From: Candidatus Latescibacterota bacterium
Lineage (GTDB): Bacteria; Latescibacterota; CBDEFO01
Direction of reading: 5' to 3'
Assembly: GCA_965248755.1 (NCBI GenBank)
Contig: OZ252149.1
Location: 1,952,001-2,016,000 of the forward strand
Length of the DNA: 64,000 nucleotides
Shown here one piece after another: positions 1 through 64,000 of this stretch. Position numbers and translations under genes: made by a program. Within the stretch, counting starts at the first letter, position 1. Each line of letters begins with the position of its first letter. A model generated the notes under the pieces. The model made no database searches. It saw only the letters and a program-made list of their open reading frames with translations, and was not told the origin of the DNA.

Positions 1-115
1 TCAGAAAGACGATTGGAGCTTTGAGATCGCCACGGATTACTGCAAGGGCTGCGGTGTATGCGTCCAGGAGTGTCCAAGGTCTGCTATGTCAATGGTAATA
101 GAAGAGGAGCTATAG
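1..115 (+). CDS. 3' end of a 4Fe-4S dicluster protein or domain (2-oxoacid:ferredoxin oxidoreductase delta-like), partial
   Basis: Frame from position 2 reads QKDDWSFEIATDYCKGCGVCVQECPRSAMSMVIEEEL*; CxxCxxCxxxCP motif directly upstream of the alpha and beta subunits. Confidence 0.85.
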   Translation, partial: QKDDWSFEIATDYCKGCGVCVQECPRSAMSMVIEEEL

Positions 116-116
116 A

Positions 117-232
117 GCAGTAGACAGGGAAAGGCAAAGGCGAGTAGACAGGAGATGGTAGATCGGACATTCCTGTCTGACGTAGACAGCATACAGGGAG
201 AGGGGGCGGTACCCGGCCTACTGTCTACTTGA
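117..232. repeat. Intergenic cluster of (A)GTAGACAG / CTACTGTCTAC repeats with a small CGGACATTCCTGTCTG hairpin
   Basis: GTAGACAG occurs three times (about 120, 144, 182) with an inverted CTACTGTCTACT at about 218; part of it resembles 57100-57140. Confidence 0.6.
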
Positions 233-249
233 ATAAGGGGAGATAGAAA

Positions 250-1410
250 TTGGATAGAAATGGAAAAGTTGAGCTGATGAACGGGGCTGAGGCGCTCGCC
301 TGCGCTTATGAACTTGCTGGCGTGAGGGTAGCGTACACATTCCCGATTACGCCTCAGACCGAGGTGTTAGAATACCTGTCCAAAAGCCAGAAGGTCAGGT
401 GCATACAGGCGGATTCTGAGTACAACGTGCTGGCTGGGGCTGAAGGAGTTCTGTGGGCGGGTGAGAGGTGCGCAGTTTCGACATCGTCTCAGGGTCTGGT
501 GCTTATGAGTGAGTTGATGTGGGAGACAGCCGGAAACAGATTACCTTTAGTTATGGGCGTGTTCAACAGGGCACTGAAGTGGCCTGCCTGGAATCTTCAG
601 GCCCAACAGAATGACTCTCTATTTATGAGGGATACGGGCTGGCTTCAGTTCTATTGCGAGTCGGCTCAGGAGATATTAGACTTCGTGCTGATAGCGTTCA
701 GAGTTTCAGAGGAGGTCCTGCTCCCTTCTATGGTGGCGGGAGATGGGTTCTATGTATCGCATGAAAAGGAGGAGGTGCACGTTCCGAGTGAGGATGAAGT
801 TAGAGAGTTTGTGGGAAAGCCGAATTTTGGCGACCTGCCGAGTTTTGAAAACCCGAGAATCTACGGTGGACTTCCGCCTTCTTCGACGTATTTCAGCCTG
901 TGCCGGAAGATGCACAGAGAGATGGAATCGGCTGCGGAGGTGTTCAGAAGTGCCGCAGATGAATTTGCGATACGCTTCGGGAGGAGATACGAACCAATTG
1001 AGACTATAAAGATAGAGGTTGCCGAGACGGTGATGGTAACAGCAGGAGCCATAAGCGGGACTGCAAGACAGGTCGTGGAGGATAACGGAGAATACTTGGG
1101 GCTGCTGAAGATTCATAACTTCCGTCCCTTTCCCAAGGATGAGATCAGAAGGGCCTTAAATGGAGCTCGTAAGGTGGCTGTGTTCGACAGGAACATAGCT
1201 ATGGGAATAGGAGGGATCTTCTCCTGGGAACTGAAGGCGGCTCTTTTCGATGTGGAAAAAAGACCTGTGATATATAATTTTGTGACGGGATTGGGGGGCA
1301 CGGATGTGACACCTGAGATGGTAAATATGGCTCTGGACTATATGGAAAGCACAGACCAACCGGAGGATGAATGTCTCTTCTTGACAGAGGAAGGCGTAAA
1401 TTTACAATAG
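250..1410 (+). CDS. porA: 2-oxoacid (pyruvate-type):ferredoxin oxidoreductase alpha subunit
   Basis: NGAEA, FPITPQT, STSSQGL and FRPFP motifs; substrate not determinable. Confidence 0.85.
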   Translation: MDRNGKVELMNGAEALACAYELAGVRVAYTFPITPQTEVLEYLSKSQKVRCIQADSEYNVLAGAEGVLWAGERCAVSTSSQGLVLMSELMWETAGNRLPLVMGVFNRALKWPAWNLQAQQNDSLFMRDTGWLQFYCESAQEILDFVLIAFRVSEEVLLPSMVAGDGFYVSHEKEEVHVPSEDEVREFVGKPNFGDLPSFENPRIYGGLPPSSTYFSLCRKMHREMESAAEVFRSAADEFAIRFGRRYEPIETIKIEVAETVMVTAGAISGTARQVVEDNGEYLGLLKIHNFRPFPKDEIRRALNGARKVAVFDRNIAMGIGGIFSWELKAALFDVEKRPVIYNFVTGLGGTDVTPEMVNMALDYMESTDQPEDECLFLTEEGVNLQ

Positions 1411-1437
1411 ATAAACTATCCCGATCGAGGTTTTAAT

Positions 1438-2340
1438 ATGGACACAAATATAGATGAAAAGAGCAGTCTGCTCAATACACTGGGTATTCCCACGTTCGCC
1501 GAGGAGAGCCTATCTGCAGGGCACAACGCCTGTCCTGGGTGTGGTTCTACGATTGCCTTGAGAATGGTCTTAGATGCAATTGGGCCTAAAACTTACTATT
1601 TCGTTCCGGCGGGATGCGCCAGCCTATATTTTGGCCCTGCCGACACAATAGCTTCATCGACGCCGATGATCCATACAGCGTTTGCGGCCTCGTTCGCTCA
1701 GGCTGAGGGCATGGCTCACGCTCTGGAACTCCAGGGAAGAACGGATGAGCGCGTTGCGGTCTGGGCTGGCGATGGGGCTACGTACGACATCGGTATGGGC
1801 GGTCTTTCAGGCGTCGCTGCGAGGAACGGAAATGTGATCGTAATCTGTGACGACAACGAGGGGTATCAAAATACTGGCGGGCACAGCAGTACGGCTACTT
1901 CTACGGGGGCCTTAACTAGATCTACACAGCCGAACTTTTCCCTTTCTCCACTGAAGAAGGATATCATAGAGGTTCTGGCGGCTCACAGGGTGCCGTATCT
2001 GGCAACTATCTGTGCTGCATACCCAGAGGATCTTAAAAGGAAGATCGAAAAAGCAAAGAGCATTTACGGCTTCAAGTTTCTTCTGCTTTTAACGTCGTGT
2101 GTCGCCTGGGGACACGAAAGTCAGGTCGCAGTGAAGCTGGTCAGGATGTCTGTGGAGACAGGCTTTTTCCCTCTGTATGAGATCGAGAACGGCAACAAAT
2201 ATAATATAACGCATGAGCCTCAGTTCCTTCCTTTAGAAGACTTTACGAAACTTCAAAGGAGGTTCTACGGAATAGATCTGGACCCTCTGAAGGAACAGGT
2301 AAAGCAAAAGTGGGATTATCTGAAGGCCAGAGTGGCCTAA
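1438..2340 (+). CDS. porB: 2-oxoacid:ferredoxin oxidoreductase beta subunit (TPP-binding)
   Basis: GHNACPGCG and GDGATYDIG...DNEGYQNTG TPP motif. Confidence 0.85.
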   Translation: MDTNIDEKSSLLNTLGIPTFAEESLSAGHNACPGCGSTIALRMVLDAIGPKTYYFVPAGCASLYFGPADTIASSTPMIHTAFAASFAQAEGMAHALELQGRTDERVAVWAGDGATYDIGMGGLSGVAARNGNVIVICDDNEGYQNTGGHSSTATSTGALTRSTQPNFSLSPLKKDIIEVLAAHRVPYLATICAAYPEDLKRKIEKAKSIYGFKFLLLLTSCVAWGHESQVAVKLVRMSVETGFFPLYEIENGNKYNITHEPQFLPLEDFTKLQRRFYGIDLDPLKEQVKQKWDYLKARVA

Positions 2341-2455
2341 AGTAGTGGTCGTAGTGGTTCTTAGGATTACTGCTTGGACGACGAAAGCAATTGGACTAAC
2401 TAATGTGCCCAAGGTACCCTTAGTCTTGTACTTCCCCTCTGAATAAGGAGCTAAA

Positions 2456-2608
2456 ATGGGCGACGATCTTGTTCATCTCTTTGCGGCTTACTCGGTAATA
2501 TGGGTAGCTCTTGCGTCTTATATATTTACTCTTTCGAGGCGACAGAAGAAGATATGGAGAGAGATTGAGACTCTCAAGGAGTCTCTCAATAGGAATAACT
2601 CGGAGTAG
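2456..2608 (+). CDS. Small single-TM CcmD-family-like protein (50 aa), not in the ORF track
   Basis: AAGGAG RBS then ATG; MGDDLVHLFAAYSVIWVALASYIFTLSRRQKKIWREIETLKESLNRNNSE*; AYxxxW TM helix followed by a basic coiled tail. Confidence 0.7.
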   Translation: MGDDLVHLFAAYSVIWVALASYIFTLSRRQKKIWREIETLKESLNRNNSE

Positions 2609-2614
2609 CCCACG

Positions 2615-3754
2615 TTGCAGAATGATGAGGAATTCGACGCTGTATTGATAATTGCTGACAGCGAGCGGGACTCTGATCTTTACTACGCTACGGGATTTCT
2701 GGCTCCCGATCCTTTCATATTTATTCAAAGGAAAGAGCAGAAAATCCTGATTATGAGCGATCTGGAGATAGATAGGGCAAAGTCCGAGTCCAGAGCTGAT
2801 CTGATATTGTCTTACTCCAAATATGAGAATATGCTTAAAAGGGCGGGCAAAGAGTCGCCCTTTTTTATTGATGTGCTGGATTCGGTTCTACAGGAGATGG
2901 AGGTAGAGTCGTTGCTCGTTCCAGGGAACTTCGGGATCGAATACGCAGATGGACTCAGAGAGATGGGCTATCAGATAGCTTTCCGGAAGCCTCCCTTCTT
3001 CTCTGAGAGGGAGGTAAAGTCGGAGGAAGAAATAGGGTACATAAAGGAGACGCTTAAGTCCGCCCAGAACGCTTTAGATGCAGCCATACGTACGATAGGG
3101 GATTCAAAGATCGGAGTTGACGATACTCTGTATCGTAATGGGGAGCCGCTGACTTCGGAAGCTGTAAGGAAGATAATCAACGTGAAATTGATGGAGGAGA
3201 ATTGCATAGCGTCGGGTACGATAGTGGCGTCCGAAGATCAGTGTTGCGATCCTCACAATCGGGGATCGGGATGCTTAAAGGCACATCAGACGATAATCAT
3301 GGATATCTTTCCCAAGTCCGTTCGTACGGGCTACTACGCGGATATCACAAGGACGGTTGTAAAAGGAGAAGCTTCTTCTGAGGTAAAGGGGATGTACGGC
3401 GCGGTGGCCAAGGCTCAGGAGATAGTGCTAAAGGAGACAAAGGAGGGAGCGGACGGTTCGAAGATACACTCTCTTGTGCTGAGATCCTTCGAGGAGGCAG
3501 GGTACAAGAGTGGCGAGATTGACGGCAGGATGCAGGGATTCTTTCACGGGACAGGGCACGGCGTGGGGTTGGACATCCATGAGCCGCCCAGGATGAGCAA
3601 GACAGGTCAAGTACTCAAATCGGGGCACGTTGTGACTAATGAGCCGGGGCTTTACTATATCGGGATCGGGGGCATAAGGATAGAGGATTTAATGGTGGTA
3701 AGGAAAGATGTGTGTGAGAATCTGACGAGCTATCCGAAGGAACTTGAGATCTAA
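2615..3754 (+). CDS. Xaa-Pro aminopeptidase, M24 family
   Basis: YADITRT, HGTGHGVGLDIHE, EPGLY and GIRIED motifs. Confidence 0.92.
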   Translation: MQNDEEFDAVLIIADSERDSDLYYATGFLAPDPFIFIQRKEQKILIMSDLEIDRAKSESRADLILSYSKYENMLKRAGKESPFFIDVLDSVLQEMEVESLLVPGNFGIEYADGLREMGYQIAFRKPPFFSEREVKSEEEIGYIKETLKSAQNALDAAIRTIGDSKIGVDDTLYRNGEPLTSEAVRKIINVKLMEENCIASGTIVASEDQCCDPHNRGSGCLKAHQTIIMDIFPKSVRTGYYADITRTVVKGEASSEVKGMYGAVAKAQEIVLKETKEGADGSKIHSLVLRSFEEAGYKSGEIDGRMQGFFHGTGHGVGLDIHEPPRMSKTGQVLKSGHVVTNEPGLYYIGIGGIRIEDLMVVRKDVCENLTSYPKELEI

Positions 3755-3761
3755 TCTCTAT

Positions 3762-4511
3762 ATGAAGGCAATAATCATAGGAGCAGGAAGGGGCACAAGA
3801 CTTATGCCTCTTACCGAGGGACTCCCCAAATGTATGGCTTGTGTGGGGCATAAGCCTATACTCGATTGGGGGATCGAAGCTTTTCGGGCTTCGAAAGTAG
3901 AGGAGATTGTATTTATAGGAGGTTATCGGCTAGAAAAGATTCGAAAAGCTTATCCAGGGCTTAAATTTTATCATAACAGGGACTGGGAGAACAACAATAT
4001 TTTATCGTCTCTGTTCTGCGCTGAGCCGGAGATGGATAGTCCCTTTATCTGTGCCTATTCAGACATACTGTATCAAAAGTCCATAGTGAAAAAGCTTATG
4101 GAGAGCACAGCGGCCATCACGTTAGCTGTGGACGTGGATTGGCGCAAGCGGTACAAGAGACGCACAGAGCACCCTGAATCTGAGGCTGAGAAGGTCCTTG
4201 TAGAAGAGGACAGGGTAGTTGAGATAGGCAGGCACGTGGACTCGGATATGGCCTACGCGGAATATATCGGTGCAGCCAAGTTCAGCAATGATGGGGCTGA
4301 CATCCTAAGGAGACACTACAGGCGGGTTTTGAGGGAATATGATGGGAGACCGTTTCAGTTCGCGCCTTCGGTCCAAAAGGCATATTTGATAGATATGTTT
4401 CGGGAGTTGATCACCAACAATGTCCAGGTACATAAAATAGACACGGTGGGCGGATATATGGAGGTGGATACGACACAGGATTACAAGATAGCACTAAAGG
4501 AGTGGAGATAA
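3762..4511 (+). CDS. Nucleotidyltransferase, phosphocholine cytidylyltransferase (LicC)-like
   Basis: MKAIIIGAGRGTRL...PKC, NNILSSL, EYIG and EVDTTQD motifs; ATG start at 3762. Confidence 0.85.
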   Translation: MKAIIIGAGRGTRLMPLTEGLPKCMACVGHKPILDWGIEAFRASKVEEIVFIGGYRLEKIRKAYPGLKFYHNRDWENNNILSSLFCAEPEMDSPFICAYSDILYQKSIVKKLMESTAAITLAVDVDWRKRYKRRTEHPESEAEKVLVEEDRVVEIGRHVDSDMAYAEYIGAAKFSNDGADILRRHYRRVLREYDGRPFQFAPSVQKAYLIDMFRELITNNVQVHKIDTVGGYMEVDTTQDYKIALKEWR

Positions 4512-4538
4512 AAAGTAACTGGTGGACAAAGGCCGACT

Positions 4539-5603
4539 ATGAATGTTGATGATATTCTTTTCCCCACGACAGTCGTCGGAAGCATGCCGAGGTCTCAGTT
4601 CGTCAAAGACCTCCTCGATTCTGAGCAGAATAAGACTCCTTCGCAGGATGGGTTCAAAAGGCAGATGGACGCCTCGGTGGAGTATATAATCGCTATGCAG
4701 GAATCGGCGGGAATCGACATCATCTCTGACGGTGAGTGGAGGAGGACGTCTTACATTGGGATAATAGCTGAGGTTATGGACGGTTTTGAAAGGGAGATAA
4801 AAGACGGCGTTTACTGGCATACGGTCGTAGATAAGATGACTCCGAAGCGTCCGGGGGTGATCGCGGAGGAGGTCAGATTTCTAAGGGAGCATACCGACCG
4901 CGGGACCAAGGTGTGCCTGCCTTCACCCTATCTTTTAGGACAGAGGATGTGGGATCCCCAGAGATCGAGAGACGCTTACCCCAAAAGGGAGGATTTTACC
5001 GAGGCACTGATTCCTGTTTTGAGGAACGAGCTTATCGCCGTAAGGGACGCAGGAGCTACGGTGGCTCAGTTTGACGATCCTCATCTCTGTCTCTTTGTGG
5101 ATGAAGATGTACGAGAGAAATTTGACGATCCGAAAGGGGAGATGGCGTACTGCGTAGATATGTTGAACAGGATCGTGGACGGAGTCGAGGGGACAAAGAT
5201 TTCGGTTCACCTTTGCAGGAGAAACAAGGGACGCAGTGGCTGGGTTGGTGAGGGAGGATATGAGCCGATTCTGCCGTATTTGAAGAGGCTGAAAGTGGAT
5301 CAACTCCTTATGGAGTTCACAATCCCTGTGGCAGGCGATTTGAAGGTGCTTTCGGAATTGCCCGATGATGTGGAAGTAGGGCTCGGGTGTGTGGATTGTC
5401 GGGGAGAGCACATAGATACGCCTGAGGAAATAGTGAGCCGTGTGGAGAACGCTCTTGAGTATATAAAACCCGAGCGGATAACTTTAAATCCCGACTGCGG
5501 ATTTGCCCCCGGCAGTGCCGCTGATATCCCTATTGATGAGGCTTATCAGAAACTGAAGAATGAGGCTAAAGCCGCAGAGATTTTGAGGGGCAAATACGCC
5601 TAA
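4539..5603 (+). CDS. Cobalamin-independent methionine synthase II family (catalytic domain only)
   Basis: VVGSMPR, SDGEWRR, HLC, E and NPDCGF zinc-ligand motifs. Confidence 0.88.
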   Translation: MNVDDILFPTTVVGSMPRSQFVKDLLDSEQNKTPSQDGFKRQMDASVEYIIAMQESAGIDIISDGEWRRTSYIGIIAEVMDGFEREIKDGVYWHTVVDKMTPKRPGVIAEEVRFLREHTDRGTKVCLPSPYLLGQRMWDPQRSRDAYPKREDFTEALIPVLRNELIAVRDAGATVAQFDDPHLCLFVDEDVREKFDDPKGEMAYCVDMLNRIVDGVEGTKISVHLCRRNKGRSGWVGEGGYEPILPYLKRLKVDQLLMEFTIPVAGDLKVLSELPDDVEVGLGCVDCRGEHIDTPEEIVSRVENALEYIKPERITLNPDCGFAPGSAADIPIDEAYQKLKNEAKAAEILRGKYA

Positions 5604-5677
5604 CACAGTTACTCTTCCCACCTGAACGAACCGTAGGAAATCCCAACATACCGATATCCGGCGGAAGATAGGATAAA

Positions 5678-7449
5678 ATGGAGAAAAGCTATTTCAAACT
5701 TTATATAAGGCTCGTAAAGGAATTTCTACTTCCATATTGGAAGGCTATAGTCACCGCGCTTGTGTGTATGATCTGTATATCGGGGCTGAACGTGATTCCG
5801 GCTCTATCGGTAAAGTTTCTGATCGACGATATTATTCCCGATAAGGATTTGACTTTGCTCGGTCTCCTTGCCGGGGGTCTTGTTGTAGCCTATACTTTGA
5901 GGGCCATCACCGAGTTCGGTCAGGATTATCTAGCTCACAGGGTCGCCGAACAGGTGATGTTCGATCTGAGGGTGCAGGTATACGGACACGTTCAAAAGCT
6001 TTCGTCCAATTTCTTCAGGAACAGGCGCACAGGTGAGATCATGTCGAGGATAATCAACGACATCGATTCTCTAAGGGATATGTTAGCTCACAGCGGTGAT
6101 GCCATTGTAACTCAGAGTTTGAATGTTTTAGTCGTGGCTGCGGTTCTTTCAAACTCCAATGGAAACTTGCGCTCTTTACGTTGATTCCAATTCCTCTCAC
6201 TATCATTTTGGTCCTCTACTTTAATAAGGCTGTGCGTCAGGTGTACCAAAATGTGCGGGAAAAACTTGCGGACGTAAACGCACGGCTTCTGGATAACTTA
6301 TCGGGGATAGAGGTTATAAAGTCGTTTGTAATGGAGAGGCGGGAATTGAACAGATTTGCAGCGGAGAGCAAAGACTATTTCAATGAAAATATGGTAGCTA
6401 TAAAGCTATGGGCATATATATTTCCGACTATGATATTTGTCGTGGGTATTGGATCAGTGATAGTGATTTGGTACGGCGGAGGTCAGGTTATAAGTGGGGA
6501 GCTTACTGTGGGTGGCCTTGTAGCGTTTTCCGCTTTGGCTTGGAGGCTGTACTGGCCCCTTATGGACCTAGGTAGAGAGAACGAGAAGATTCAAAAGGCG
6601 ATGGCGGCTGTGAAGAGGATATTTGAGCTTTTAGATACCGAGCCTGAGATAAAGGACTCGCCTTCAGCGGTGGAGCTTACCCACCCCCGATTGAATCTAT
6701 CGGGGGTTAAAGGGGAGATTGAGTTCCAGGGAGTCTCGTTTGCTTACGACAGGGATTACGTTCTCAAAAATATAGATCTGAAGATCGAGCCTGGGGAAAT
6801 CATCGCACTTGTGGGTCCAAGCGGTGTGGGCAAGACTACTCTGGCGGGATTGATCCCGAGGTTCTACGATCCCGATGAGGGCACGGTTTCGATATACGGT
6901 ATAGACATTAAAGGGATAAAGCTTGAGTCCTTGAGGAGCAATATCGGGATTGTGCATCAGGAGACGTTTCTTTTCAATGGGACGATAGCAGAAAACGTAG
7001 GCTACGGGAAGATAGGAGCTACATTAGACGAGGTAGTTGAGGCTGCAAAGGCGGCGAATATATACGATTTTATATCCGAACTCCCCGATGGGTTTGACAC
7101 TGTGGTGGGAGAAAGAGGAGTCAAACTTTCCGGGGGACAGAAGCAGAGGATAGCTATCGCAAGGGCTATTTTGAAGGATCCGCCCATACTGATTTTAGAT
7201 GAGGCGACTTCATCTGTGGATACGGAGTCGGAACAGCTTATACAGCAGAGCTTGTCTTTCCTTTTGAAGGACAGGATGACCCTCATAATCGCTCACAGGT
7301 TAGCCACGATCAAGTCAGCCCACAGGATAGTGGTCTTAAAGGATGGAGAGATAGAGGAGATAGGGTCTCACTTCGAACTGATAGATAATGGCGGCGCATA
7401 CAGCCGCCTCCACGATGCGCAGTTCGGCAGCCGAGAAGCGGTGGAGTAG
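5678..7449 (+). CDS. MsbA-like ABC exporter (TMD plus NBD), split by one frameshift at about 6147
   Basis: Adding one T to the T run at 6147-6149 joins both ORFs (LFKLQWKLALFTLIPIP); GPSGVGKT, LSGGQKQ and LDEATS motifs. Confidence 0.85.
6683..6707. repeat. CCCGAT-N7-ATCGGG palindrome copy 1, inside the ABC transporter CDS
   Basis: ACCCCCGAT TGAATCT ATCGGGGGT. Confidence 0.9.
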
Positions 7450-7498
7450 TGAATATGCATAGTGGCACTTGTCAGACATAGACGCTATCTAAAAAATT

Positions 7499-7530
7499 GG
7501 CCCCTCCGATGGTGGAAGGGGCCTTCTTCT
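7499..7530. terminator. Probable bidirectional intrinsic terminator
   Basis: GGCCCCT...AGGGGCC stem between convergent genes, with an A tract before and a T-rich tract after. Confidence 0.6.
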
Positions 7531-7589
7531 ATCTACTTCTTACTTGTCAGCTACGCTTCTGGTCTTCTATCTTCTCTGCTCTTCTTTTC

Positions 7590-7874
7590 TTAGACTGGCA
7601 CGTCTTCAATCTTATCCAGGAAGTATATGTCAGGCTGGTCAGCAACACCGGCCCTCTGCATCGCCTCCCGCAAATCCTCAGATTGGACAAACTGACGAGC
7701 CTTCTCCAGATCATCCCACTCAAAGAGGATAACGAGCTCATTGGGGTCATCGGCACTGCGGAAGAGATGCCCCCCTTTCGAACCGCCGGCCTTGCGTGTT
7801 GCCCCGTGCTCATCGAATATAGGCTTCCACTTGGCGTAATCTTCGACTTTATGGCGGACAAGTACGTACGGCAT
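7590..7874 (-). CDS. Small dimeric alpha-beta barrel (cyclase/ABM-like) protein
   Basis: HKVEDYAKWK...DDPNE...EAMQRAGV pattern; GGAGGTGA RBS. Confidence 0.75.
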   Translation of the reverse strand: MPYVLVRHKVEDYAKWKPIFDEHGATRKAGGSKGGHLFRSADDPNELVILFEWDDLEKARQFVQSEDLREAMQRAGVADQPDIYFLDKIEDVPV

Positions 7875-8035
7875 AATATATCACCTCCATTCTTGTAGGT
7901 ATTCTGATAACTACAGTAAAATTTCTTCAGGATATACGATATCTCAGCAATTGTCAAGGGAAAACTCACCCCGCTAGACAAAAAAAAGCTAAAACCGTGA
8001 CAGCTCCGTAACTTAGAATAAAACGGTCTTTCACG

Positions 8036-8725
8036 TCACAGATCAACCCTTCCTTTTACAGCTCTGAAGAGTCCTTGTCGCACCCATTTCGTGGTTTGCT
8101 GCCGACGCCCTGTCCACCCCACCCACGCTTGATCTTCTACGTTTATGCCCGCGCTTTGAAACTCACAGACTAAGTCATTAACTATGTAGCTGCGAAAGCC
8201 CGGAGATTCCAGAAATTCAAACGAAATAACACCCAGAGTTATCCATCTTTTGAGTCCTCCCTCAGGGATCCAGTAATCGCCTACGACCACTCTCTTTTTT
8301 GCTATGCGGGCCATCTCTTTCAGCACTGTCATCCTCTCATTATCCCACATCTCGTGCAGCGACATTGACATTACAACGTGATCGAAGCTCTTATCTCTAA
8401 ACCCTAACTCCCTTGCGTCCATCTGATAAAACTGAGGTATCTTTACGTTTGAATCTTGTATATGCGACGCCTTCGATCTTGCCACATTTAGCATAGCCTC
8501 GGACATATCGACTCCAACGACCTTGGCCCCTTCAAGTGCAGAAAGATATGCCACACCACCTGTCCCTGTACATACATCCAGAAGCTTATCCCCCGGCTCG
8601 ACTCCAGCCAATCGGACGATTTCCCTCCACAAGGGCTGTAAAACACGTCCTATCCTGTCATAGTGCTTTGCCACCCTGTTGAAGAGGCGATACGGCTCTG
8701 TGCGCTTATGTACAGTTGGATCCAT
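8036..8725 (-). CDS. Class I SAM-dependent methyltransferase (UbiE-like)
   Basis: LLDVCTGTG motif I, GVDMSEAML, MDA, SLHEM. Confidence 0.85.
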   Translation of the reverse strand: MDPTVHKRTEPYRLFNRVAKHYDRIGRVLQPLWREIVRLAGVEPGDKLLDVCTGTGGVAYLSALEGAKVVGVDMSEAMLNVARSKASHIQDSNVKIPQFYQMDARELGFRDKSFDHVVMSMSLHEMWDNERMTVLKEMARIAKKRVVVGDYWIPEGGLKRWITLGVISFEFLESPGFRSYIVNDLVCEFQSAGINVEDQAWVGWTGRRQQTTKWVRQGLFRAVKGRVDL

Positions 8726-8735
8726 TTATTCTGAG

Positions 8736-9914
8736 CTATTGACTTTTTCCTTTCAATATCGAATCTGAGATCCTCTCTAACCCATCCAAGAGTATTTCTA
8801 TATCCTCATCAGAATGGGTAGCCATAAGGCTGAGCCTGAGACGGCTCGTCCCCTCTTTGACAGTTGGAGGACGTACCCCCCAAAGGAATATTCCCATTTC
8901 CAGGAGATTTAACCCCGCCTCCATAGCCCGCTCAGCGTCACCTACAAAGATGGGAATAATCTGAGACTCTGATCCCATAGTATCCAGACCCATCTCTTGC
9001 AGGTTTTGTTTGACTGTGCTTACGTTCTTCCACAACTTAGCTCTCAGGTGAGGCTCCCTTTCGACCAGATCAAGCGCAACTATCGTTGAGGCGCACATCT
9101 CAGGCGGCAGTGCTGTGGTATATATGTAGCTCTTGGATCTGTTCCGCAAAAAATCGACTAATTCCCCACTCCCTGCTATGAAGCCCCCAAACGTCCCTAA
9201 AGCCTTGCTTAAAGAACCCATATATACAGGGATTTTGTTTTCTACTTTCAGGCTCTCTGTAACTCCTTTTCCCTTTCCCCCAAAGACGCCCAAGCCGTGT
9301 GCTTCGTCCACCATAAGGGATGCTCCGTACCTTTCGCAAAGGTCGGCAATCTCTCTCAAAGGCGCAATGTCTCCGTCCATAGAAAAGACGCTGTCCGTTA
9401 CCACAAGCCGTCTTCTGAATTTCTGTGCTCTTGTCAGAATCTTCTCTAAACCACCTAGATCCTGATGCTTATACACTAACACTTTAGCTTTGGACGTCCA
9501 GCATGCCTCGATTATGCTGGCGTGGTTCTGCCTGTCTATAATAACAGCGTCGCCTTCTTGTACGAGCGATGTAATGGCACCTAAATTTGCTGTGTATCCC
9601 GATGGGAAGAGAATGGAATCCTCAAGTCCCAAGAACTCTGCTAATCTTTCTTCTAAATGGCGATGTATCTTCGTAGTTCCTGAAATGAGCCTCGACGACG
9701 CCGTGCTGCACCCGTATTCCTCCAGAGTCTCTATTGCAGCCTCCTTCAGCTCAGGACGGTCGGCAAGACCCAGATAGTTATTCGAGCAGAAGACTATTAC
9801 CTCTTTACCGTCTATTTCCACCCTATTTTTCTGTGGCCCCGAGATCACAAGTTCCCGCCGATATAGTCCCTTGTCCTTAATCTTTCTAAGTTCGTCCTTT
9901 AGAAAATCGAGCAT
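8736..9914 (-). CDS. bioF: 8-amino-7-oxononanoate synthase
   Basis: SNNYLGL, SVFSMDGD, VDEAHG, SLSKALG (PLP lysine), RPPTV and RLRLS motifs. Confidence 0.9.
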   Translation of the reverse strand: MLDFLKDELRKIKDKGLYRRELVISGPQKNRVEIDGKEVIVFCSNNYLGLADRPELKEAAIETLEEYGCSTASSRLISGTTKIHRHLEERLAEFLGLEDSILFPSGYTANLGAITSLVQEGDAVIIDRQNHASIIEACWTSKAKVLVYKHQDLGGLEKILTRAQKFRRRLVVTDSVFSMDGDIAPLREIADLCERYGASLMVDEAHGLGVFGGKGKGVTESLKVENKIPVYMGSLSKALGTFGGFIAGSGELVDFLRNRSKSYIYTTALPPEMCASTIVALDLVEREPHLRAKLWKNVSTVKQNLQEMGLDTMGSESQIIPIFVGDAERAMEAGLNLLEMGIFLWGVRPPTVKEGTSRLRLSLMATHSDEDIEILLDGLERISDSILKGKSQ

Positions 9915-9959
9915 CCTCTGCTAATTCCTGTAAGTAGCAAAAAGAGATTGCTTCGCTGT

Positions 9960-11672
9960 CTACGGACTACTGTCTACTTTCTTTTGGGTCCACCAGGTAA
10001 AATCCACGTCCTCAAAGAGGCTGTCCTGTTTCTTACAGGACTCCAAGAATGCCTTATCTTCGTCGGTTATTTCTTTGTTCTTTTCGGCCATATCACAGAG
10101 GCGTTTGAAGTTCTCATAGTGCAGACTTGTCCTCGCCTCAGCGTAATTCCTTGCGTGCCATGTGCTGATTAAAAACTGCCAGTCACTGCTTTGCAAAAGG
10201 AGGAGTTCCACAGCCGCCTGGTCTAATATCTCTTTTAGTTGCCTGTTTTCCGTCCCTTCGAATTTACCAGCCAGCTCTTCGAACCTTTCTTCTGCCTCGT
10301 AGATGTACTTCCACGTCCATTTGGTCCAATCGTTCAGCCATATATAGTGAAATCCTCCTTCGCCCCAACTGCCTTCAGGTATGTGCACAACCGCTTTGGG
10401 GCTGTGACTTTCAAGGTACTCACCGCAGGTGGCTAGGTCAATTTGGCTATCGTTGTGGAGCTTCTTTAGGACTCTGTAGATCCACCTTGGACCCTCAAAC
10501 CACCAGTGACCGAAGAGTTCTCCGTCGTAGGGAGCGACTATGATCCCTTCGTCCTCATTGTAATCGGATAGTATCCCCTTAGCAAGCTCCACAAAGTGAT
10601 CGGTTTGATTTTCCAAGATTTCATCTATCCTTGCTGGCTCGTACTCTTGTTTGTCGCCTAAATCAGCGTTAGTGTCTGTTACCCTCCAGTATCTGTGTCC
10701 TCCCGGAAAGTGTTTTTTGTGAAAGTCCAGATAGTCGCCGTCCCCCGGATAACCCGATTCACCGCTCCAGACCTGAAGTGCTGTCTTTGGGTCTCTGGCA
10801 AATATGGCGACAGGCTTGTTCCCTCCCGGCGAACTTGCCAGATAGTAGGCGTAAGGTGTTTTTTCTCTATCCTCCTCTTTGGGCTGATAAGATCTGGCGA
10901 ACTGCTCCCACAATCTCTTGAGGCCCTCAAACCTGTCTATATAGACGCCTACAGCTTTCCCTCCTCTCAGAAGGTGCGAATCTATTATAAAATACTCTAT
11001 CCCCTCATCGAAAAGGAATTCCTCCACTCCCGCTCTTAAGGTTTTCTGACCTCCGCCCTCTTCAAGGGGCGATGCCCACTCGTATCTGGGTCTGTAAGCG
11101 CACTCTGGGAGCCAGATCCCTCGGGGTCTTCTCCCGAAATGCCTTTCGTAGGTAGTCACTCCCCCTCGTATCTGAGCTCGTACCGAAGAATCCCTCCCCA
11201 GAAGGGGGAGATAGCCGTGTGTGGCAGCCGATGTGATGATCTCTATATGCCCGTCGTCCTGGAGCTTTCTGAACGCGCTTGTGATGTCTGTGTTATATCT
11301 GTTCTCAAAATGATCTCCTACCCTCTCGTAGAAGTCGATCCAAAATTGCGCAAGATACGCTTTGTGACCGTCTCCGTATCTTTGGAATTCATCCCTATCG
11401 GTCTGAGCCGACTCTATCTTCTGCTTAAGGTATTCCTCGAAGTTCTGCTTGAATCTTCTGTCCTTAAGCTGCTCGCATAAAACCGGGGTCAAGCCCACTG
11501 TGATCTTGGGAGAAATGCCTTCAGCTTCAAGGTCGTACAGCGCATCCAGGACGGGGATATAGGTCTCCGAAGCGGCCTCATTCAGCCAATCTAAGCCGTG
11601 AGGCCATTTTCCGTGCGATATGACGTAGGGAAGATGATTATGCAAAACCAAAGCGAGATAACTTTTTGCCAT
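9960..11672 (-). CDS. GH57 1,4-alpha-glucan branching enzyme (DUF1957)
   Basis: HNHLPYV, WLPECAY, DGELFGHWWFEGP and QSSDWQF motifs. Confidence 0.92.
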   Translation of the reverse strand: MAKSYLALVLHNHLPYVISHGKWPHGLDWLNEAASETYIPVLDALYDLEAEGISPKITVGLTPVLCEQLKDRRFKQNFEEYLKQKIESAQTDRDEFQRYGDGHKAYLAQFWIDFYERVGDHFENRYNTDITSAFRKLQDDGHIEIITSAATHGYLPLLGRDSSVRAQIRGGVTTYERHFGRRPRGIWLPECAYRPRYEWASPLEEGGGQKTLRAGVEEFLFDEGIEYFIIDSHLLRGGKAVGVYIDRFEGLKRLWEQFARSYQPKEEDREKTPYAYYLASSPGGNKPVAIFARDPKTALQVWSGESGYPGDGDYLDFHKKHFPGGHRYWRVTDTNADLGDKQEYEPARIDEILENQTDHFVELAKGILSDYNEDEGIIVAPYDGELFGHWWFEGPRWIYRVLKKLHNDSQIDLATCGEYLESHSPKAVVHIPEGSWGEGGFHYIWLNDWTKWTWKYIYEAEERFEELAGKFEGTENRQLKEILDQAAVELLLLQSSDWQFLISTWHARNYAEARTSLHYENFKRLCDMAEKNKEITDEDKAFLESCKKQDSLFEDVDFTWWTQKKVDSSP

Positions 11673-11697
11673 TAAAATCGTCTCCTAACCTTAAATG

Positions 11698-11828
11698 AGT
11701 AGACAGGCAAAAGCGTAGCCACAAAGACACTAATGTTTTATCTCTTTGTGCATCTTTGTGTCTTGGTGCCTTAGTGGCTAATGGGAGGTGGTGTCCCTGT
11801 TTACTGACTACTGTCTACTGTTTACTAT
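11698..11828. repeat. Intergenic repeat cluster: GTAGACAG / CTACTGT heptads around a GCCACAAAGACACTAA...TTAGTGGC inverted repeat
   Basis: TAGCCACAAAGACAC pairs with CTTTGTGTCTT...TTAGTGGCTA; tandem ACTACTGTCTACTGTTTACTA. Confidence 0.65.
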
Positions 11829-11829
11829 T

Positions 11830-13284
11830 TTATACTTCTTTTTCCTTCCATTTGCCTCTCTTGAACCAGTATATCATTAACGACCCTCTAACAATCCCTG
11901 TGACGCTGATGGCCCACCAGACGCCGTTTATGCCCAGGGGGATCGAAAAATAATGTGCAAGGGGGATTCTGGCTATAGTCAACGGAACCGAAATTACGGT
12001 TGGCGGGATAGTATCTCCCGCTCCTCCGAACGCTCCCTCCAAAACCGATTCAATTCCCATGAAGATCTCCGCGATTGCGATGATCTTTAGATAATTGGAG
12101 CCAATTCTTACAACTTCCGAATCCGATATAAAAATCGAGATAATGTAAGCCGGCAAGGTAAGATATATGACGGCGAAAAAACCGTTTATTACCGAAAGTA
12201 TGCCACAGGTCTGCCAGGCTGTGGACTCTGCTCTTCGGGGTTTTCCCGCTCCCATGTTCTGTCCTACCAGAGTCGAAACTGCTGTGGAAAACGCTATGGC
12301 TATCATGTAGGATATAGACTGGACCTTATGTCCTGCTCCGAGAGCCGCTACTGCCTCTGTCCCGAATTTAGTTGTGATTTTGGTCAAGAACATGAAGACG
12401 ATGCATATCAAAAATCCCGCTACAGCTACCGGTATGCCTATCCTCAGTATCCTCCACATCAACTTCAAGTCGAGCTTTTTAGCGCCAAACGATATTGGGA
12501 TTGTCTTGGCTCTGCTCAAGAGGATGTAGAAAGCCACGATGATTCCTGCCGCTCTGGAGATGACAGTAGCAAGGGCGGCCCCCGCCACTTCCAGCCTTGG
12601 AAAGGGTCCCAGGCCGAAGATCAAAAATGGGTCCAGTGCGGCATTCAAAAGGACCGACATAAAGAGCACTTTCATAGGAGTCTTCGTATCACCGCTTCCC
12701 CGAAAGATAGCATTTATCGTCGTAAAGAGGAAGATCGTTGAGACTCCCCCAAACATCGTGCGCAGGTACCCTGTACCCATGGAGGTTACATCTTCGGCAG
12801 TGCCCATAAGGTCAAAAAGAGAAAAGCTGAAGTAAAGCCCCAGAGTCCCCACGATCGCAGAAAATATGACACAAAGGAGTAACCCATGGCCGGCCACGTA
12901 GGAAGCCGTCTTTGTGTCCCCTGACCCTGTAAACCGCGCCACCATTGCTGTTACTCCTACGGCGATCATCTCCGTCAGTGCAAATACGCTCCAGACTACG
13001 AATCCGGCAGTGCTGACAGCCGCCAGGGCAGCCGGACCCAATCTCCCGACCCAAATGGCATCTACTATATTGAAGGCGGTCTGAAGGAGCATAGAGACCA
13101 CGATGGGCCATGCTAAAAACACTATGTTTTTAGATATGTTCCCTGTAATTAGTCTGTTATCCGCAGTCTTTTGCAATGTTTCTTGCAAAGCTTCTTTCCT
13201 CTGTTTATAAAGAATATTTGCTGTATCTTCTTTGCTTGATAGTCGACTCCCTGTCTGATACTTTGTCGCATCAAATAATAACAA
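11830..13284 (-). CDS. MATE family efflux transporter (true start probably downstream of 13284)
   Basis: RGSGDTKTP, GQNMGAG and GAGDT repeats; about 12 TM helices. Confidence 0.9.
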   Translation of the reverse strand: MLLFDATKYQTGSRLSSKEDTANILYKQRKEALQETLQKTADNRLITGNISKNIVFLAWPIVVSMLLQTAFNIVDAIWVGRLGPAALAAVSTAGFVVWSVFALTEMIAVGVTAMVARFTGSGDTKTASYVAGHGLLLCVIFSAIVGTLGLYFSFSLFDLMGTAEDVTSMGTGYLRTMFGGVSTIFLFTTINAIFRGSGDTKTPMKVLFMSVLLNAALDPFLIFGLGPFPRLEVAGAALATVISRAAGIIVAFYILLSRAKTIPISFGAKKLDLKLMWRILRIGIPVAVAGFLICIVFMFLTKITTKFGTEAVAALGAGHKVQSISYMIAIAFSTAVSTLVGQNMGAGKPRRAESTAWQTCGILSVINGFFAVIYLTLPAYIISIFISDSEVVRIGSNYLKIIAIAEIFMGIESVLEGAFGGAGDTIPPTVISVPLTIARIPLAHYFSIPLGINGVWWAISVTGIVRGSLMIYWFKRGKWKEKEV

Positions 13285-13419
13285 TGGCTGAAGACAAAGT
13301 CAATCGAAATGCAGAAACATTCCACAAATCCTTAAGTACAGTTGACCTCTGGCAAGATCGGGGCAGCTTTAGGAACACAATTCATAAGGAAAGGTTGAAA
13401 CGCTCTTCATAAGGAAGAT

Positions 13420-13704
13420 TAAGATGTAGTGGCATAGAGTGTGGCCACTGCAAGCTGACGGTGCGTGAGGAATTGCCGGGGCAACAAAAAGGTCGTAGGT
13501 GACCTTGCCATCCCCGATCGATTCTATCGGGGAAGAACTTTTTGGGGGACAAAGGAATTGGAGGTCTTAAAAAAAGCCGTGGCAGATGATAAAAGCGGAA
13601 AAGTAAAGATCACTGTCGAAAATGAAGGTGCTCCTGACGCAGATCTAATTGGAAATCTGAACACGCACGATATTCCCAGCAATTCTAGTGCCGGACGAAG
13701 CTAG
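13420..13704 (+). pseudogene. Possible degraded heavy-metal-associated (HMA/CopZ-like) gene
   Basis: SGIECGHCKLTVREEL resembles GMxCxxC; the frame breaks afterwards and the segment contains palindrome copy 2. Confidence 0.35.
13511..13533. repeat. Palindrome copy 2
   Basis: TCCCCGAT CGATTCT ATCGGGGA. Confidence 0.85.
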
Positions 13705-14675
13705 GTGATTAGCTGATTTGCAAGCTCACGGTACTTCCCGGCGAGTGTTGGAAGCCTCTGTGTGTCACGTTCAATCATCGACGCGACTTTGGGCTGCACC
13801 GTCAATCGATCTTCGAGGAATACAGAACTGCACGCTTTACGAAGGTAATTAACGAATCCAAGCTTCAAGTCTTCGCGCGTCAGTGCTGCTCGCTTTCTGT
13901 ACGCGTGTATGAAGTGAGACGCCTTTTACACGTTCGAAGGGCCAAAACCTGAATTGAAGCACGCAAGCATTATGAACATCACCACATCCTCGACTGCGTG
14001 ACCAGTCCGAACGTGTTCGAGGTCAAGCAGGGCGGTCACATCACCATCGCTGTTGAATAGCAGGTTCTCGTTATGGTAGTCACCATGGATTAGCGTGGAT
14101 GACCCAACCGCCATATTTTCAGCTTCTCGAAGTCTCGTCAGTATTTTCGACTTAATCGTCAATAAACGGGTGACGAGATCTGCACTGTCTTTCCGTTGGA
14201 ATTTCCGCAATGTTCGATGCAAGCGTCTAATTGCGGTCGAATGGTCTGTGCGCTGCTGATCCGAAGACTCAAGACGCAGGCAAGAGTACCCGCGGAGCTC
14301 GTGCAGCTTGACCAAGAGTCCTGCAGCTTTGCTGAGCGAGTTCTGTGTTAGCGAGCGTTCGTGCAGCGTAATGCCAGGGACTAATGGGTAAAGTGCGTAC
14401 AGTCTTCCGTGAATGACAGCATGACGGCCACCGGTGACGCTTTTAACAGGCTCAACAAAAGGTATGTCGTTGTTCTTAAGGAATATAGTAACTGCCTCAA
14501 GTCTCAGTGCCCTTGCTACTGAACCCTGATATCGTTTCAGAATAAGCTCACGCTCACCACATCTGACGACGTAGTTTTCTGCGGATACGCCACCCGCATA
14601 CTTAACGACACTGATGTCCGAGGTAGCGTATTTCTCGCACAACTCCCGCATTATACTGTGGCCCAAATATCTCAT
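13701..14675 (-). pseudogene. APH / homoserine kinase type II-like phosphotransferase with an internal TAA at 13926-13928
   Basis: HGDYHNENLLF and LLDLE motifs; the frame stays open for about 74 codons after the TAA, to a TAG at 13701. Confidence 0.7.
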
Positions 14676-14816
14676 CGTGTCCCTGCGTTCGCGAGGATCA
14701 TCTCGGGGACACGGCATTCCCTGGCCATGGCCCACTTTCCGCGGTAAACTCCAAGATCAAGTTTCTGATCTAATATGCGACTTCTCCCTATAAAAGCTAA
14801 GGTACTGCATAACTAA

Positions 14817-15187
14817 GGTTGCACTAATTTAGCTCTTGGACAGCTTATTGATAGAGTAGTTTTCTAATAAGTGGAAGGAGATTTTCGTGGCGATGGTTGA
14901 AGCGCCACTCGAGTTCTTTAAGATAAAGGTGGAAGTAGTTCTTGTCAATACCTCCCCGATAGAATCAATCGGGGATCGCTGGTAAAGCCAGTGTTTGGCA
15001 TATGACCAGAAGCCTTCCACTCCATTGAGGTGATCTCTTCCTTTAGCTATTCCTTTCTCTTTGGGCACTACCACATGATTGCCACTGATAGAAAGGGAGG
15101 CATAGGCTATCCAATCAACAGTATAATATAAGCTCCCTGGTTTGGTGTGTTGGGCAATAAGAGGAAGCAGTGACTTTCGACTCCTTG
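14817..15187 (-). mobile_element. IS1595 (ISXO2-like) 3' remnant, cut by IS256 and interrupted by palindrome copy 3
   Basis: HLNGVEGFWSYAKHWL...GIDKNYFHLYLKELEWRFNHR motif across a frameshift. Confidence 0.85.
14953..14975. repeat. Palindrome copy 3
   Basis: TCCCCGAT AGAATCA ATCGGGGA. Confidence 0.9.
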
Positions 15188-16534
15188 GGGTGTGTAAGGA
15201 AATTTGTGTAAATGGGGAAATGAGTTATATTAGTTGGCCACCATTTACATAAGGAGTTCTTACATGGACAAGCTAGACCCGAAGTTGATTGATGAGCTTT
15301 TGAAGGACTACAAGAAGCCGGAAGACATAATTGGTGAGGAAGGTCTTTTGAAGCAGTTGACGAAGGCGATTCTTGAGCGGGCTCTGGAGTCAGAGCTTAC
15401 GTATGAGTTAGGCTACGATAAGAGTTCTCCAGAAGGGAGGAACAGCGGTAATTCGCGCAACGGTAGGAGCACAAAGGGATTGAAGACAGATTATGGTGAT
15501 CTGGAGATATCGGTGCCACGGGATCGGAACAGTCAGTTTGATCCGCAGATAGTGAGGAAGGGGCAGAGGCGATTTACAGGTTTTGATGATAAGATACTGT
15601 CTATGTATGCCCGAGGGATGACCACACGTGATATACAGGCTCATTTGGAGGAGATATACGGTGTAGAGGTGTCCCCTGATTTGATATCGACTGTGACCGA
15701 TGGGATCATATCAGAGGTGAAGCAGTGGCAGGATCGTCCTTTTGAAGGGGTGTATCCCATAGTATTCTTTGATTCTCTGGTGATGAAGATTAGAGACGAA
15801 GGCCGGATCGTAAACAAGGCGGTGTATCTTGCGGTAGGGGTCGGTCTGGATGGGATGAAAGACGTTTTGGGTATCTGGATTGCAAAGAGCGAGGGGGCGA
15901 AGTTCTGGCTGCAAGTTTTCACGGAGCTTAAGAATCAGGGGATGAACGATGTGTTGATAGCTTGCGTGGATGGTCTCCAGGGTCTTCCAGAGGCTATTGA
16001 ATCCGTATTTCCCCAAGCAGAGGTCCAGCTCTGTATTGTCCATGTGGTGAGGAATTCCTTGAAGTTCGTGTCGTATAAGGACCGTAAGGAGATTGCCGCC
16101 GACCTCAAGAATATATACCGAGCCCCCACGGTAGAACAGGCTGAAGAGGCCCTTGGAGATTTTCAGGAGGCTTGGGACAGCCGTTATCCGATGATAAGTA
16201 AATCGTGGCAGAATAACTGGTCTCGGATCATCCCGTTTTTCGCCTACTCTGAAGAGATCCGAAGGGTGATCTATACCACAAACGCCATCGAATCGCTTAA
16301 TAACTCTCTACGGAAAGTAATAAAGAACAGAAATAGCTTCCCAAACGACGAGGCAGCGATTAAGTTACTCTATATGGCACTCGAGAATATCAAGAAAAAA
16401 TGGACGATGCCGATCAGGAACTGGAGCTTGGCCATTCACCAATTCTCCATCCACTTCGAGGGGAGATTTGGTATAGAATAAGCCGAAAAGGGTACAGAAG
16501 AAAATCCCATTTACACAAAAAAACTGACAGACCC
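15188..16534 (+). mobile_element. IS256-family insertion sequence
   Basis: TIRs GGGTGTGTAAGGAAATTTGTGTAAATGGG and CCCATTTACACAAAAAAACTGACAGACCC; no TSD visible. Confidence 0.9.
15264..16481 (+). CDS. IS256 transposase
   Basis: VPRDR, DGLQG, QLCIVH and YTTNAIESLN motifs; AAGGAG RBS. Confidence 0.95.
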   Translation: MDKLDPKLIDELLKDYKKPEDIIGEEGLLKQLTKAILERALESELTYELGYDKSSPEGRNSGNSRNGRSTKGLKTDYGDLEISVPRDRNSQFDPQIVRKGQRRFTGFDDKILSMYARGMTTRDIQAHLEEIYGVEVSPDLISTVTDGIISEVKQWQDRPFEGVYPIVFFDSLVMKIRDEGRIVNKAVYLAVGVGLDGMKDVLGIWIAKSEGAKFWLQVFTELKNQGMNDVLIACVDGLQGLPEAIESVFPQAEVQLCIVHVVRNSLKFVSYKDRKEIAADLKNIYRAPTVEQAEEALGDFQEAWDSRYPMISKSWQNNWSRIIPFFAYSEEIRRVIYTTNAIESLNNSLRKVIKNRNSFPNDEAAIKLLYMALENIKKKWTMPIRNWSLAIHQFSIHFEGRFGIE

Positions 16535-16705
16535 ATCAGAAGCTATATTCTTCTGCAAAAACGCTTTGACAGAGTCTGCATCTACCAACAGTTGCTTTCC
16601 TTCCTTCTTATACACGAAGAACCCTTTTTCACAGTATCTCCTCACCTGTCTGTCGGTTTTTCCTAGAAGGACTGAAGTTGTTTCTGTAGTCAGGTATCTA
16701 GCCAT
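16535..16705 (-). pseudogene. Excisionase/HTH_17-like DNA-binding protein, 3' end cut by IS256
   Basis: MARYLTTETTSVLLGKTDRQVRRYCEKG HTH pattern; AAGGAA upstream. Confidence 0.6.
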
Positions 16706-16757
16706 TTTTCAGCTTCCTTTCTGTGAATCCACCGGTTTCACGTTGTCTCTTTCTGAT

Positions 16758-17436
16758 TCAAAGGTTTCTAATGATGTCCTTAAAACGGTCTATCTCTCCC
16801 CCTATAAGAGGCTTGGTGAAATACGCCAACACCCCCGGGCATCCACGCCCATCCACAATACTCCGGTAGTCCTTTAAGTAGCTGAGGAAAATTATCGGGA
16901 TGTCCTGGATCGTTTCTATTTTAGACCTTTGCCAAGCCATCTTAATACCATCCAAACGGGAGAGGTCAACATCAGAGATGACCAAGGTCTGGATCCTCCC
17001 GTTCCATTACATCTAACGCCTTCTCTCCGTCCTCAACTGTCAACACCTCAGCTCCCAGTTCCTGCAGAATAGTAGTGATCTGTCGTACAGCAATCGGACT
17101 GTCATCTACGATTAGCACTTTCAACCAACTGTCTTGCAACCTCTCCGTAACATGTACTTGCTCACCTTCCGGACACGAGTCACCTGTCGGAACTTGTCTA
17201 GGGTCTCTGTCCTTACCTACAGTATTTATGATGCTTATCTCCTGTATAAGGTTACTTCTTGAACCTTCGACATCTTTCAGAACATCTGCTGTTCGGAATC
17301 GCAGTTCATCGCCGTGATCGCCTTTAACATACCTGCTTCGATATTGCTTTTTCCAAGCACGGCGACGGACGTTCTGATCACAAGCTCCTGTTAAATCAAC
17401 AGCTTCTTTCACCGTTAGCCATTTCTTGGTTATCAT
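16758..17436 (-). CDS. N-terminal HTH fused to a response-regulator receiver domain, frameshifted at about 16985
   Basis: WLTVKEAVDLTG..VRRR HTH; VLIVDD, PDL/VISD, DG, IFLS and KP receiver motifs across two frames. Confidence 0.7.
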
Positions 17437-17488
17437 AATGTACTCCTCTCAGTTGGGGCTTTTATTACCCTGGTCTAGGGTGGATTCG

Positions 17489-17516
17489 ATGTCGTATAAC
17501 CCGAATTATACGACAT
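17489..17516. other. dif-like tyrosine-recombinase site (11-6-11)
   Basis: ATGTCGTATAA CCCGAA TTATACGACAT: perfect 11-bp arms, ATAA-N6-TTAT core, about 50 bp from the recombinase stop. Confidence 0.7.
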
Positions 17517-17567
17517 TCTATTTTCTCCTTTGCAATCCAAGGGCCTCATATATTAGAGAATAAAATT

Positions 17568-17776
17568 TTATTCCTCGGGTGCATCTAACCTTCTGATAAT
17601 CTCCCGCTTTTGTTTTGGGTCTGGGTGCAAATATAGGGATGAGGTTTCAATACTTTCGTGGCCCAGGAGCTCCTTAACATCAATAATGCGGCCACCGCTG
17701 TGTAATAAGCTGGTCGCAAAAGTATGCCTGCATTTGTGAGGGCTTATATCCTTCTGAATCCTAGCCTCCTGAAAGC
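17568..17776 (-). pseudogene. C-terminal fragment of a XerC/D-like tyrosine recombinase
   Basis: PHKCRHTFAT, LLGH and catalytic Tyr (SLY); N-terminus replaced by an IS3 derivative. Confidence 0.85.
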
Positions 17777-18349
17777 TGACGTGAACCCATTTTTCTGAGC
17801 ACGAAATCGGACGGGTTAAGCAAGTTTTTTGCAATTTTGTGCTCCATGCTGTGCCTTGAATTCTCCAGGCGTCAGATAACCCAGTGCTGAGTGGATACGC
17901 TGATCATTGAAACCACATCCAGAAAGTGACTCAAATGCACCAAAGCGTCCTCAAAATGCACGTATTCTTGCTGCCATACTTCCTCATCCTTCAGATGACC
18001 AATCGCGCTTTCTACAAACGGGTTCTCCCAAGCTTTGGCCTTAGATGCCATGCTTATCTCGGTATTTACTTCCCCAAGCACCTTACGGTAGCCAGCCTCC
18101 GTGTATTGAGACCCCCGATCCGAATGGTGTATCTCCGGTCGGTGTCCTTTCTTGAATGCTTTGGAAAGTTCTTCTTGGGGCAAGGCACAAGACAGACTAC
18201 GACTCAAAGCCCAACCCCGTATCATACGGGTAAAGATAGCTAAAAGCAGAGCTTAGATGACATGGCAACCCCCTTTGGGACTCTTTTTAAACTCTTACAT
18301 GATTATAAAGCTTGTTAAGCCATCTGTCCAGTTCTTGGGGTTCACGTCA
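17777..18349 (-). mobile_element. Internally deleted IS3-family element (573 bp) retaining both TIRs
   Basis: TGACGTGAACCC at 17777 and its inverse GGGTTCACGTCA ending at 18349; HHSDRGSQY and ENPFVES integrase-core fragment. Confidence 0.8.
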
Positions 18350-18692
18350 CTAAGAGGGTAAGATAAATCCGAAGAAAACAGCAAATTGTTTTCCGCTTTC
18401 CCTTAAACCTTCTTGCCTTCTGTTTAAACAGCTTTTTCAACCTCAATAATTCTGTCTCATTGAAGATTCTAAAGTTACTCTCGGGCTCTCTCCTAGGCAT
18501 TTGGAAGCAGCCCTGTTTCTCCCAATCTTTATAAGTGGTTCTTGAAATATGCAGAGCTTCACACACATCTTTAGTCTTGTATTTGTCCTTCTTGCTGATC
18601 TGCAAATCGTCAACAAACAGCCTGTCTTGCAGTCTGAACTCCCTAAACTTTTCATAGGTAGTAATGTCCTCGTAGTCGCTAGAACATAACAA
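18350..18692 (-). CDS. MerR-type HTH protein (start uncertain, possibly a fragment)
   Basis: YKTKDVCEALHISRTTYKDWEKQG...PRR...NFRIFNETEL MerR signature. Confidence 0.7.
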
Positions 18693-19467
18693 CAGGATGG
18701 ATTCCTTACGCTTCTAGTTGGTGCTGGGAAACTAAACACTATCTTGAAGGTTCCATATTAACTTGCTCGGGAGATGATGCCTGAATCTTGGTAAAAAGGG
18801 TACTCTTCAGAGTTGTCGGCGGTTATTGTTAGCCCGAGCGAACCACTGCACAATTTCATTGACATTCACAATCTTATTTTGTATCTTCCTACCTAATTAG
18901 CCTATACCTTTGTAACCTTACCTTTCGAATATGATACGCATATAGAATTTTAAATTAGATCCTGACAGACATAGATTTGCTATAGCAAGTCCTAAAACAA
19001 AGACCGTTTAGAATACTGAAAAAACCGAACTTTCTGGGTAGTAGGAAGAGATCTCTAGAATCCCTCTTTTGTGTCGCTAAGTACAACAAATTAGGTAGTG
19101 TTGTAGGGACTGTGACAGAAGATATCATAATCAAATACATTTTCTCTAGTCGTGGTGGAAAAGCCCTATAGCAAAATCCAGTTTGGGTAATCTGCCTGGA
19201 AAAAGGAGGACCTGAGGTAATTTGAAGGTCCTTCAGCAGGTCGGAAGACGATGGACGGTTTACATCACTCAGGGCATATCCAAGCGGCTTGATTTGGGCT
19301 GCCTCCACTGACAACGCCTCGCTGTTGCAAAGGCCCTTGGGACCCTTTAGGGAAAAGTCGATCTTCCAAATCCCCAGCAGATAGACTGTAAGACCAAAGA
19401 TAGGAAGCACGCCCAGGTATGGCTCATTACGAATGCTAACGATTCATGAATTTGGTCATTTTTCGCT

Positions 19468-19497
19468 TGACAAACCGGTGATTCCTGTGTATATTTG
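19468..19497 (+). promoter_or_regulatory. Putative sigma70 promoter for the Rrf2 gene
   Basis: TTGACA, 17 bp, then TATATT. Confidence 0.5.
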
Positions 19498-19554
19498 AAA
19501 AACAGAAAAATAAGGTGCCTTTTCTGATTTAGAATAGCAATTACCTGAAACCTT

Positions 19555-20610
19555 ATGAAACTATCCCACTCAGCACTCTACGCTATCCAAGGTGTCCTTT
19601 ATCTGGCCCAGAAGAAGGATCGCGACCTGATAACGACCCACGAGATCAGCGAAAGCTACAGTATTTCTGAGATTCACCTGGCAAAGATATTCCAAGTCCT
19701 TGCCCGAAGGGGCCTTTTGCGTTCCAGCCGTGGTCGCTCTGGAGGATTCGGACTGGCCCGTCCACCGAACCAGATCACCATGCTGGAGGTCATCGAGGCG
19801 GTGGAGGGCTCATTTGTCAACTATGCTCAGATGACCTGTTCAGATCAGTTCCATTGTGAGAAAGACCAAAGTTCGAGACAGATGGATACTTCCGATGCCT
19901 TTGAGGAGCCGACGGCGGAGTGCCAGCCCTTTGGCTCTCTGACGGTAGGTGACTGTGCCGGGACGCCGTCGGTCACCTCCCTTTTGATAAAGGGTCAACA
20001 GAAGATGCTCGACACCTGGAGGCAGGCGACCTTCGACCGCCTGGTCGAGCTAGACTCGAGCCTGCGCACCGAATCGCGGCGCCGTGCGGAGAACCGATCG
20101 CGCATCGGACGGATCTTTGACCTCGCTATTCAGGTTGAGCTGAAGGCATCGGCCATCTACCTTGCCCTGCACACGCAGTTCTGGCAGAACCCAGAGCTTG
20201 CCTACATCTGGTATAACCTTTCTCTGGAGGAGAAGGGACACGCCAGTTGGTTGGAGATGGAACGTAACCTGTTCCATGATCAATCACCCAACGTGGCGGT
20301 GGAGGAGCCTCCCCAGGGGTATTCGGAGGACCAGCTTCTGCAGCTTCTGAACAAGATAGCGCGCATCCAGGACGAAGTCAACCGGCGGGAGGTATCCAAG
20401 TCGCGCAGCTTCGAGATCTTTCAGGAGATCGAGTCGGACATTTCTGAGAAGAACTACCCGAGAGTGCTTACTGGCTATGACGAGGTGATAGGTTCGCTGC
20501 TGAAGAGTCCATTTGCGGAGGAGTCACAGTTCCATTGTCTGATGGAGCAGCATGCTCAGGAACTTACCAGTGAGTCCGATGTATCCGTGCCCAAGTCGCG
20601 TAACGCGTAA
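19555..20610 (+). CDS. Rrf2-family regulator fused to a C-terminal ferritin/rubrerythrin-like domain
   Basis: HLAKIFQVL..GLLRSSRGRSGGFGLARPP..ITMLEVIEAVEG; C-terminal AIQVELKASAIY...LSLEEKGHA. Confidence 0.8.
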   Translation: MKLSHSALYAIQGVLYLAQKKDRDLITTHEISESYSISEIHLAKIFQVLARRGLLRSSRGRSGGFGLARPPNQITMLEVIEAVEGSFVNYAQMTCSDQFHCEKDQSSRQMDTSDAFEEPTAECQPFGSLTVGDCAGTPSVTSLLIKGQQKMLDTWRQATFDRLVELDSSLRTESRRRAENRSRIGRIFDLAIQVELKASAIYLALHTQFWQNPELAYIWYNLSLEEKGHASWLEMERNLFHDQSPNVAVEEPPQGYSEDQLLQLLNKIARIQDEVNRREVSKSRSFEIFQEIESDISEKNYPRVLTGYDEVIGSLLKSPFAEESQFHCLMEQHAQELTSESDVSVPKSRNA

Positions 20611-20828
20611 TTGATATGAAGCCAGTGCGCGACCTCTAGGTAGCGGATTCTGGAATTTGTCATTATGGATATGAGCCTCAACGGTTGCCGTCTTTTCCTT
20701 TTGTCATGTTGATCGGTAGCCCCAAACAGTGGGTTAGCCTCTGCTAGGCCAAAAAGGTTTAATTAGTGTGTCCACAAAACAGAAAAACAGGGTTATATTT
20801 CTGCTTAAACACGCTGTAATTACCAGGA

Positions 20829-22243
20829 GTGATAAAGATGTTCGAGGCCTTTGTGATCGGGTTAAGAGAGGGCGTTGAGATAGCCCTCGTTATCGGTATT
20901 ATCCTGGTGGTGCTCAAGCGCACATCGCGCCGTGATCTGGCGCCTTCGGTATTCTGGGGGTTAGGTTCGGCGATTCTTGCCAGTATCGGTGCGGCCATAG
21001 CACTTAATGTCCTGCCTATCAATGAAGAGGCCTACGAAGGTGTAATGTACTGGGTCTCGGCCCTCTTTGTCGCCTCGATGATGTGGTGGATGCACCGTAA
21101 ATCGAGGACGCTTCGTTTGGATATCGAAGCAAGGGTCGAGCGGTTGGTTGGGAGTAAGAAGGGGGCATGGGCTCTGGGGGCATTCGTGTTCCTCATGGCA
21201 TTTCGCGAAGGCGCAGAGATAGTAATGTTCCTGAGTGCGGACCATCTCACTACGGATTCCCTGCTGGTTTTTATCGGCTCGATCCTGGGGATTGCTACTG
21301 CGGTGGTGTTTTGCGTCATGTTTGTGCGCGGCAGCCTGCAGGTTAACCTGCGACGGTTTTTCGTCGTTACCGAATGGGTACTTGCTATCTTCGTCGTGCA
21401 ATTGTTGGTCAATGGATACCACGAGTTCGCTGAAGCCGGTATTGTGCCGACTACGCAGAAAAGTATGGCCTTGGTAGGGCTAATCGTGAGAAATAATTCG
21501 CTTTTCATCCTGGCCATCGTGGGAATTCCGCTTTTCATCTGGCTGAGCGGGAAACACGAGTCAGCAAAGCCTACCGAGGGGGTACCAGCTGCGGAAAAGC
21601 GGTTACTGGGGGCCAGGGCTAGGCGAGAGTGGGCTTACCGATATGGAGCTGTTGCCAGTATTCTAGTAGTGCTTGCTGTTGTGGGTATCGTCTATGCCCA
21701 GGAACTGATGCCCAAGGAGGTACCACTGCCCGAATTCGTATCGCGTGAAGGTGATGCGGTGGTTGTACCTCTGGAGAAGTTTGACGATGGTAGGCTGCAC
21801 CATCTGGGTTTCATCACCAGCGGACGTATGGTGCGGTTTCTGGCACTGAAGACCTCTGACGGCAAGTGTACCGTGCAGCGCTCGAAGCCTGCGGGATCTG
21901 TGGCTCTTTCGGATACATTCAGGAAGGGGAGAATCTTCTTTGTCTCAATTGTGCTGCAACGATTAATCCCCTAACAGTGGGTGTCCCTGGTGGATGCAAC
22001 CCCATACCGCTGGAGTCCGAGATCACTGCAACACAGCTCTGCATCCGCGTAGAGGCACTGGAGAAGGCAGCTCCGATGTTTGTTGACCTGCTGGGGTTGG
22101 AGGAGATCGATCCGGTCTGTGGGATGTGGGTGAAGTTGAGCAACTCCTTGGGATTTGAGAACTTCAAGGGGAAGACTTACTACTTCTGCCGTGCAGAGTG
22201 TCTGCACACGTTCCAGGTCAACCCAGGTGCATATGCCAAATAA
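20829..22243 (+). CDS. FTR1 iron permease - DUF2318 (Fe-S) - YHS fusion, frameshifted at about 21866
   Basis: Two REGxE motifs (REGVE, REGAE); ACGIC...CLNC...GGCNPIP; DPVCGM...YYFC YHS. Confidence 0.8.
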
Positions 22244-22259
22244 GTGGAGGTGACGAGGA

Positions 22260-23543
22260 ATGCTCCTAAGGCTCCTAACCAATTCCCTGGCTCGCAGAGG
22301 ATCTCGCAAATTCCTTGCCATTGTCGCCATCTGGATCGGCATTAGCTTGGTGATTGCCCTCTTGGCACTCAATGTTGATGTAGGTGACAAGATGAGCCTG
22401 GAGCTTCAGTCCTTCAGCTCCAATATCAAGATTGAGCCGGTAGTCGCATCGACTTCGGCTACAGTCGGCGGGCACGAGATCGCCTTCAAAACTACTTCGG
22501 CATATTTGCATGAAGATGATTTTGCCGAGCTCAAGGCTATCTTTTGGCGCAACAACATCCTGGGTATCTCGCCCCGCCTGTGGGCTCGCGGCCGAGTCAG
22601 AAGCGCGGATGTGCTTCTTCTTGGAGTGTGGTTCGATCATGTGATCCCTGTGAAGGAGGATGAGCCGTTCATCACCGGCGCAAAACAGATATATCCGCAC
22701 TGGCAGGTGGACGGTTCGTGGCCTCTGTATAAGGTAGGATCGCCTCCCCAATGTCTGATTGGTGCTGACTTAGCCCGGAGGCTTAATATCGCTGCGGGGG
22801 ACAAGATCGAGGTCAAGACGGCTCACGGGGCAGAGGCTTTTCTAGTATCGGGCATAGTAACAGGCGGAGAGCGTGAGGATGCAGCGATCATTGCTCCACT
22901 GGAGACCGTTCAGGTGCTGGCCGGAGTTCCCGGCAAGGTTTCCGAGGCTGACGTGAGCGCGCTTACGACACCGGAGAACAAACTGTCCAAGAAATATCGG
23001 CAGGATCCAAGCTCTCTGACCCCGTCTGATTACGAACGCTGGTCTTGCACGTCCTACCCGGGGTCAGTGGCTGCGGATATACAGACGGCGATTCCTGGCT
23101 CTGTGGCGCGCGTGGTGCGCAGGGTTTCTGAAACGCAAGGGGTAGTCCTCACGCGCATCGAAGGGTTAATGTTCCTCTTGGCAATCTTGACATTGGTGGT
23201 CTGCTGTTTGAGCATAACCGGCGTATTAGCCTCAGCGGTCCTGGAACGCCAGGGTGAAGTCGCCTTGATGCAGGCAATTGGAGCACATCGTGCAGACGTG
23301 CTCCTTCTGTTTTTGAGTGAGGCGAGCCTCCTCGGACTGATAGGGGGATTACTTGCCGCAGCAACCGGGTCCTTACTGGGACGATGGTTGGTGCAAGCCA
23401 TCTTTGGAAGCGCGTCGAATATTCACCTCGCGTTAGTCGTGTTTTCACCATTCTTGGGACTGCTTATTGCATGGGTGGGCAGCGTGTGGGCTGTCTGGCG
23501 TATGGTGAATCAGGACACAGTGATGGTGCTGTACGAGAACTGA
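22260..23543 (+). CDS. FtsX/MacB-type ABC permease (Fet/P19-cluster type)
   Basis: IFWRNNI, ALTTPE, WSCTSY and VLERQGEVALMQAIGA motifs. Confidence 0.85.
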   Translation: MLLRLLTNSLARRGSRKFLAIVAIWIGISLVIALLALNVDVGDKMSLELQSFSSNIKIEPVVASTSATVGGHEIAFKTTSAYLHEDDFAELKAIFWRNNILGISPRLWARGRVRSADVLLLGVWFDHVIPVKEDEPFITGAKQIYPHWQVDGSWPLYKVGSPPQCLIGADLARRLNIAAGDKIEVKTAHGAEAFLVSGIVTGGEREDAAIIAPLETVQVLAGVPGKVSEADVSALTTPENKLSKKYRQDPSSLTPSDYERWSCTSYPGSVAADIQTAIPGSVARVVRRVSETQGVVLTRIEGLMFLLAILTLVVCCLSITGVLASAVLERQGEVALMQAIGAHRADVLLLFLSEASLLGLIGGLLAAATGSLLGRWLVQAIFGSASNIHLALVVFSPFLGLLIAWVGSVWAVWRMVNQDTVMVLYEN

Positions 23544-23553
23544 GGAGCGGAAG

Positions 23554-24675
23554 ATGCTTGGCAAGATGGTCCGAAAATCGTTGCTCAAGAGCGTCCCCAT
23601 CAATGTTTGGACGCTGGCAACGCTGACTATGTGTGCAGCGATGGTGGCTATGTTTACCACTATCTACGTCGATGTAGAAAGGAAAATTAGCCATTCGCTG
23701 CGTCGTCTGGGAGCGAACGCGGTCGTCCACTGGGAAGAGGAATCTCCGAAATCCATGCGCAAGACAGCGATTACGAGGGACATACCTAATTGGCCGGTGG
23801 TAGATAAATTGGCGAATGCAGTCGGCGCCGATGTGCTGATGCTTCGAGTACACGTCGGGACTGTCACAGACAAGCCACTGGTGGTGGTCTCAACAGATCC
23901 AGCTACACTTGTCCTAATGACTCCGTACTGGGCGGTGAGTGGAAAGCGTGCCACTGCACCTGGGGAGTGTTTGGTAGGTAAGCGTCTCGCCAGCTCCTTG
24001 AACATCAAGACGGGGACGGTGGTAACGGTGCAGTGGACAACGCCTCAGATGACCAGCGATCTGCAAGTTGTTGGTATCTTCGAATCTGGAGATGAAGATG
24101 AGGATCGGATCTTCACGAACTCTCTTTCCTCCACGGCACAGCCGTCGTTGACCTATGCCCTTCTTTCAGTGCCCGGAGGAGAGCAGGGGATCCGCCTTTT
24201 GGACGAACAGTTGCGCGCTACGGGTTCCGGCGTAACAGTGAAGCCACTCAGGCATATCCTGCACGGTGAGCGAACAGTCCTTCAGAAGATAACGCTCCTG
24301 TCAAGTCTGACGACAATCGTCGTCTTGGTGTTGTCTTCGCTGGGTGTATCAGCCGCCACTCTGCCCCGTATAGTGGAACGCCGACGAGAACTGGCCTTGC
24401 TTCAGGCATTAGGTGCAGTGCGACGGTCAGTCGTGTTTTTCTTGCTGTACGAAAGCACAGTTATGGGCGCTGTCGCGGCTGTTGCTGGCTTTGTTCTTGG
24501 CACAATATTGGCCCAGGCAGTGGTTCAGCATGTGTTTCGTGTGTCAATCACTCCACATCTGGTAGCGTTTCTCGCCGCGCTCGCGGCCACTTTGGGTGTT
24601 GCACTCTTGGCAGGTGGTGTGGTTTCACGTCGTGCCCTGCATATAGAGCCTGCGATAGCGCTGGGAGGAGAATAA
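23554..24675 (+). CDS. Second FtsX/MacB-type ABC permease
   Basis: LRRLGAN, ERRRELALLQALGA and IEPAIAL motifs. Confidence 0.85.
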   Translation: MLGKMVRKSLLKSVPINVWTLATLTMCAAMVAMFTTIYVDVERKISHSLRRLGANAVVHWEEESPKSMRKTAITRDIPNWPVVDKLANAVGADVLMLRVHVGTVTDKPLVVVSTDPATLVLMTPYWAVSGKRATAPGECLVGKRLASSLNIKTGTVVTVQWTTPQMTSDLQVVGIFESGDEDEDRIFTNSLSSTAQPSLTYALLSVPGGEQGIRLLDEQLRATGSGVTVKPLRHILHGERTVLQKITLLSSLTTIVVLVLSSLGVSAATLPRIVERRRELALLQALGAVRRSVVFFLLYESTVMGAVAAVAGFVLGTILAQAVVQHVFRVSITPHLVAFLAALAATLGVALLAGGVVSRRALHIEPAIALGGE

Positions 24676-25378
24676 TGGAAACACTGGCGATCATCTTGAA
24701 TGGAGTCAGCAAGATCTATCCTGTCGGGGTCCGTGCATTGGATGGGGTCAGCCTGAGCATCTCGCAGGGCGAATGTGTAGTCATCACGGGCCCGTCGGGG
24801 TCCGGCAAGACCACACTTTTGAACCTGCTCGATGGTCTTGATAGACCAACAAGCGGCTCTCTCGAGGTGCTGGGAGTAGATATCACCCGTTTGAGCTCAG
24901 ACGAGGCGGCGACGTTTCGGCGAGAACACATTGGGATGGTGTTTCAACAGTTCCATCTTATCCCCTACCTGACTGCACTGGAGAATGTGATGTTGGCACA
25001 GTACTACCACTCGATGGTGGATGAGGCGGAGGCCAGATGCGTCTTGGAATGCTTCGAAATGGTCCATCGTACCGACCACCTGCCTGCCCAGCTCTCCGTG
25101 GGTGAGCAGCAGCGTGTCTGCATTGCCCGTGCGCTGATCAACGATCCGAAATCATTTTGGCTGACGAGCCGACCGGGAATCTGGATGAGACCAATGAGGA
25201 GAAAGTGCTGGAGATCTTTCGCAGGTTGCACAGAGACGGAAAGACGCTCGTCGTTGTGACCCACAACAGGGCACTGGCGTGTGTGGCTGAGAGAACAATC
25301 TTGCTGCGGCATGGGCGAGTCGTAAGGGATAGCCACAGAGCGGGGAGTGCAGAGCTATTGTCTTCACCGGGGTCCTGA
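24675..25378 (+). pseudogene. LolD-like ABC ATPase, frameshifted at about 25150, with a degenerate signature
   Basis: GPSGSGKT; signature reads LSVGEQQ; ADEPTGNLD and VTH lie in the next frame. Confidence 0.85.
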
Positions 25379-25537
25379 GCTGGTTCGAATGATGGCTTAT
25401 GTCCGGGAGTTCATTCTGTTTACTGGTCTACGATAATCTGCTCTATAAGGAACAGAACGTTGAAAGGAAGCTAAAGAGATCCTAACGCCTAAAAGAAAAC
25501 GGATGGCCCTATCAAACCGATTCGGGAAGCGATCAAC

Positions 25538-26069
25538 ATGTTAGAAGAGGTCTGGAAAAGCTTCAACAAGAACAAGATCACCCACAGCGCGGTGCATCAT
25601 CTAATGTCAATTATGGAACTGACTTAGGAGCATGGATACGCCCGCGTATCAGACATTGCCAGGAATTTAGACATCACAAGGGGGAGTGTATCAGTTACTC
25701 TCAGACCACTAAAGGAGAGGGGATACATACTTGAAGACCGAAATAAATTCCTTCTCCTTTCGTCTGAGGGGGAGGGGATCGCGCAGGCTGTTCAGTCCAA
25801 AAGAAAGATATTAATAAAATTCTTCAATGAGGTGCTAAAAGTGGACTCGATGCAGGCGGAGATAGATGCCTGCAAGGTGGAACATCTGATCAGCAGTCAA
25901 ACGGCTGAGAAACTTCTGAGCTTTTTACAATTTCTATTTGACAGGAACAAGGAGACTCAGGCATTCATTGGATGTGTTTTTAAAGCGTAAAGAACGCAAC
26001 GATATATGTGCTGATTTAGATCAATGTCCAGTGTGGGACGGGGGTGAATGTCTTATGCAACAGTTCTAA
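25538..26069 (+). pseudogene. DtxR/MntR metal-dependent repressor with an in-frame TAG (25625-25627) and a probable late frameshift
   Basis: ITHSAVHHL...*EHGYARVSDIARNLDITRGSVS...AEIDACKVEHLIS; main frame stops at 25990; Cys-rich tail in another frame. Confidence 0.85.
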
Positions 26070-26133
26070 TGAAGTTCTAATCGCAGCCGACGCTTACCAT
26101 TCATCTTTTACAAGATCAAAGGAGGTCATCAAA

Positions 26134-27294
26134 ATGCTTTTAACAAGGCGTATGGTATTGGCAGTATTATGCATCTTGGTTACTTACAGTGGCTTGACGT
26201 GGGCGGAGGAAGTTGAAAAGGAGCGTCCAACAGTGCCGGGAGGGATGTACGACAAACCCTATATACGGCGAGCCGGAAGGGGTGCTCTCCTGGGAGGATA
26301 CATGGACCACGAGTTCGAGTGGGCGGAAGACGGGGATAAGACCTTCGATCAGCACAGATTTATCCCCTTCATCTATTCGGAGATCACAGACCGCATCCAC
26401 GTATCTACAGAGATAGAGTACGAGCACGGAGGATTGGTAAAGGGAAAAGGGGAGACGGACGGCGAGATAAAGTTGGAGTTTGCCACCCTCGACTTTGCAA
26501 TAGCCGAATGGCTGAACTTCCGCGGCGGAGTCATATTGTCGCCACTTGGGAAATTCAACCTCATACACGACAGCCCGATAAACGATCTTACAGCCAGACC
26601 TATGGTTGACAGACAGATAATCCCTACGACCTTGAGCGAATCGGGCATGGGAATCTACGGGACGCTCTATCCAACCGAGCTTTCGCTTTTGGGCTATGAG
26701 ATATATGTAGTGAACGGTTTCAACCAAAGGATTATAAAGGGCACGGATACAAGGATCAGGAGCGGAAGGGGGAGTCAGAAGAAGGATAACAACGAGGATA
26801 AGGCGATTACAGCGAGAGTGAACTTCAGTCCGAAATTGGGCATAGATCTGGGGGCGTCGGTTCATACGGGAGATTACGATGATGAGGGCAAATACAATCT
26901 GACGATTTTTGCTCTGGACGGCGCATATACAAGAGGAGCTTTAGATCTTTTAGGCGAGTATGCAAGGGCGGAGATAGATGTAGACAAGGCTGACTTGCCA
27001 AACGCCGCAGAATCTCAGCAGGGATATTACCTTCAGGCAAGCTATCACTTTCTGCACGACGTCATCCTTCCCACCTCTGTCTTTACAGGCGTGGTCAGAT
27101 GGGACTCCGTAGATTTCGACGCGGATATAGATGGCGACGATCAGGAGCGCCTGACCTTGGGCTTAAATTTCAGACCTGTGGAGGATTCCGTCTTCAAGAT
27201 AGACTGGCAGTTCAATTGGAAAAGGGGCGAAAATAGCAGCACCCGGAGCAAGCCCCAAAACCGCTTCTTTTTCTCGATAGCTTCTTATTTTTAG
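26134..27294 (+). CDS. Outer-membrane porin (OprO/P-like beta-barrel)
   Basis: GGAGG RBS, signal peptide, EIEYEH motif, alternating beta strands and C-terminal YF. Confidence 0.8.
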   Translation: MLLTRRMVLAVLCILVTYSGLTWAEEVEKERPTVPGGMYDKPYIRRAGRGALLGGYMDHEFEWAEDGDKTFDQHRFIPFIYSEITDRIHVSTEIEYEHGGLVKGKGETDGEIKLEFATLDFAIAEWLNFRGGVILSPLGKFNLIHDSPINDLTARPMVDRQIIPTTLSESGMGIYGTLYPTELSLLGYEIYVVNGFNQRIIKGTDTRIRSGRGSQKKDNNEDKAITARVNFSPKLGIDLGASVHTGDYDDEGKYNLTIFALDGAYTRGALDLLGEYARAEIDVDKADLPNAAESQQGYYLQASYHFLHDVILPTSVFTGVVRWDSVDFDADIDGDDQERLTLGLNFRPVEDSVFKIDWQFNWKRGENSSTRSKPQNRFFFSIASYF

Positions 27295-27414
27295 ACAGGT
27301 TCTGTCCTCTTGGGGATTCGGTGCGGCTCTGAGTCTATGAGTGTAACATTATCTGTTCCTCCCTCTTGACTTGGAGCCTATCCGGATCCTTGTCAACAAC
27401 AAAGACAAAAAGGG

Positions 27415-28041
27415 ATGCCGATAAAGGAGACTAGCATCTTTAGTCTGAAGACTTTCCTGTATGCTGTAATAGTGAGCTTTCTCTGGGCATCCGTCTGGGC
27501 TCAACAGGAAAGACCGAGCGAAGAGGAGATAGGTTCTATCCAGGTCTATCTGACTCAGGAAGAAGCCTTAAATAAGATGTTCCCGAATGCCGACAGCGTC
27601 TCCCTAGAAGAACGCATTTTAAGCGATGAGGAGAAAAAGGAAATAGAGGAGCGTTTGGGATGGAGGTTAGAAAATAACGAATTCAAGGTCTATATCGGAT
27701 GGAAGGATGATAAGGTCGACGGCTATGCACTGATAACGAACCAGATAGGTATGTACAGACCGATTACCTTTATAGTTAAGGTCAATCCCAAAGGGAAAAT
27801 AGAGAATATGGCTATTATGGTGTATAGAGAATCCAGAGGAGGCGAAGTTAAAAGAAAGCGTTTTTTGCATCAGTTTTTCGGAAAAAGTTCTCAAAGAAAA
27901 ATCAGAATGAACAGGAATATCATCAATATCACAGGGGCTACTCTATCTGTAAGGGCTGTGATTGCTGGCACCAAGAGGGTCTTGACTATAATAGATGAGC
28001 TCTATCTTAGGGAGGACAATGGCACAAATAAGTACAGATAA
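27415..28041 (+). CDS. Extracytosolic FMN-binding (flavinylation substrate) protein
   Basis: Signal peptide; YRESRGGEV and ITGATLS (S/T)GA(S/T) motif. Confidence 0.85.
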   Translation: MPIKETSIFSLKTFLYAVIVSFLWASVWAQQERPSEEEIGSIQVYLTQEEALNKMFPNADSVSLEERILSDEEKKEIEERLGWRLENNEFKVYIGWKDDKVDGYALITNQIGMYRPITFIVKVNPKGKIENMAIMVYRESRGGEVKRKRFLHQFFGKSSQRKIRMNRNIINITGATLSVRAVIAGTKRVLTIIDELYLREDNGTNKYR

Positions 28042-28759
28042 ACCGATTAAGAGAGGCATGCCCGTCAGCAGATCTAATGGAGGCGTAAAAAGACTTAAGA
28101 ATATAACAAAGCAGGTTCATCGGTATATAGGAGCTTCAAGCGCTGTCTTTATATTTCTGCTATCTGTAAGCGGCTTACTTTTGCACTATCCTGGGCTTTT
28201 AGGAGGCGAAGCCGAAAAAATCCTTTCGATGGTTGTGGACCCCGAGGATTACACAAGGATGTTCAAAGGGACTAATATAGGATTGTACCTATCCCGGGAC
28301 GGTGGCGAAAGCTGGGACGAAGTCCCCATGATGCTTCCAGCTGAGAATGTAGTGGATATAGCCTTTGCGCCGGATGAGACGAATAGAATCTATGCGGCTA
28401 TGAGAGATTTCGGAGTAATACGATCAGATGACAGTGGGAGGATATGGGAGAACCTAAATCTGCCCCTTGTACCGGCTGCGGAGGGAGTTGAGATTAGAGG
28501 TCTGGCTTTAGGACCCAAAGGGACGATTTGGTTGAATACATCTCAGGGCGCTCTGTTGAGTTCAAACGCAGGCAAAACCTGGAATTGGGTGGAAAAGAAG
28601 TATAAATCAAATGGACTCTGGGATGTGGTCCATTCAATTCATACAGGCTATTTCTTCGGGAAGTGGTTTACTTACGTCTATGATGCTGCTGCTGTCGGAT
28701 TAGTCCTGCTTATAGGCACCGGCATGTATATCTGGCGAAAAACCAACGGCAGGAATTAG
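28019..28759 (+). CDS. PepSY-associated TM protein with BNR/Asp-box repeats
   Basis: VHRYIG...SVSGLLL, SRDGGESW, SDDSGRIW, SSNAGKTW, IHTG and GTGMYIW. Confidence 0.8.
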   Translation: MAQISTDKPIKRGMPVSRSNGGVKRLKNITKQVHRYIGASSAVFIFLLSVSGLLLHYPGLLGGEAEKILSMVVDPEDYTRMFKGTNIGLYLSRDGGESWDEVPMMLPAENVVDIAFAPDETNRIYAAMRDFGVIRSDDSGRIWENLNLPLVPAAEGVEIRGLALGPKGTIWLNTSQGALLSSNAGKTWNWVEKKYKSNGLWDVVHSIHTGYFFGKWFTYVYDAAAVGLVLLIGTGMYIWRKTNGRN

Positions 28760-28989
28760 AAGGGACATCGAAAACTTATTCCTTAATGGGTGATGATGTG
28801 TAAAATACCGCTGCACGTCTTGCCTCACATGCAGGATCGGGAGAGATCATTGTAAGTGAGGATACCTGCAATGCTGCCGCACTGGATATTGAGAGACTGG
28901 AGAAACGCCGACTTGAGCTGAAGGGACATAGTGAACCTGTAAATGCGCGTGTTATCCGTGTCAGACCTTCTTAAACTTGACCATGCTAC

Positions 28990-29140
28990 TACTGGCTATA
29001 AAAAATCAAATGCGGGATACTACAGGGTTCCGCGGGACGGTAAAGATAATAATGGAGAGAGTCTTGCAAGTGGTGTATATCTCTATCGGATGGAGACGGA
29101 TGGATTTGTGCAGATGAGGAAACTGATATTGATGAGGTAG
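28990..29140 (+). pseudogene. C-terminal FlgD-Ig / secretion-signal-like fragment
   Basis: AGYYRVPRDGKDNNGESLASGVYLYRMETDGFVQMRKLILMR*. Confidence 0.65.
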
Positions 29141-29185
29141 GTTCTAAACCCTTTTTCACAAAAGCTCGCAGAGTATCAAATATGC

Positions 29186-29217
29186 AGTCCGTCAGAAATG
29201 TCGGACTTTCTTCTTTT
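29186..29217 (+). terminator. Intrinsic terminator
   Basis: AGTCCGTCA GAAA TGTCGGACT followed by a T-rich tail; near-copy at 31396. Confidence 0.65.
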
Positions 29218-29383
29218 AAGGTCTTTTTCATGAGTTTTTATAGTTCCTATAAACAATATCACAAAGCACTTGAACCTCACTGTTGACAGTGTTATTATTC
29301 AGTAAAGCAATTCAGCATTACAACCACTTGATAACACGGAGGCTCATAGAGAAGGTAATACAACTGACAACAAAACGGCAAAT

Positions 29384-29480
29384 TCAATTGCCCTTTCCCT
29401 TAAACCTTCTTGCCTTCTGTTTAAACAGCCTTTTTAACTCCAATAATTCCTGATCATTGAATATCCTGAAATTACTTTGG
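29384..29480 (-). pseudogene. 3' remnant of a MerR paralogue of 18350-18692, cut by IS3
   Basis: SNFRIFNDQELLELKRLFKQKARRFKGKGN*; 37 bp identical to 18396-18432. Confidence 0.8.
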
Positions 29481-30772
29481 TGTAGTGTGCCCCAGGAAAG
29501 CGACACCAATTAAGCAACTTGGGGTAGCAGATAGAATTGTTTTCTTCACTCTTCCGGGGTCTTGTACCCCAGGGATGAATGAAGACGGTTCTTGTTGTAA
29601 TTATCGATCCACTGAGATATGACCTTCTCAGCCTGTTCAAAGGATACAAAATTGTGAAGCCAAACACACTCTTGCTTGAGGGTCCTGAAAAAACGCTCTA
29701 CAACACCGTTCCAATCAGCCTTGCTACCTGGAATGTATTCTTGACGGATCCCCTAATATTTGGTGCTTGCCAAATAGGCCCGAGCCAAAAAGATGGAACC
29801 ATTGTCAGAGCGCAAAGTGAGACCCTGGGGGACAGCCTCCTTGGAAGTGTATCGAGAGATCACGGCCCGATCCAGGGCATCTGTGGCCTCCAGTGCCCTC
29901 CCTCTTCGACTAAAACGATACCCAGGAACCTCCCGACTCCCGTTGTCCACTACCGCAATAAGAGGACACCAACCATCTTTTCCACAATAGATCTTGGTCA
30001 AGTCAGCCGACCAGAGACTGTCAGGACGATCCATCACAGAACGCTTCTGGGCAACCTGTGTCTCCTTTCTCCCGGGACGATTCCACAGCTTACACTAGCC
30101 ATCCCTTAAGCTTCATTATCCTATGAACCTTCTTGATGTTGACACATGCCCCTTCCTTGAAACGAAGATGCGCCCAAACCCGCCTGTGACCAAATGCCTC
30201 TTCTTGGTCGAGTATCCCTCAAATACGAAAAGCAAGCTGTTCATCTATCACAGGCTCTTTGACAGAAGAACTGACACCTCTATCCCTAAGCCTATACAGA
30301 GTCGAACGATGCAAACCCAAAGCCATAGCTACCACCTTGCGGAAATAGCCTCGACCCCAAAACCGTCCACTCAAGACAACCGCTTCGTTTTTTTTAGACG
30401 GGCTGCCCCCGGAGTATCTCCAACTGGAGCGTCAACTGCCCTACCTTGCGCTCCAACCGGCTGACCTCCCGCTCCTTCGGATCCTTGCGACCACGCCGAG
30501 ACTTCAGACTCTCCTGGCCTCCTTCTAAGAAACTATCACGCCAAGCATACGCCTGTGACTGGCTAATTCCATTCTTCCGACACACCTCTGATACATCCAC
30601 TCCACTTAAAAGAGCCAACACAACCTCTGCCTTACGGGTCGCCGTCCAGCGCTTACCATCTTTCACTTCGGGGCTTGACACTGTGACCTCCTTTCCCCGA
30701 TAGTATCACTAGGGGACAAGCCGCAAACCCCAATTTGCAAATTCTTTGTCGCTCTGTCAAGGGGAGCGGTAT
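29481..30772 (-). mobile_element. Degraded IS3-family element (orfA 30394-30681; fragmented orfB)
   Basis: OrfA RWTATRKAEVVL..ERKVGQLT; OrfB WSADLT, LRSDNGS; HSSLGY-like end; imperfect TIRs sharing AGCGACA. Confidence 0.8.
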
Positions 30773-31166
30773 GCTTGTTCATCACCAGCTAACCATAAAT
30801 GCCTTTCGGTCAACTGTATGGCATTGCGGCTAACGTCTTAAGATACCCACCTTGGCTCGCCAGAGTTGCCGGGAGGCGCAGCGCCTGTCGTCGAAGCCGG
30901 AGAGAACCTGGTGAGCTTCACCTGCGACGTTCGAGGGGACATCAATCCGCGAGCCTTTGTGACAGTAATCAGCCGGGGTGAGTCGCTATAGAAACTTCTT
31001 GAATATTCCCTTAACGTTCTGTGAAAAAGTTTTGGCATAGGTGGTCGCAGAGCCTTCACTCCCTGCACTGAGCCAGATGTGCGAAGCGTTTTCCAGGTGT
31101 CTGAGAAACTTTCTCACATAATCTGTCCTAATCATTCCTCTGTCTCAATCATTCCAAGGAGGCCTG

Positions 31167-31190
31167 CCCCCGATTGATTCTATCGGGAGG
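31167..31190. repeat. Palindrome copy 4
   Basis: CCCCCGAT TGATTCT ATCGGGAGG. Confidence 0.85.
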
Positions 31191-31207
31191 GTTGCTTGGC
31201 GTCGCTG

Positions 31208-31246
31208 GCATTGACAGTGCTGACCGTGAAGAAAGAATAGGTAAGA
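31208..31246 (+). repeat. 39-bp direct repeat, copy A (contains TTGACA)
   Basis: GCATTGACAGTGCTGACCGTGAAGAAAGAATAGGTAAGA; 38/39 identical to 33276-33314. Confidence 0.9.
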
Positions 31247-31395
31247 GGGTGAGATTCCCTCAGGATACACGATGAAGCAATGGGAGTCAATGACAGAGGC
31301 TCAAAGGACTCTGCGAAGGCACAAGTGGAAGAATGAGGGTCAGCAAAAGGTTGTATAGATCGGCACAGACACCTCAAATCGATCCTTGAATACTC

Positions 31396-31423
31396 AGCCC
31401 GTCAGAAATGACGGGCTTTCTTT
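31396..31423 (+). terminator. Intrinsic terminator
   Basis: AGCCCGTCA GAAA TGACGGGCT TTCTTT. Confidence 0.7.
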
Positions 31424-31501
31424 GGGGTCATTTACAAGACTGCTCACTTTAACAGAAGTGGGCAGTCTTAGCAACATTAGTGGAGGTAGTGATATGATTG
31501 A

Positions 31502-31725
31502 CTATTCTTTTTTAAAGCCTGCGACAATCCATATTCCGAATAAATAAAGAATAAAACTCACAATTGGAACGCTAATGATTATACCGATTGCCCCTACTAT
31601 ATCGTATCGTGAGAAACTGCCTATTCCTTCGCATAAAACTTCGGCCACCAATGCGAGCACCCATAAGAGCACCCAAATAGCGGATAGAGAAATCAGTAAT
31701 CTCTGAATACCCTTTTCATATTCAT
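31502..31725 (-). pseudogene. Small 2-TM membrane protein, frameshifted near its start
   Basis: Adding one G at about 31710 gives MNMKRGIQRLLISLSAIWVLLWVLAL...IGIIISVPIVSFILYLFGIWIVAGFKKE*. Confidence 0.5.
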
Positions 31726-31770
31726 ATTTGTATCCTTCTAATAATTCACCCCTTAATCGCTTACCAAACT

Positions 31771-32064
31771 TCAGTTTACAAGAATCTTGTCTAAACTCTC
31801 AACCTCCAGATCACTTGGTACTTCTATGTCCGCGCTGTAGTGTTTACGAGGATTATAATCAAAAGGAATAGTACTAGGGTACGATATTGATAAATTTGGA
31901 GGGAAGGTACAAAATAAGATAGGAGATGTCAATTGAAATCGGGCAGGTTTTGTCTCACAACAAAATATCACTCTTAATAAGAATGAATTCCTAAGTAGGC
32001 CAATTCTGGCCTGTCGAATGAAGCCACGAAATCCTATCCCTATTATACTTGCCTGTATAGTCAA
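31771..32064 (-). CDS. Hypothetical protein overlapping the SIR2 stop codon
   Basis: 97-aa ORF with TTGA overlap; no recognisable motif. Confidence 0.3.
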   Translation of the reverse strand: MTIQASIIGIGFRGFIRQARIGLLRNSFLLRVIFCCETKPARFQLTSPILFCTFPPNLSISYPSTIPFDYNPRKHYSADIEVPSDLEVESLDKILVN

Positions 32065-33087
32065 TGAAAAAGGGTAGCATTAATGTACCGGGCGTACTCG
32101 GTCTCATAATTGTCTCCCGGATACATCTCTTCAAGTTCATATGGGAAATAGCCAGACAGACCTTTCCAAAGAGTCATCCCGCAGGGTCTAGTATGAAGAT
32201 CTGCCCTGAACTTTTCGTGATCGTTAGGAGATATGACGTACAACTTAAGTCCATGTTTGGCTATCGAACTGGCAATGATTTCGTTGATGTGTGCGTCACG
32301 AAACCCATACCCGATCACCAGAAGACGCCTGTTCGGGAAAGAGAGAACCTGCTTGAAAGTCTTGAAGTACCAGTCCAATAGCGGTTCGCAATCTATTTGC
32401 TCAGGTTTATTCCTACCTATGACCATAGCATGCTTTCCATCACTCGACAGCCAGTTCTGCGATCCATGCAGTTTCACATAGTGAAACCGGCCAGAGCTGG
32501 ATAGCTTCTCATTGTCATCAACGATGATGTTCTCAATTTTGTCTATTTTCGGGAGGACAATCATATCACTATTGGTCAAACAACGAGTCCATTTTCCATC
32601 CATATCTCGCATGTGATGCGGCAAGCCAGGTTTTGTCAGATGCACAGTGTCAACAAGCAAGGAATACCACCGCTCGACAAAGAGATCCTGATTCAACGTG
32701 AAAAAGTATCCCCTAAGTATTCCCTCCTTTTTCTCCGGCGAAGTTCCCAATGAGCCGATTCACGCCGTAAATGTTCACGGGATATGGCGATTCCGATCCA
32801 GAGGTGAAGTTACGAACGACTACGTCGAGCTTCTCGTATGCTCTGGTAACAGCCTTCATCAAGGCCTGCTGGTCGTCAAACTCATAGTCGCCATAGATGA
32901 CTTTGAAGTAGACTGATTCGTAGTCCAAATCGTCTTTCAGGAGATGGACTAAAGACGGATATCTTTTGACTTCCTGACTGTTGAAGATTTGAGCCCACAT
33001 GTCTTTGGCGAGAAAGCCCCCAAAGTTGTGGGTAAAACCAGCTCCGGTCAGTAAGACAGGTTCGAGGATCTTGAAATTAATTCCCAA
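32061..33087 (-). CDS. SIR2-family (SIR2_2) protein, frameshifted at about 32720-32735
   Basis: LLTGAGF, FFTLNQD, KLHGS and IGYGFRDAHIN sirtuin motifs over two frames. Confidence 0.85.
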
Positions 33088-33275
33088 GGTGTCCTATAAA
33101 ATTATCGAAATACAAATACAGAAACCTGGTGTCCAAATAGTGTCCATAGCCTGTCAACAGTGGTATAAAATCATATAACTTTATAATAATACATAGAAGT
33201 GATAAGATCAAACAAGAATAAGGTCTTATCATCTATATACTTGTTTAATAGTGTCTTATGAGTAATGGTTTTGTC

Positions 33276-33314
33276 GCATTGACAGTGCTGACCGTGAATA
33301 AAGAATAGGTAAGA
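33276..33314 (+). repeat. 39-bp direct repeat, copy B
   Basis: GCATTGACAGTGCTGACCGTGAATAAAGAATAGGTAAGA. Confidence 0.9.
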
Positions 33315-33322
33315 CGGTGGAG

Positions 33323-34858
33323 CTACCAGTGTCTCCATGCCTTCTCGTAATACGACAAAAGCGCAGGCTTGATGAGGGTGTTAAGCTCTGTCTCCACAGA
33401 GTCTATATCTTTGCCGAATGCGAACATGGAAGGGACCGTTTTCGTATTCAGAAATTTGGTAGGTACAGTGATTCGTATATCGTCTATATTAAAGTCCGTC
33501 CTGGAGGCAAGGTTGAATCCCCAATCTCCGAAAGACGGCACGTTCAAGTGGTAAGGGCGCACGATCAATCCACAAGATTCTATCGTCTTGTTTATACACC
33601 AGAAGGCCTCTCTTGCAAAGAAAGGGGACGTGCTCTGGAGCGAGGCGAAGCCTCCTTCTTCTATGTGCTCTTTTAGCATGAAGTAAAAGTGCCTGCTGTA
33701 AAGTTTGTTGACAGACTCGTTGTTCGGGTCAGGAAGGTCTACGGCGATGAAGCCATAAAGGTCTGAAGTAGTTCTCAAGAACTGATATGCATCATGCTGG
33801 ATTATGCGGACTCTACGATCTTCCAGGACTCCCTCATTTAGGTCCGAAATCAGCCGATGCGTCCGGCAGATCTCCACTACGTCCTTGTCTATGTCCACGA
33901 GCGTCACGCTCTCCACATCTGGATATTTTAGGATCTCCCTTAGCGCCAGACCGTCTCCGCCGCCGAGTATGAGAATATTCTTTCTGGATAGAGAAAGAGA
34001 CATTCCCGGATGGACTAAAGCTTCGTGATACCGATATTCGTCTGTGGAGGAGAACTGTATATGTCCGTCCAGAAAGAGCCGCACGTCCTTTTTGGCCTTC
34101 GTCAAAACGATCCTTTGATACGGACTCTGCTTCCTTAAGATAATAGGGTATCTATAGAGCCTCTGTTCTATGTAGTTTTCTACTGGCTCTGACCAGAGGT
34201 AAGCGGCTGTAAGCAGAATAGTGGACAACACGCACAAGAGGCTTAAAAGGCGCACCTTTGATATCTGCCTTTTGTATTTGAACGCACAGGCAAGAGCGAC
34301 CCCGACGTTGGCGATGCCGATTAGGATTGACGTCTTAATGAGTCCTAAATGGGGAAGCAGAATAAGGGGAAAAGCGACCGAACCCAACAGGGCGCCTATG
34401 TAGTCAAATCCGAGCATATTTCCCAACGTTACCCTCAGATTAGAGTTATACTCATCTGCTAGCCTTATAAGGAGCGGAATCTCAAGTCCAATCATGGTGC
34501 CGATAGAGAGGATGAACAGGTACATGACTGGTCTATAGACGCTTGTGTAAGCGTAAGTGGAAAACAGGGCGATGACGGATATTCCCCCGATTGCTCCGAT
34601 AGCGATCTCAATAGAAACAAACTTTTCCAAAAGCTTCGTCCTGACCTTTGTGGATAAAAAAGAACCGATCCCAAAAGATGTCATAAAAAGGCCGATAGTT
34701 ATGGAAAACTGCAGGACGCTGTTGCCCAGAAGATAGGATGAAGCAGTACCGATGATAAGTTCGTAAGTTATCCCGCAGACGGCGATAATCATCAACGTGG
34801 TAGCCAGAAAGGTCAGGGATACTCCCTTTTCGGATTTGTCTGCAGTGGGTCTTTGCAT
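33323..34858 (-). CDS. speE: Membrane-anchored polyamine aminopropyltransferase (spermidine synthase-like)
   Basis: N-terminal TM domain (GITYEL, GLEIPL); QSPYQ, DEYRYHE, LGGGDG and DLPDP motifs. Confidence 0.9.
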   Translation of the reverse strand: MQRPTADKSEKGVSLTFLATTLMIIAVCGITYELIIGTASSYLLGNSVLQFSITIGLFMTSFGIGSFLSTKVRTKLLEKFVSIEIAIGAIGGISVIALFSTYAYTSVYRPVMYLFILSIGTMIGLEIPLLIRLADEYNSNLRVTLGNMLGFDYIGALLGSVAFPLILLPHLGLIKTSILIGIANVGVALACAFKYKRQISKVRLLSLLCVLSTILLTAAYLWSEPVENYIEQRLYRYPIILRKQSPYQRIVLTKAKKDVRLFLDGHIQFSSTDEYRYHEALVHPGMSLSLSRKNILILGGGDGLALREILKYPDVESVTLVDIDKDVVEICRTHRLISDLNEGVLEDRRVRIIQHDAYQFLRTTSDLYGFIAVDLPDPNNESVNKLYSRHFYFMLKEHIEEGGFASLQSTSPFFAREAFWCINKTIESCGLIVRPYHLNVPSFGDWGFNLASRTDFNIDDIRITVPTKFLNTKTVPSMFAFGKDIDSVETELNTLIKPALLSYYEKAWRHW

Positions 34859-34974
34859 TGTAATCGAAAGTTCCGTTAATAAGTGAGACTTCCAGCGTGA
34901 TCCCCGATTCGTCTTTCGAGGCTATACCTAATATACTTCTTAATATCCTAAAATCAAGCGTCTTATGTTGCTCT

Positions 34975-34995
34975 CTCCGATTGAATATATCGGGG
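34975..34995. repeat. Palindrome copy 5 (slightly degenerate)
   Basis: CTCCGAT TGAATAT ATCGGGG. Confidence 0.75.
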
Positions 34996-35187
34996 CTATG
35001 CCTGGTGTGAACAAAAATTCCTTTACATTAGCATGTTTCTTCTATATTTTAAGAATGAGAATACGCCTCCGATATGGACAGTAGGGCAATTCAAAATCCT
35101 AATATTATATAAGAAAAGGAACTATTTGATAGATGTGGTGGAAAAGATAACAGACCTATATAGAGTTCCACTTAAGAAAACAAAAAT

Positions 35188-38100
35188 ATGAAATCAGATC
35201 TAACTTTTATCACAAACGAAGAAAATATAAATCTCTTAGACAGATTTAAGGTGCTCATTAAAGATACCAAGTTCTTTGATGTTTTAGTTGTCTATTTTTA
35301 CACTAGCGGGTTCTACGCACTCTATAAGGCGCTGGAGGAAACACAAAAGATCAGAATTCTTATCGGAATCAGCACAAACAGAAGAACAGTGGAGCATATT
35401 CGGAAATCTCAGCAAGAGGTTATGCAGTTTTCTCACGCAGAAACCAAACATCACTTCTCAGATTTAATCGCAGACGAAATGGAAAATACAGAAGACAGCA
35501 AGCGTGTTGAAGAGGGGGTGGTAAAGTTTTTGGAATGGTTGCAAAACGGGAAATTGGAAATAAAGGCATACCCCACTGAAAATATTCACGCAAAGCTTTA
35601 CGTTATGTCGTTTGAGGAAGGCGACCGCGATGCGGGTAGGGTTATCACCGGTTCAAGCAATTTCACACAAGCAGGATTGGTGGACAATTTAGAGTTTAAC
35701 GTGGAACTGAAAAACCGAACTGATTATGAATTTGCAAAAGACAAATTTGACGAACTTTGGGAGAACGCGGTTGATGTAAAAGACAAATATATTCAGACAA
35801 TTCAAGAGCGAACGTGGCTGAATAACACTATCACTCCCTATCAGCTCTATCTCAAATTTTTGTACGAATATTTTAAAGACGAGATCAGTCGAACCGATGA
35901 AGTGTTTTTCAAATATGTCCCTACCGAATTTAAGAAATTTGAATATCAAGAACAGGCGGTACTCAACGCGAAAAAGATCCTTGAAGAATACGGCGGGGTG
36001 TTCATCTCAGATGTTGTCGGGCTTGGCAAGACCTATATGTCGGCTATGCTTGCCAACCAGCTTGACGGTAGAACACTGGTTCTTGCGCCGCCCGTACTTT
36101 TAGAAAAAGCTAATCCCGGAGGCTGGCCGAATGTCTTTTCCGACTTCCGAGTAGCGGCGGACTTTGAATCATTGGGCAAATTAGACCAGGTTATCAGGCG
36201 TGGCACGGAAAAGTATAAAAATATATTTATCGATGAAGCGCATCGCTTTCGGACGGAATCAAATATTACTTACGAAAAACTTGCCCAGATTTGCCGAGGC
36301 AAAAGAGTAGTCCTCGTTACCGCTACGCCCTATAACAATTCACCTACGGATATTCTAAGTCAGATTAAACTGTTCCAAAACGCTAAGAAGAGCACTATCC
36401 CAAATGTGCCGAATTTAGAATCATTTTTTGGGAGATTAGAGAAGAATGCAAAGGATTTAGACAGACAGAAAGACCACGATAAGTACATCAAGATCACAAA
36501 AGAAAACGCCAAGGCGATTCGTGAGCAAGTCTTGAAGTATTTAATGGTGAGAAGAACAAGGGCAGAAATTGAAAAGTTTTTTAGCGATGACCTGAAGAAT
36601 CAAAAGCTAAAATTTCCCGAAGTGGTGGACCCCGAAGCCGTCTTTTATGAATTGAACGATGACGAAAACAAGATCTTTAACAAGACAGTGGAGCTTGTGG
36701 CCCAAAAGTTCAAGTATGTCCGCTACACGCCTATGCTTTACTACAAAGGTGAAGTGACCCAGCCGGAAACATTGGCGCAAAGGAACATGGGCAAGTTTAT
36801 GAAAATCCTCTTAGTTAAACGGCTGGAGAGCAGTTTCTACGCCTTCAACAATTCTGTAGGCAGATTCATTACTTCCTACGAGCGATTTTTGGAAGAGCTT
36901 GAAAGAGGGAATGTGTATGTCAGTAAAAAGCACACTAATAAAATCTTTGAATTGCTTGAAAATGACGACGATGAAGCAATCCAGAAACTTATAGACAAAG
37001 ATAAGGCTAGAACATATGCAGCCAAAGATTTTAGGAGTAAGTTTAAAGAGGACCTGGCATACGACCTGGGTATTTTAAGAGAAATCCAAAGTCTATGGCG
37101 CGAGGTTGAACGTGACCCCAAGCTCTTGTCGTTTGTTAATCTTCTGTTCTCTCGTACCATTCTGCAAAAGAACAAACTGATCGCCTTTACCGAGTCAAGA
37201 GAGACCGCTGAATATCTGGCAAGGAAACTTGAACAGAACTTTCCCGGCGCCGTGCTTTCATATACTGGCAAATCAAGCGCAGCAGTTCGGGAAAAAGTGA
37301 TCGAAAATTTTGACGCGAGAGCCCGTTTTCCCAAAGACGACTATCGAATCCTCATCTCGACAGAAGTATTGTCAGAAGGCGTCAACCTTCACGCGTCTAA
37401 TATCGTCATTAACTACGATATTCCCTGGAATCCAACTCGGCTTATGCAAAGAGTCGGACGCGTCAACCGCGTTGATGTCACATTTGACAAAATCTACACC
37501 TTCAATTTTTTTCCTACCGAACAGGCAAACGACCAGATCAAGCTCAGAGAAGCCGCTGAAGCTAAAATACACGCATTTATAACCCTTTTGGGAACAGACG
37601 CCCGACTTCTGACCGAAGGCGAGGCTATTGAGTCGTACGAGCTATTTGATCGCCTTATCTCAAAAAATACTATAACTGGTGAAGGCGAGTCTGTGGAAAG
37701 CGAGCTTGAGTATCTGCAAACCATTAGAACTATCCGGGACAACGACCCCGATCTATTTGCGAAGATTAAGCGCCTGCCGAAAAAGGCAAGAACCGCGAGG
37801 CAGCATGATGATGCAGAAAGTCAGCTTTTGACCTATTTCCGAAAAGGCAAACTCCAAAAATTCTTTCTGGTTGGTAACGGAGAGCCAGAGGAGCTTGATT
37901 TTATCAGCGCGGCAAAGCAATTGAAAGTGGAAGAAAACACTGCTCGCGAAAAATTGGGCAGCGGTTTTTACGAGATGCTGGACAAGAACAAAAAAGCGTT
38001 TGAGTTTGCCACAATGGAGGAGGAGCTGCCGGAGTTAAAAAGGAAAGGCGGTCGTGACAGCGCCAGCCAGCTACATAAAATCTTGAAGGCGATGAAAGAT

Positions 38101-38367
38101 TTGAGACAGTTTACGGACGACCAAGAAATCTATCGCAAAAAAGTGATCAAGCAATTGGAAGAAGGCGGCCTGCCAAAGCAGACTACAAAGAAAACGCTTC
38201 AAGAACTGAAGCGGGAGTTAAAAAACGGTGTAAACCCTTTGAAAATGCTTGCGGTCCTGCAAAAGAATATCCCCGTTGAATTTCTGCAGGGCCACATTGC
38301 AGAAGGGGCCGCGCACACCTTTGGTCCAAGAGAAGTTATCTTGTCTGAATATTTGATCGGTGAATAA
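35188..38367 (+). CDS. PLD-nuclease / SNF2-like helicase fusion
   Basis: HAKLY...TGSSNFT PLD motif; DVVGLGKT, DEAH, TATP and QRVGRVNR helicase motifs. Confidence 0.9.
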   Translation: MKSDLTFITNEENINLLDRFKVLIKDTKFFDVLVVYFYTSGFYALYKALEETQKIRILIGISTNRRTVEHIRKSQQEVMQFSHAETKHHFSDLIADEMENTEDSKRVEEGVVKFLEWLQNGKLEIKAYPTENIHAKLYVMSFEEGDRDAGRVITGSSNFTQAGLVDNLEFNVELKNRTDYEFAKDKFDELWENAVDVKDKYIQTIQERTWLNNTITPYQLYLKFLYEYFKDEISRTDEVFFKYVPTEFKKFEYQEQAVLNAKKILEEYGGVFISDVVGLGKTYMSAMLANQLDGRTLVLAPPVLLEKANPGGWPNVFSDFRVAADFESLGKLDQVIRRGTEKYKNIFIDEAHRFRTESNITYEKLAQICRGKRVVLVTATPYNNSPTDILSQIKLFQNAKKSTIPNVPNLESFFGRLEKNAKDLDRQKDHDKYIKITKENAKAIREQVLKYLMVRRTRAEIEKFFSDDLKNQKLKFPEVVDPEAVFYELNDDENKIFNKTVELVAQKFKYVRYTPMLYYKGEVTQPETLAQRNMGKFMKILLVKRLESSFYAFNNSVGRFITSYERFLEELERGNVYVSKKHTNKIFELLENDDDEAIQKLIDKDKARTYAAKDFRSKFKEDLAYDLGILREIQSLWREVERDPKLLSFVNLLFSRTILQKNKLIAFTESRETAEYLARKLEQNFPGAVLSYTGKSSAAVREKVIENFDARARFPKDDYRILISTEVLSEGVNLHASNIVINYDIPWNPTRLMQRVGRVNRVDVTFDKIYTFNFFPTEQANDQIKLREAAEAKIHAFITLLGTDARLLTEGEAIESYELFDRLISKNTITGEGESVESELEYLQTIRTIRDNDPDLFAKIKRLPKKARTARQHDDAESQLLTYFRKGKLQKFFLVGNGEPEELDFISAAKQLKVEENTAREKLGSGFYEMLDKNKKAFEFATMEEELPELKRKGGRDSASQLHKILKAMKDLRQFTDDQEIYRKKVIKQLEEGGLPKQTTKKTLQELKRELKNGVNPLKMLAVLQKNIPVEFLQGHIAEGAAHTFGPREVILSEYLIGE

Positions 38368-41300
38368 TGGATAAAGATTCTGCCAAAAAGTTAATTCGGG
38401 AAACCTTTCAAAATCCTTTTGACAAGGGACGTTTTGTCTCTTTTGTAAAAAATCTGCTGAATCATATTGAAGATGCCCCTTTTACCTACCAGGGCAATCT
38501 TATTCCCGATAGCTACAAACCTTATATAAGCAAGTATGAAAGAATTGGAAAATACCACAATGGTGAAAACAGGATTGATATACTGATTGTTCACCTTAAT
38601 CGAGAAAAATCAATTGAACGCGCCCGCACCACGCAGCGCAAGTTTATTGCCGGATACTTGCAAGGAAAATACGGTAGTTCGAATGACAAGGAAGCGGCTA
38701 TAGTAGCTTTTGTTTCTCCAAGCGAAGCGGACTGGCGATTTTCTTTAGTTAAAATGGATTACCGCTTGGAAGAGGGGGAAGACGGAAAAGTGAAAGTTAA
38801 ACAAGAACTTACTCATGCCAGGCGTTTTTCTTTTTTAGTAGGCAAAAACGAAAACAGCCATACCGCCCAGAGCCAGTTAGAGCCAATTCTCTCTGATGAT
38901 GAAAACAATCCCTCGCTCAAACAGTTGGAAGAAGCGTTTAGTATCGAAAAAGTTACAAAAGAATTCTTTGAAAAATACCGAGACCTTTTCCTCAAGCTCA
39001 AAGAATCTCTGGATGAGATTGTTAAAAAGGACGAAAAAGTTAAAGCAGACTTTGAAGAAAAGGGCGTTGATACCGTTGATTTTGCGAAAAAACTTATGGG
39101 ACAAGTGTTGTTTTTGTATTTTCTGCAGAAGAAAGGCTGGTTCGGAGTCAAGAGCGGTGAAAAATGGGGTTCGGGGTCAAAGCATTTTTTGCGCGAGCTT
39201 TTTGCTAAAAAACACGGTGATTACAAAAATTTCTTTAACGACATTTTAGAAGTACTTTTTTATGCAGCGTTGCGAAACGACCGTTCACACGATGACCACT
39301 ATTTCAGTCAATTTAGATGCAAGATTCCTTTTTTAAACGGCGGTCTCTTTGATCCAACGAATGATTATGACTGGTATGGGACGGATATTCTTCTTCCAGA
39401 TGAAGTTTTTTCAAATGATTTTAAAACTAAAGAAGACGATACCGGAACTGGAGTTTTAGATGTCTTTGATCGGTATAACTTTACGGTGAAAGAAGACGAG
39501 CCGCTGGAAAAAGAGGTCGCCATTGACCCGGAACTACTGGGCAAAGCCTATGAAAAATTCAACGCCATCCGACCTGACAATTACGAGGAGTTTCAAGCGG
39601 CCCTAAAGAACGGCAAAAAGGGAGCTGAAAACAAATTCAACAAGAAATTCGGCGTCTATTACACGCCCCGCGAAATCGTTCACTATATGTGCAAGCAGAG
39701 TTTGATCAATTATCTTCACGCAGAATTGGAAGGCAAAGTAAGTAAGGAAGCAATCGCGTTCTTAATAATTGATGGAGAAAACCATATCGAATACCTGAAA
39801 ACTGCAAAAATAAAAAAAGATGAAAATCCTGATTATAAAGGAGAATATAAAGAAACTAAATTTAGCAATGAACTCAAAGAATATGCGGACAAAATAGACG
39901 ATTTACTCTCTCAGATAATGATTTGTGATCCGGCTATTGGTTCCGGGGCTTTTCCTGTGGGAATGATGACTGAAATTATTAAAGCGAGGTTGTTTTTCTT
40001 AGAAACTGAATATTTACCTTCAGCTTATATAAACAATCATAAAGAAAAACAAAAAAGGAATGTATACAATTTTAAGCGCGAATGTATTGAGAAATCCCTC
40101 TACGGCGTGGATATCGACCCGGGTGCAGTTGAGGTTGCCAAGTTGCGTCTCTGGCTCTCATTGGTGGTGGACGAAGAAGATATTCGGCAAATCAAGCCTC
40201 TGCCGAATCTGGATTACAAAATCGTGTGCGGAAATTCCTTGCTGGGTGTGCAAACGGACTTGTTTAACAACCAATTGTTTGTCGAGCTGGAGCGCCTGAA
40301 ACCGCTTTACTTTGACGAAACTAATCCAACAAAAAAGCAGGAATACAAAAAACGGATTGATGACTTGATCAGCCAAATTACCGATGGGCATACGGAATTT
40401 GATTTTGAGGTCTATTTCTCGGAAGTTTTCCATGAGAAGAAAGGGTTTGATGTGGTGATTGCTAATCCGCCGTATGTAAGACAAGAAACCCTTGGTAATG
40501 AATTCAAAAAATTAATGAAAAAGAACTATCCTGAAGTGGCAAATGGAATTGCTGATTTATACGTTTATTTTTTTGCTATTGCTTTTAGGCTATTCAAATC
40601 AAAAGGAACTATTACGTTCATAACACCAAATAAATACCTAAAAACAAAGTATGGGCTTCAATTAAGAAATACCTTAAGAAAATATCAAATTGATAAGATT
40701 ATTGATTTCTTTGAATTGCCTGTTTTTGAGGCTGCAAACGATACAGCAATTTCAATTGTTAGAAACGAACATGAAGTTGAAACTACAAAATATTTCCCTG
40801 TGCGTTCTTTGACTAATTTAGATTTAAACATTTTGACTCAAGGAAATTACTTGACACCCCAGAAAAACGATACTGAATGGATTTTTGTTGATAATTTTCA
40901 AAATCAAATTCTTAAAAATTTTATAAAAACTCAATCCCTTTAAAAGAATTTGTAAAAGATAAAATATATCGTGGTATCACAACTGGTTTTAATAAAGCAT
41001 TTGTTTTATCAAAAGAAACAGCTGAAGAATTATTGCGAACAGAAAGCAAAACAACTATCAAAAGATATGCTCAATCAACTACCATAAGAAAATGGTTTAT
41101 AACAGATAAAGAGAAATATTTTTTGGCAACTGGTTATGATATTGATATACCTAAAAAATGTCCAAGTGCCTATAGATTTTTGAAACAATTTGAAGAACAA
41201 CTAATGAAACGGTTAGATAAAGGTAGAAATTGGTGGAATTTACGTGCCTGCAACTATTATAATGCATTTGAAAAGCCCAAAATCATTTATATGCATACAG

Positions 41301-41710
41301 CTAAAAAACATGAATTTTATTTGGATACAGAAGGTTATTATGTCAATAATTCGTGCTATCTGATTGTTTCTGGCGATAAATTTTTGTTAAGTTTTTTAAA
41401 TTCTAAATTGTTTGAATGGTTCAAGCGTTTGAAATTTGTAGCTTATGGTGATGCAGAGGGAGGTGGCCGTTGTAAGCTGGATTACAATAAAATGATAAAC
41501 GTGCCAATAGCAAAAATCTCAAATTCTGACCAACAACCTTTCGTCACCATTGTTGACCACATCCTTGCCATCACCAAAGATGATGATTATCCGCAAAATC
41601 CGCAAAAGCAGGCAAAGGTAAAAGCGCTGGAGGGGGAGAGTGACCAGATGGTTTACCAACTCTACGACCTGACTGAGGAGGAGATACGCATTGTGAAAGG
41701 TGAGAAATAA
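38367..41710 (+). CDS. Eco57I/TaqI-like N6-adenine DNA methyltransferase with C-terminal TRD, frameshifted at about 40916
   Basis: LNGGLF, YYTPREIV, DPAIGSGAF, NPPY; downstream RGITTG, LRACNYY..FEKPKI and VYQLYDLTEEEI. Confidence 0.88.
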
Positions 41711-41845
41711 ACAGATTCATCGGCAACAAGGCTTGCAGCTATATAGCTATATGGCCGCAATATCGGCTTGCTTATTCATAGAAATTGTTTTACTTTGACG
41801 TATTACCGGGGACTTGACAATAATTTTTTTGAAAGGTACTTGAAT

Positions 41846-42079
41846 ATGAAATTACAGCGCACTATCAAAGCTGTCATCCGGCCGGGTGAACAATCGGGAT
41901 ACGTTGCTGAATGTATGGAAATTCCGGTCGTCACCCAGGGGGCTACCCTTGATGAAGTTACGCAAAATCTTCAGGAGGCGGTGCAACTTCATCTCGAAGG
42001 CGAGGATGTTGCAGAGCTTGGTTTGGCTTCCAATCCCACCATCCTGGTGACCCTGGAACTGGAACCGGCGTATGCCTAA
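41846..42079 (+). CDS. hicB: HicB-family antitoxin
   Basis: YVAEC...VTQGATLDEV..NLQEAV.LHLE. Confidence 0.85.
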   Translation: MKLQRTIKAVIRPGEQSGYVAECMEIPVVTQGATLDEVTQNLQEAVQLHLEGEDVAELGLASNPTILVTLELEPAYA

Positions 42080-42314
42080 GCTGCGCCGTTTATCAGGTCC
42101 CGCTGTAGTTCGGATTCTGGAAGATTTTGGCTTTCTTATGTTTTCACAGAGAGGGAGTCATATCAAATTAAGGCGAATAACCGAGACAGGGGAAAAACAG
42201 ACTCTCACCATCCCGAACCACAAACAATTAGATACGGGAACTTGTAAGGCTATTTTTCGACAGGCCACTCGATTTATCACTGCGGACGAATTGCGTCCCC
42301 ATTTTTATGAGTGA
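42072..42314 (+). CDS. hicA: HicA-family toxin
   Basis: LEDFGF...QRGSH...TIPNH...GT..AI.RQA; overlaps the hicB end. Confidence 0.88.
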   Translation: MPKLRRLSGPAVVRILEDFGFLMFSQRGSHIKLRRITETGEKQTLTIPNHKQLDTGTCKAIFRQATRFITADELRPHFYE

Positions 42315-42554
42315 AAAGAGGAAACACGGATTGTGGAGAATTCCAATAAGAAATGAAAAGTATTATGACCTCCCTTGAATCTCTCAGTACTCAAAATCCA
42401 GTTACGAGATTTGAGCAACTTTTGCCTAAAAAATATCATAATATCTGATTGACAAGGAGAACAGTGTAACGATTTCATTTCATTCGGTCGCCTTGGTGGC
42501 AGATGACTTCACTGGTTCATCGAAAATCTTAGCTCGAAATTAGGGGAACTCCTT

Positions 42555-43322
42555 ATGAGACTTAAAGACAAAGTAGCTATCATAACTGGGGCAGCTTCGG
42601 GAATCGGAAGAGCGTCAGCACAGCTATTCGCAAAGGAGGGAGCAAGTGTTGTCGCAGTTGACTTAAACGAAGAGGGCGGTAAAGAGACTGTGGAGTCCAT
42701 CGCAAGAATAGGCGGCCAAGCCGTATTCCTCAAGTCGGATGTCTCCAGATCCCAGGACTCCAGGAATATGATAGACACAGCCGTAGATCGGTACGGCGGT
42801 CTGGACGTGCTCTTCAACAACGCGGGCACAGCGGTCTTCAAGAGCCTGTTAGATCACGAGGAGGAGGACTGGGACAGGGTCCTGAACGTCAATTTAAAAG
42901 CTGTATTTTTAGCCTCTAAATACGCCGTCCCTCACATGCTCAAGCGGCAAGGCGGCTCGATAATAAATACGGCGTCTGTGCACGGCTTCGCCACAGGCAC
43001 GCACGCTACTTCCTACGCTGCCTCGAAATCAGGCATCATCGGACTTACAAGGGCGATCGCATTAGAACATGCAAGGGACAATATAAGGGTGAACTGTATA
43101 TTGCCCGGAGCTGTCGAAACGCCTCTTATGAGAACCAATTTGAGAGCTGTGGGAGACGAGGAGGAACAGTTCGAGAACATATCACAAAGAGAACCCGTAG
43201 GCAGAGTGGGCAGACCTGATGAGATAGCCAAAGCCGCCCTCTTTTTAGCCTCAGACGAATCCTCGTTTGCTACAGGGGCGCCTTTTATTATAGACGGAGG
43301 CCTGCTCGCACAGCTCGTGTAA
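42555..43322 (+). CDS. SDR-family oxidoreductase
   Basis: TGAASGIG, NNAG, YAASK and PG..ETP motifs. Confidence 0.92.
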   Translation: MRLKDKVAIITGAASGIGRASAQLFAKEGASVVAVDLNEEGGKETVESIARIGGQAVFLKSDVSRSQDSRNMIDTAVDRYGGLDVLFNNAGTAVFKSLLDHEEEDWDRVLNVNLKAVFLASKYAVPHMLKRQGGSIINTASVHGFATGTHATSYAASKSGIIGLTRAIALEHARDNIRVNCILPGAVETPLMRTNLRAVGDEEEQFENISQREPVGRVGRPDEIAKAALFLASDESSFATGAPFIIDGGLLAQLV

Positions 43323-43445
43323 AGAATCGGTTTGTAAAGAATCGAAGCAAAAGAGACAGGACTCGGTTGTCTGGCGATCAGGGGGAAAGAGTTTTCCAGT
43401 TGTGTCTGAAATGTGTCATCTGATTAACACTAATACACTAGGAAG

Positions 43446-44546
43446 ATGTCCCAAGAACCTAAAATCAAATCCTCGTCCCAGCTGGCCATATCGTTCAGAA
43501 GACTGAGGCGGCATAGAGCGGCCACTGCAGGCGGAATTATTCTCGCTGTCCTCTACTTTTCCGCCATATTCGCCGACTTTATCGCCCCTTACCCTTATGA
43601 TCTTCAGCACAAAAGAAAACCTTATCATCCCCCAACGTCCATTCACTTTTTCAGAGGGGACGGAAGTTACAGCTTCAGGCCCTTTGTCTATGACTATAAA
43701 GTCGAATTCGATCCTCAGACATACGAAAGGATATACACGCCGCTAAAGGAATTATATATATACCTCTTCGTGAGGGGCGAGGAGCACGAAATTTTGGGAC
43801 TCATCCCCACTGCTTGGCACCTTTTCGGTCTGAAAGAAAAAGACAAAAGAATATTTCTAATGGGCAGCGACGTTCAGGGAAGAGACATTTTCTCAAGGAT
43901 CTTCTACGGAGGGAGAGTATCGTTATCAATCGGCATTGTAGGCGTTATTGTTTCATTTTCCATTGGAACCATAGTCGGAGGGATCTCAGGGTACTTCGGA
44001 GGACAGACTGACAATATACTAATGAGACTTGTTGAAGTGATAATGATGATCCCAGGGTTTTACCTCCTCCTTGCCTTGAGAGCCGTCTTCCCTCTTTCGC
44101 TCTCCTCTGTGCAAGTCTATCTTATGATCGTCATAATCCTGGGATTCATAGGCTGGGCAGGACTTGCAAGGGTCATAAGAGGACTCGTTCTTTCCATAAG
44201 GGAAAGAGAATACGTTCAGGGCGCCCAAGCCCTCGGAGCCGGCAACCTCAGAATCGTAGTCCGTCACATCTTGCCCAACACACTCTCGTACACCATCGTG
44301 GCAGCCACGCTGAGCATCCCCAGCTATATACTCGGAGAAGCGGCTCTGAGTCTTCTAGGCCTTGGCATAAGGGAACCCCAGGCAAGCTGGGGCAACATGC
44401 TCAGTGTAGCGATGAGCGCAAGCAACATCCAGCGTCACCCATGGATACTCATCCCAGGAGTGGTGATATTCATTACCATCACAGCCTTCAACTTTTTGGG
44501 AGACGGAGTAAGAGATGCCTTTGATCCCAAGGGGGAGATAAAATAA
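43446..44546 (+). CDS. oppC: Oligopeptide ABC permease (OppC-like)
   Basis: [18 protein letters not shown] and HILPN motifs. Confidence 0.88.
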
Positions 44547-44551
44547 ATGCA

Positions 44552-45556
44552 ATGAATGACTCACTCTTACAGGTAAAAGATCTAAAGACCTACTTCCATA
44601 CAGATGACGGAGTGGCTAAAGCCGTGGATGGAGTCAGCTTCGAAATAGCAAAGGGAGAGACTCTAGGCTTAGTTGGAGAGTCTGGTTGCGGGAAGAGCGT
44701 GACATCTCTTAGCATAATGAGGCTCATTCCCGATCCCCCTGGAAGAATTGAGGGAGGTGAGGTCATCTTCAAAGGCAGAGACTTACTGGGGATCAGCGAA
44801 GCCGAAATGAGAAAAGTCAGAGGGAATGATATCTCGATGATATTTCAAGAACCCATGACATCTCTTAATCCTGTTTTCACCTGCGGAAACCAGATAGCGG
44901 AGGCCATCATCCTCCATCAGGGGCTGAGCAAGAAAGGAGCCAGGGAAAAGAGCATAGAAATGTTAAAAATGGTGGGTATTTCTGCCCCTGAACAGAGAGT
45001 GGACGAATATCCCCATCAACTTTCGGGAGGAATGAGACAGAGGATAATGATAGCCATGGCGCTCTCCTGCAACCCCGGACTTCTGATCGCGGACGAACCC
45101 ACAACAGCCTTGGACGTGACGATTCAAGCCCAGATATTAGAACTCCTTGAACGACTTCAAGCAGAATTCCACATGGCTATATTGATAATCACGCACGATC
45201 TTGGAGTAATAGCCGAAGTTGCAGACAGAGTCGCCGTTATGTACGCCGGAAAGATCGTCGAATACACAGATGTCGAAGGAGTATTCAACGATCCGAAGCA
45301 CCCTTACACCATAGGACTCTTGGAATCCATCCCCAAACTCGGCCAGAAGAAAGAACGGCTCTTAGTTATCCCCGGCAGCGTGCCTGACGCGGCTGATTTC
45401 CCGTCCGGATGCAGGTTTAACCCCAGATGCAGCCTGGCAGACGAAAGGTGTAAAGTGGAAGAACCACCGCTCTTTAAGATCGGAGAAAACCACAGCGCGG
45501 CGTGTTGGAAAATAGAGGAAGTGGACAACCTCAAACAAGTAGCCAGCAAACAGTAG
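44552..45556 (+). CDS. oppD: Oligopeptide ABC ATPase (OppD-like)
   Basis: [25 protein letters not shown] and C-terminal CRFNPRC. Confidence 0.9.
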
Positions 45557-45579
45557 CCCCCGATAGATTCAATCGGGGG
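45557..45579. repeat. Palindrome copy 6, flanked by TAG on both sides
   Basis: CAGTAG CCCCCGAT AGATTCA ATCGGGGG TAGACAG. Confidence 0.9.
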
Positions 45580-45599
45580 TAGACAGGGCACCTCACCCT

Positions 45600-45775
45600 T
45601 CCCTTGAGATTGCTTCGGGGCTTTGCCCCTCGCAATGACTAAGGCAAAAACAAGCAACGTCATTGTGAGCAAAGCAAAGCAATCTTGTAGACAGTAGACA
45701 CTTCACCCCTTCTCCGTATAATGTAGGAGCTGGGTTACCCAGCCCTTGGGGCGAGGGAACCTCGCCCCTACGAAT
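45600..45775. repeat. REP-like cluster: GAGATTGCTTCG..TCGCAATGAC and its inverse, GTAGAC heptads, and a GTAG-type hairpin pair
   Basis: GAGATTGCTTCGGGGCTTTGCCCCTCGCAATGAC / GTCATTGTGAG..AAGCAATCT; GTAGGAGCTGGGTTACCCAGCCC..GGGCGAGGGAACCTCGCCCCTAC. Confidence 0.75.
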
Positions 45776-45820
45776 ACGCAGTCTACTTATGTTTGACTTG
45801 ATACTTAATACCCGAACCCT

Positions 45821-46807
45821 ATGGCAGAGAACCACACGATATTAGAGGTCAGCGACCTCAAGAAGTATTTCCCCATAAAAAAAGGCATTTTTTCCAGAAC
45901 TGTCGGTCACGTCAAAGCCGTAGACGGCGTATTCTTCTCTATTAAAAAGGGGGAGACATTAGGTCTTGTAGGCGAAAGCGGCTGCGGTAAGACTACGACG
46001 GGGAGACTCATCCTCAGACTCATAGACCCCACCCAGGGAAAAGTCACCTTCGACGGGGTGGACATATTCTCCCTTGAGAAAAGACAGATGAGAGCGATGC
46101 GCCGAAGGATGCAGATAATCTTCCAGGACCCGTACAGTTCCCTTAATCCCAGAATGACCGTGGGAGGTATGTTGAAGGAAGCCATAAAGATACACAAGCT
46201 TGTCCCCAAGGATGGGATAAAGGACCGAATAGCCGAACTGCTGAGGGTCGTAGGCCTTTCGCCCGACCATATACGGCGTTACCCTCACGAATTCAGCGGT
46301 GGACAGAGACAGAGGATAGGAATAGCCAGAGCCTTAGCTGTAAATCCCGACTTCATTATCGCGGACGAACCGGTCTCCGCCCTCGACGTCTCAATCCAGG
46401 CTCAGATACTCAACCTTCTGCAGGATCTCCAGGACCAATTTAACCTGACCTATCTTTTCATAGCGCACAACTTAAGCGTAGTAGAACACATATCCGCTAA
46501 AGTAGCCGTGATGTACCTTGGGCGCATCGTGGAAATGGCAGACCGCAAAGCCCTCTACGCATCGCCACAACATCCCTATACACAAGCCCTGATGTCCGCC
46601 ATCCCCGAACCAGTGCCGAAGAAGAAAAAAGACAGGACAGTCCTTACAGGAGACGTCCCGAGCCCTGCTGCCATACCCTCAGGATGCCCTTTCCATCCAA
46701 GATGTCCCGAAAGGATAGAGCAATGCAAAACTATAGTGCCCCAATTAAAGGACATAGGGGATGGACATCTTGTCTCCTGCATAAGGAGGGGGGAAAAGGC
46801 TGTGTGA
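45821..46807 (+). CDS. oppF: Oligopeptide ABC ATPase (OppF-like)
   Basis: [24 protein letters not shown] and CPFHPRC. Confidence 0.9.
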
Positions 46808-46881
46808 AACTGAGTGAAAACAGACAGTATAACAGACATTCTTGTCTGTACAGTAGACAGTTGAGATTACTTCGTCAGCCC

Positions 46882-46904
46882 TCCCCGATAGATTCAATCG
46901 GGGA
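46882..46904. repeat. Palindrome copy 7, followed by a partial extra arm
   Basis: TCCCCGAT AGATTCA ATCGGGGA then TTGAATCGGGGGG. Confidence 0.9.
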
Positions 46905-47030
46905 TTGAATCGGGGGGAAATGCCTGACCCACCACACTTGGGGAAAGCCCTTACTGAATCTCTACAGACAGTAGACAGACCGATTTTGGGAACTTACAAA
47001 CCACTTAGGTGTCATTACACATTATGTAGT

Positions 47031-48656
47031 CCCCCATTCGCCATATTAGACCCGAAAAATGGTTGTCAAAGTCGCCAGAACATGTTATATTACAATAAAT
47101 AAGACTCATAAATGGCGGATAAATATTGATCATCCAGAGGGTGAAAGAATGAAAGTAGGTTTTGATGGAGGAATAAAGCTTGAATTTCATGGTGCAAAGG
47201 TGACATCAAACGGTGGACTTCTTGCGTATCGTGACCTTGATTACGCACTGGGATTATTTGATTCGGTATCAGCGGTTTTTACCGATAAACGCACAGGCCG
47301 TAATATCCAACATGATATATCTACTCTCCTGCGTCAATCGATATACAGCCGTCTTGCAGGATATGAAGATGTAAATGACGCCGAGCGATTATCCGTTGAT
47401 CCCGTCATGCGAGCGATTACCGGAAAGAAGGACAAAGGCAGGCAAGCTGCCAGCTCCAACACGATAGGACGTTTTGAAACTGATATACTGACTCAGCATG
47501 ACAATCTCAGAAACTTGTCAGATATCAATGGCAAGTGGGTTCAAAAAGCGATGAGTAAAACACAGCATCAACGAATCATTCTGGACATGGACAGTTCGGA
47601 GAGTCCGGTACATGGCCAGCAGGAAGGATCAGCTTACAACGGTCATTTCGGATGTACCTGTTTTCATCCAGTGTTCTGCTTCAATCAGTTCGGGGATTGT
47701 GAAGGAGTCCTACTTCGCTCTGGTAATGTTCACAGTGCTGATCGTTGGAAGGAAGTTCTGGAACCGATCGTCAAGAGATACGAGAGCAAGAAGAATAGGA
47801 AATACTTTCGAGGCGATGCTGCATTCGCAAAGCCTGAGATTTATGATTATCTGGAGGGAAACGGCTATTTGTATGCCATTCGGCTTCCCGCAAATGAGAT
47901 ACTCTATGAAAAGATACGATACCTGCTGACTCGGCCAGTTGGACGACCGCCGAGGAAACCGATTGTATCGTTATATGAATTTCAATATAAAGCGGCCAGT
48001 TGGGATCAATCGAGGCGAGTGGTCGCCAAGGTTGAATGGCACCAAGGGGAGTTATTCCCAAGAGTGGGATTTATCGTGACCAACATGAGCGCCAAGCCAG
48101 AAGGCGTGGTACACTTCTACAATGGCCGTGGCAGAGCTGAGCAGTGGATTAAGGAGGGCAAGTATGCTCTGAACTGGACCCGACTCTCATGCAAGCGTTT
48201 CGTCTCCAATCAGGTGAGGCTCTGGCTGTTTGTTCTGGCTTACAACTTGGGCAACTTCCTGCGACGTTTTGTTCTTCCGAAGAAAATCAAACACTGGTCA
48301 CTACGCAGCCTCCTCGTGAAATTTATCAAAATCGGAGCGAAGATTGTCAGACACAGCGGATATATTACGTTTCAAATGGCTGAGGTTGGGATAGACAAGA
48401 GGTTATTTGCCGAAATATTATCCCGGATTGAACGATTGCGATGTTATTCTGTTTAAACTGCCACATTTTTTTGTGAGTCGATGGAGAGGTGTCTCTAATT
48501 GGAGGATTTAAACACAAAGAAAGTGATAATTCAGAGGAAAATACTATTTTAATTGAAAAAAGTACTTGTTGAAAAATGTAAAAGTGGTAATATTAATTCA
48601 GAAACAAGAATGTATCGAAATATAATCCCTCATGAATGTGATATGGGGAATGTCGG
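47031..48656 (+). mobile_element. IS1380-family element
   Basis: Imperfect TIRs CCCCCATTCGCCATAT and ATATGGGGAATGTCGG around the transposase. Confidence 0.8.
47149..48456 (+). CDS. IS1380 transposase (DDE_Tnp_1_4)
   Basis: GYEDVNDA, LDMDSS, FRGDAAF and YNGRGRAEQWIKEGK motifs. Confidence 0.92.
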   Translation: MKVGFDGGIKLEFHGAKVTSNGGLLAYRDLDYALGLFDSVSAVFTDKRTGRNIQHDISTLLRQSIYSRLAGYEDVNDAERLSVDPVMRAITGKKDKGRQAASSNTIGRFETDILTQHDNLRNLSDINGKWVQKAMSKTQHQRIILDMDSSESPVHGQQEGSAYNGHFGCTCFHPVFCFNQFGDCEGVLLRSGNVHSADRWKEVLEPIVKRYESKKNRKYFRGDAAFAKPEIYDYLEGNGYLYAIRLPANEILYEKIRYLLTRPVGRPPRKPIVSLYEFQYKAASWDQSRRVVAKVEWHQGELFPRVGFIVTNMSAKPEGVVHFYNGRGRAEQWIKEGKYALNWTRLSCKRFVSNQVRLWLFVLAYNLGNFLRRFVLPKKIKHWSLRSLLVKFIKIGAKIVRHSGYITFQMAEVGIDKRLFAEILSRIERLRCYSV

Positions 48657-48659
48657 TTC

Positions 48660-48835
48660 TTATGCCTTAACGTCGTTCCTATCGTCCTGCCGCCGCTACG
48701 CGAGCATATCGAGGACCTTCCCTTTTTCCTTGTCGATTACTTTATTGAGAAATACAATCAGGAGTTAGGTGGAAGGGTTAAGGGGGTATCGTCAGAGGTG
48801 ATGCAGGCATTTTTGTCCTACTCCTGGCCGGGTAA
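48660..48835 (+). pseudogene. Fragment of a sigma54 activator (NtrC-type AAA+)
   Basis: LNVVPIVLPPLREHIEDLP...YSWPG motif directly after the IS1380 end. Confidence 0.8.
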
Positions 48836-48906
48836 ATCCGGGGTAGTACCTCAAAACTGCCCTGCTGGGGCCAGCTTCATAAAGACAACCAAAAGGAGAT
48901 GCAAAA

Positions 48907-51900
48907 ATGCCAATTTGCCGTTCCATATTAAAGTCCTTAGGGGGGATATTCTTAGCTGTTCTGGTAATAGCGTCCCTATATACCCCCTCGGAAGCTCAGC
49001 TCAACCAGATAGAGACAGACCACTTCCGAATACTCTACAGGACCGGCACAGAGGGCACGGCAAGGAGAGTCGCAGAGGTAGCTGAAGAGGTCTTCGAGCC
49101 TATGGCGAGCGCCTTTAACTTCTACGACGATTTTTCCAGCCGCATCTACATCCTCATAATGGACAATACCGACAATTCAAACGGATATGCGGACTACAAC
49201 GCCGGCGTCATAGGGATCTGGGCGACAGGTATGGACTACGAGCTGAGAGGGACCCACAATTGGATAAGGCACGTGCTGACACACGAACTTGCCCACGTCC
49301 TATCTTTGAGAAAAGCCAGGAAGAACTGGTTCTTCAGATATGCACTTCTTCAGTGGCGGAGATCGGATAAAAACCCCGACATTAGTTTGAGCCTCCCCAT
49401 ATACCATCTGGCGACCCCGGGCTGGTTTGTGGAGGGCATAGCCCAGTTTGAGGACTACAAGATTGGCTACGATTCCTGGGATACACACAGAGACATGCTC
49501 CTGAGGATGGCGACTTTGGAGGACGATCTCCTCTCCTACAACGAGATGGGGATCTTTAGCAAAGATGGATTGCACTGGGAGATGATCTACAACCAGGGTT
49601 ACTCCTTTCTGCTTTACATACACGAAAGATTCGGAGAGGGGAAGGTGGAGGAGCTTGTGGAGAACGTCGGGATTTTGAACTTCAACTCATCCATAAGAAA
49701 GGTTACAGGAATGTCTGCCGGCGACCTCTATAAAGATTGGAAGAGGAGTCTGGAGAAGAAATACGGCGAGGTCGCAAGAAAGGTGCAGACCTCCGAAAGA
49801 GAAGGCGAAAAGATCATTGACGGCGGATACCTCGACTATTTTCCCAAATATTCACCCGACTCTAAGAAAATAGCTTACCTTTCCAACGAAGGAGAGGACT
49901 TCAGCTTCCTGAAGCTTAAGGTTCTTAACCTGGAGACCGGAAAACACAGGGTTATAATGGACAAATATAAGCGCGTTAACGGAGGATTTTCCTGGTCTCC
50001 CGATGGGGCAAACCTAATCTATACAAGATTCAAAAACAGCGGCTACCGCGACATTTTCATCTACGACCTTGAAGAGAAAAAGGAGAAGAGGATCAGCGCG
50101 AGACTGAGAGCTAAATATCCCGCTATATCCCCCGACGGGTCGAAAATAGCCTTTGTGAGGAACAGAGACGGCACCAACAACCTCGGCCTGATGGATGTAG
50201 ACGGCAAAAACATAGAATTCCTCACACACAACAACGACGCGACCCAATATTACAGCCCGCAGTGGTCCCCCGACGGAAAAAAGATCGCCTTTTCTGTGTT
50301 CAGAGGTGAGGACAGAGACATAGCTATCATAGATGCCGATGCCCCTACGTTCTCCAAAAAGGAGGCCAAAAAAGACGGAACATCCTTCCCCGACAGCGTG
50401 GCATATTCGGATAGCTCGGGCTTTGAGGCCATAATCAACAGCACAGCCGACGAGAGAGATCCCTGCTGGCTGCCTGACGGGAGCGGGCTCATCTACAGTT
50501 CGGATCAGGACGGCACCTTCAACATATACGAATACTCCCTTGAAAGCGGAGAGGTCCAAAAGATCTCCAACGTGGTTGGCGGGGCTTTCTGTCCCTCCAT
50601 TACTCACGACGGAGTGGAAATAGTCTATGCCGGATACCATGCTGCCGACTACAGCATCTATCGCCTGGAAAGAGACGGCTACGAAAAAGAAACAGACATC
50701 GCCTACGTAGCCGATAGGGACTACCAGAGTATATTCAACGGAGAAAAGCTGAGCAAGGAGTATAATATTGGAAAATACAGAGGGGATAGGTTCCTGTCCG
50801 GTTTTGTTCCTATCCTCTCCGTAACTCAGCCCTTCACCGGCGGCGACTTTGCGCCGAATGAGATTACCGGAGGTCTCTACACAAGCGTGGGAGATGTCAT
50901 CGGAAGAGACTTCTTGTCAGGGCAGGTTACCATAGGCAAGAACCTGAAGAGGCGCACTGGTATTAACACGGATTTCCGAATTTCCTATCGTATGGGACTC
51001 CCTCGAGTCCGTTCAGAACGTAAAGCGTTCGATCCGAGCCCCTTCGTCTACTTCCGCAACCTCACCCTTAACAGACTAATCGAATTCAGCGCTCCTCCGG
51101 ACACGCTGGCTCGCGTCTCCCCCTGGCCCTTCCCTATTGGCACCGACGATCCTGACTCTTCTGTTTTTATCCCTGATGCAAGTGGAGTCATCGTTTCTCC
51201 ACTGAAGGGTGACTTCACGTTCAAGAATAAATACAGAATCTTCTTTATAGGTTCCGATTTCAGGATCACTGGAAGGCAGTCCCTCTCATTTGGGTTTGCA
51301 AACCTGAGATTCACCGAAAGGCGCAGGGATGTAGATTTTGTCCGTGTGGTCGAGCCCCGTATCCTCCGCAGGGGCGCAGACGGAAGCGTCCAAGACATAA
51401 CCGATCAACTATCAGGTACTGCAAGGCATGACCTCACACACCAGACGGCGGATATATTCGGGGTCTCCGAGTCCGACGTAGATACTACGGTCAACTTCGA
51501 CGATATAGATGTCTACGGCGCCAAGGAGGACTTAGCATACTTCAAGAGCAACGATTTCACGGTATCCTGGAGGTATTTCAAGCGCAATCCCAAGAAGGAC
51601 TTCTTGATAAACCCCACAGGAAGGTCAATTCAGCTCAGTTTTACAAGGTTGCATTCCACTGTGGCCGATTCGCTGATAACGCTCAATTCAATTGACGGAA
51701 GGGCGGTTGACATCTTAGGATCCGACGAGACGAAATTAGGCATAAACCAGTACATGTTCAACTGGAACGAACGCATCGGACTTCCGGGAAGGACTACGTT
51801 CTCCCTTTGGAGCAGGATCAGATACAGGGACAAAGAGATAAAACAGCCTCCGCCTGCCGATAGTAGAAATCTCTTTGAAGGATTCTTCTTCTGGCCCTTG

Positions 51901-52332
51901 AGATTCTACCTGGGCGGTTGGGAGAACTTAAGAGGCTATCCCTACTTCACGCTCGAAGGGCCACAGGACTTCTTCACACGAGCCTCCTTCACCTTCCCCG
52001 TCTTCCAGAACATAAATACCCACTTCTGGAATATGCACTTTGATAAGCTCTACGCCACCGTTTTCTTCGACACAGGAGCCTCGTGGAACTTTGAGACGTT
52101 TGGCGAGCTTAGAGACAACATCAGATCAGAAGACTTTCTGACAGACGTGGGCCTGGAGATAAACATCCAGATGTTCACCTTCTACCGACTCCCCTTGAGA
52201 GCCTTCTTTATCGTAGCTCGCCCGCTTAACATGGATAGGGCCAAGAGGATAATCTCGGAGACTGACGGAACCCCTATTAATTTAATAGAGATTGATAGAT
52301 ACAGATACCTCTTTGGCATTAATTTCTTCTGA
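48907..52332 (+). CDS. Secreted/OM protein: gluzincin (peptidase MA-like) domain, TolB/PD40 beta-propeller and C-terminal BamA-like beta-barrel
   Basis: Signal peptide; HELAH..EGIA; SPDG repeats; LGGWENLRGY; C-terminal Phe. Confidence 0.8.
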   Translation: MPICRSILKSLGGIFLAVLVIASLYTPSEAQLNQIETDHFRILYRTGTEGTARRVAEVAEEVFEPMASAFNFYDDFSSRIYILIMDNTDNSNGYADYNAGVIGIWATGMDYELRGTHNWIRHVLTHELAHVLSLRKARKNWFFRYALLQWRRSDKNPDISLSLPIYHLATPGWFVEGIAQFEDYKIGYDSWDTHRDMLLRMATLEDDLLSYNEMGIFSKDGLHWEMIYNQGYSFLLYIHERFGEGKVEELVENVGILNFNSSIRKVTGMSAGDLYKDWKRSLEKKYGEVARKVQTSEREGEKIIDGGYLDYFPKYSPDSKKIAYLSNEGEDFSFLKLKVLNLETGKHRVIMDKYKRVNGGFSWSPDGANLIYTRFKNSGYRDIFIYDLEEKKEKRISARLRAKYPAISPDGSKIAFVRNRDGTNNLGLMDVDGKNIEFLTHNNDATQYYSPQWSPDGKKIAFSVFRGEDRDIAIIDADAPTFSKKEAKKDGTSFPDSVAYSDSSGFEAIINSTADERDPCWLPDGSGLIYSSDQDGTFNIYEYSLESGEVQKISNVVGGAFCPSITHDGVEIVYAGYHAADYSIYRLERDGYEKETDIAYVADRDYQSIFNGEKLSKEYNIGKYRGDRFLSGFVPILSVTQPFTGGDFAPNEITGGLYTSVGDVIGRDFLSGQVTIGKNLKRRTGINTDFRISYRMGLPRVRSERKAFDPSPFVYFRNLTLNRLIEFSAPPDTLARVSPWPFPIGTDDPDSSVFIPDASGVIVSPLKGDFTFKNKYRIFFIGSDFRITGRQSLSFGFANLRFTERRRDVDFVRVVEPRILRRGADGSVQDITDQLSGTARHDLTHQTADIFGVSESDVDTTVNFDDIDVYGAKEDLAYFKSNDFTVSWRYFKRNPKKDFLINPTGRSIQLSFTRLHSTVADSLITLNSIDGRAVDILGSDETKLGINQYMFNWNERIGLPGRTTFSLWSRIRYRDKEIKQPPPADSRNLFEGFFFWPLRFYLGGWENLRGYPYFTLEGPQDFFTRASFTFPVFQNINTHFWNMHFDKLYATVFFDTGASWNFETFGELRDNIRSEDFLTDVGLEINIQMFTFYRLPLRAFFIVARPLNMDRAKRIISETDGTPINLIEIDRYRYLFGINFF

Positions 52333-52354
52333 TCCTGTCCCAAGATATGGATCG

Positions 52355-52391
52355 AAAATCCCTCAAGGAGTCGTCCTTGGGGGATTTTTTT
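52355..52391 (+). terminator. Intrinsic terminator
   Basis: AAAATCCCTCAAGGA..TCCTTGGGGGATTTTTTT. Confidence 0.8.
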
Positions 52392-52421
52392 GCCCTATAT
52401 TATACAGGGTCTACTGTCCAC

Positions 52422-52452
52422 TGTAGGGCGAAGACGTGGGTTCGCCCCTACA
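52422..52452. repeat. GTAG-type REP-like hairpin
   Basis: TGTAGGGCGAA..TTCGCCCCTACA. Confidence 0.65.
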
Positions 52453-52573
52453 TATATGGAGACGAATTTCCTTGACATATGGTGTTGATTTTTTTAGTTT
52501 TCATTTGGTCTCAAGACTCTTGTAGATAAAACGGATTAGATTCTTTTCCCTCGCTGGAAGGTGAAGACGCCTG

Positions 52574-52735
52574 ATGAGCAGGAAAGATACAGACAAAACA
52601 CCATACTTGAAAAGACAGTTATTCGGTCTTGTGCTGGGGGTAGTGCTTTTTATCCTTATGCTTTCCACTCCGACGCCCCAGAGAATGTCGTCCGAAGCCC
52701 AGAGCGAAGCGAAGGGTCAGCGAAGCAATCTCAAT
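52574..52735 (+). pseudogene. N-terminal stump of a probable SLC13/DASS transporter ending in a REP-like repeat
   Basis: RQLFGLVLGVVLFILMLSTPTP, then GAGCGAAGCGAAGGG..GCGAAGCAATCTC. Confidence 0.5.
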
Positions 52736-52767
52736 ATGATGGACCAGACGCTTAAGGAGGTCAGACT

Positions 52768-53157
52768 GTGGCACAAAATGGGGAGGCGCTTACCGAAGAA
52801 CAGATGAACGAAATCGTATTTTTTCAGTTAGTGGCTATGTTTCAAAGCGCAGCCATGCAGCAGCTGGGAAAACTTATGAATCCCGTAACTAACAAGATCG
52901 AAAAAGACCTCGAACAGGCCAAAAATTCTATAGACATACTCGGAATGCTCGAAGTCAAGACCGAAGGAAACCTGAGCGAAAAGGAAAAACAGTTCTTAGA
53001 ACACGTCCTCTTTGAGCTCAGAATGAACTACGTTGATGAAGTGGACAAGCTGAAAAAGGAAAAGACCGAAGATGAGAGAGAGGATGAGGAAAAGGACAAT
53101 GGAGAAGAGAGTCCAGAACAAACGGAAGGCGAAGGTGAAGGGGATACCCCATGTTAG
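52768..53157 (+). CDS. DUF1844-family protein
   Basis: AMQQLG..NP...DLEQAKNSIDILGML..KT.GNL...LRMNYV; AAGGAGG RBS. Confidence 0.85.
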   Translation: MAQNGEALTEEQMNEIVFFQLVAMFQSAAMQQLGKLMNPVTNKIEKDLEQAKNSIDILGMLEVKTEGNLSEKEKQFLEHVLFELRMNYVDEVDKLKKEKTEDEREDEEKDNGEESPEQTEGEGEGDTPC

Positions 53158-53201
53158 CCTCCACCTTTGCCTTTCTACTTTGAGAGGGGTGATGGGAGGA
53201 G

Positions 53202-54305
53202 ATGCATATCTATCCGTTGAAATTCTACGACATCTTTAAGGAAGCTGTATGGGGGGATAGAAACCTTGCGAAAGTTCTGGACAAGAAGCTCCCGGGCCGC
53301 AAGAGGATAGGGGAATCCTGGGAGATAGCGGACCTTGGAGAGGATGTCAGCAGGATCGAAAATGGCCCCTACAAGGGCTGGACTCTTAATTCCCTCTGTC
53401 GAAAATTTCCAAAGGAGCTTTTGGGATATCAGGTCGATATTGAGAAAAGTGAAGGTTTTCCCCTTTTAATCAAATTCCTCGACTCGGAAGAGAAGCTATC
53501 CGTCCAGGTCCATCCCGACGATTGTTGTGCTCAAAAGAACGAGCGAGGTAAGTTCGGAAAGACCGAGATGTGGTACGTGATCCACGCTCAAAGGGGAGCT
53601 CAGATCGTCTATGGACTTAAAAGTGGAGTAGAAAAAGAACAATTCGTCCATGCGATAGAGAGTGGCAAGATAGAGGGTAGCCTCAAAACGGTAAGCGTAA
53701 AACCCGGAGACGCACTTTTCGTCCCTCCCGGATGCGTCCACTCTATCGGTGGCGGAATCATCGTTTATGAAACACAGCAGTCCTCCAACGTTACCTACCG
53801 CCTCTACGATTGGGGAAGGGCAGGCTTGAACGGAAAGCCCAGACAACTGCATATCGCCGAGGCATTAGATGTGGTAGACTTCGAGTTTATGGGTGATCCT
53901 CTACAGGCATTCCCTACTGTTGACAGAGACGGATGCCGGAAAAGTTACATCGCCGCCTGCAGATATTTCGCCGTCGAACTGATCACTTGTGCCAAATTTA
54001 TAATCGAGGATACACACAGTCGCTCCTTTCACGCTCTATCTGCACTTGAAGGGAGCGGACGCATATACGTTGACGACTATTTCCAAGGCGGTGGCAGATC
54101 GCAACGGATAAGAAAAGGCGAAACCGTACTTATTCCAGCAGCAGCAGGCATTTACACTATTGAGCCTGATGTATCCCTTAAATTCATCAAGACGTATGTG
54201 CCTGACCTTTCAAAGGACATCATCTCCCCTTTGAAGGCGGCTGCCGTAACCCGCAGCCAGATACTAAGCCTCGGTGCAAGCCATGACCTGGAAGCGTTGC
54301 TATAG
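53202..54305 (+). CDS. manA: Type I mannose-6-phosphate isomerase
   Basis: WG, GESWE, LSVQVHP, KTEMWY and QQSSNVTYRLYD motifs. Confidence 0.9.
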   Translation: MHIYPLKFYDIFKEAVWGDRNLAKVLDKKLPGRKRIGESWEIADLGEDVSRIENGPYKGWTLNSLCRKFPKELLGYQVDIEKSEGFPLLIKFLDSEEKLSVQVHPDDCCAQKNERGKFGKTEMWYVIHAQRGAQIVYGLKSGVEKEQFVHAIESGKIEGSLKTVSVKPGDALFVPPGCVHSIGGGIIVYETQQSSNVTYRLYDWGRAGLNGKPRQLHIAEALDVVDFEFMGDPLQAFPTVDRDGCRKSYIAACRYFAVELITCAKFIIEDTHSRSFHALSALEGSGRIYVDDYFQGGGRSQRIRKGETVLIPAAAGIYTIEPDVSLKFIKTYVPDLSKDIISPLKAAAVTRSQILSLGASHDLEALL

Positions 54306-54344
54306 ACACGATAAGTCCATCTTTACTTTTGTCGTGCCATTAAG

Positions 54345-54725
54345 ATGAACATGCTCACCCTCCCCGATAAGATCTTGATAGGGGCGCTGTTAATTGCAGG
54401 TCTGGTCAGCGTACCTGTCCTTGCCGCCTTAATGGAAGAGGGAGACTTGCTGATCGTCCAGAGAGATGGCCGCCTCTTCGGAGAATATCCTCTCAAAGCT
54501 GAAAACACACTTACAATATCAGGTCCCCTTGGGGACACTATAGTCAGTGTAGGAAGAGGGAGTGCGAAAGTAATAGATTCTCCGTGCCCTTTTAGGATAT
54601 GCGTCAGGACAGGATGGATACACAGAGGAGGACAGATAGCAGCTTGCATCCCCAACAAGATAGTCTTGATAATATCCAAAGGGACAGCAAAAGGATGGAA
54701 AGAGCCCGACGCCATATCCAGGTGA
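54345..54725 (+). CDS. NusG domain II-containing membrane-anchored protein
   Basis: N-terminal TM; SPCP..ICV..GWI......CIPNK. Confidence 0.85.
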   Translation: MNMLTLPDKILIGALLIAGLVSVPVLAALMEEGDLLIVQRDGRLFGEYPLKAENTLTISGPLGDTIVSVGRGSAKVIDSPCPFRICVRTGWIHRGGQIAACIPNKIVLIISKGTAKGWKEPDAISR

Positions 54726-55288
54726 AACCGCACCACAAAGGAGGCATATCCTCCGCAGTGGCATCATCGCCTGCAGAGAGGATAACCAGGATAGCCCTGC
54801 TGTCCTCGGCAGGACTGATCCTCTTTGTCTTCGAGGCCTACGTCCCCAGGCCTTTTCCCTGGATGAAGCTCGGACTGGGAAATATAACGACGCTCCTCTG
54901 TCTCTATATGTACGGGATCAAGGACGCCTCCTTGGTCACAGGGGTCAGGATATTCTTCGGCGGGCTCTTTTCAGGCTCATTTTTGGGTCCAACTTTCATA
55001 CTCAGCCTGGGAGGAGCTATCGTAAGCCTGACGGCGATGAGTCTTGTTGAGAAAAGATTGGGAAGGTATTTTAGTCCAGTAGGCGTGAGCGTATTCGGCG
55101 CTTTAGGCCACAACATAGCCCAGCTTGTTTTGGCATATCTGGTTATAATAAAAAGTGTTAAGATCATCTTTCTTCTACCTATGTTCCTCCTCTCCAGCGT
55201 CGGCACGGGGGCTATTATAGGAATCCTTGTATATCTTGCGCTCGGCAAACTAGAGCCACTCTATAGCGATGGAAATGTCGCTATCTAA
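54722..55288 (+). CDS. Gx transporter family (heptaprenyl-PP synthase component I-like)
   Basis: E...P.P.P..KLGLGN, S..GA..HN.AQL; GTG start overlaps the previous stop. Confidence 0.85.
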   Translation: MKPHHKGGISSAVASSPAERITRIALLSSAGLILFVFEAYVPRPFPWMKLGLGNITTLLCLYMYGIKDASLVTGVRIFFGGLFSGSFLGPTFILSLGGAIVSLTAMSLVEKRLGRYFSPVGVSVFGALGHNIAQLVLAYLVIIKSVKIIFLLPMFLLSSVGTGAIIGILVYLALGKLEPLYSDGNVAI

Positions 55289-55290
55289 AG

Positions 55291-56496
55291 GTGGTGCAAC
55301 GTGAACTCCGACTGCGACTAGTGCTTTGGATTATGGGCAAATACATTCGAAGAATTCGGCAGTTTATATTGCGAGTCAAAGTCTTTGTTCTTGCTGCCTT
55401 GATGCTCACAGTTATGTTCCTCGGCGCTTTCGTCTTCCTTACGCTCGAGAAGGCGAGCAACGAGAACCTCACGTTCTGGAACTCTGTCTATTGGGCTATG
55501 GTCACAATGACGACCGCCGGCTACGGGGACATGACAGCATGGAGCAAAGTAGCCAGCGGCGCCATCGCATACTCGGGGATGATCCTAATCTCGCTTTTGA
55601 CAGCTACAATAGCCTCAATCATGACTGCAAGGAGAATAAAGGAGGGGAGAGGTTTGGAAAGCGTAACATCGGAAGGACACATAGTTATCTGCGGATGGAA
55701 CCATCACGCTGATGAAGTCATAGGCGGTTTAATCAAACTCGAGGCCGCCAAAAGTGCAGATCTTTTGATAATAAACGATCTGCCTGAAGAGGAGGTCAAC
55801 GAAATCCTATTTAGATACCGCGATAGAGGACTCTCCTATGTCAGAGGGGACTTCGTTCAGGAGAGCGTTCTTAAAAGGGCCAATATCTCAGGGGCGCGAG
55901 CCGCTATAGTCCTTGCACAGACGCAGGAGGGCGACCTAAGGGCTAACACCGACGAACGCACGATTTTTGCCACGCTCGCCATCAAGACGATCAAACCTGA
56001 AGTTAAGGTCTGCGCGGAGATTCTGGATTCGGAAAACGCACAGCATCTGCGCCGCGCAGACGTGGACGACATCATAATAAGAGGGGAGTACAGCGGCTTT
56101 TTACTGGCATCTGCCGCCGTGTCCTCCGGTATAACCGAAGCTGTGAGAGAACTCTTGACCTACGACCCCGGAAACGAAATCTGGCGCACCGACATACCCA
56201 AAAAATATGTGGGAAAGACATTCAAAGAATTGGCCTTTTATTACAGAGAGCGATTCAAAGCCATACTTATCGGGATCATAGCAGAGGAACAGGGAATCCC
56301 CTTGGAGGACATGATCAGTGACGACACTTCGCAGATAGATCAATTCATAAAAAGAGAGTTCCTTTTGGCCGGTAGGGACATAAGCGCAGAAACTAAAAAG
56401 AAAGCGGAGACGATAGTAAACCCCGATGATGATTATGAGATACTCGAAGACGATAAAGCTATAGTGATAGCCCGTGACCGTATCACAATAAAGTAG
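55291..56496 (+). CDS. Potassium channel with RCK/TrkA-N domain (start may be the ATG at 55333)
   Basis: TMTTAGYGD filter; HIVICGWN and LKRANI..A RCK motifs. Confidence 0.88.
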   Translation: MVQRELRLRLVLWIMGKYIRRIRQFILRVKVFVLAALMLTVMFLGAFVFLTLEKASNENLTFWNSVYWAMVTMTTAGYGDMTAWSKVASGAIAYSGMILISLLTATIASIMTARRIKEGRGLESVTSEGHIVICGWNHHADEVIGGLIKLEAAKSADLLIINDLPEEEVNEILFRYRDRGLSYVRGDFVQESVLKRANISGARAAIVLAQTQEGDLRANTDERTIFATLAIKTIKPEVKVCAEILDSENAQHLRRADVDDIIIRGEYSGFLLASAAVSSGITEAVRELLTYDPGNEIWRTDIPKKYVGKTFKELAFYYRERFKAILIGIIAEEQGIPLEDMISDDTSQIDQFIKREFLLAGRDISAETKKKAETIVNPDDDYEILEDDKAIVIARDRITIK

Positions 56497-56542
56497 TCAG
56501 ATGCCCTCAAGAAGCGTATAGATCAGGCAAATCGAGCAGGCT

Positions 56543-57085
56543 ATGAACCGAGACATCACTATAGGGACAAAGACGGAGTCTAAGGAAGTAGAATTCTTAA
56601 GACAGGTGCCCATTTTCTCAGACCTCTCGGACGGGCAGATAGCCAAGCTCCTCACTGTCGTCTCCCAGACAAAATTCAAAGAAGGGGACGCTATTATCAG
56701 CGAAGGAGAAATCGGAAACACGATGTATATACTCCTGGACGGCAGGGTTGAGGTCTCCAAATCTTTAACACTCAAGGTCTCTCGACAAGAATTTGAAGAG
56801 AGAGAAAAGTCCTTCATCCGCCTTGAGGGGAAAGACCACGCCTGCTTTGGAGAGATGGCTATGCTCGACAGCGACGAACGCTCTGCTACGGTGGTGGCTC
56901 TTACGGAATGCACCGTATTTGTCATCGAAAGGGACAACCTTGAAAGGCTCTTAAAAGAAGACTCCAATATCGGCTATCTCATCTACAAGGAGTTCGCTCA
57001 ACTTATATCAGGACGCCTTAGAGCCGCAAATAGAGATGTCCTAAAGCTCACCACAGCTCTGAGCTTATCCCTGACGGGAAGATAG
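56543..57085 (+). CDS. Stand-alone cyclic-nucleotide-binding domain protein
   Basis: EGE.G..MY....G.V, FGEMA and RSATV motifs; no HTH. Confidence 0.88.
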   Translation: MNRDITIGTKTESKEVEFLRQVPIFSDLSDGQIAKLLTVVSQTKFKEGDAIISEGEIGNTMYILLDGRVEVSKSLTLKVSRQEFEEREKSFIRLEGKDHACFGEMAMLDSDERSATVVALTECTVFVIERDNLERLLKEDSNIGYLIYKEFAQLISGRLRAANRDVLKLTTALSLSLTGR

Positions 57086-57161
57086 CTCCAAAGAACTAAA
57101 CAGCATACAGGGAAGGAAGGGGCAGTCGCCGTCTACTGTTCTTGAGGAAAGGAAGCCAAAG

Positions 57162-57656
57162 ATGATAATAGCGGTTATCAGCGACACGCACGATAACGTC
57201 TGGAATCTATCCAAAGCTCTGGGTGCTATTGAAGAGAGAAAGGCGGAAGTTCTGATCCACTGTGGCGACTACTGTGCTCCTTTCATCATAGACCAGCTGA
57301 GCCAATTTTCAGGTCCTATGCACGGCGTCTTTGGCAACGTTGATGGAGATATATACCTTCTGACCACAAAATCCACTTCCACAGACAACATTACACTTCA
57401 CGGAAGGATAGCTGACGTAGAGATCGATGGCAAGAAGATCGCTGTACATCACTTTCCCGACCTTGCCCGTTCCCTGGCCGCCTCGGGAGATTACAACGTC
57501 GTATTCTACGGGCACACACACGTCCAATCGGTCGAAGAATTAAACGAGACAAAACTGGTCAACCCCGGTGAGATAATGGGGAATAAGGGAGAGCCGTCTT
57601 TTTGTCTCTACGATACCGAGACGGGGGAGATTGAGAGGATAGCTCTTAAGATATGA
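57162..57656 (+). CDS. YfcE-like metallophosphoesterase
   Basis: SDTHDN, HCGD, GNVD, GHTH and NPG motifs. Confidence 0.9.
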   Translation: MIIAVISDTHDNVWNLSKALGAIEERKAEVLIHCGDYCAPFIIDQLSQFSGPMHGVFGNVDGDIYLLTTKSTSTDNITLHGRIADVEIDGKKIAVHHFPDLARSLAASGDYNVVFYGHTHVQSVEELNETKLVNPGEIMGNKGEPSFCLYDTETGEIERIALKI

Positions 57657-57783
57657 AATAGACTGCTTATATCGAAGCTATAAAGCGTCATCGCCTCCAA
57701 GGACAAAATGGGAGGTGCACCCTTTGTTGGACGCGACAAGGTGGGCGTTTGCAAACGATCTTCGCATAGGAGGAAGTAGGACA

Positions 57784-57891
57784 ATGCCGATGAGTCCGCA
57801 AGAGAGAATGATGACTGCCCTGAGAAGGGAGGAGCTGGATCGAGTTCCTTATTGTGAACTGGGGATAGACCGGGACCTTGCCCGAAGGTGA
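57784..57891 (+). pseudogene. N-terminal stump of a uroporphyrinogen-decarboxylase-family protein
   Basis: MSPQERMMTALRREELDRVPYCE matches the MTxxER...PDRVP start; truncated. Confidence 0.55.
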
Positions 57892-58280
57892 TGGGGTGGA
57901 GAGATCCTGAGGATCAAAAGGACAGGTCGGTAGTTAGCTCTGGGTCCGTCTACACGTAGGTTTGATGGCGTAAGGCTCTGCTGATTAATCGCGTTTCTAC
58001 GTCCTCACAAAGATATCAATACAATCCATCTGAACAAAATGCTATGCCCCATCGGTACGGTTGCACGGCTCTGTCTTCTGGCTCATCCTGATAGTCCACA
58101 ACTGGTGATGCTTCCCAATTCATTCGTCAAACCCGGTGCCCGGCGCGGGTTTGTCTCGTTCTGCGCTGCGGTCCACATCTTTGCAGCTTCGACACAGTGC
58201 TCATTTTACCCTAACTAACTGACCGTGGGGCGACGCTGATCCGCTGGCGGCCCTGAGAGTCAGATTGAGGAGTCCTATTC

Positions 58281-59093
58281 ATGCAATGGGAACAACTTCG
58301 AGCCGATCAGTTTGAGCAAGCTGTGAAGGATACGGGCGGCGTGTGCATAGTCCCGGTAGGCGTCCTCGAATACCACGGCAATCACTTACCTCTGGGAAAC
58401 GATGCCATCATCGCCCGTTACGTCTCGGCTGAGGTCGCCAAGCTCGCTCCGGCCATTGTCTTCCCCGTCATCCATTTCTCCAGCAACTTCGAAGCCAAAG
58501 CTGTGCCCGGAGGGATAGTCATAGACAATCATCTGCTCTTTCCTCTATTCGAAAATGTCTGCGACGAGATCGCCCGCAACGGCTGCAAGAAGATCATCTT
58601 CGTCAGTGGGCACGGTGGCAACAAGTGGTTTCTGCCGCAGTTTGTCATGTCTATGCTCGACAAAGGCAAGGACTGGGTGCCTTACTACTGCGACGCCCGG
58701 GGCAAGGACCCCGATGCAGTCGGCGGTTACATGAACAAAGACCTGTTCTACGAGATCTTTGAGTCTTCAGATTACGGGCACGCCTGCGAGTGGGAGACCA
58801 GTGAGATGCTGCACATCCATCCCGACCTGGTGGACATGGACGAAGCCAGGCAGGTAAATGAGCCACCACGCGAAGACTTGGATCATCTGAAGCATATGTA
58901 TACCCCGATGGCGTGGATCTCCATGCAGCCGCAACTGACGCGCGGCACGCCCGGCAGTTCCACGGCCGAGAAAGGCCGCATATTCCTCCAGGATCAGATC
59001 AGAACACTCGCTGAAATGGTCACCGCGGTCAAGGAAGACCAGCGTGCTCGCGAGATCTATGACGACTATAATCGGCGTATCTACCGGCGCTAA
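58281..59093 (+). CDS. Creatininase-family amidohydrolase
   Basis: EYHGNHLPLGND, SGHGGN and HACEWETS motifs. Confidence 0.9.
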   Translation: MQWEQLRADQFEQAVKDTGGVCIVPVGVLEYHGNHLPLGNDAIIARYVSAEVAKLAPAIVFPVIHFSSNFEAKAVPGGIVIDNHLLFPLFENVCDEIARNGCKKIIFVSGHGGNKWFLPQFVMSMLDKGKDWVPYYCDARGKDPDAVGGYMNKDLFYEIFESSDYGHACEWETSEMLHIHPDLVDMDEARQVNEPPREDLDHLKHMYTPMAWISMQPQLTRGTPGSSTAEKGRIFLQDQIRTLAEMVTAVKEDQRAREIYDDYNRRIYRR

Positions 59094-59232
59094 AGGACAA
59101 GACATCTTGCCCTTAGGAACCTTCACGCCAACCACTCTGGCAACTGACAATGTGTGCAACGTCATCTGAATAACCGACGTCTACCGAACGGACGATCGTG
59201 GAGAAATCTTCACTTTTCTGATAGGCTGCCTT

Positions 59233-60768
59233 ATGCTATCAAAGGTACTAAGTAGCGCTACGCTGGGTATAGATGCCTATCTTGTCGAGGTTGAGACCGA
59301 CATAGACCGACAATTGCCCTCGTTTTCCATAGTCGGACTCCCTGATGCTGCGGTAAAGGAGAGCAAGGACCGAGTCGCCGCCGCTATTAAGAACTCCGGC
59401 CTCCTGTTCCCGCAGAAGAGGATCACAGTGAACCTGGCTCCGGCCGACATAAGGAAGGAGGGTTCTGCCTTCGACCTCCCTGTGGCTGTCGGCATTCTGG
59501 CCGCCACAAAGCAGGTTGAGCCGGGCTTCCTGGAGGACTACATGCTCGTTGGGGAACTCTCTTTAGACGGCTCGCTCCGACCGATAAGGGGCGTTCTCTC
59601 TATGGCGGTGGATGCAAAAGAGCGCGGACTCAGGGGTATTATCCTACCGAGGGAGAACGTCAAAGAAGCCGCAATGGCTGGACCTGAACTTGAGGTCTAT
59701 CCTGCCTTAAGCCTATCTGAGTCCGTCGGATTTCTCAACAGAGAGATTGCTCTACAGCCCCTCAGATTCGATATTGGACAGGTCTTTGCACAGAGCGGGG
59801 AATACACACTCGACTTTTTGGACGTCAAAGGCCAGGAGCATGTCAAAAGGTCCTTGGAAGTCGCCGCAGCAGGGGGACATAATATCATTATGATAGGCCC
59901 TCCCGGATCTGGCAAGACTATGCTTGCTCGCAGACTTCCTACTATACTCCCCGATCTTACGCAGGAGGAGGCTATCTCCACGACTAAGATACACTCTGTG
60001 GCCGGTCGCCTTGACGAAGATACAGCCCTCATAACTACTAGACCCTTTCGCTCTCCGCATCACACAATTAGCGACGCCGGACTTATCGGAGGAGGTCCCA
60101 ATCCGAAGCCTGGAGAGGTAAGTTTAGCCCATCACGGCGTACTATTCTTGGACGAACTGCCCGAATTTAAGAGATCTGTGCTGGAAGTTCTAAGGCAGCC
60201 CATCGAAGACGGAAGAGTCACAATATCCAGAGCCGCGGTCTCCCTTACCTATCCATCAACCTTCATGTTAGCCGCTGCGATGAATCCCTGCCCCTGCGGG
60301 TATTTTTCCGATCCTAACCGCGAGTGCACCTGCTCTCCACTTCTGATCCAGAGATACATGTCCAAAATATCGGGACCGCTGTTGGACAGGATAGATATAC
60401 ACATCGAGGTCCCCGCAGTCCGCTATAAGGAACTATCCGGGAACCCTACAGGCGAAAAATCAGAACTCATAAGGAAAAAGGTGAACAGGGCAAGGCAGAT
60501 TCAGCAAGCCAGATTCAAAGGATTGTCTGATACGTTCTGCAACGCCCAGATGGAATCCAAACAGATAAGGACGTTTTGCAAGATAGACGAAAAGGGGAAT
60601 GAACTCTTAAAGACGGCTATAACGAAGCTAGGTTTGTCCGCAAGGGCTTACGACAGGATTCTCAAAGTCTCAAGGACCATAGCTGATTTGGAGGGAAGTG
60701 AACACATACTTCCTCAGCATGTGGGCGAAGCCATACAGTACAGGAGTCTGGATAGGAATCTACTGTGA
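59233..60768 (+). CDS. comM: ComM/YifB Mg-chelatase-like AAA ATPase
   Basis: [32 protein letters not shown] and MNPCPCG motifs. Confidence 0.93.
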
Positions 60769-60769
60769 G

Positions 60770-60915
60770 GGTATCACCGGGATATGGAGACACCTGATAA
60801 GCTGTTCAGCGTTCCACGGCAGCTGCTGAAGCGCGGATACAACCAATCTGATATAACCAAGATCCTGGCGGCAACTGGCTCGAACTCTTTGGGAGGTATG
60901 GGGCGAGTGATCTTG
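60770..60915 (+). pseudogene. C-terminal remnant of an M19 membrane dipeptidase
   Basis: LLKRGYNQSDITKIL(G)GNWL pattern across a frameshift. Confidence 0.55.
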
Positions 60916-61001
60916 AGGGGAAGCCTTTAGTCTAAGGGACGCCAAGCACTTCGCATGTTAGACTTCGAATACGATCAAATTCTGCAGATGAGGTGAAGAG
61001 A

Positions 61002-61190
61002 ATGGAACTTGGAAAGATCCTATATCTTTCCGGCAAAGATGTAGAAGACATCAATTTACCTATGAGCCAAATCATCCGATCCCTTGACCAGATGTTTAAG
61101 TATAAAATGGAAGGAAAACCTGTTTTCCCTCCTCAATTCCCGATTGATTCTATCGGGGATCACGAGGATCAATCTGCACAGGTCTTATAG
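61002..61190 (+). pseudogene. N-terminal stump of an ornithine cyclodeaminase / mu-crystallin family gene
   Basis: ILYLSGKDVE...IIRSLDQMF....GK...PP; similarity ends at palindrome copy 8. Confidence 0.65.
61138..61159. repeat. Palindrome copy 8
   Basis: TCCCGAT TGATTCT ATCGGGGA. Confidence 0.88.
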
Positions 61191-62438
61191 GTCAAAGCTA
61201 CCGCTTGAGATCGCATCTGCCATAGAAAGCGCCCTTACTGTCTCTTTCACATCGTGAACTCTCAGGACATTTACTCCGTTACAAGCGGCTATTACACACG
61301 CTGCTAAAGTCCCCTCTAAACGATCTTCAGGAGAAAGGTCTAACGTCTTGCCTATAAACGATTTTTTTGAAGGACCGACTAAGAGGGGACATCCCAACGA
61401 CGCCAATTCGCTTAATCTTCTTATAATCTCCAGATTATGTTCGGGCGTCTTGCCGAAGCCGATGCCCGGATCTACGATTATCTTATCCTCCCCTATTCCC
61501 ATTTGCCTGCACATGGACATCCTCTCTTGCAAAAACTCCCATATTTCTCCCATCAGATCGACATAAGAGGGATTCTTCTGCATAGTCTTGGGCGTTCCCA
61601 GAAGATGCATCAAGACCACAGGGGCCTCGTATTCTGTTGCCACAGCGATCATCTTCTGGTCGAGAGAGTCTGGCTTTGCTGCCACATCCTTCTGCATCCC
61701 CCTTAGGGCGCTTATGTCGTTGATTATGTCCGCTCCGGCATCCAGAGCGCATCTTGCGACTGTTGGTTTATACGTGTCTACGGATATGGGAATATCGGAC
61801 TTTCTTCTTATCGCCTCCACTGTCGGGACTACTCTTTCCACTTCCACATCAAAAGGCACAGTATCTGATCCGGGACGAGTCGATTCACCCCCTATATCTA
61901 TTATATCTGCGCCTTCTGCTATCATTCGCAAAGCCTGCCCTAAGGCCGCATCTTTTTCTATGAATCTGCCTCCATCTGAGAAAGAATCTGGCGTCACGTT
62001 CAATATGCCCATGACGTGCGTCCTGGACGAAAGGCATAAGCTCCGGTCCCTGAGACGGATCTGCAACTTATTCCCCCGCTCCTCTCTCTTTAAATGTTCC
62101 GATAGATCCATAGCCACCTTCTTTAAGCCGAATGGCTGAGCCTTTAGCTTCTTTGCCAGTTCGTTCAACTGCTTTAAAGTTCCCATAAGTAGCACATCGG
62201 ACTTCTCAAGCTTACAGTTTATCACTCCCTTAGCCACTCCTGCATCCCCTCCCAAAGACAACAGCTCCTGCTTTAGGATATTCGCCGCCGGAGAGGATAC
62301 TCCATATACCTTCACAACTTTGAAGAGAGCCTTATCGGACATCAGCGCCCGCCCGCCCGGATCAACGCCGAGAAGCCCCATTTCTCTTTCCACTTCGTCT
62401 CTATTTTTCAGACATATCGTCCTTATCAAATCTCTCAC
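61185..62438 (-). CDS. folP: Dihydropteroate synthase with an N-terminal extension (start about 62429-62438)
   Basis: MGILNVTPDSFSDGG, GGESTRPG, DPGIGFGK and LRVHDV motifs. Confidence 0.93.
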   Translation of the reverse strand: MRDLIRTICLKNRDEVEREMGLLGVDPGGRALMSDKALFKVVKVYGVSSPAANILKQELLSLGGDAGVAKGVINCKLEKSDVLLMGTLKQLNELAKKLKAQPFGLKKVAMDLSEHLKREERGNKLQIRLRDRSLCLSSRTHVMGILNVTPDSFSDGGRFIEKDAALGQALRMIAEGADIIDIGGESTRPGSDTVPFDVEVERVVPTVEAIRRKSDIPISVDTYKPTVARCALDAGADIINDISALRGMQKDVAAKPDSLDQKMIAVATEYEAPVVLMHLLGTPKTMQKNPSYVDLMGEIWEFLQERMSMCRQMGIGEDKIIVDPGIGFGKTPEHNLEIIRRLSELASLGCPLLVGPSKKSFIGKTLDLSPEDRLEGTLAACVIAACNGVNVLRVHDVKETVRALSMADAISSGSFDL

Positions 62439-62583
62439 TCCAGAACTACAAAGCTCTCTACGTCGTAATTCAAAAAAGGGATGGAAATGATGCCGCATCT
62501 TGGTAGTTTGTAAGGCATCCTTCCATCCCTTTTTACTCTGCGAATTTGTCCTTTACATTCAGGGTCAAGCTTTGACGCTATAT

Positions 62584-64000
62584 CTATCTGTTTTGGGGCT
62601 GCTCCTTTGAAGTGCCCACATCCTCCTGCTCTCTGCCGTCTTGTGAATCTTTATCTTTGGAATCTGGCGCTTTGCCCTTTTGAGTATCCTTTGAATCCGA
62701 ATGGGGTGAATGTTCTGGGCTTTCACCGTCCTGGTTTGAGGTGGGGCTTCTGCTAGGATTCGTGCGAGACGGCGTACTTCTTCTCCTGCGAGGTTGCTTA
62801 CTCCTGCCCTTTCGAAGGTCCTCCCCAGCCAGGACCCTATCTATTTGAGAACCGTCCAATACCTCTAACTCCAAAAGGATCTCAGCCAGAGTATGCATCT
62901 TATCTGTATTATCTCTCAACAACTGCTCCACCTTCTTTTCGGCTCCTGTGACTAACTTCTCTACCTCCTCATCAATAATCTGCGCTGTCTTTTCGCTGTA
63001 GTCCCTGCGCTTGGCTATCTCCCTTCCTAAGAATATCTCCTCTTCTTTCTTCCCGTAGGTTATAGGGCCCAAACGATCGCTCATTCCCCATTCACACACC
63101 ATATTCCGTGCAAGGTTTGTAGCCTGCTCATAATCGTTTCCTGAGCCAGTGCTCATCTCGCCAAAGACAATCTTTTCGGCTACCCTTCCTCCTAAAACAT
63201 GAGCTATCTTTCCCAGACAGTAGGTCTTTGAATAAGTATGTTTTTCGTCTATAGGCAGAAAATGCGTTACACCTAAGGCCTTTCCCCTCGGAATTATCGT
63301 CACCTTATGCACAGGATCACTCCCTGGAATAAGCTTTGCGACCAGAGAATGGCCCACCTCGTGATAGGCAATCAGTTTCTTCTCCTCATCAGAGATCACC
63401 AGGCTCCTTCGCTCCGCGCCCATCATAACCTTGTCCTTTGAATCCTCAAAGTCCTGCGTCGTTACGTTCTTCCGGTTGCGCCTGGAGGCTAAAAGAGCCG
63501 CCTCGTTCACCAGATTCTCCAGATCTGCCCCTGAAAGCCCCGGTGTTCCTCTGGCCAACACCTTCAAATTCACACCCTTTGCAAGTGGAATGTGCTTCAG
63601 TCTGGTATGAACCCTCAGAATGCCCTCTCTGCCCTTCACATCTGGTCTTTCTACTACGACCTGTCTGTCGAACCGCCCCGGCCTCAAAAGTGCAGGGTCT
63701 AACACATCTGGCCTATTGGTAGCTGCGATTAAGATTACGCCTTCGTTGGTGTTGAATCCATCCATCTCCACGAGGAGCTGGTTCAACGTCTGCTCGCGCT
63801 CATCGTGTCCGCCGCCTATCCCTGCGCCCCTGTGTCTTCCTACAGCATCCAGTTCGTCTATGAATATAATGCACGGAGCGCTGTTCTTTCCCTGATCAAA
63901 GAGGTCCCTTACTCTGGACGCTCCCACGCCCACAAACATCTCCACAAAATCGGACCCGCTCATGCTGTAGAACGGGACCTCGGCTTCGCCCGCTACGGCC
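62584..64000 (-). CDS. ftsH: ATP-dependent zinc metalloprotease FtsH (5' part outside the window)
   Basis: [31 protein letters not shown] and HEVGH motifs. Confidence 0.97.

Follow-up and report, generated by a model that had tools for sequence, protein, structure and literature searches.

A 23-nt mobile hairpin in a Candidatus Latescibacterota genome, homologous to the stem-loop of CGTC-type REPs

Small hairpins that move are already known, and the multiplication of repeats of 20 to 30 bases without a transposase of their own is an open question that the 23-nt family described here (the 23-mer) addresses. The SDRs of Nostoc punctiforme, which Elhai et al. are said to have described in 2008, are reportedly mobile hairpin repeats of 21-27 nt, with coding regions among their sites, for which no mover is known. 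The 23-mer shares the size, the mobility and the presence in coding DNA reported for the SDRs, but comes from another phylum and is set apart from them by description. SDR5 inserts into HIP1 (PMC4390886, accessible sections), precisely and into a fixed octamer, whereas the 23-mer uses a degenerate YYNR/YNRR target with deletion or duplication of target bases. GTAG REPs and REPINs with their RAYT are also short, dispersed, mostly extragenic hairpins moved in trans (PMC3116915 and PMC3733652, in the parts available), but the 23-mer has no GTAG tag (the 4 nt to the left read GTAG in 12 of 452 copies), neither of our two main genomes has a RAYT, and single units are gained, the inverted doublet not being the mobile unit. 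As with the Rickettsia palindromic elements, the 23-mer is found in frame in conserved proteins, where it adds about 6-9 residues; of the Rickettsia elements, RPE-1 exceeds it in length, and RPE-4 and RPE-6 belong to the footed CGTC repeats (PMC3733652, accessible sections). The GC42 clusters of yeast mitochondria offer an analogy only: they too are small palindromic mobile DNA without a gene of their own, with target duplication, unit merging, altered flanks and an unresolved mover, but they are 42 nt long, reside in organelle DNA and use an AG target dinucleotide (PMC4478555, accessible sections). A MITE mobilised by a DDE enzyme would differ from the 23-mer, which has no target duplication of fixed length. 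The closest systems are the CGTC REPs, described as having no dedicated transposase (Di Nocera et al. 2013, PMC3733652), and, with NTS/dRS3, the Ssn-related motifs (SRMs), whose expansion by the Ssn GIY-YIG single-strand nucleases has been proposed (Chenal et al. 2025, PMC11893778); the sections of both accounts that were covered contain no footless mobile form and no insertion footprint. The main text of the accessible articles yielded no description of this 23-nt family, including by literal search of four motif strings.

The window is a stretch of 64,000 nt from the source genome (G000), a single contig that is 98% complete, which we compared with a sister genome of another species (G001). 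The original prediction placed eight copies of a palindromic micro-element in the window, and 8/8 were recovered with starts within one base (14 strand matches at eight places); 100 shuffles of the window gave no match to the pattern. The two loop variants it described (TGAATCT/AGATTCA and TGATTCT/AGAATCA) were borne out, as were the single loop change in each of copies 2 and 5 and the unpaired outermost loop bases, seen in 8/8 copies. Each of the eight folds as DNA with a 7-nt loop, and a joint fold of the nine window copies with four relatives has seven pairs, two of them with compensatory changes. The eight left out a ninth copy with two mismatches at 30694-30716. An assembly artefact, which had been raised as a possibility, fails as an account, since contigs from the runs of three other studies span copies 1-3 (X5 and X6 bridge copy 1; X5, X6 and X8 bridge copies 2 and 3), with no indels at these copies among the rows listed.

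Copy 1 (6684..6706, plus strand, CC..GG ends) sits in frame in an MsbA-like ABC transporter, in the linker between membrane domain and ATPase, where it reads PRLNLSG. The transporter is 7 residues longer than 10/10 phylum homologues, and the copy is common to G000 and G001. The claim that one copy lies in an intact coding sequence stands as to reading frame, which is kept, and falls as to the window gene, which a 1-nt deletion near 6150, unrelated to the copy, has split in two; G001 has the orthologue intact. Copy 2 (13511..13533, plus strand, TC..GA ends, one loop change) lies between MatE and APH-family genes, is common to both genomes and has a filled paralogous site at 811445-811513 of G000. 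The copy said to lie inside an IS transposase is copy 3 (14953..14975, minus strand, TC..GA ends, net +20), which shifts the frame of an IS1595-like transposase stump (14834..15089, minus strand, two frames); the label rests on a weak PF12762 match below the cut-off (E 0.011), and both genomes have empty paralogues of the site. Other copies had also been placed in gene stumps, which is confirmed for copy 3 and not for the rest. The ninth copy (30694..30716, minus strand, net +27) is a GCTTG-tailed variant inside a decayed copy (29481..30774) of a multi-copy element that we take to be IS3-type from its transposase motifs. This element has 69 near-full-length matches in G000, and its site is filled in 4 copies and empty in 73. 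Copy 4 (31167..31189, plus strand) is GCCTG-tailed and non-coding, with a paralogous stretch at 922696-923013 of G000. Copy 5 (34974..34996, plus strand), decayed and common to G001, lies between divergent spermidine-synthase-like and helicase genes. Copy 6 (45557..45579, minus strand, CC..GG ends) directly follows the stop codon of an oligopeptide ABC ATPase; its host is a GTAG-type (CTGTCTAC) repeat followed by CGTC REPs, which agrees with the claim of a copy inside another repeat. Copy 7 (46882..46904, minus strand, TC..GA ends), 5' of an IS1380 gene and common to G001, adjoins a half copy of the family, a probable nested insertion. Copy 8 (61137..61159, plus strand) is found 25 bp 3' of the stop codon of a pterin-binding (folP-like) gene and has no T tail.

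The consensus of the element is YC-CCCGAT-TGAATCT-ATCGGG-GR. Contrary to the view that the arms extend by variable C/G runs, the unit is a fixed 23-nt hairpin whose end pairs covary: across 452 independent copies of G000 the outer pair is paired in 345 (shuffle mean 202, maximum 232), mostly as TC..GA (186) or CC..GG (120), and there is no pairing excess beyond 23 nt. Loop type is linked to end type, TGAGTCT occurring 23:0 with TC..GA ends compared with 90:70 for TGAATCT (p 1e-5). Copies are mostly single units at a median spacing of 5.6 kb, with 10% of the gaps below 500 bp, and they show neither replichore bias in G000 nor orientation bias relative to transcription (141:135 in intergenic DNA, 27:30 in genes). 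G000 holds 506 copies within two mismatches and G001 carries a similar load, at about 250 exact cores per genome. The element is confined to one genus of 49: 164 of 168 phylum genomes have no match, and the 2 of the 166 other genomes that have one carry a single copy each. Core scans across wider genomes returned at least 80 and at least 120 loci; viral contigs gave no exact 19-nt core; the wider pattern occurred there at 16 loci, all of them lacking an Ssn match. Part of the copy number is passive carriage inside IS copies and other repeats.

The comparison of filled and empty orthologous sites, set beforehand as a check, revealed empty sites: 17 of the 110 scored G001 copies and 12 of the 101 scored G000 copies (about one in seven) have an unfilled counterpart, and about 85% of the scored sites are common to both species. 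A third batch of G001 tiles added few further events. Where the element frameshifts IS open frames, with 15 filled and 56 empty IS3-type copies, gain is the direction of change. The element is real and mobile, and the 23-mer is gained at new sites as a whole unit with two end types. The empty sites and the gains that frameshift IS genes support the original prediction of a very small selfish element spread in trans; its interpretation as a whole is partly supported.

The net sizes of the 26 simple filled/empty pairs were +18 (three), +19 (six), +20 (seven), +21 (two), +26 (one) and +27 (seven), with none of 22-25. In 18 of the 26 events (net +18 to +21) about 2-5 target bases were thus replaced, and the remaining 8, at +26 or +27, carry 3-4 extra bases, often a target duplication; in 4 of the 7 +27 events the tails are non-target (donor-type) and not duplications. 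Direct repeats flank the 23-mer above expectation at 4 nt (18/452 copies, 2.6 expected, maximum 10) and at 3 nt (42/452, 11.8 expected, maximum 23), with no enrichment at 2 or 5 nt in the same copies; in clean contexts the 3-nt duplications (14, with 5 expected and a maximum of 19) lie inside the shuffle range. The flanks follow a rule, YYNR-element-YNRR: of 150 repeat-free copies, 67 have YYNR on the left and 63 have YNRR on the right, where about 19 would be expected, and 15 of 18 duplications fit YYNR. YYNR is favoured 5' of both junctions, the rule following each junction and not one centre. Removed 4-mers unlike the element ends (TCGT, GCGT, CTGC, and TCTA in 18 of 36 self-nested matches) show that the ends are supplied by the donor. 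Insertion leans to the loops of other hairpins and to the element's own loop, and self-nesting occurs.

The motif had been thought different from those of known REPs, yet it is homologous to the stem-loop of the CGTC-type REPs, or SRMs. A near-identical stem-loop is the body of CGTC/Ssn-related motifs in one class of Deltaproteobacteria, twice beside an Ssn-size GIY-YIG gene that SRMs with this hairpin flank (L282 and L297, in genomes G095 and G105); the SRM hairpins there share the 23-nt geometry and differ at 2-3 of 19 nt. One metagenome locus carries the core unchanged within an SRM frame. Footed cores make up 55/55 in G095, 12/16 in G105, 18/32 in G064, 40/87 in G061 and 0/39 in G098. None of the 252 cores in G000 or the 83 in the G001 tiles is GTCATN-framed, and the conserved SRM 3' tail (TCYRG / CCA) is absent from the G000 family, in which the right flank is YNRR only. 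The 23-mer thus differs from SRMs and CGTC REPs in lacking the GTCA foot, the TCCAG tail and, in G000, an Ssn gene, and its loop has 7 nt compared with 4-5 nt in the CGTC families described in the accessible sections of PMC3733652 and PMC11893778. Intragenic copies occur in both, and CGTC REPs are the preferred hosts of the 23-mer: of the 452 copies, 137 (30%, background 8%) have a CGTC repeat no more than 60 nt away, and of the 46 copies that sit in loops of CGTC REPs 43 are oriented like the hairpin in SRMs, a 43:3 bias that a few founder composites may account for. As a detector, the degenerate SRM pattern from the literature was uninformative because it gave 23 matches in G000 and 31 in the reversed genome.

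The reading that we favour, with a confidence just short of even, is that the family is a non-coding, non-autonomous 23-nt mobile hairpin, an SRM stem-loop minus its foot, with Ssn-type nicking in trans as the candidate means of movement. It would have originated from an SRM stem-loop by loss of the foot, presumably in the direction from SRM to free form. The two ends would be joined separately, each where one strand is nicked 3' of YYNR, and host repair synthesis would copy an existing copy into the break; depending on how far apart the nicks lie, target bases would be lost or duplicated. For the nicking, the likeliest candidate would be an Ssn-type GIY-YIG single-strand nuclease of small size that acts in trans, is present in G001 and would have been lost from G000. 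SsnA requires sequence 5' of the hairpin for cutting, and its cut falls upstream of the hairpin rather than in the loop (PMC11893778, sections covered), so a footless 23-mer should itself be a poor substrate. A wider proposition, which we hold possible but lean against, is that of transposase-free mobile DNA, in which Ssn-repeat stem-loops would escape as 19-23-nt units and be repair-written at paired independent Ssn nicks. If it is true, it names Ssn as the mover that CGTC REPs and SDR-like micro-elements lack, and it explains how copies identical to the letter come to lie in distant phyla.

In G001 an intact GIY-YIG gene of 93 aa lies between SRMs, flanked by a hairpin different from the 23-mer, and G000 keeps gene-less copies of that unit. 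The sole GIY-YIG match in G000 is a 608-aa, UvrC-sized frame; family search, motif scan and tblastn found no small GIY-YIG there, and of the RAYT/TnpA, GIY-YIG or RT genes flanked by the motif, for which a search had been suggested, none was found in G000. No Ssn-size gene was found in G000, G061, G063 or G064, and G062 has a partial short GIY-YIG match only, with no match to the G001 protein. Ssn-like genes occur in 37 of the 168 phylum genomes, 35 of these 37 having no core match, and the hairpin is nearby at 2 of 31 Ssn-like loci, as footed relatives. In the class of G061, whose genomes are incomplete and related, carriers have an Ssn match in 10 of 21 cases and non-carriers in 18 of 75. 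The multi-copy protein families of G000 are IS genes and repeat proteins, with no candidate mover. IS110 was rejected as a mover, being present in 2 of 5 carriers and absent from G000, and the 51 G000 genes with a copy on both sides look ordinary from their N-termini.

That no mover gene was found in G000 would also fit spread without a dedicated enzyme, in which stalled forks and the tips of hairpins undergo template switching guided by microhomology, or short gene conversion, using flanks similar to those of an existing copy, with hairpin swapping among REPs and IS carriage doing the rest; we consider this doubtful. Removed target bases are often like the element ends (TCGA in 3 of the 6 +19 events), the loop is inverted at one site, and footprints vary, from the donor-type tails given above to replacements of 9 and 14 nt in the Deltaproteobacteria host repeat. 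Both flanks match one other copy over at least 4 nt in 20 of 140 clean copies (permuted 8.2, maximum 15), several of which are diverged paralogous hosts. The sharp modes at +19/+20 and +27, the exact unit of 23 nt (or 19 nt), the YYNR-type duplications and the confinement to one genus are hard to obtain from generic slippage.

An HUH Y1 transposase of the IS200/IS605 or RAYT type, acting on single-stranded DNA, cutting 3' of a tetranucleotide and since lost from the genus, would explain a hairpin donor and a tetranucleotide preference local to each junction. TCAA/TTGA may resemble IS200/IS605 cleavage sites, GTAG-type repeats are still present in G000, and G061-G064 have Y1 genes. Y1 insertion is clean, however, unlike that of the 23-nt hairpin, which deletes or duplicates target bases. 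PF01797 is unmatched in both G000 and G001, a tblastn search using two Y1 proteins as queries found no remnant, and 0/8 of the fetched Y1 loci of other carriers had the hairpin, all of which makes a Y1 mover improbable. We rate as very unlikely that the element is captured where a type II topoisomerase, or a DDE transposase of the abundant resident IS families, cuts both strands with a 4-nt stagger. The many IS copies of G000, the footprints of minus 4 and plus 4 and the symmetric flank consensus would fit such cuts, and in E. coli REPs are targets of gyrase (PMC3733652, accessible sections). Against it, two transposase ends do not fit into 23 nt, the stagger is variable, from 5 bases lost to 4 duplicated, and the flank rule is tied to each junction. 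Even less probable is a resident reverse transcriptase that copies stable RNA hairpins into DNA at nicks. Deletions and duplications of variable size are what target-primed copying produces, and G000 has two RT domains; neither is flanked by the 23-mer, orientation is unbiased to transcription and the donor length is exact. A like idea has been raised for the yeast mitochondrial GC clusters (PMC4478555, accessible sections). The least probable reading of all, and one already disfavoured for the origin of the element, is that selection maintains or spreads it as a functional site of the host, be it an operator, a terminator or a nucleoid-protein site. The strong sequence conservation and the sites common to both species would fit this reading, but divergent spacers are depleted (48/402 against 20%, p 1e-5), T tails are rare (6/452 against 2.9% background), orientation and replichore are unbiased, copies break IS genes and most phylum genomes have no match. 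The original prediction, too, had held that the distribution does not suit operators or terminators.

The family offers before/after pairs, a junction rule (YYNR per end, 5 bases lost to 4 duplicated) and a link by homology to Ssn-flanking hairpins, and with two candidate proteins named, the GIY-YIG proteins of G095 (L282) and G001, the question of the mover becomes testable in vitro and in E. coli. Its insertions also disable IS genes and extend proteins by short peptides. The same pairing of footed and free forms was seen for a shorter hairpin family beside an Ssn-like gene (L284).

The original prediction placed eight copies of a short palindrome in the window, and 14 strand matches were indeed found at these 8 places, against 0 in 100 shuffles; a relaxed search of the window added a ninth copy at 30694-30716. 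In the source genome, a single contig of 4.54 Mb, CCGAT-N7-ATCGG occurs at 311 sites, whereas any other spacer of 0-15 nt gives 3-32. Allowing up to two mismatches to the 19-nt core yields 506 copies, and none when the genome is reversed. The objection raised at the outset, that the motif could be an adapter or assembly artefact, does not hold, because window positions 5600-14717 are identical to contigs of one run containing the entire stretch and copies 1 to 3 are spanned by contigs from runs of three other studies.

Merging copies with common flanks left 452 independent copies in the source genome, which define a 23-nt unit, YC-CCCGAT-TGAATCT-ATCGGG-GR, with covariation of its outer pair (TC..GA in 186 copies, CC..GG in 120): it is paired in 345 copies, where shuffles average 202 and reach at most 232. 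No pairing excess was found at positions further out in these 452 copies, and intact copies fold as DNA into an 8-bp stem with a 7-nt loop. Loop and end types are linked, with TGAGTCT accompanied by TC..GA in 23 of 23 copies and TGAATCT in 90 of 160 (p 1e-5), and therefore the 23-mer is copied as a whole from donor lineages. The source genome also contains 39 copies of a shorter sister family built on a 15-nt core (for example at 58723, 142827 and 1021778); the unit of this family is 19 nt with mostly CC..GG ends, and it nests at one constant position within the 23-mer loop.

Mobility of the element itself is near certain. We compared the source genome with about 1.4 Mb of partly overlapping loci from the sister Latescibacterota genome, the DNA being 94-96% identical. 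Among 528 source copies 101 were scorable, 12 of those being unfilled in the sister, and among 217 sister copies 110 were scorable, 17 of those being unfilled in the source; a few of the unfilled sites are nested or decayed. In a multi-copy insertion sequence, which we take from its transposase motifs to be IS3-type, one site is filled in 15 copies and empty in 56 (net +20) and a second is filled in 4 and empty in 73 (net +27). Where the element shifts a transposase reading frame, gain is the clear direction. In the window, copy 3 is a +20 insertion within an IS1595-like stump and copy 1 lengthens the linker of an ABC transporter by 7 residues relative to 10 of 10 homologues. High-scoring open frames make up 56% of the genome by our own gene calls, and only 37 of the 506 copies are located well within one, so coding insertions have mostly been purged; peptides read from the retained ones are SPIESIG, SPIDSIG, PRLNLSG and PDRFNRG. 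The transporter gene (5678-7449) is also broken in two where a T run near 6150 has lost 1 nt; its frame is intact in the sister genome and in sequencing runs X5 and X6, and the contig of run X1 agrees with the window. One site filled in both species (3243847 in the source genome, L018:15079 in the other) shows opposite loop orientations, which would reflect either two separate insertions or a flip of the loop between the arms.

For the insertion footprint, 6 nested or complex cases were excluded from 32 event clusters, and the 26 kept gave net sizes of +18 (three events), +19 (six), +20 (seven), +21 (two), +26 (one) and +27 (seven). At +19, four target bases were swapped for the 23-mer (TCGA three times, TCGT, GCGT, CTGC). 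An adjacent A was changed to G in 4 of the 7 events at +20, and therefore the donor can supply one extra base. Of the +27 events, three duplicated the target (TCAA in two, and TTGA with one change in the third) and four have a non-target (G)CYTG-type tail. Across the 452 copies, direct repeats of 4 nt flank 18 (expected 2.6, shuffle maximum 10) and those of 3 nt flank 42 (expected 11.8, maximum 23), periodic hosts accounting for part of the 3-nt class; repeats of 2 and 5 nt were not enriched. When the count is confined to the 150 copies free of repeats, the 4-nt class alone exceeds all shuffles (10 against 1.5, maximum 7).

Of the 452 copies, 137 (30%, against 8% of intergenic positions) have CGTC-type REP sequence no more than 60 nt away, 84 (19%, against 5%) have GTAG-type repeats nearby, and 90 are surrounded by a flanking stem of at least 5 bp (52 in swaps, maximum 74). 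The element also nests in its own loop, where the identical four bases are replaced in 18 of 36 nested hits, and three loci have the single form in one of the two species and the nested form in the other. Copies in CGTC REP loops, 43 of 46 in one orientation and with about six junction types, may have spread as composites. Dense intergenic GTAGACA/CTGTCTAC tandem repeats and CGTC REP pairs occur at window 11780-11835, 45565-45700 and 46800-47000. A multi-copy Deltaproteobacteria repeat (loci L067, L074, L081 and L108, and metagenome loci) received two independent insertions, with empty copies alongside; the two insertions deleted 9 and 14 bases, and one of them displaced a small pre-existing hairpin.

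The wider core pattern matches 4 of 168 genomes of the phylum, with 252 matches in the source, 276 in the sister and 1 in each of two others. A scan of all genomes gave at least 80 loci; among the matches listed, 65 came from the sister record, 13 were titled Deltaproteobacteria, 1 Thermodesulfobacteriota and 1 a contig titled archaeon, and copy numbers in five of these genomes were 18, 6, 2, 3 and 1. The contig of the archaeon match (L098), which may be misbinned, is 3.5 kb long and has a single exact copy. Metagenomes gave at least 120 loci, and among the matches listed 6 had a BLAST match to the source genome.

In one Deltaproteobacteria class the hairpin family is present in 21 of 96 genomes, in 14 of them behind a GTCAT foot, as in Ssn-related motifs (SRMs; foot, hairpin and tail), the motifs that go with the small GIY-YIG single-strand nucleases called Ssn. 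Footed cores number 55 of 55 in genome G095, 12 of 16 in G105, 18 of 32 in G064, 40 of 87 in G061, 0 of 39 in G098 and 0 of 252 in the source. G095 has a 92-aa GIY-YIG gene, its product 68% identical to the sister Latescibacterota protein, with motifs of the form CGTCA-hairpin-TCCAG on its flanks; over the 19 positions of the element core, their 23-nt stem-loop has 2-3 changes. A G105 locus, with a GIY-YIG gene and hairpin-bearing SRMs, resembles that of G095. Motifs of this type are described for Ssn nucleases by Chenal et al. (PMC11893778) and go under the name CGTC REPs in Di Nocera et al. (PMC3733652). The exact core within such a frame was found at one metagenome locus. The element is homologous to an SRM stem-loop yet not itself an SRM, since the SRMs of G095 and G105 contain near-identical stem-loops and the source genome has no footed core. 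The free form may have derived from the footed form or may have invaded it. Footed and free relatives of the 15-nt-core sister family adjoin an Ssn-like gene in locus L284, and exact GTCATTGCGA feet, a motif flanking Ssn-like genes in L291, L296 and L303, number 188 in the source genome.

The sister genome has an intact 93-aa GIY-YIG gene (L121, G001:C4:479839-480117) between SRMs of a different, NTS-type hairpin. The source genome lacks this gene and keeps six gene-less copies of the unit (four two-armed, two partial); its counterpart region lies at about 974600-976500, and the sister seems to duplicate a segment around the gene. Our tentative reading, which we put a little below an even chance, is that nick-and-copy insertion by an Ssn-type nuclease would drive the element. 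Against it, the element hairpin is nearby in only 2 of 31 Ssn-like loci, and 35 of the 37 phylum genomes (of 168) with Ssn-like genes are without any core match. Also counted against it are the Ssn-like genes of the Deltaproteobacteria class, present in 10 of 21 hairpin carriers and 18 of 75 non-carriers, and the statement of Chenal et al. (PMC11893778) that SsnA depends on the foot for cleavage, which takes place upstream of the hairpin. Enzyme-free template switching would dispense with the nuclease, and we consider it unlikely, at about one chance in four. A Y1 enzyme since lost is a doubtful candidate, roughly half as probable; RAYT/Y1, IS110 and RT genes showed no better link to the element than Ssn. 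Staggered-cut capture is very improbable: among the 150 repeat-free copies the left flank reads YYNR in 67 and the right flank YNRR in 63, where about 19 would be expected, and this rule holds at each junction irrespective of spacing, a pattern that points to two separate nicks and not to a single fixed stagger. Reverse transcription, facing the same absence of a closer RT link, is slightly less probable again. Host function is the least credible: operator and terminator readings fail, as had been anticipated from the distribution, with no orientation bias to transcription or replichore among the source copies, rare T tails and depleted divergent spacers (48 of 402, p 1e-5).

Two reverse-transcriptase domains are present in the source genome, at 3731598-3733370 and 3677787-3679310; the first adjoins a gene resembling a retron effector and a putative IS3-type copy.

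Mobile hairpins of such small size are already a known kind (Nostoc SDRs). A literature search that included the literal motif strings, and took in main texts with a minority of subscription papers, found no description of this 23-nt family. New here are a fixed 23-nt unit whose ends are linked, a footprint in two modes that includes a duplication class, the YYNR rule at the junctions, and a gradient from footed to footless forms whose relatives flank Ssn genes. The window also contains a restriction-modification-like island at 35188-41710 (a low-GC helicase/PLD-domain gene, an Eco57I-type methylase and a TaqI_C fragment), accompanied by broken SIR2-like frames at 31771-33087.
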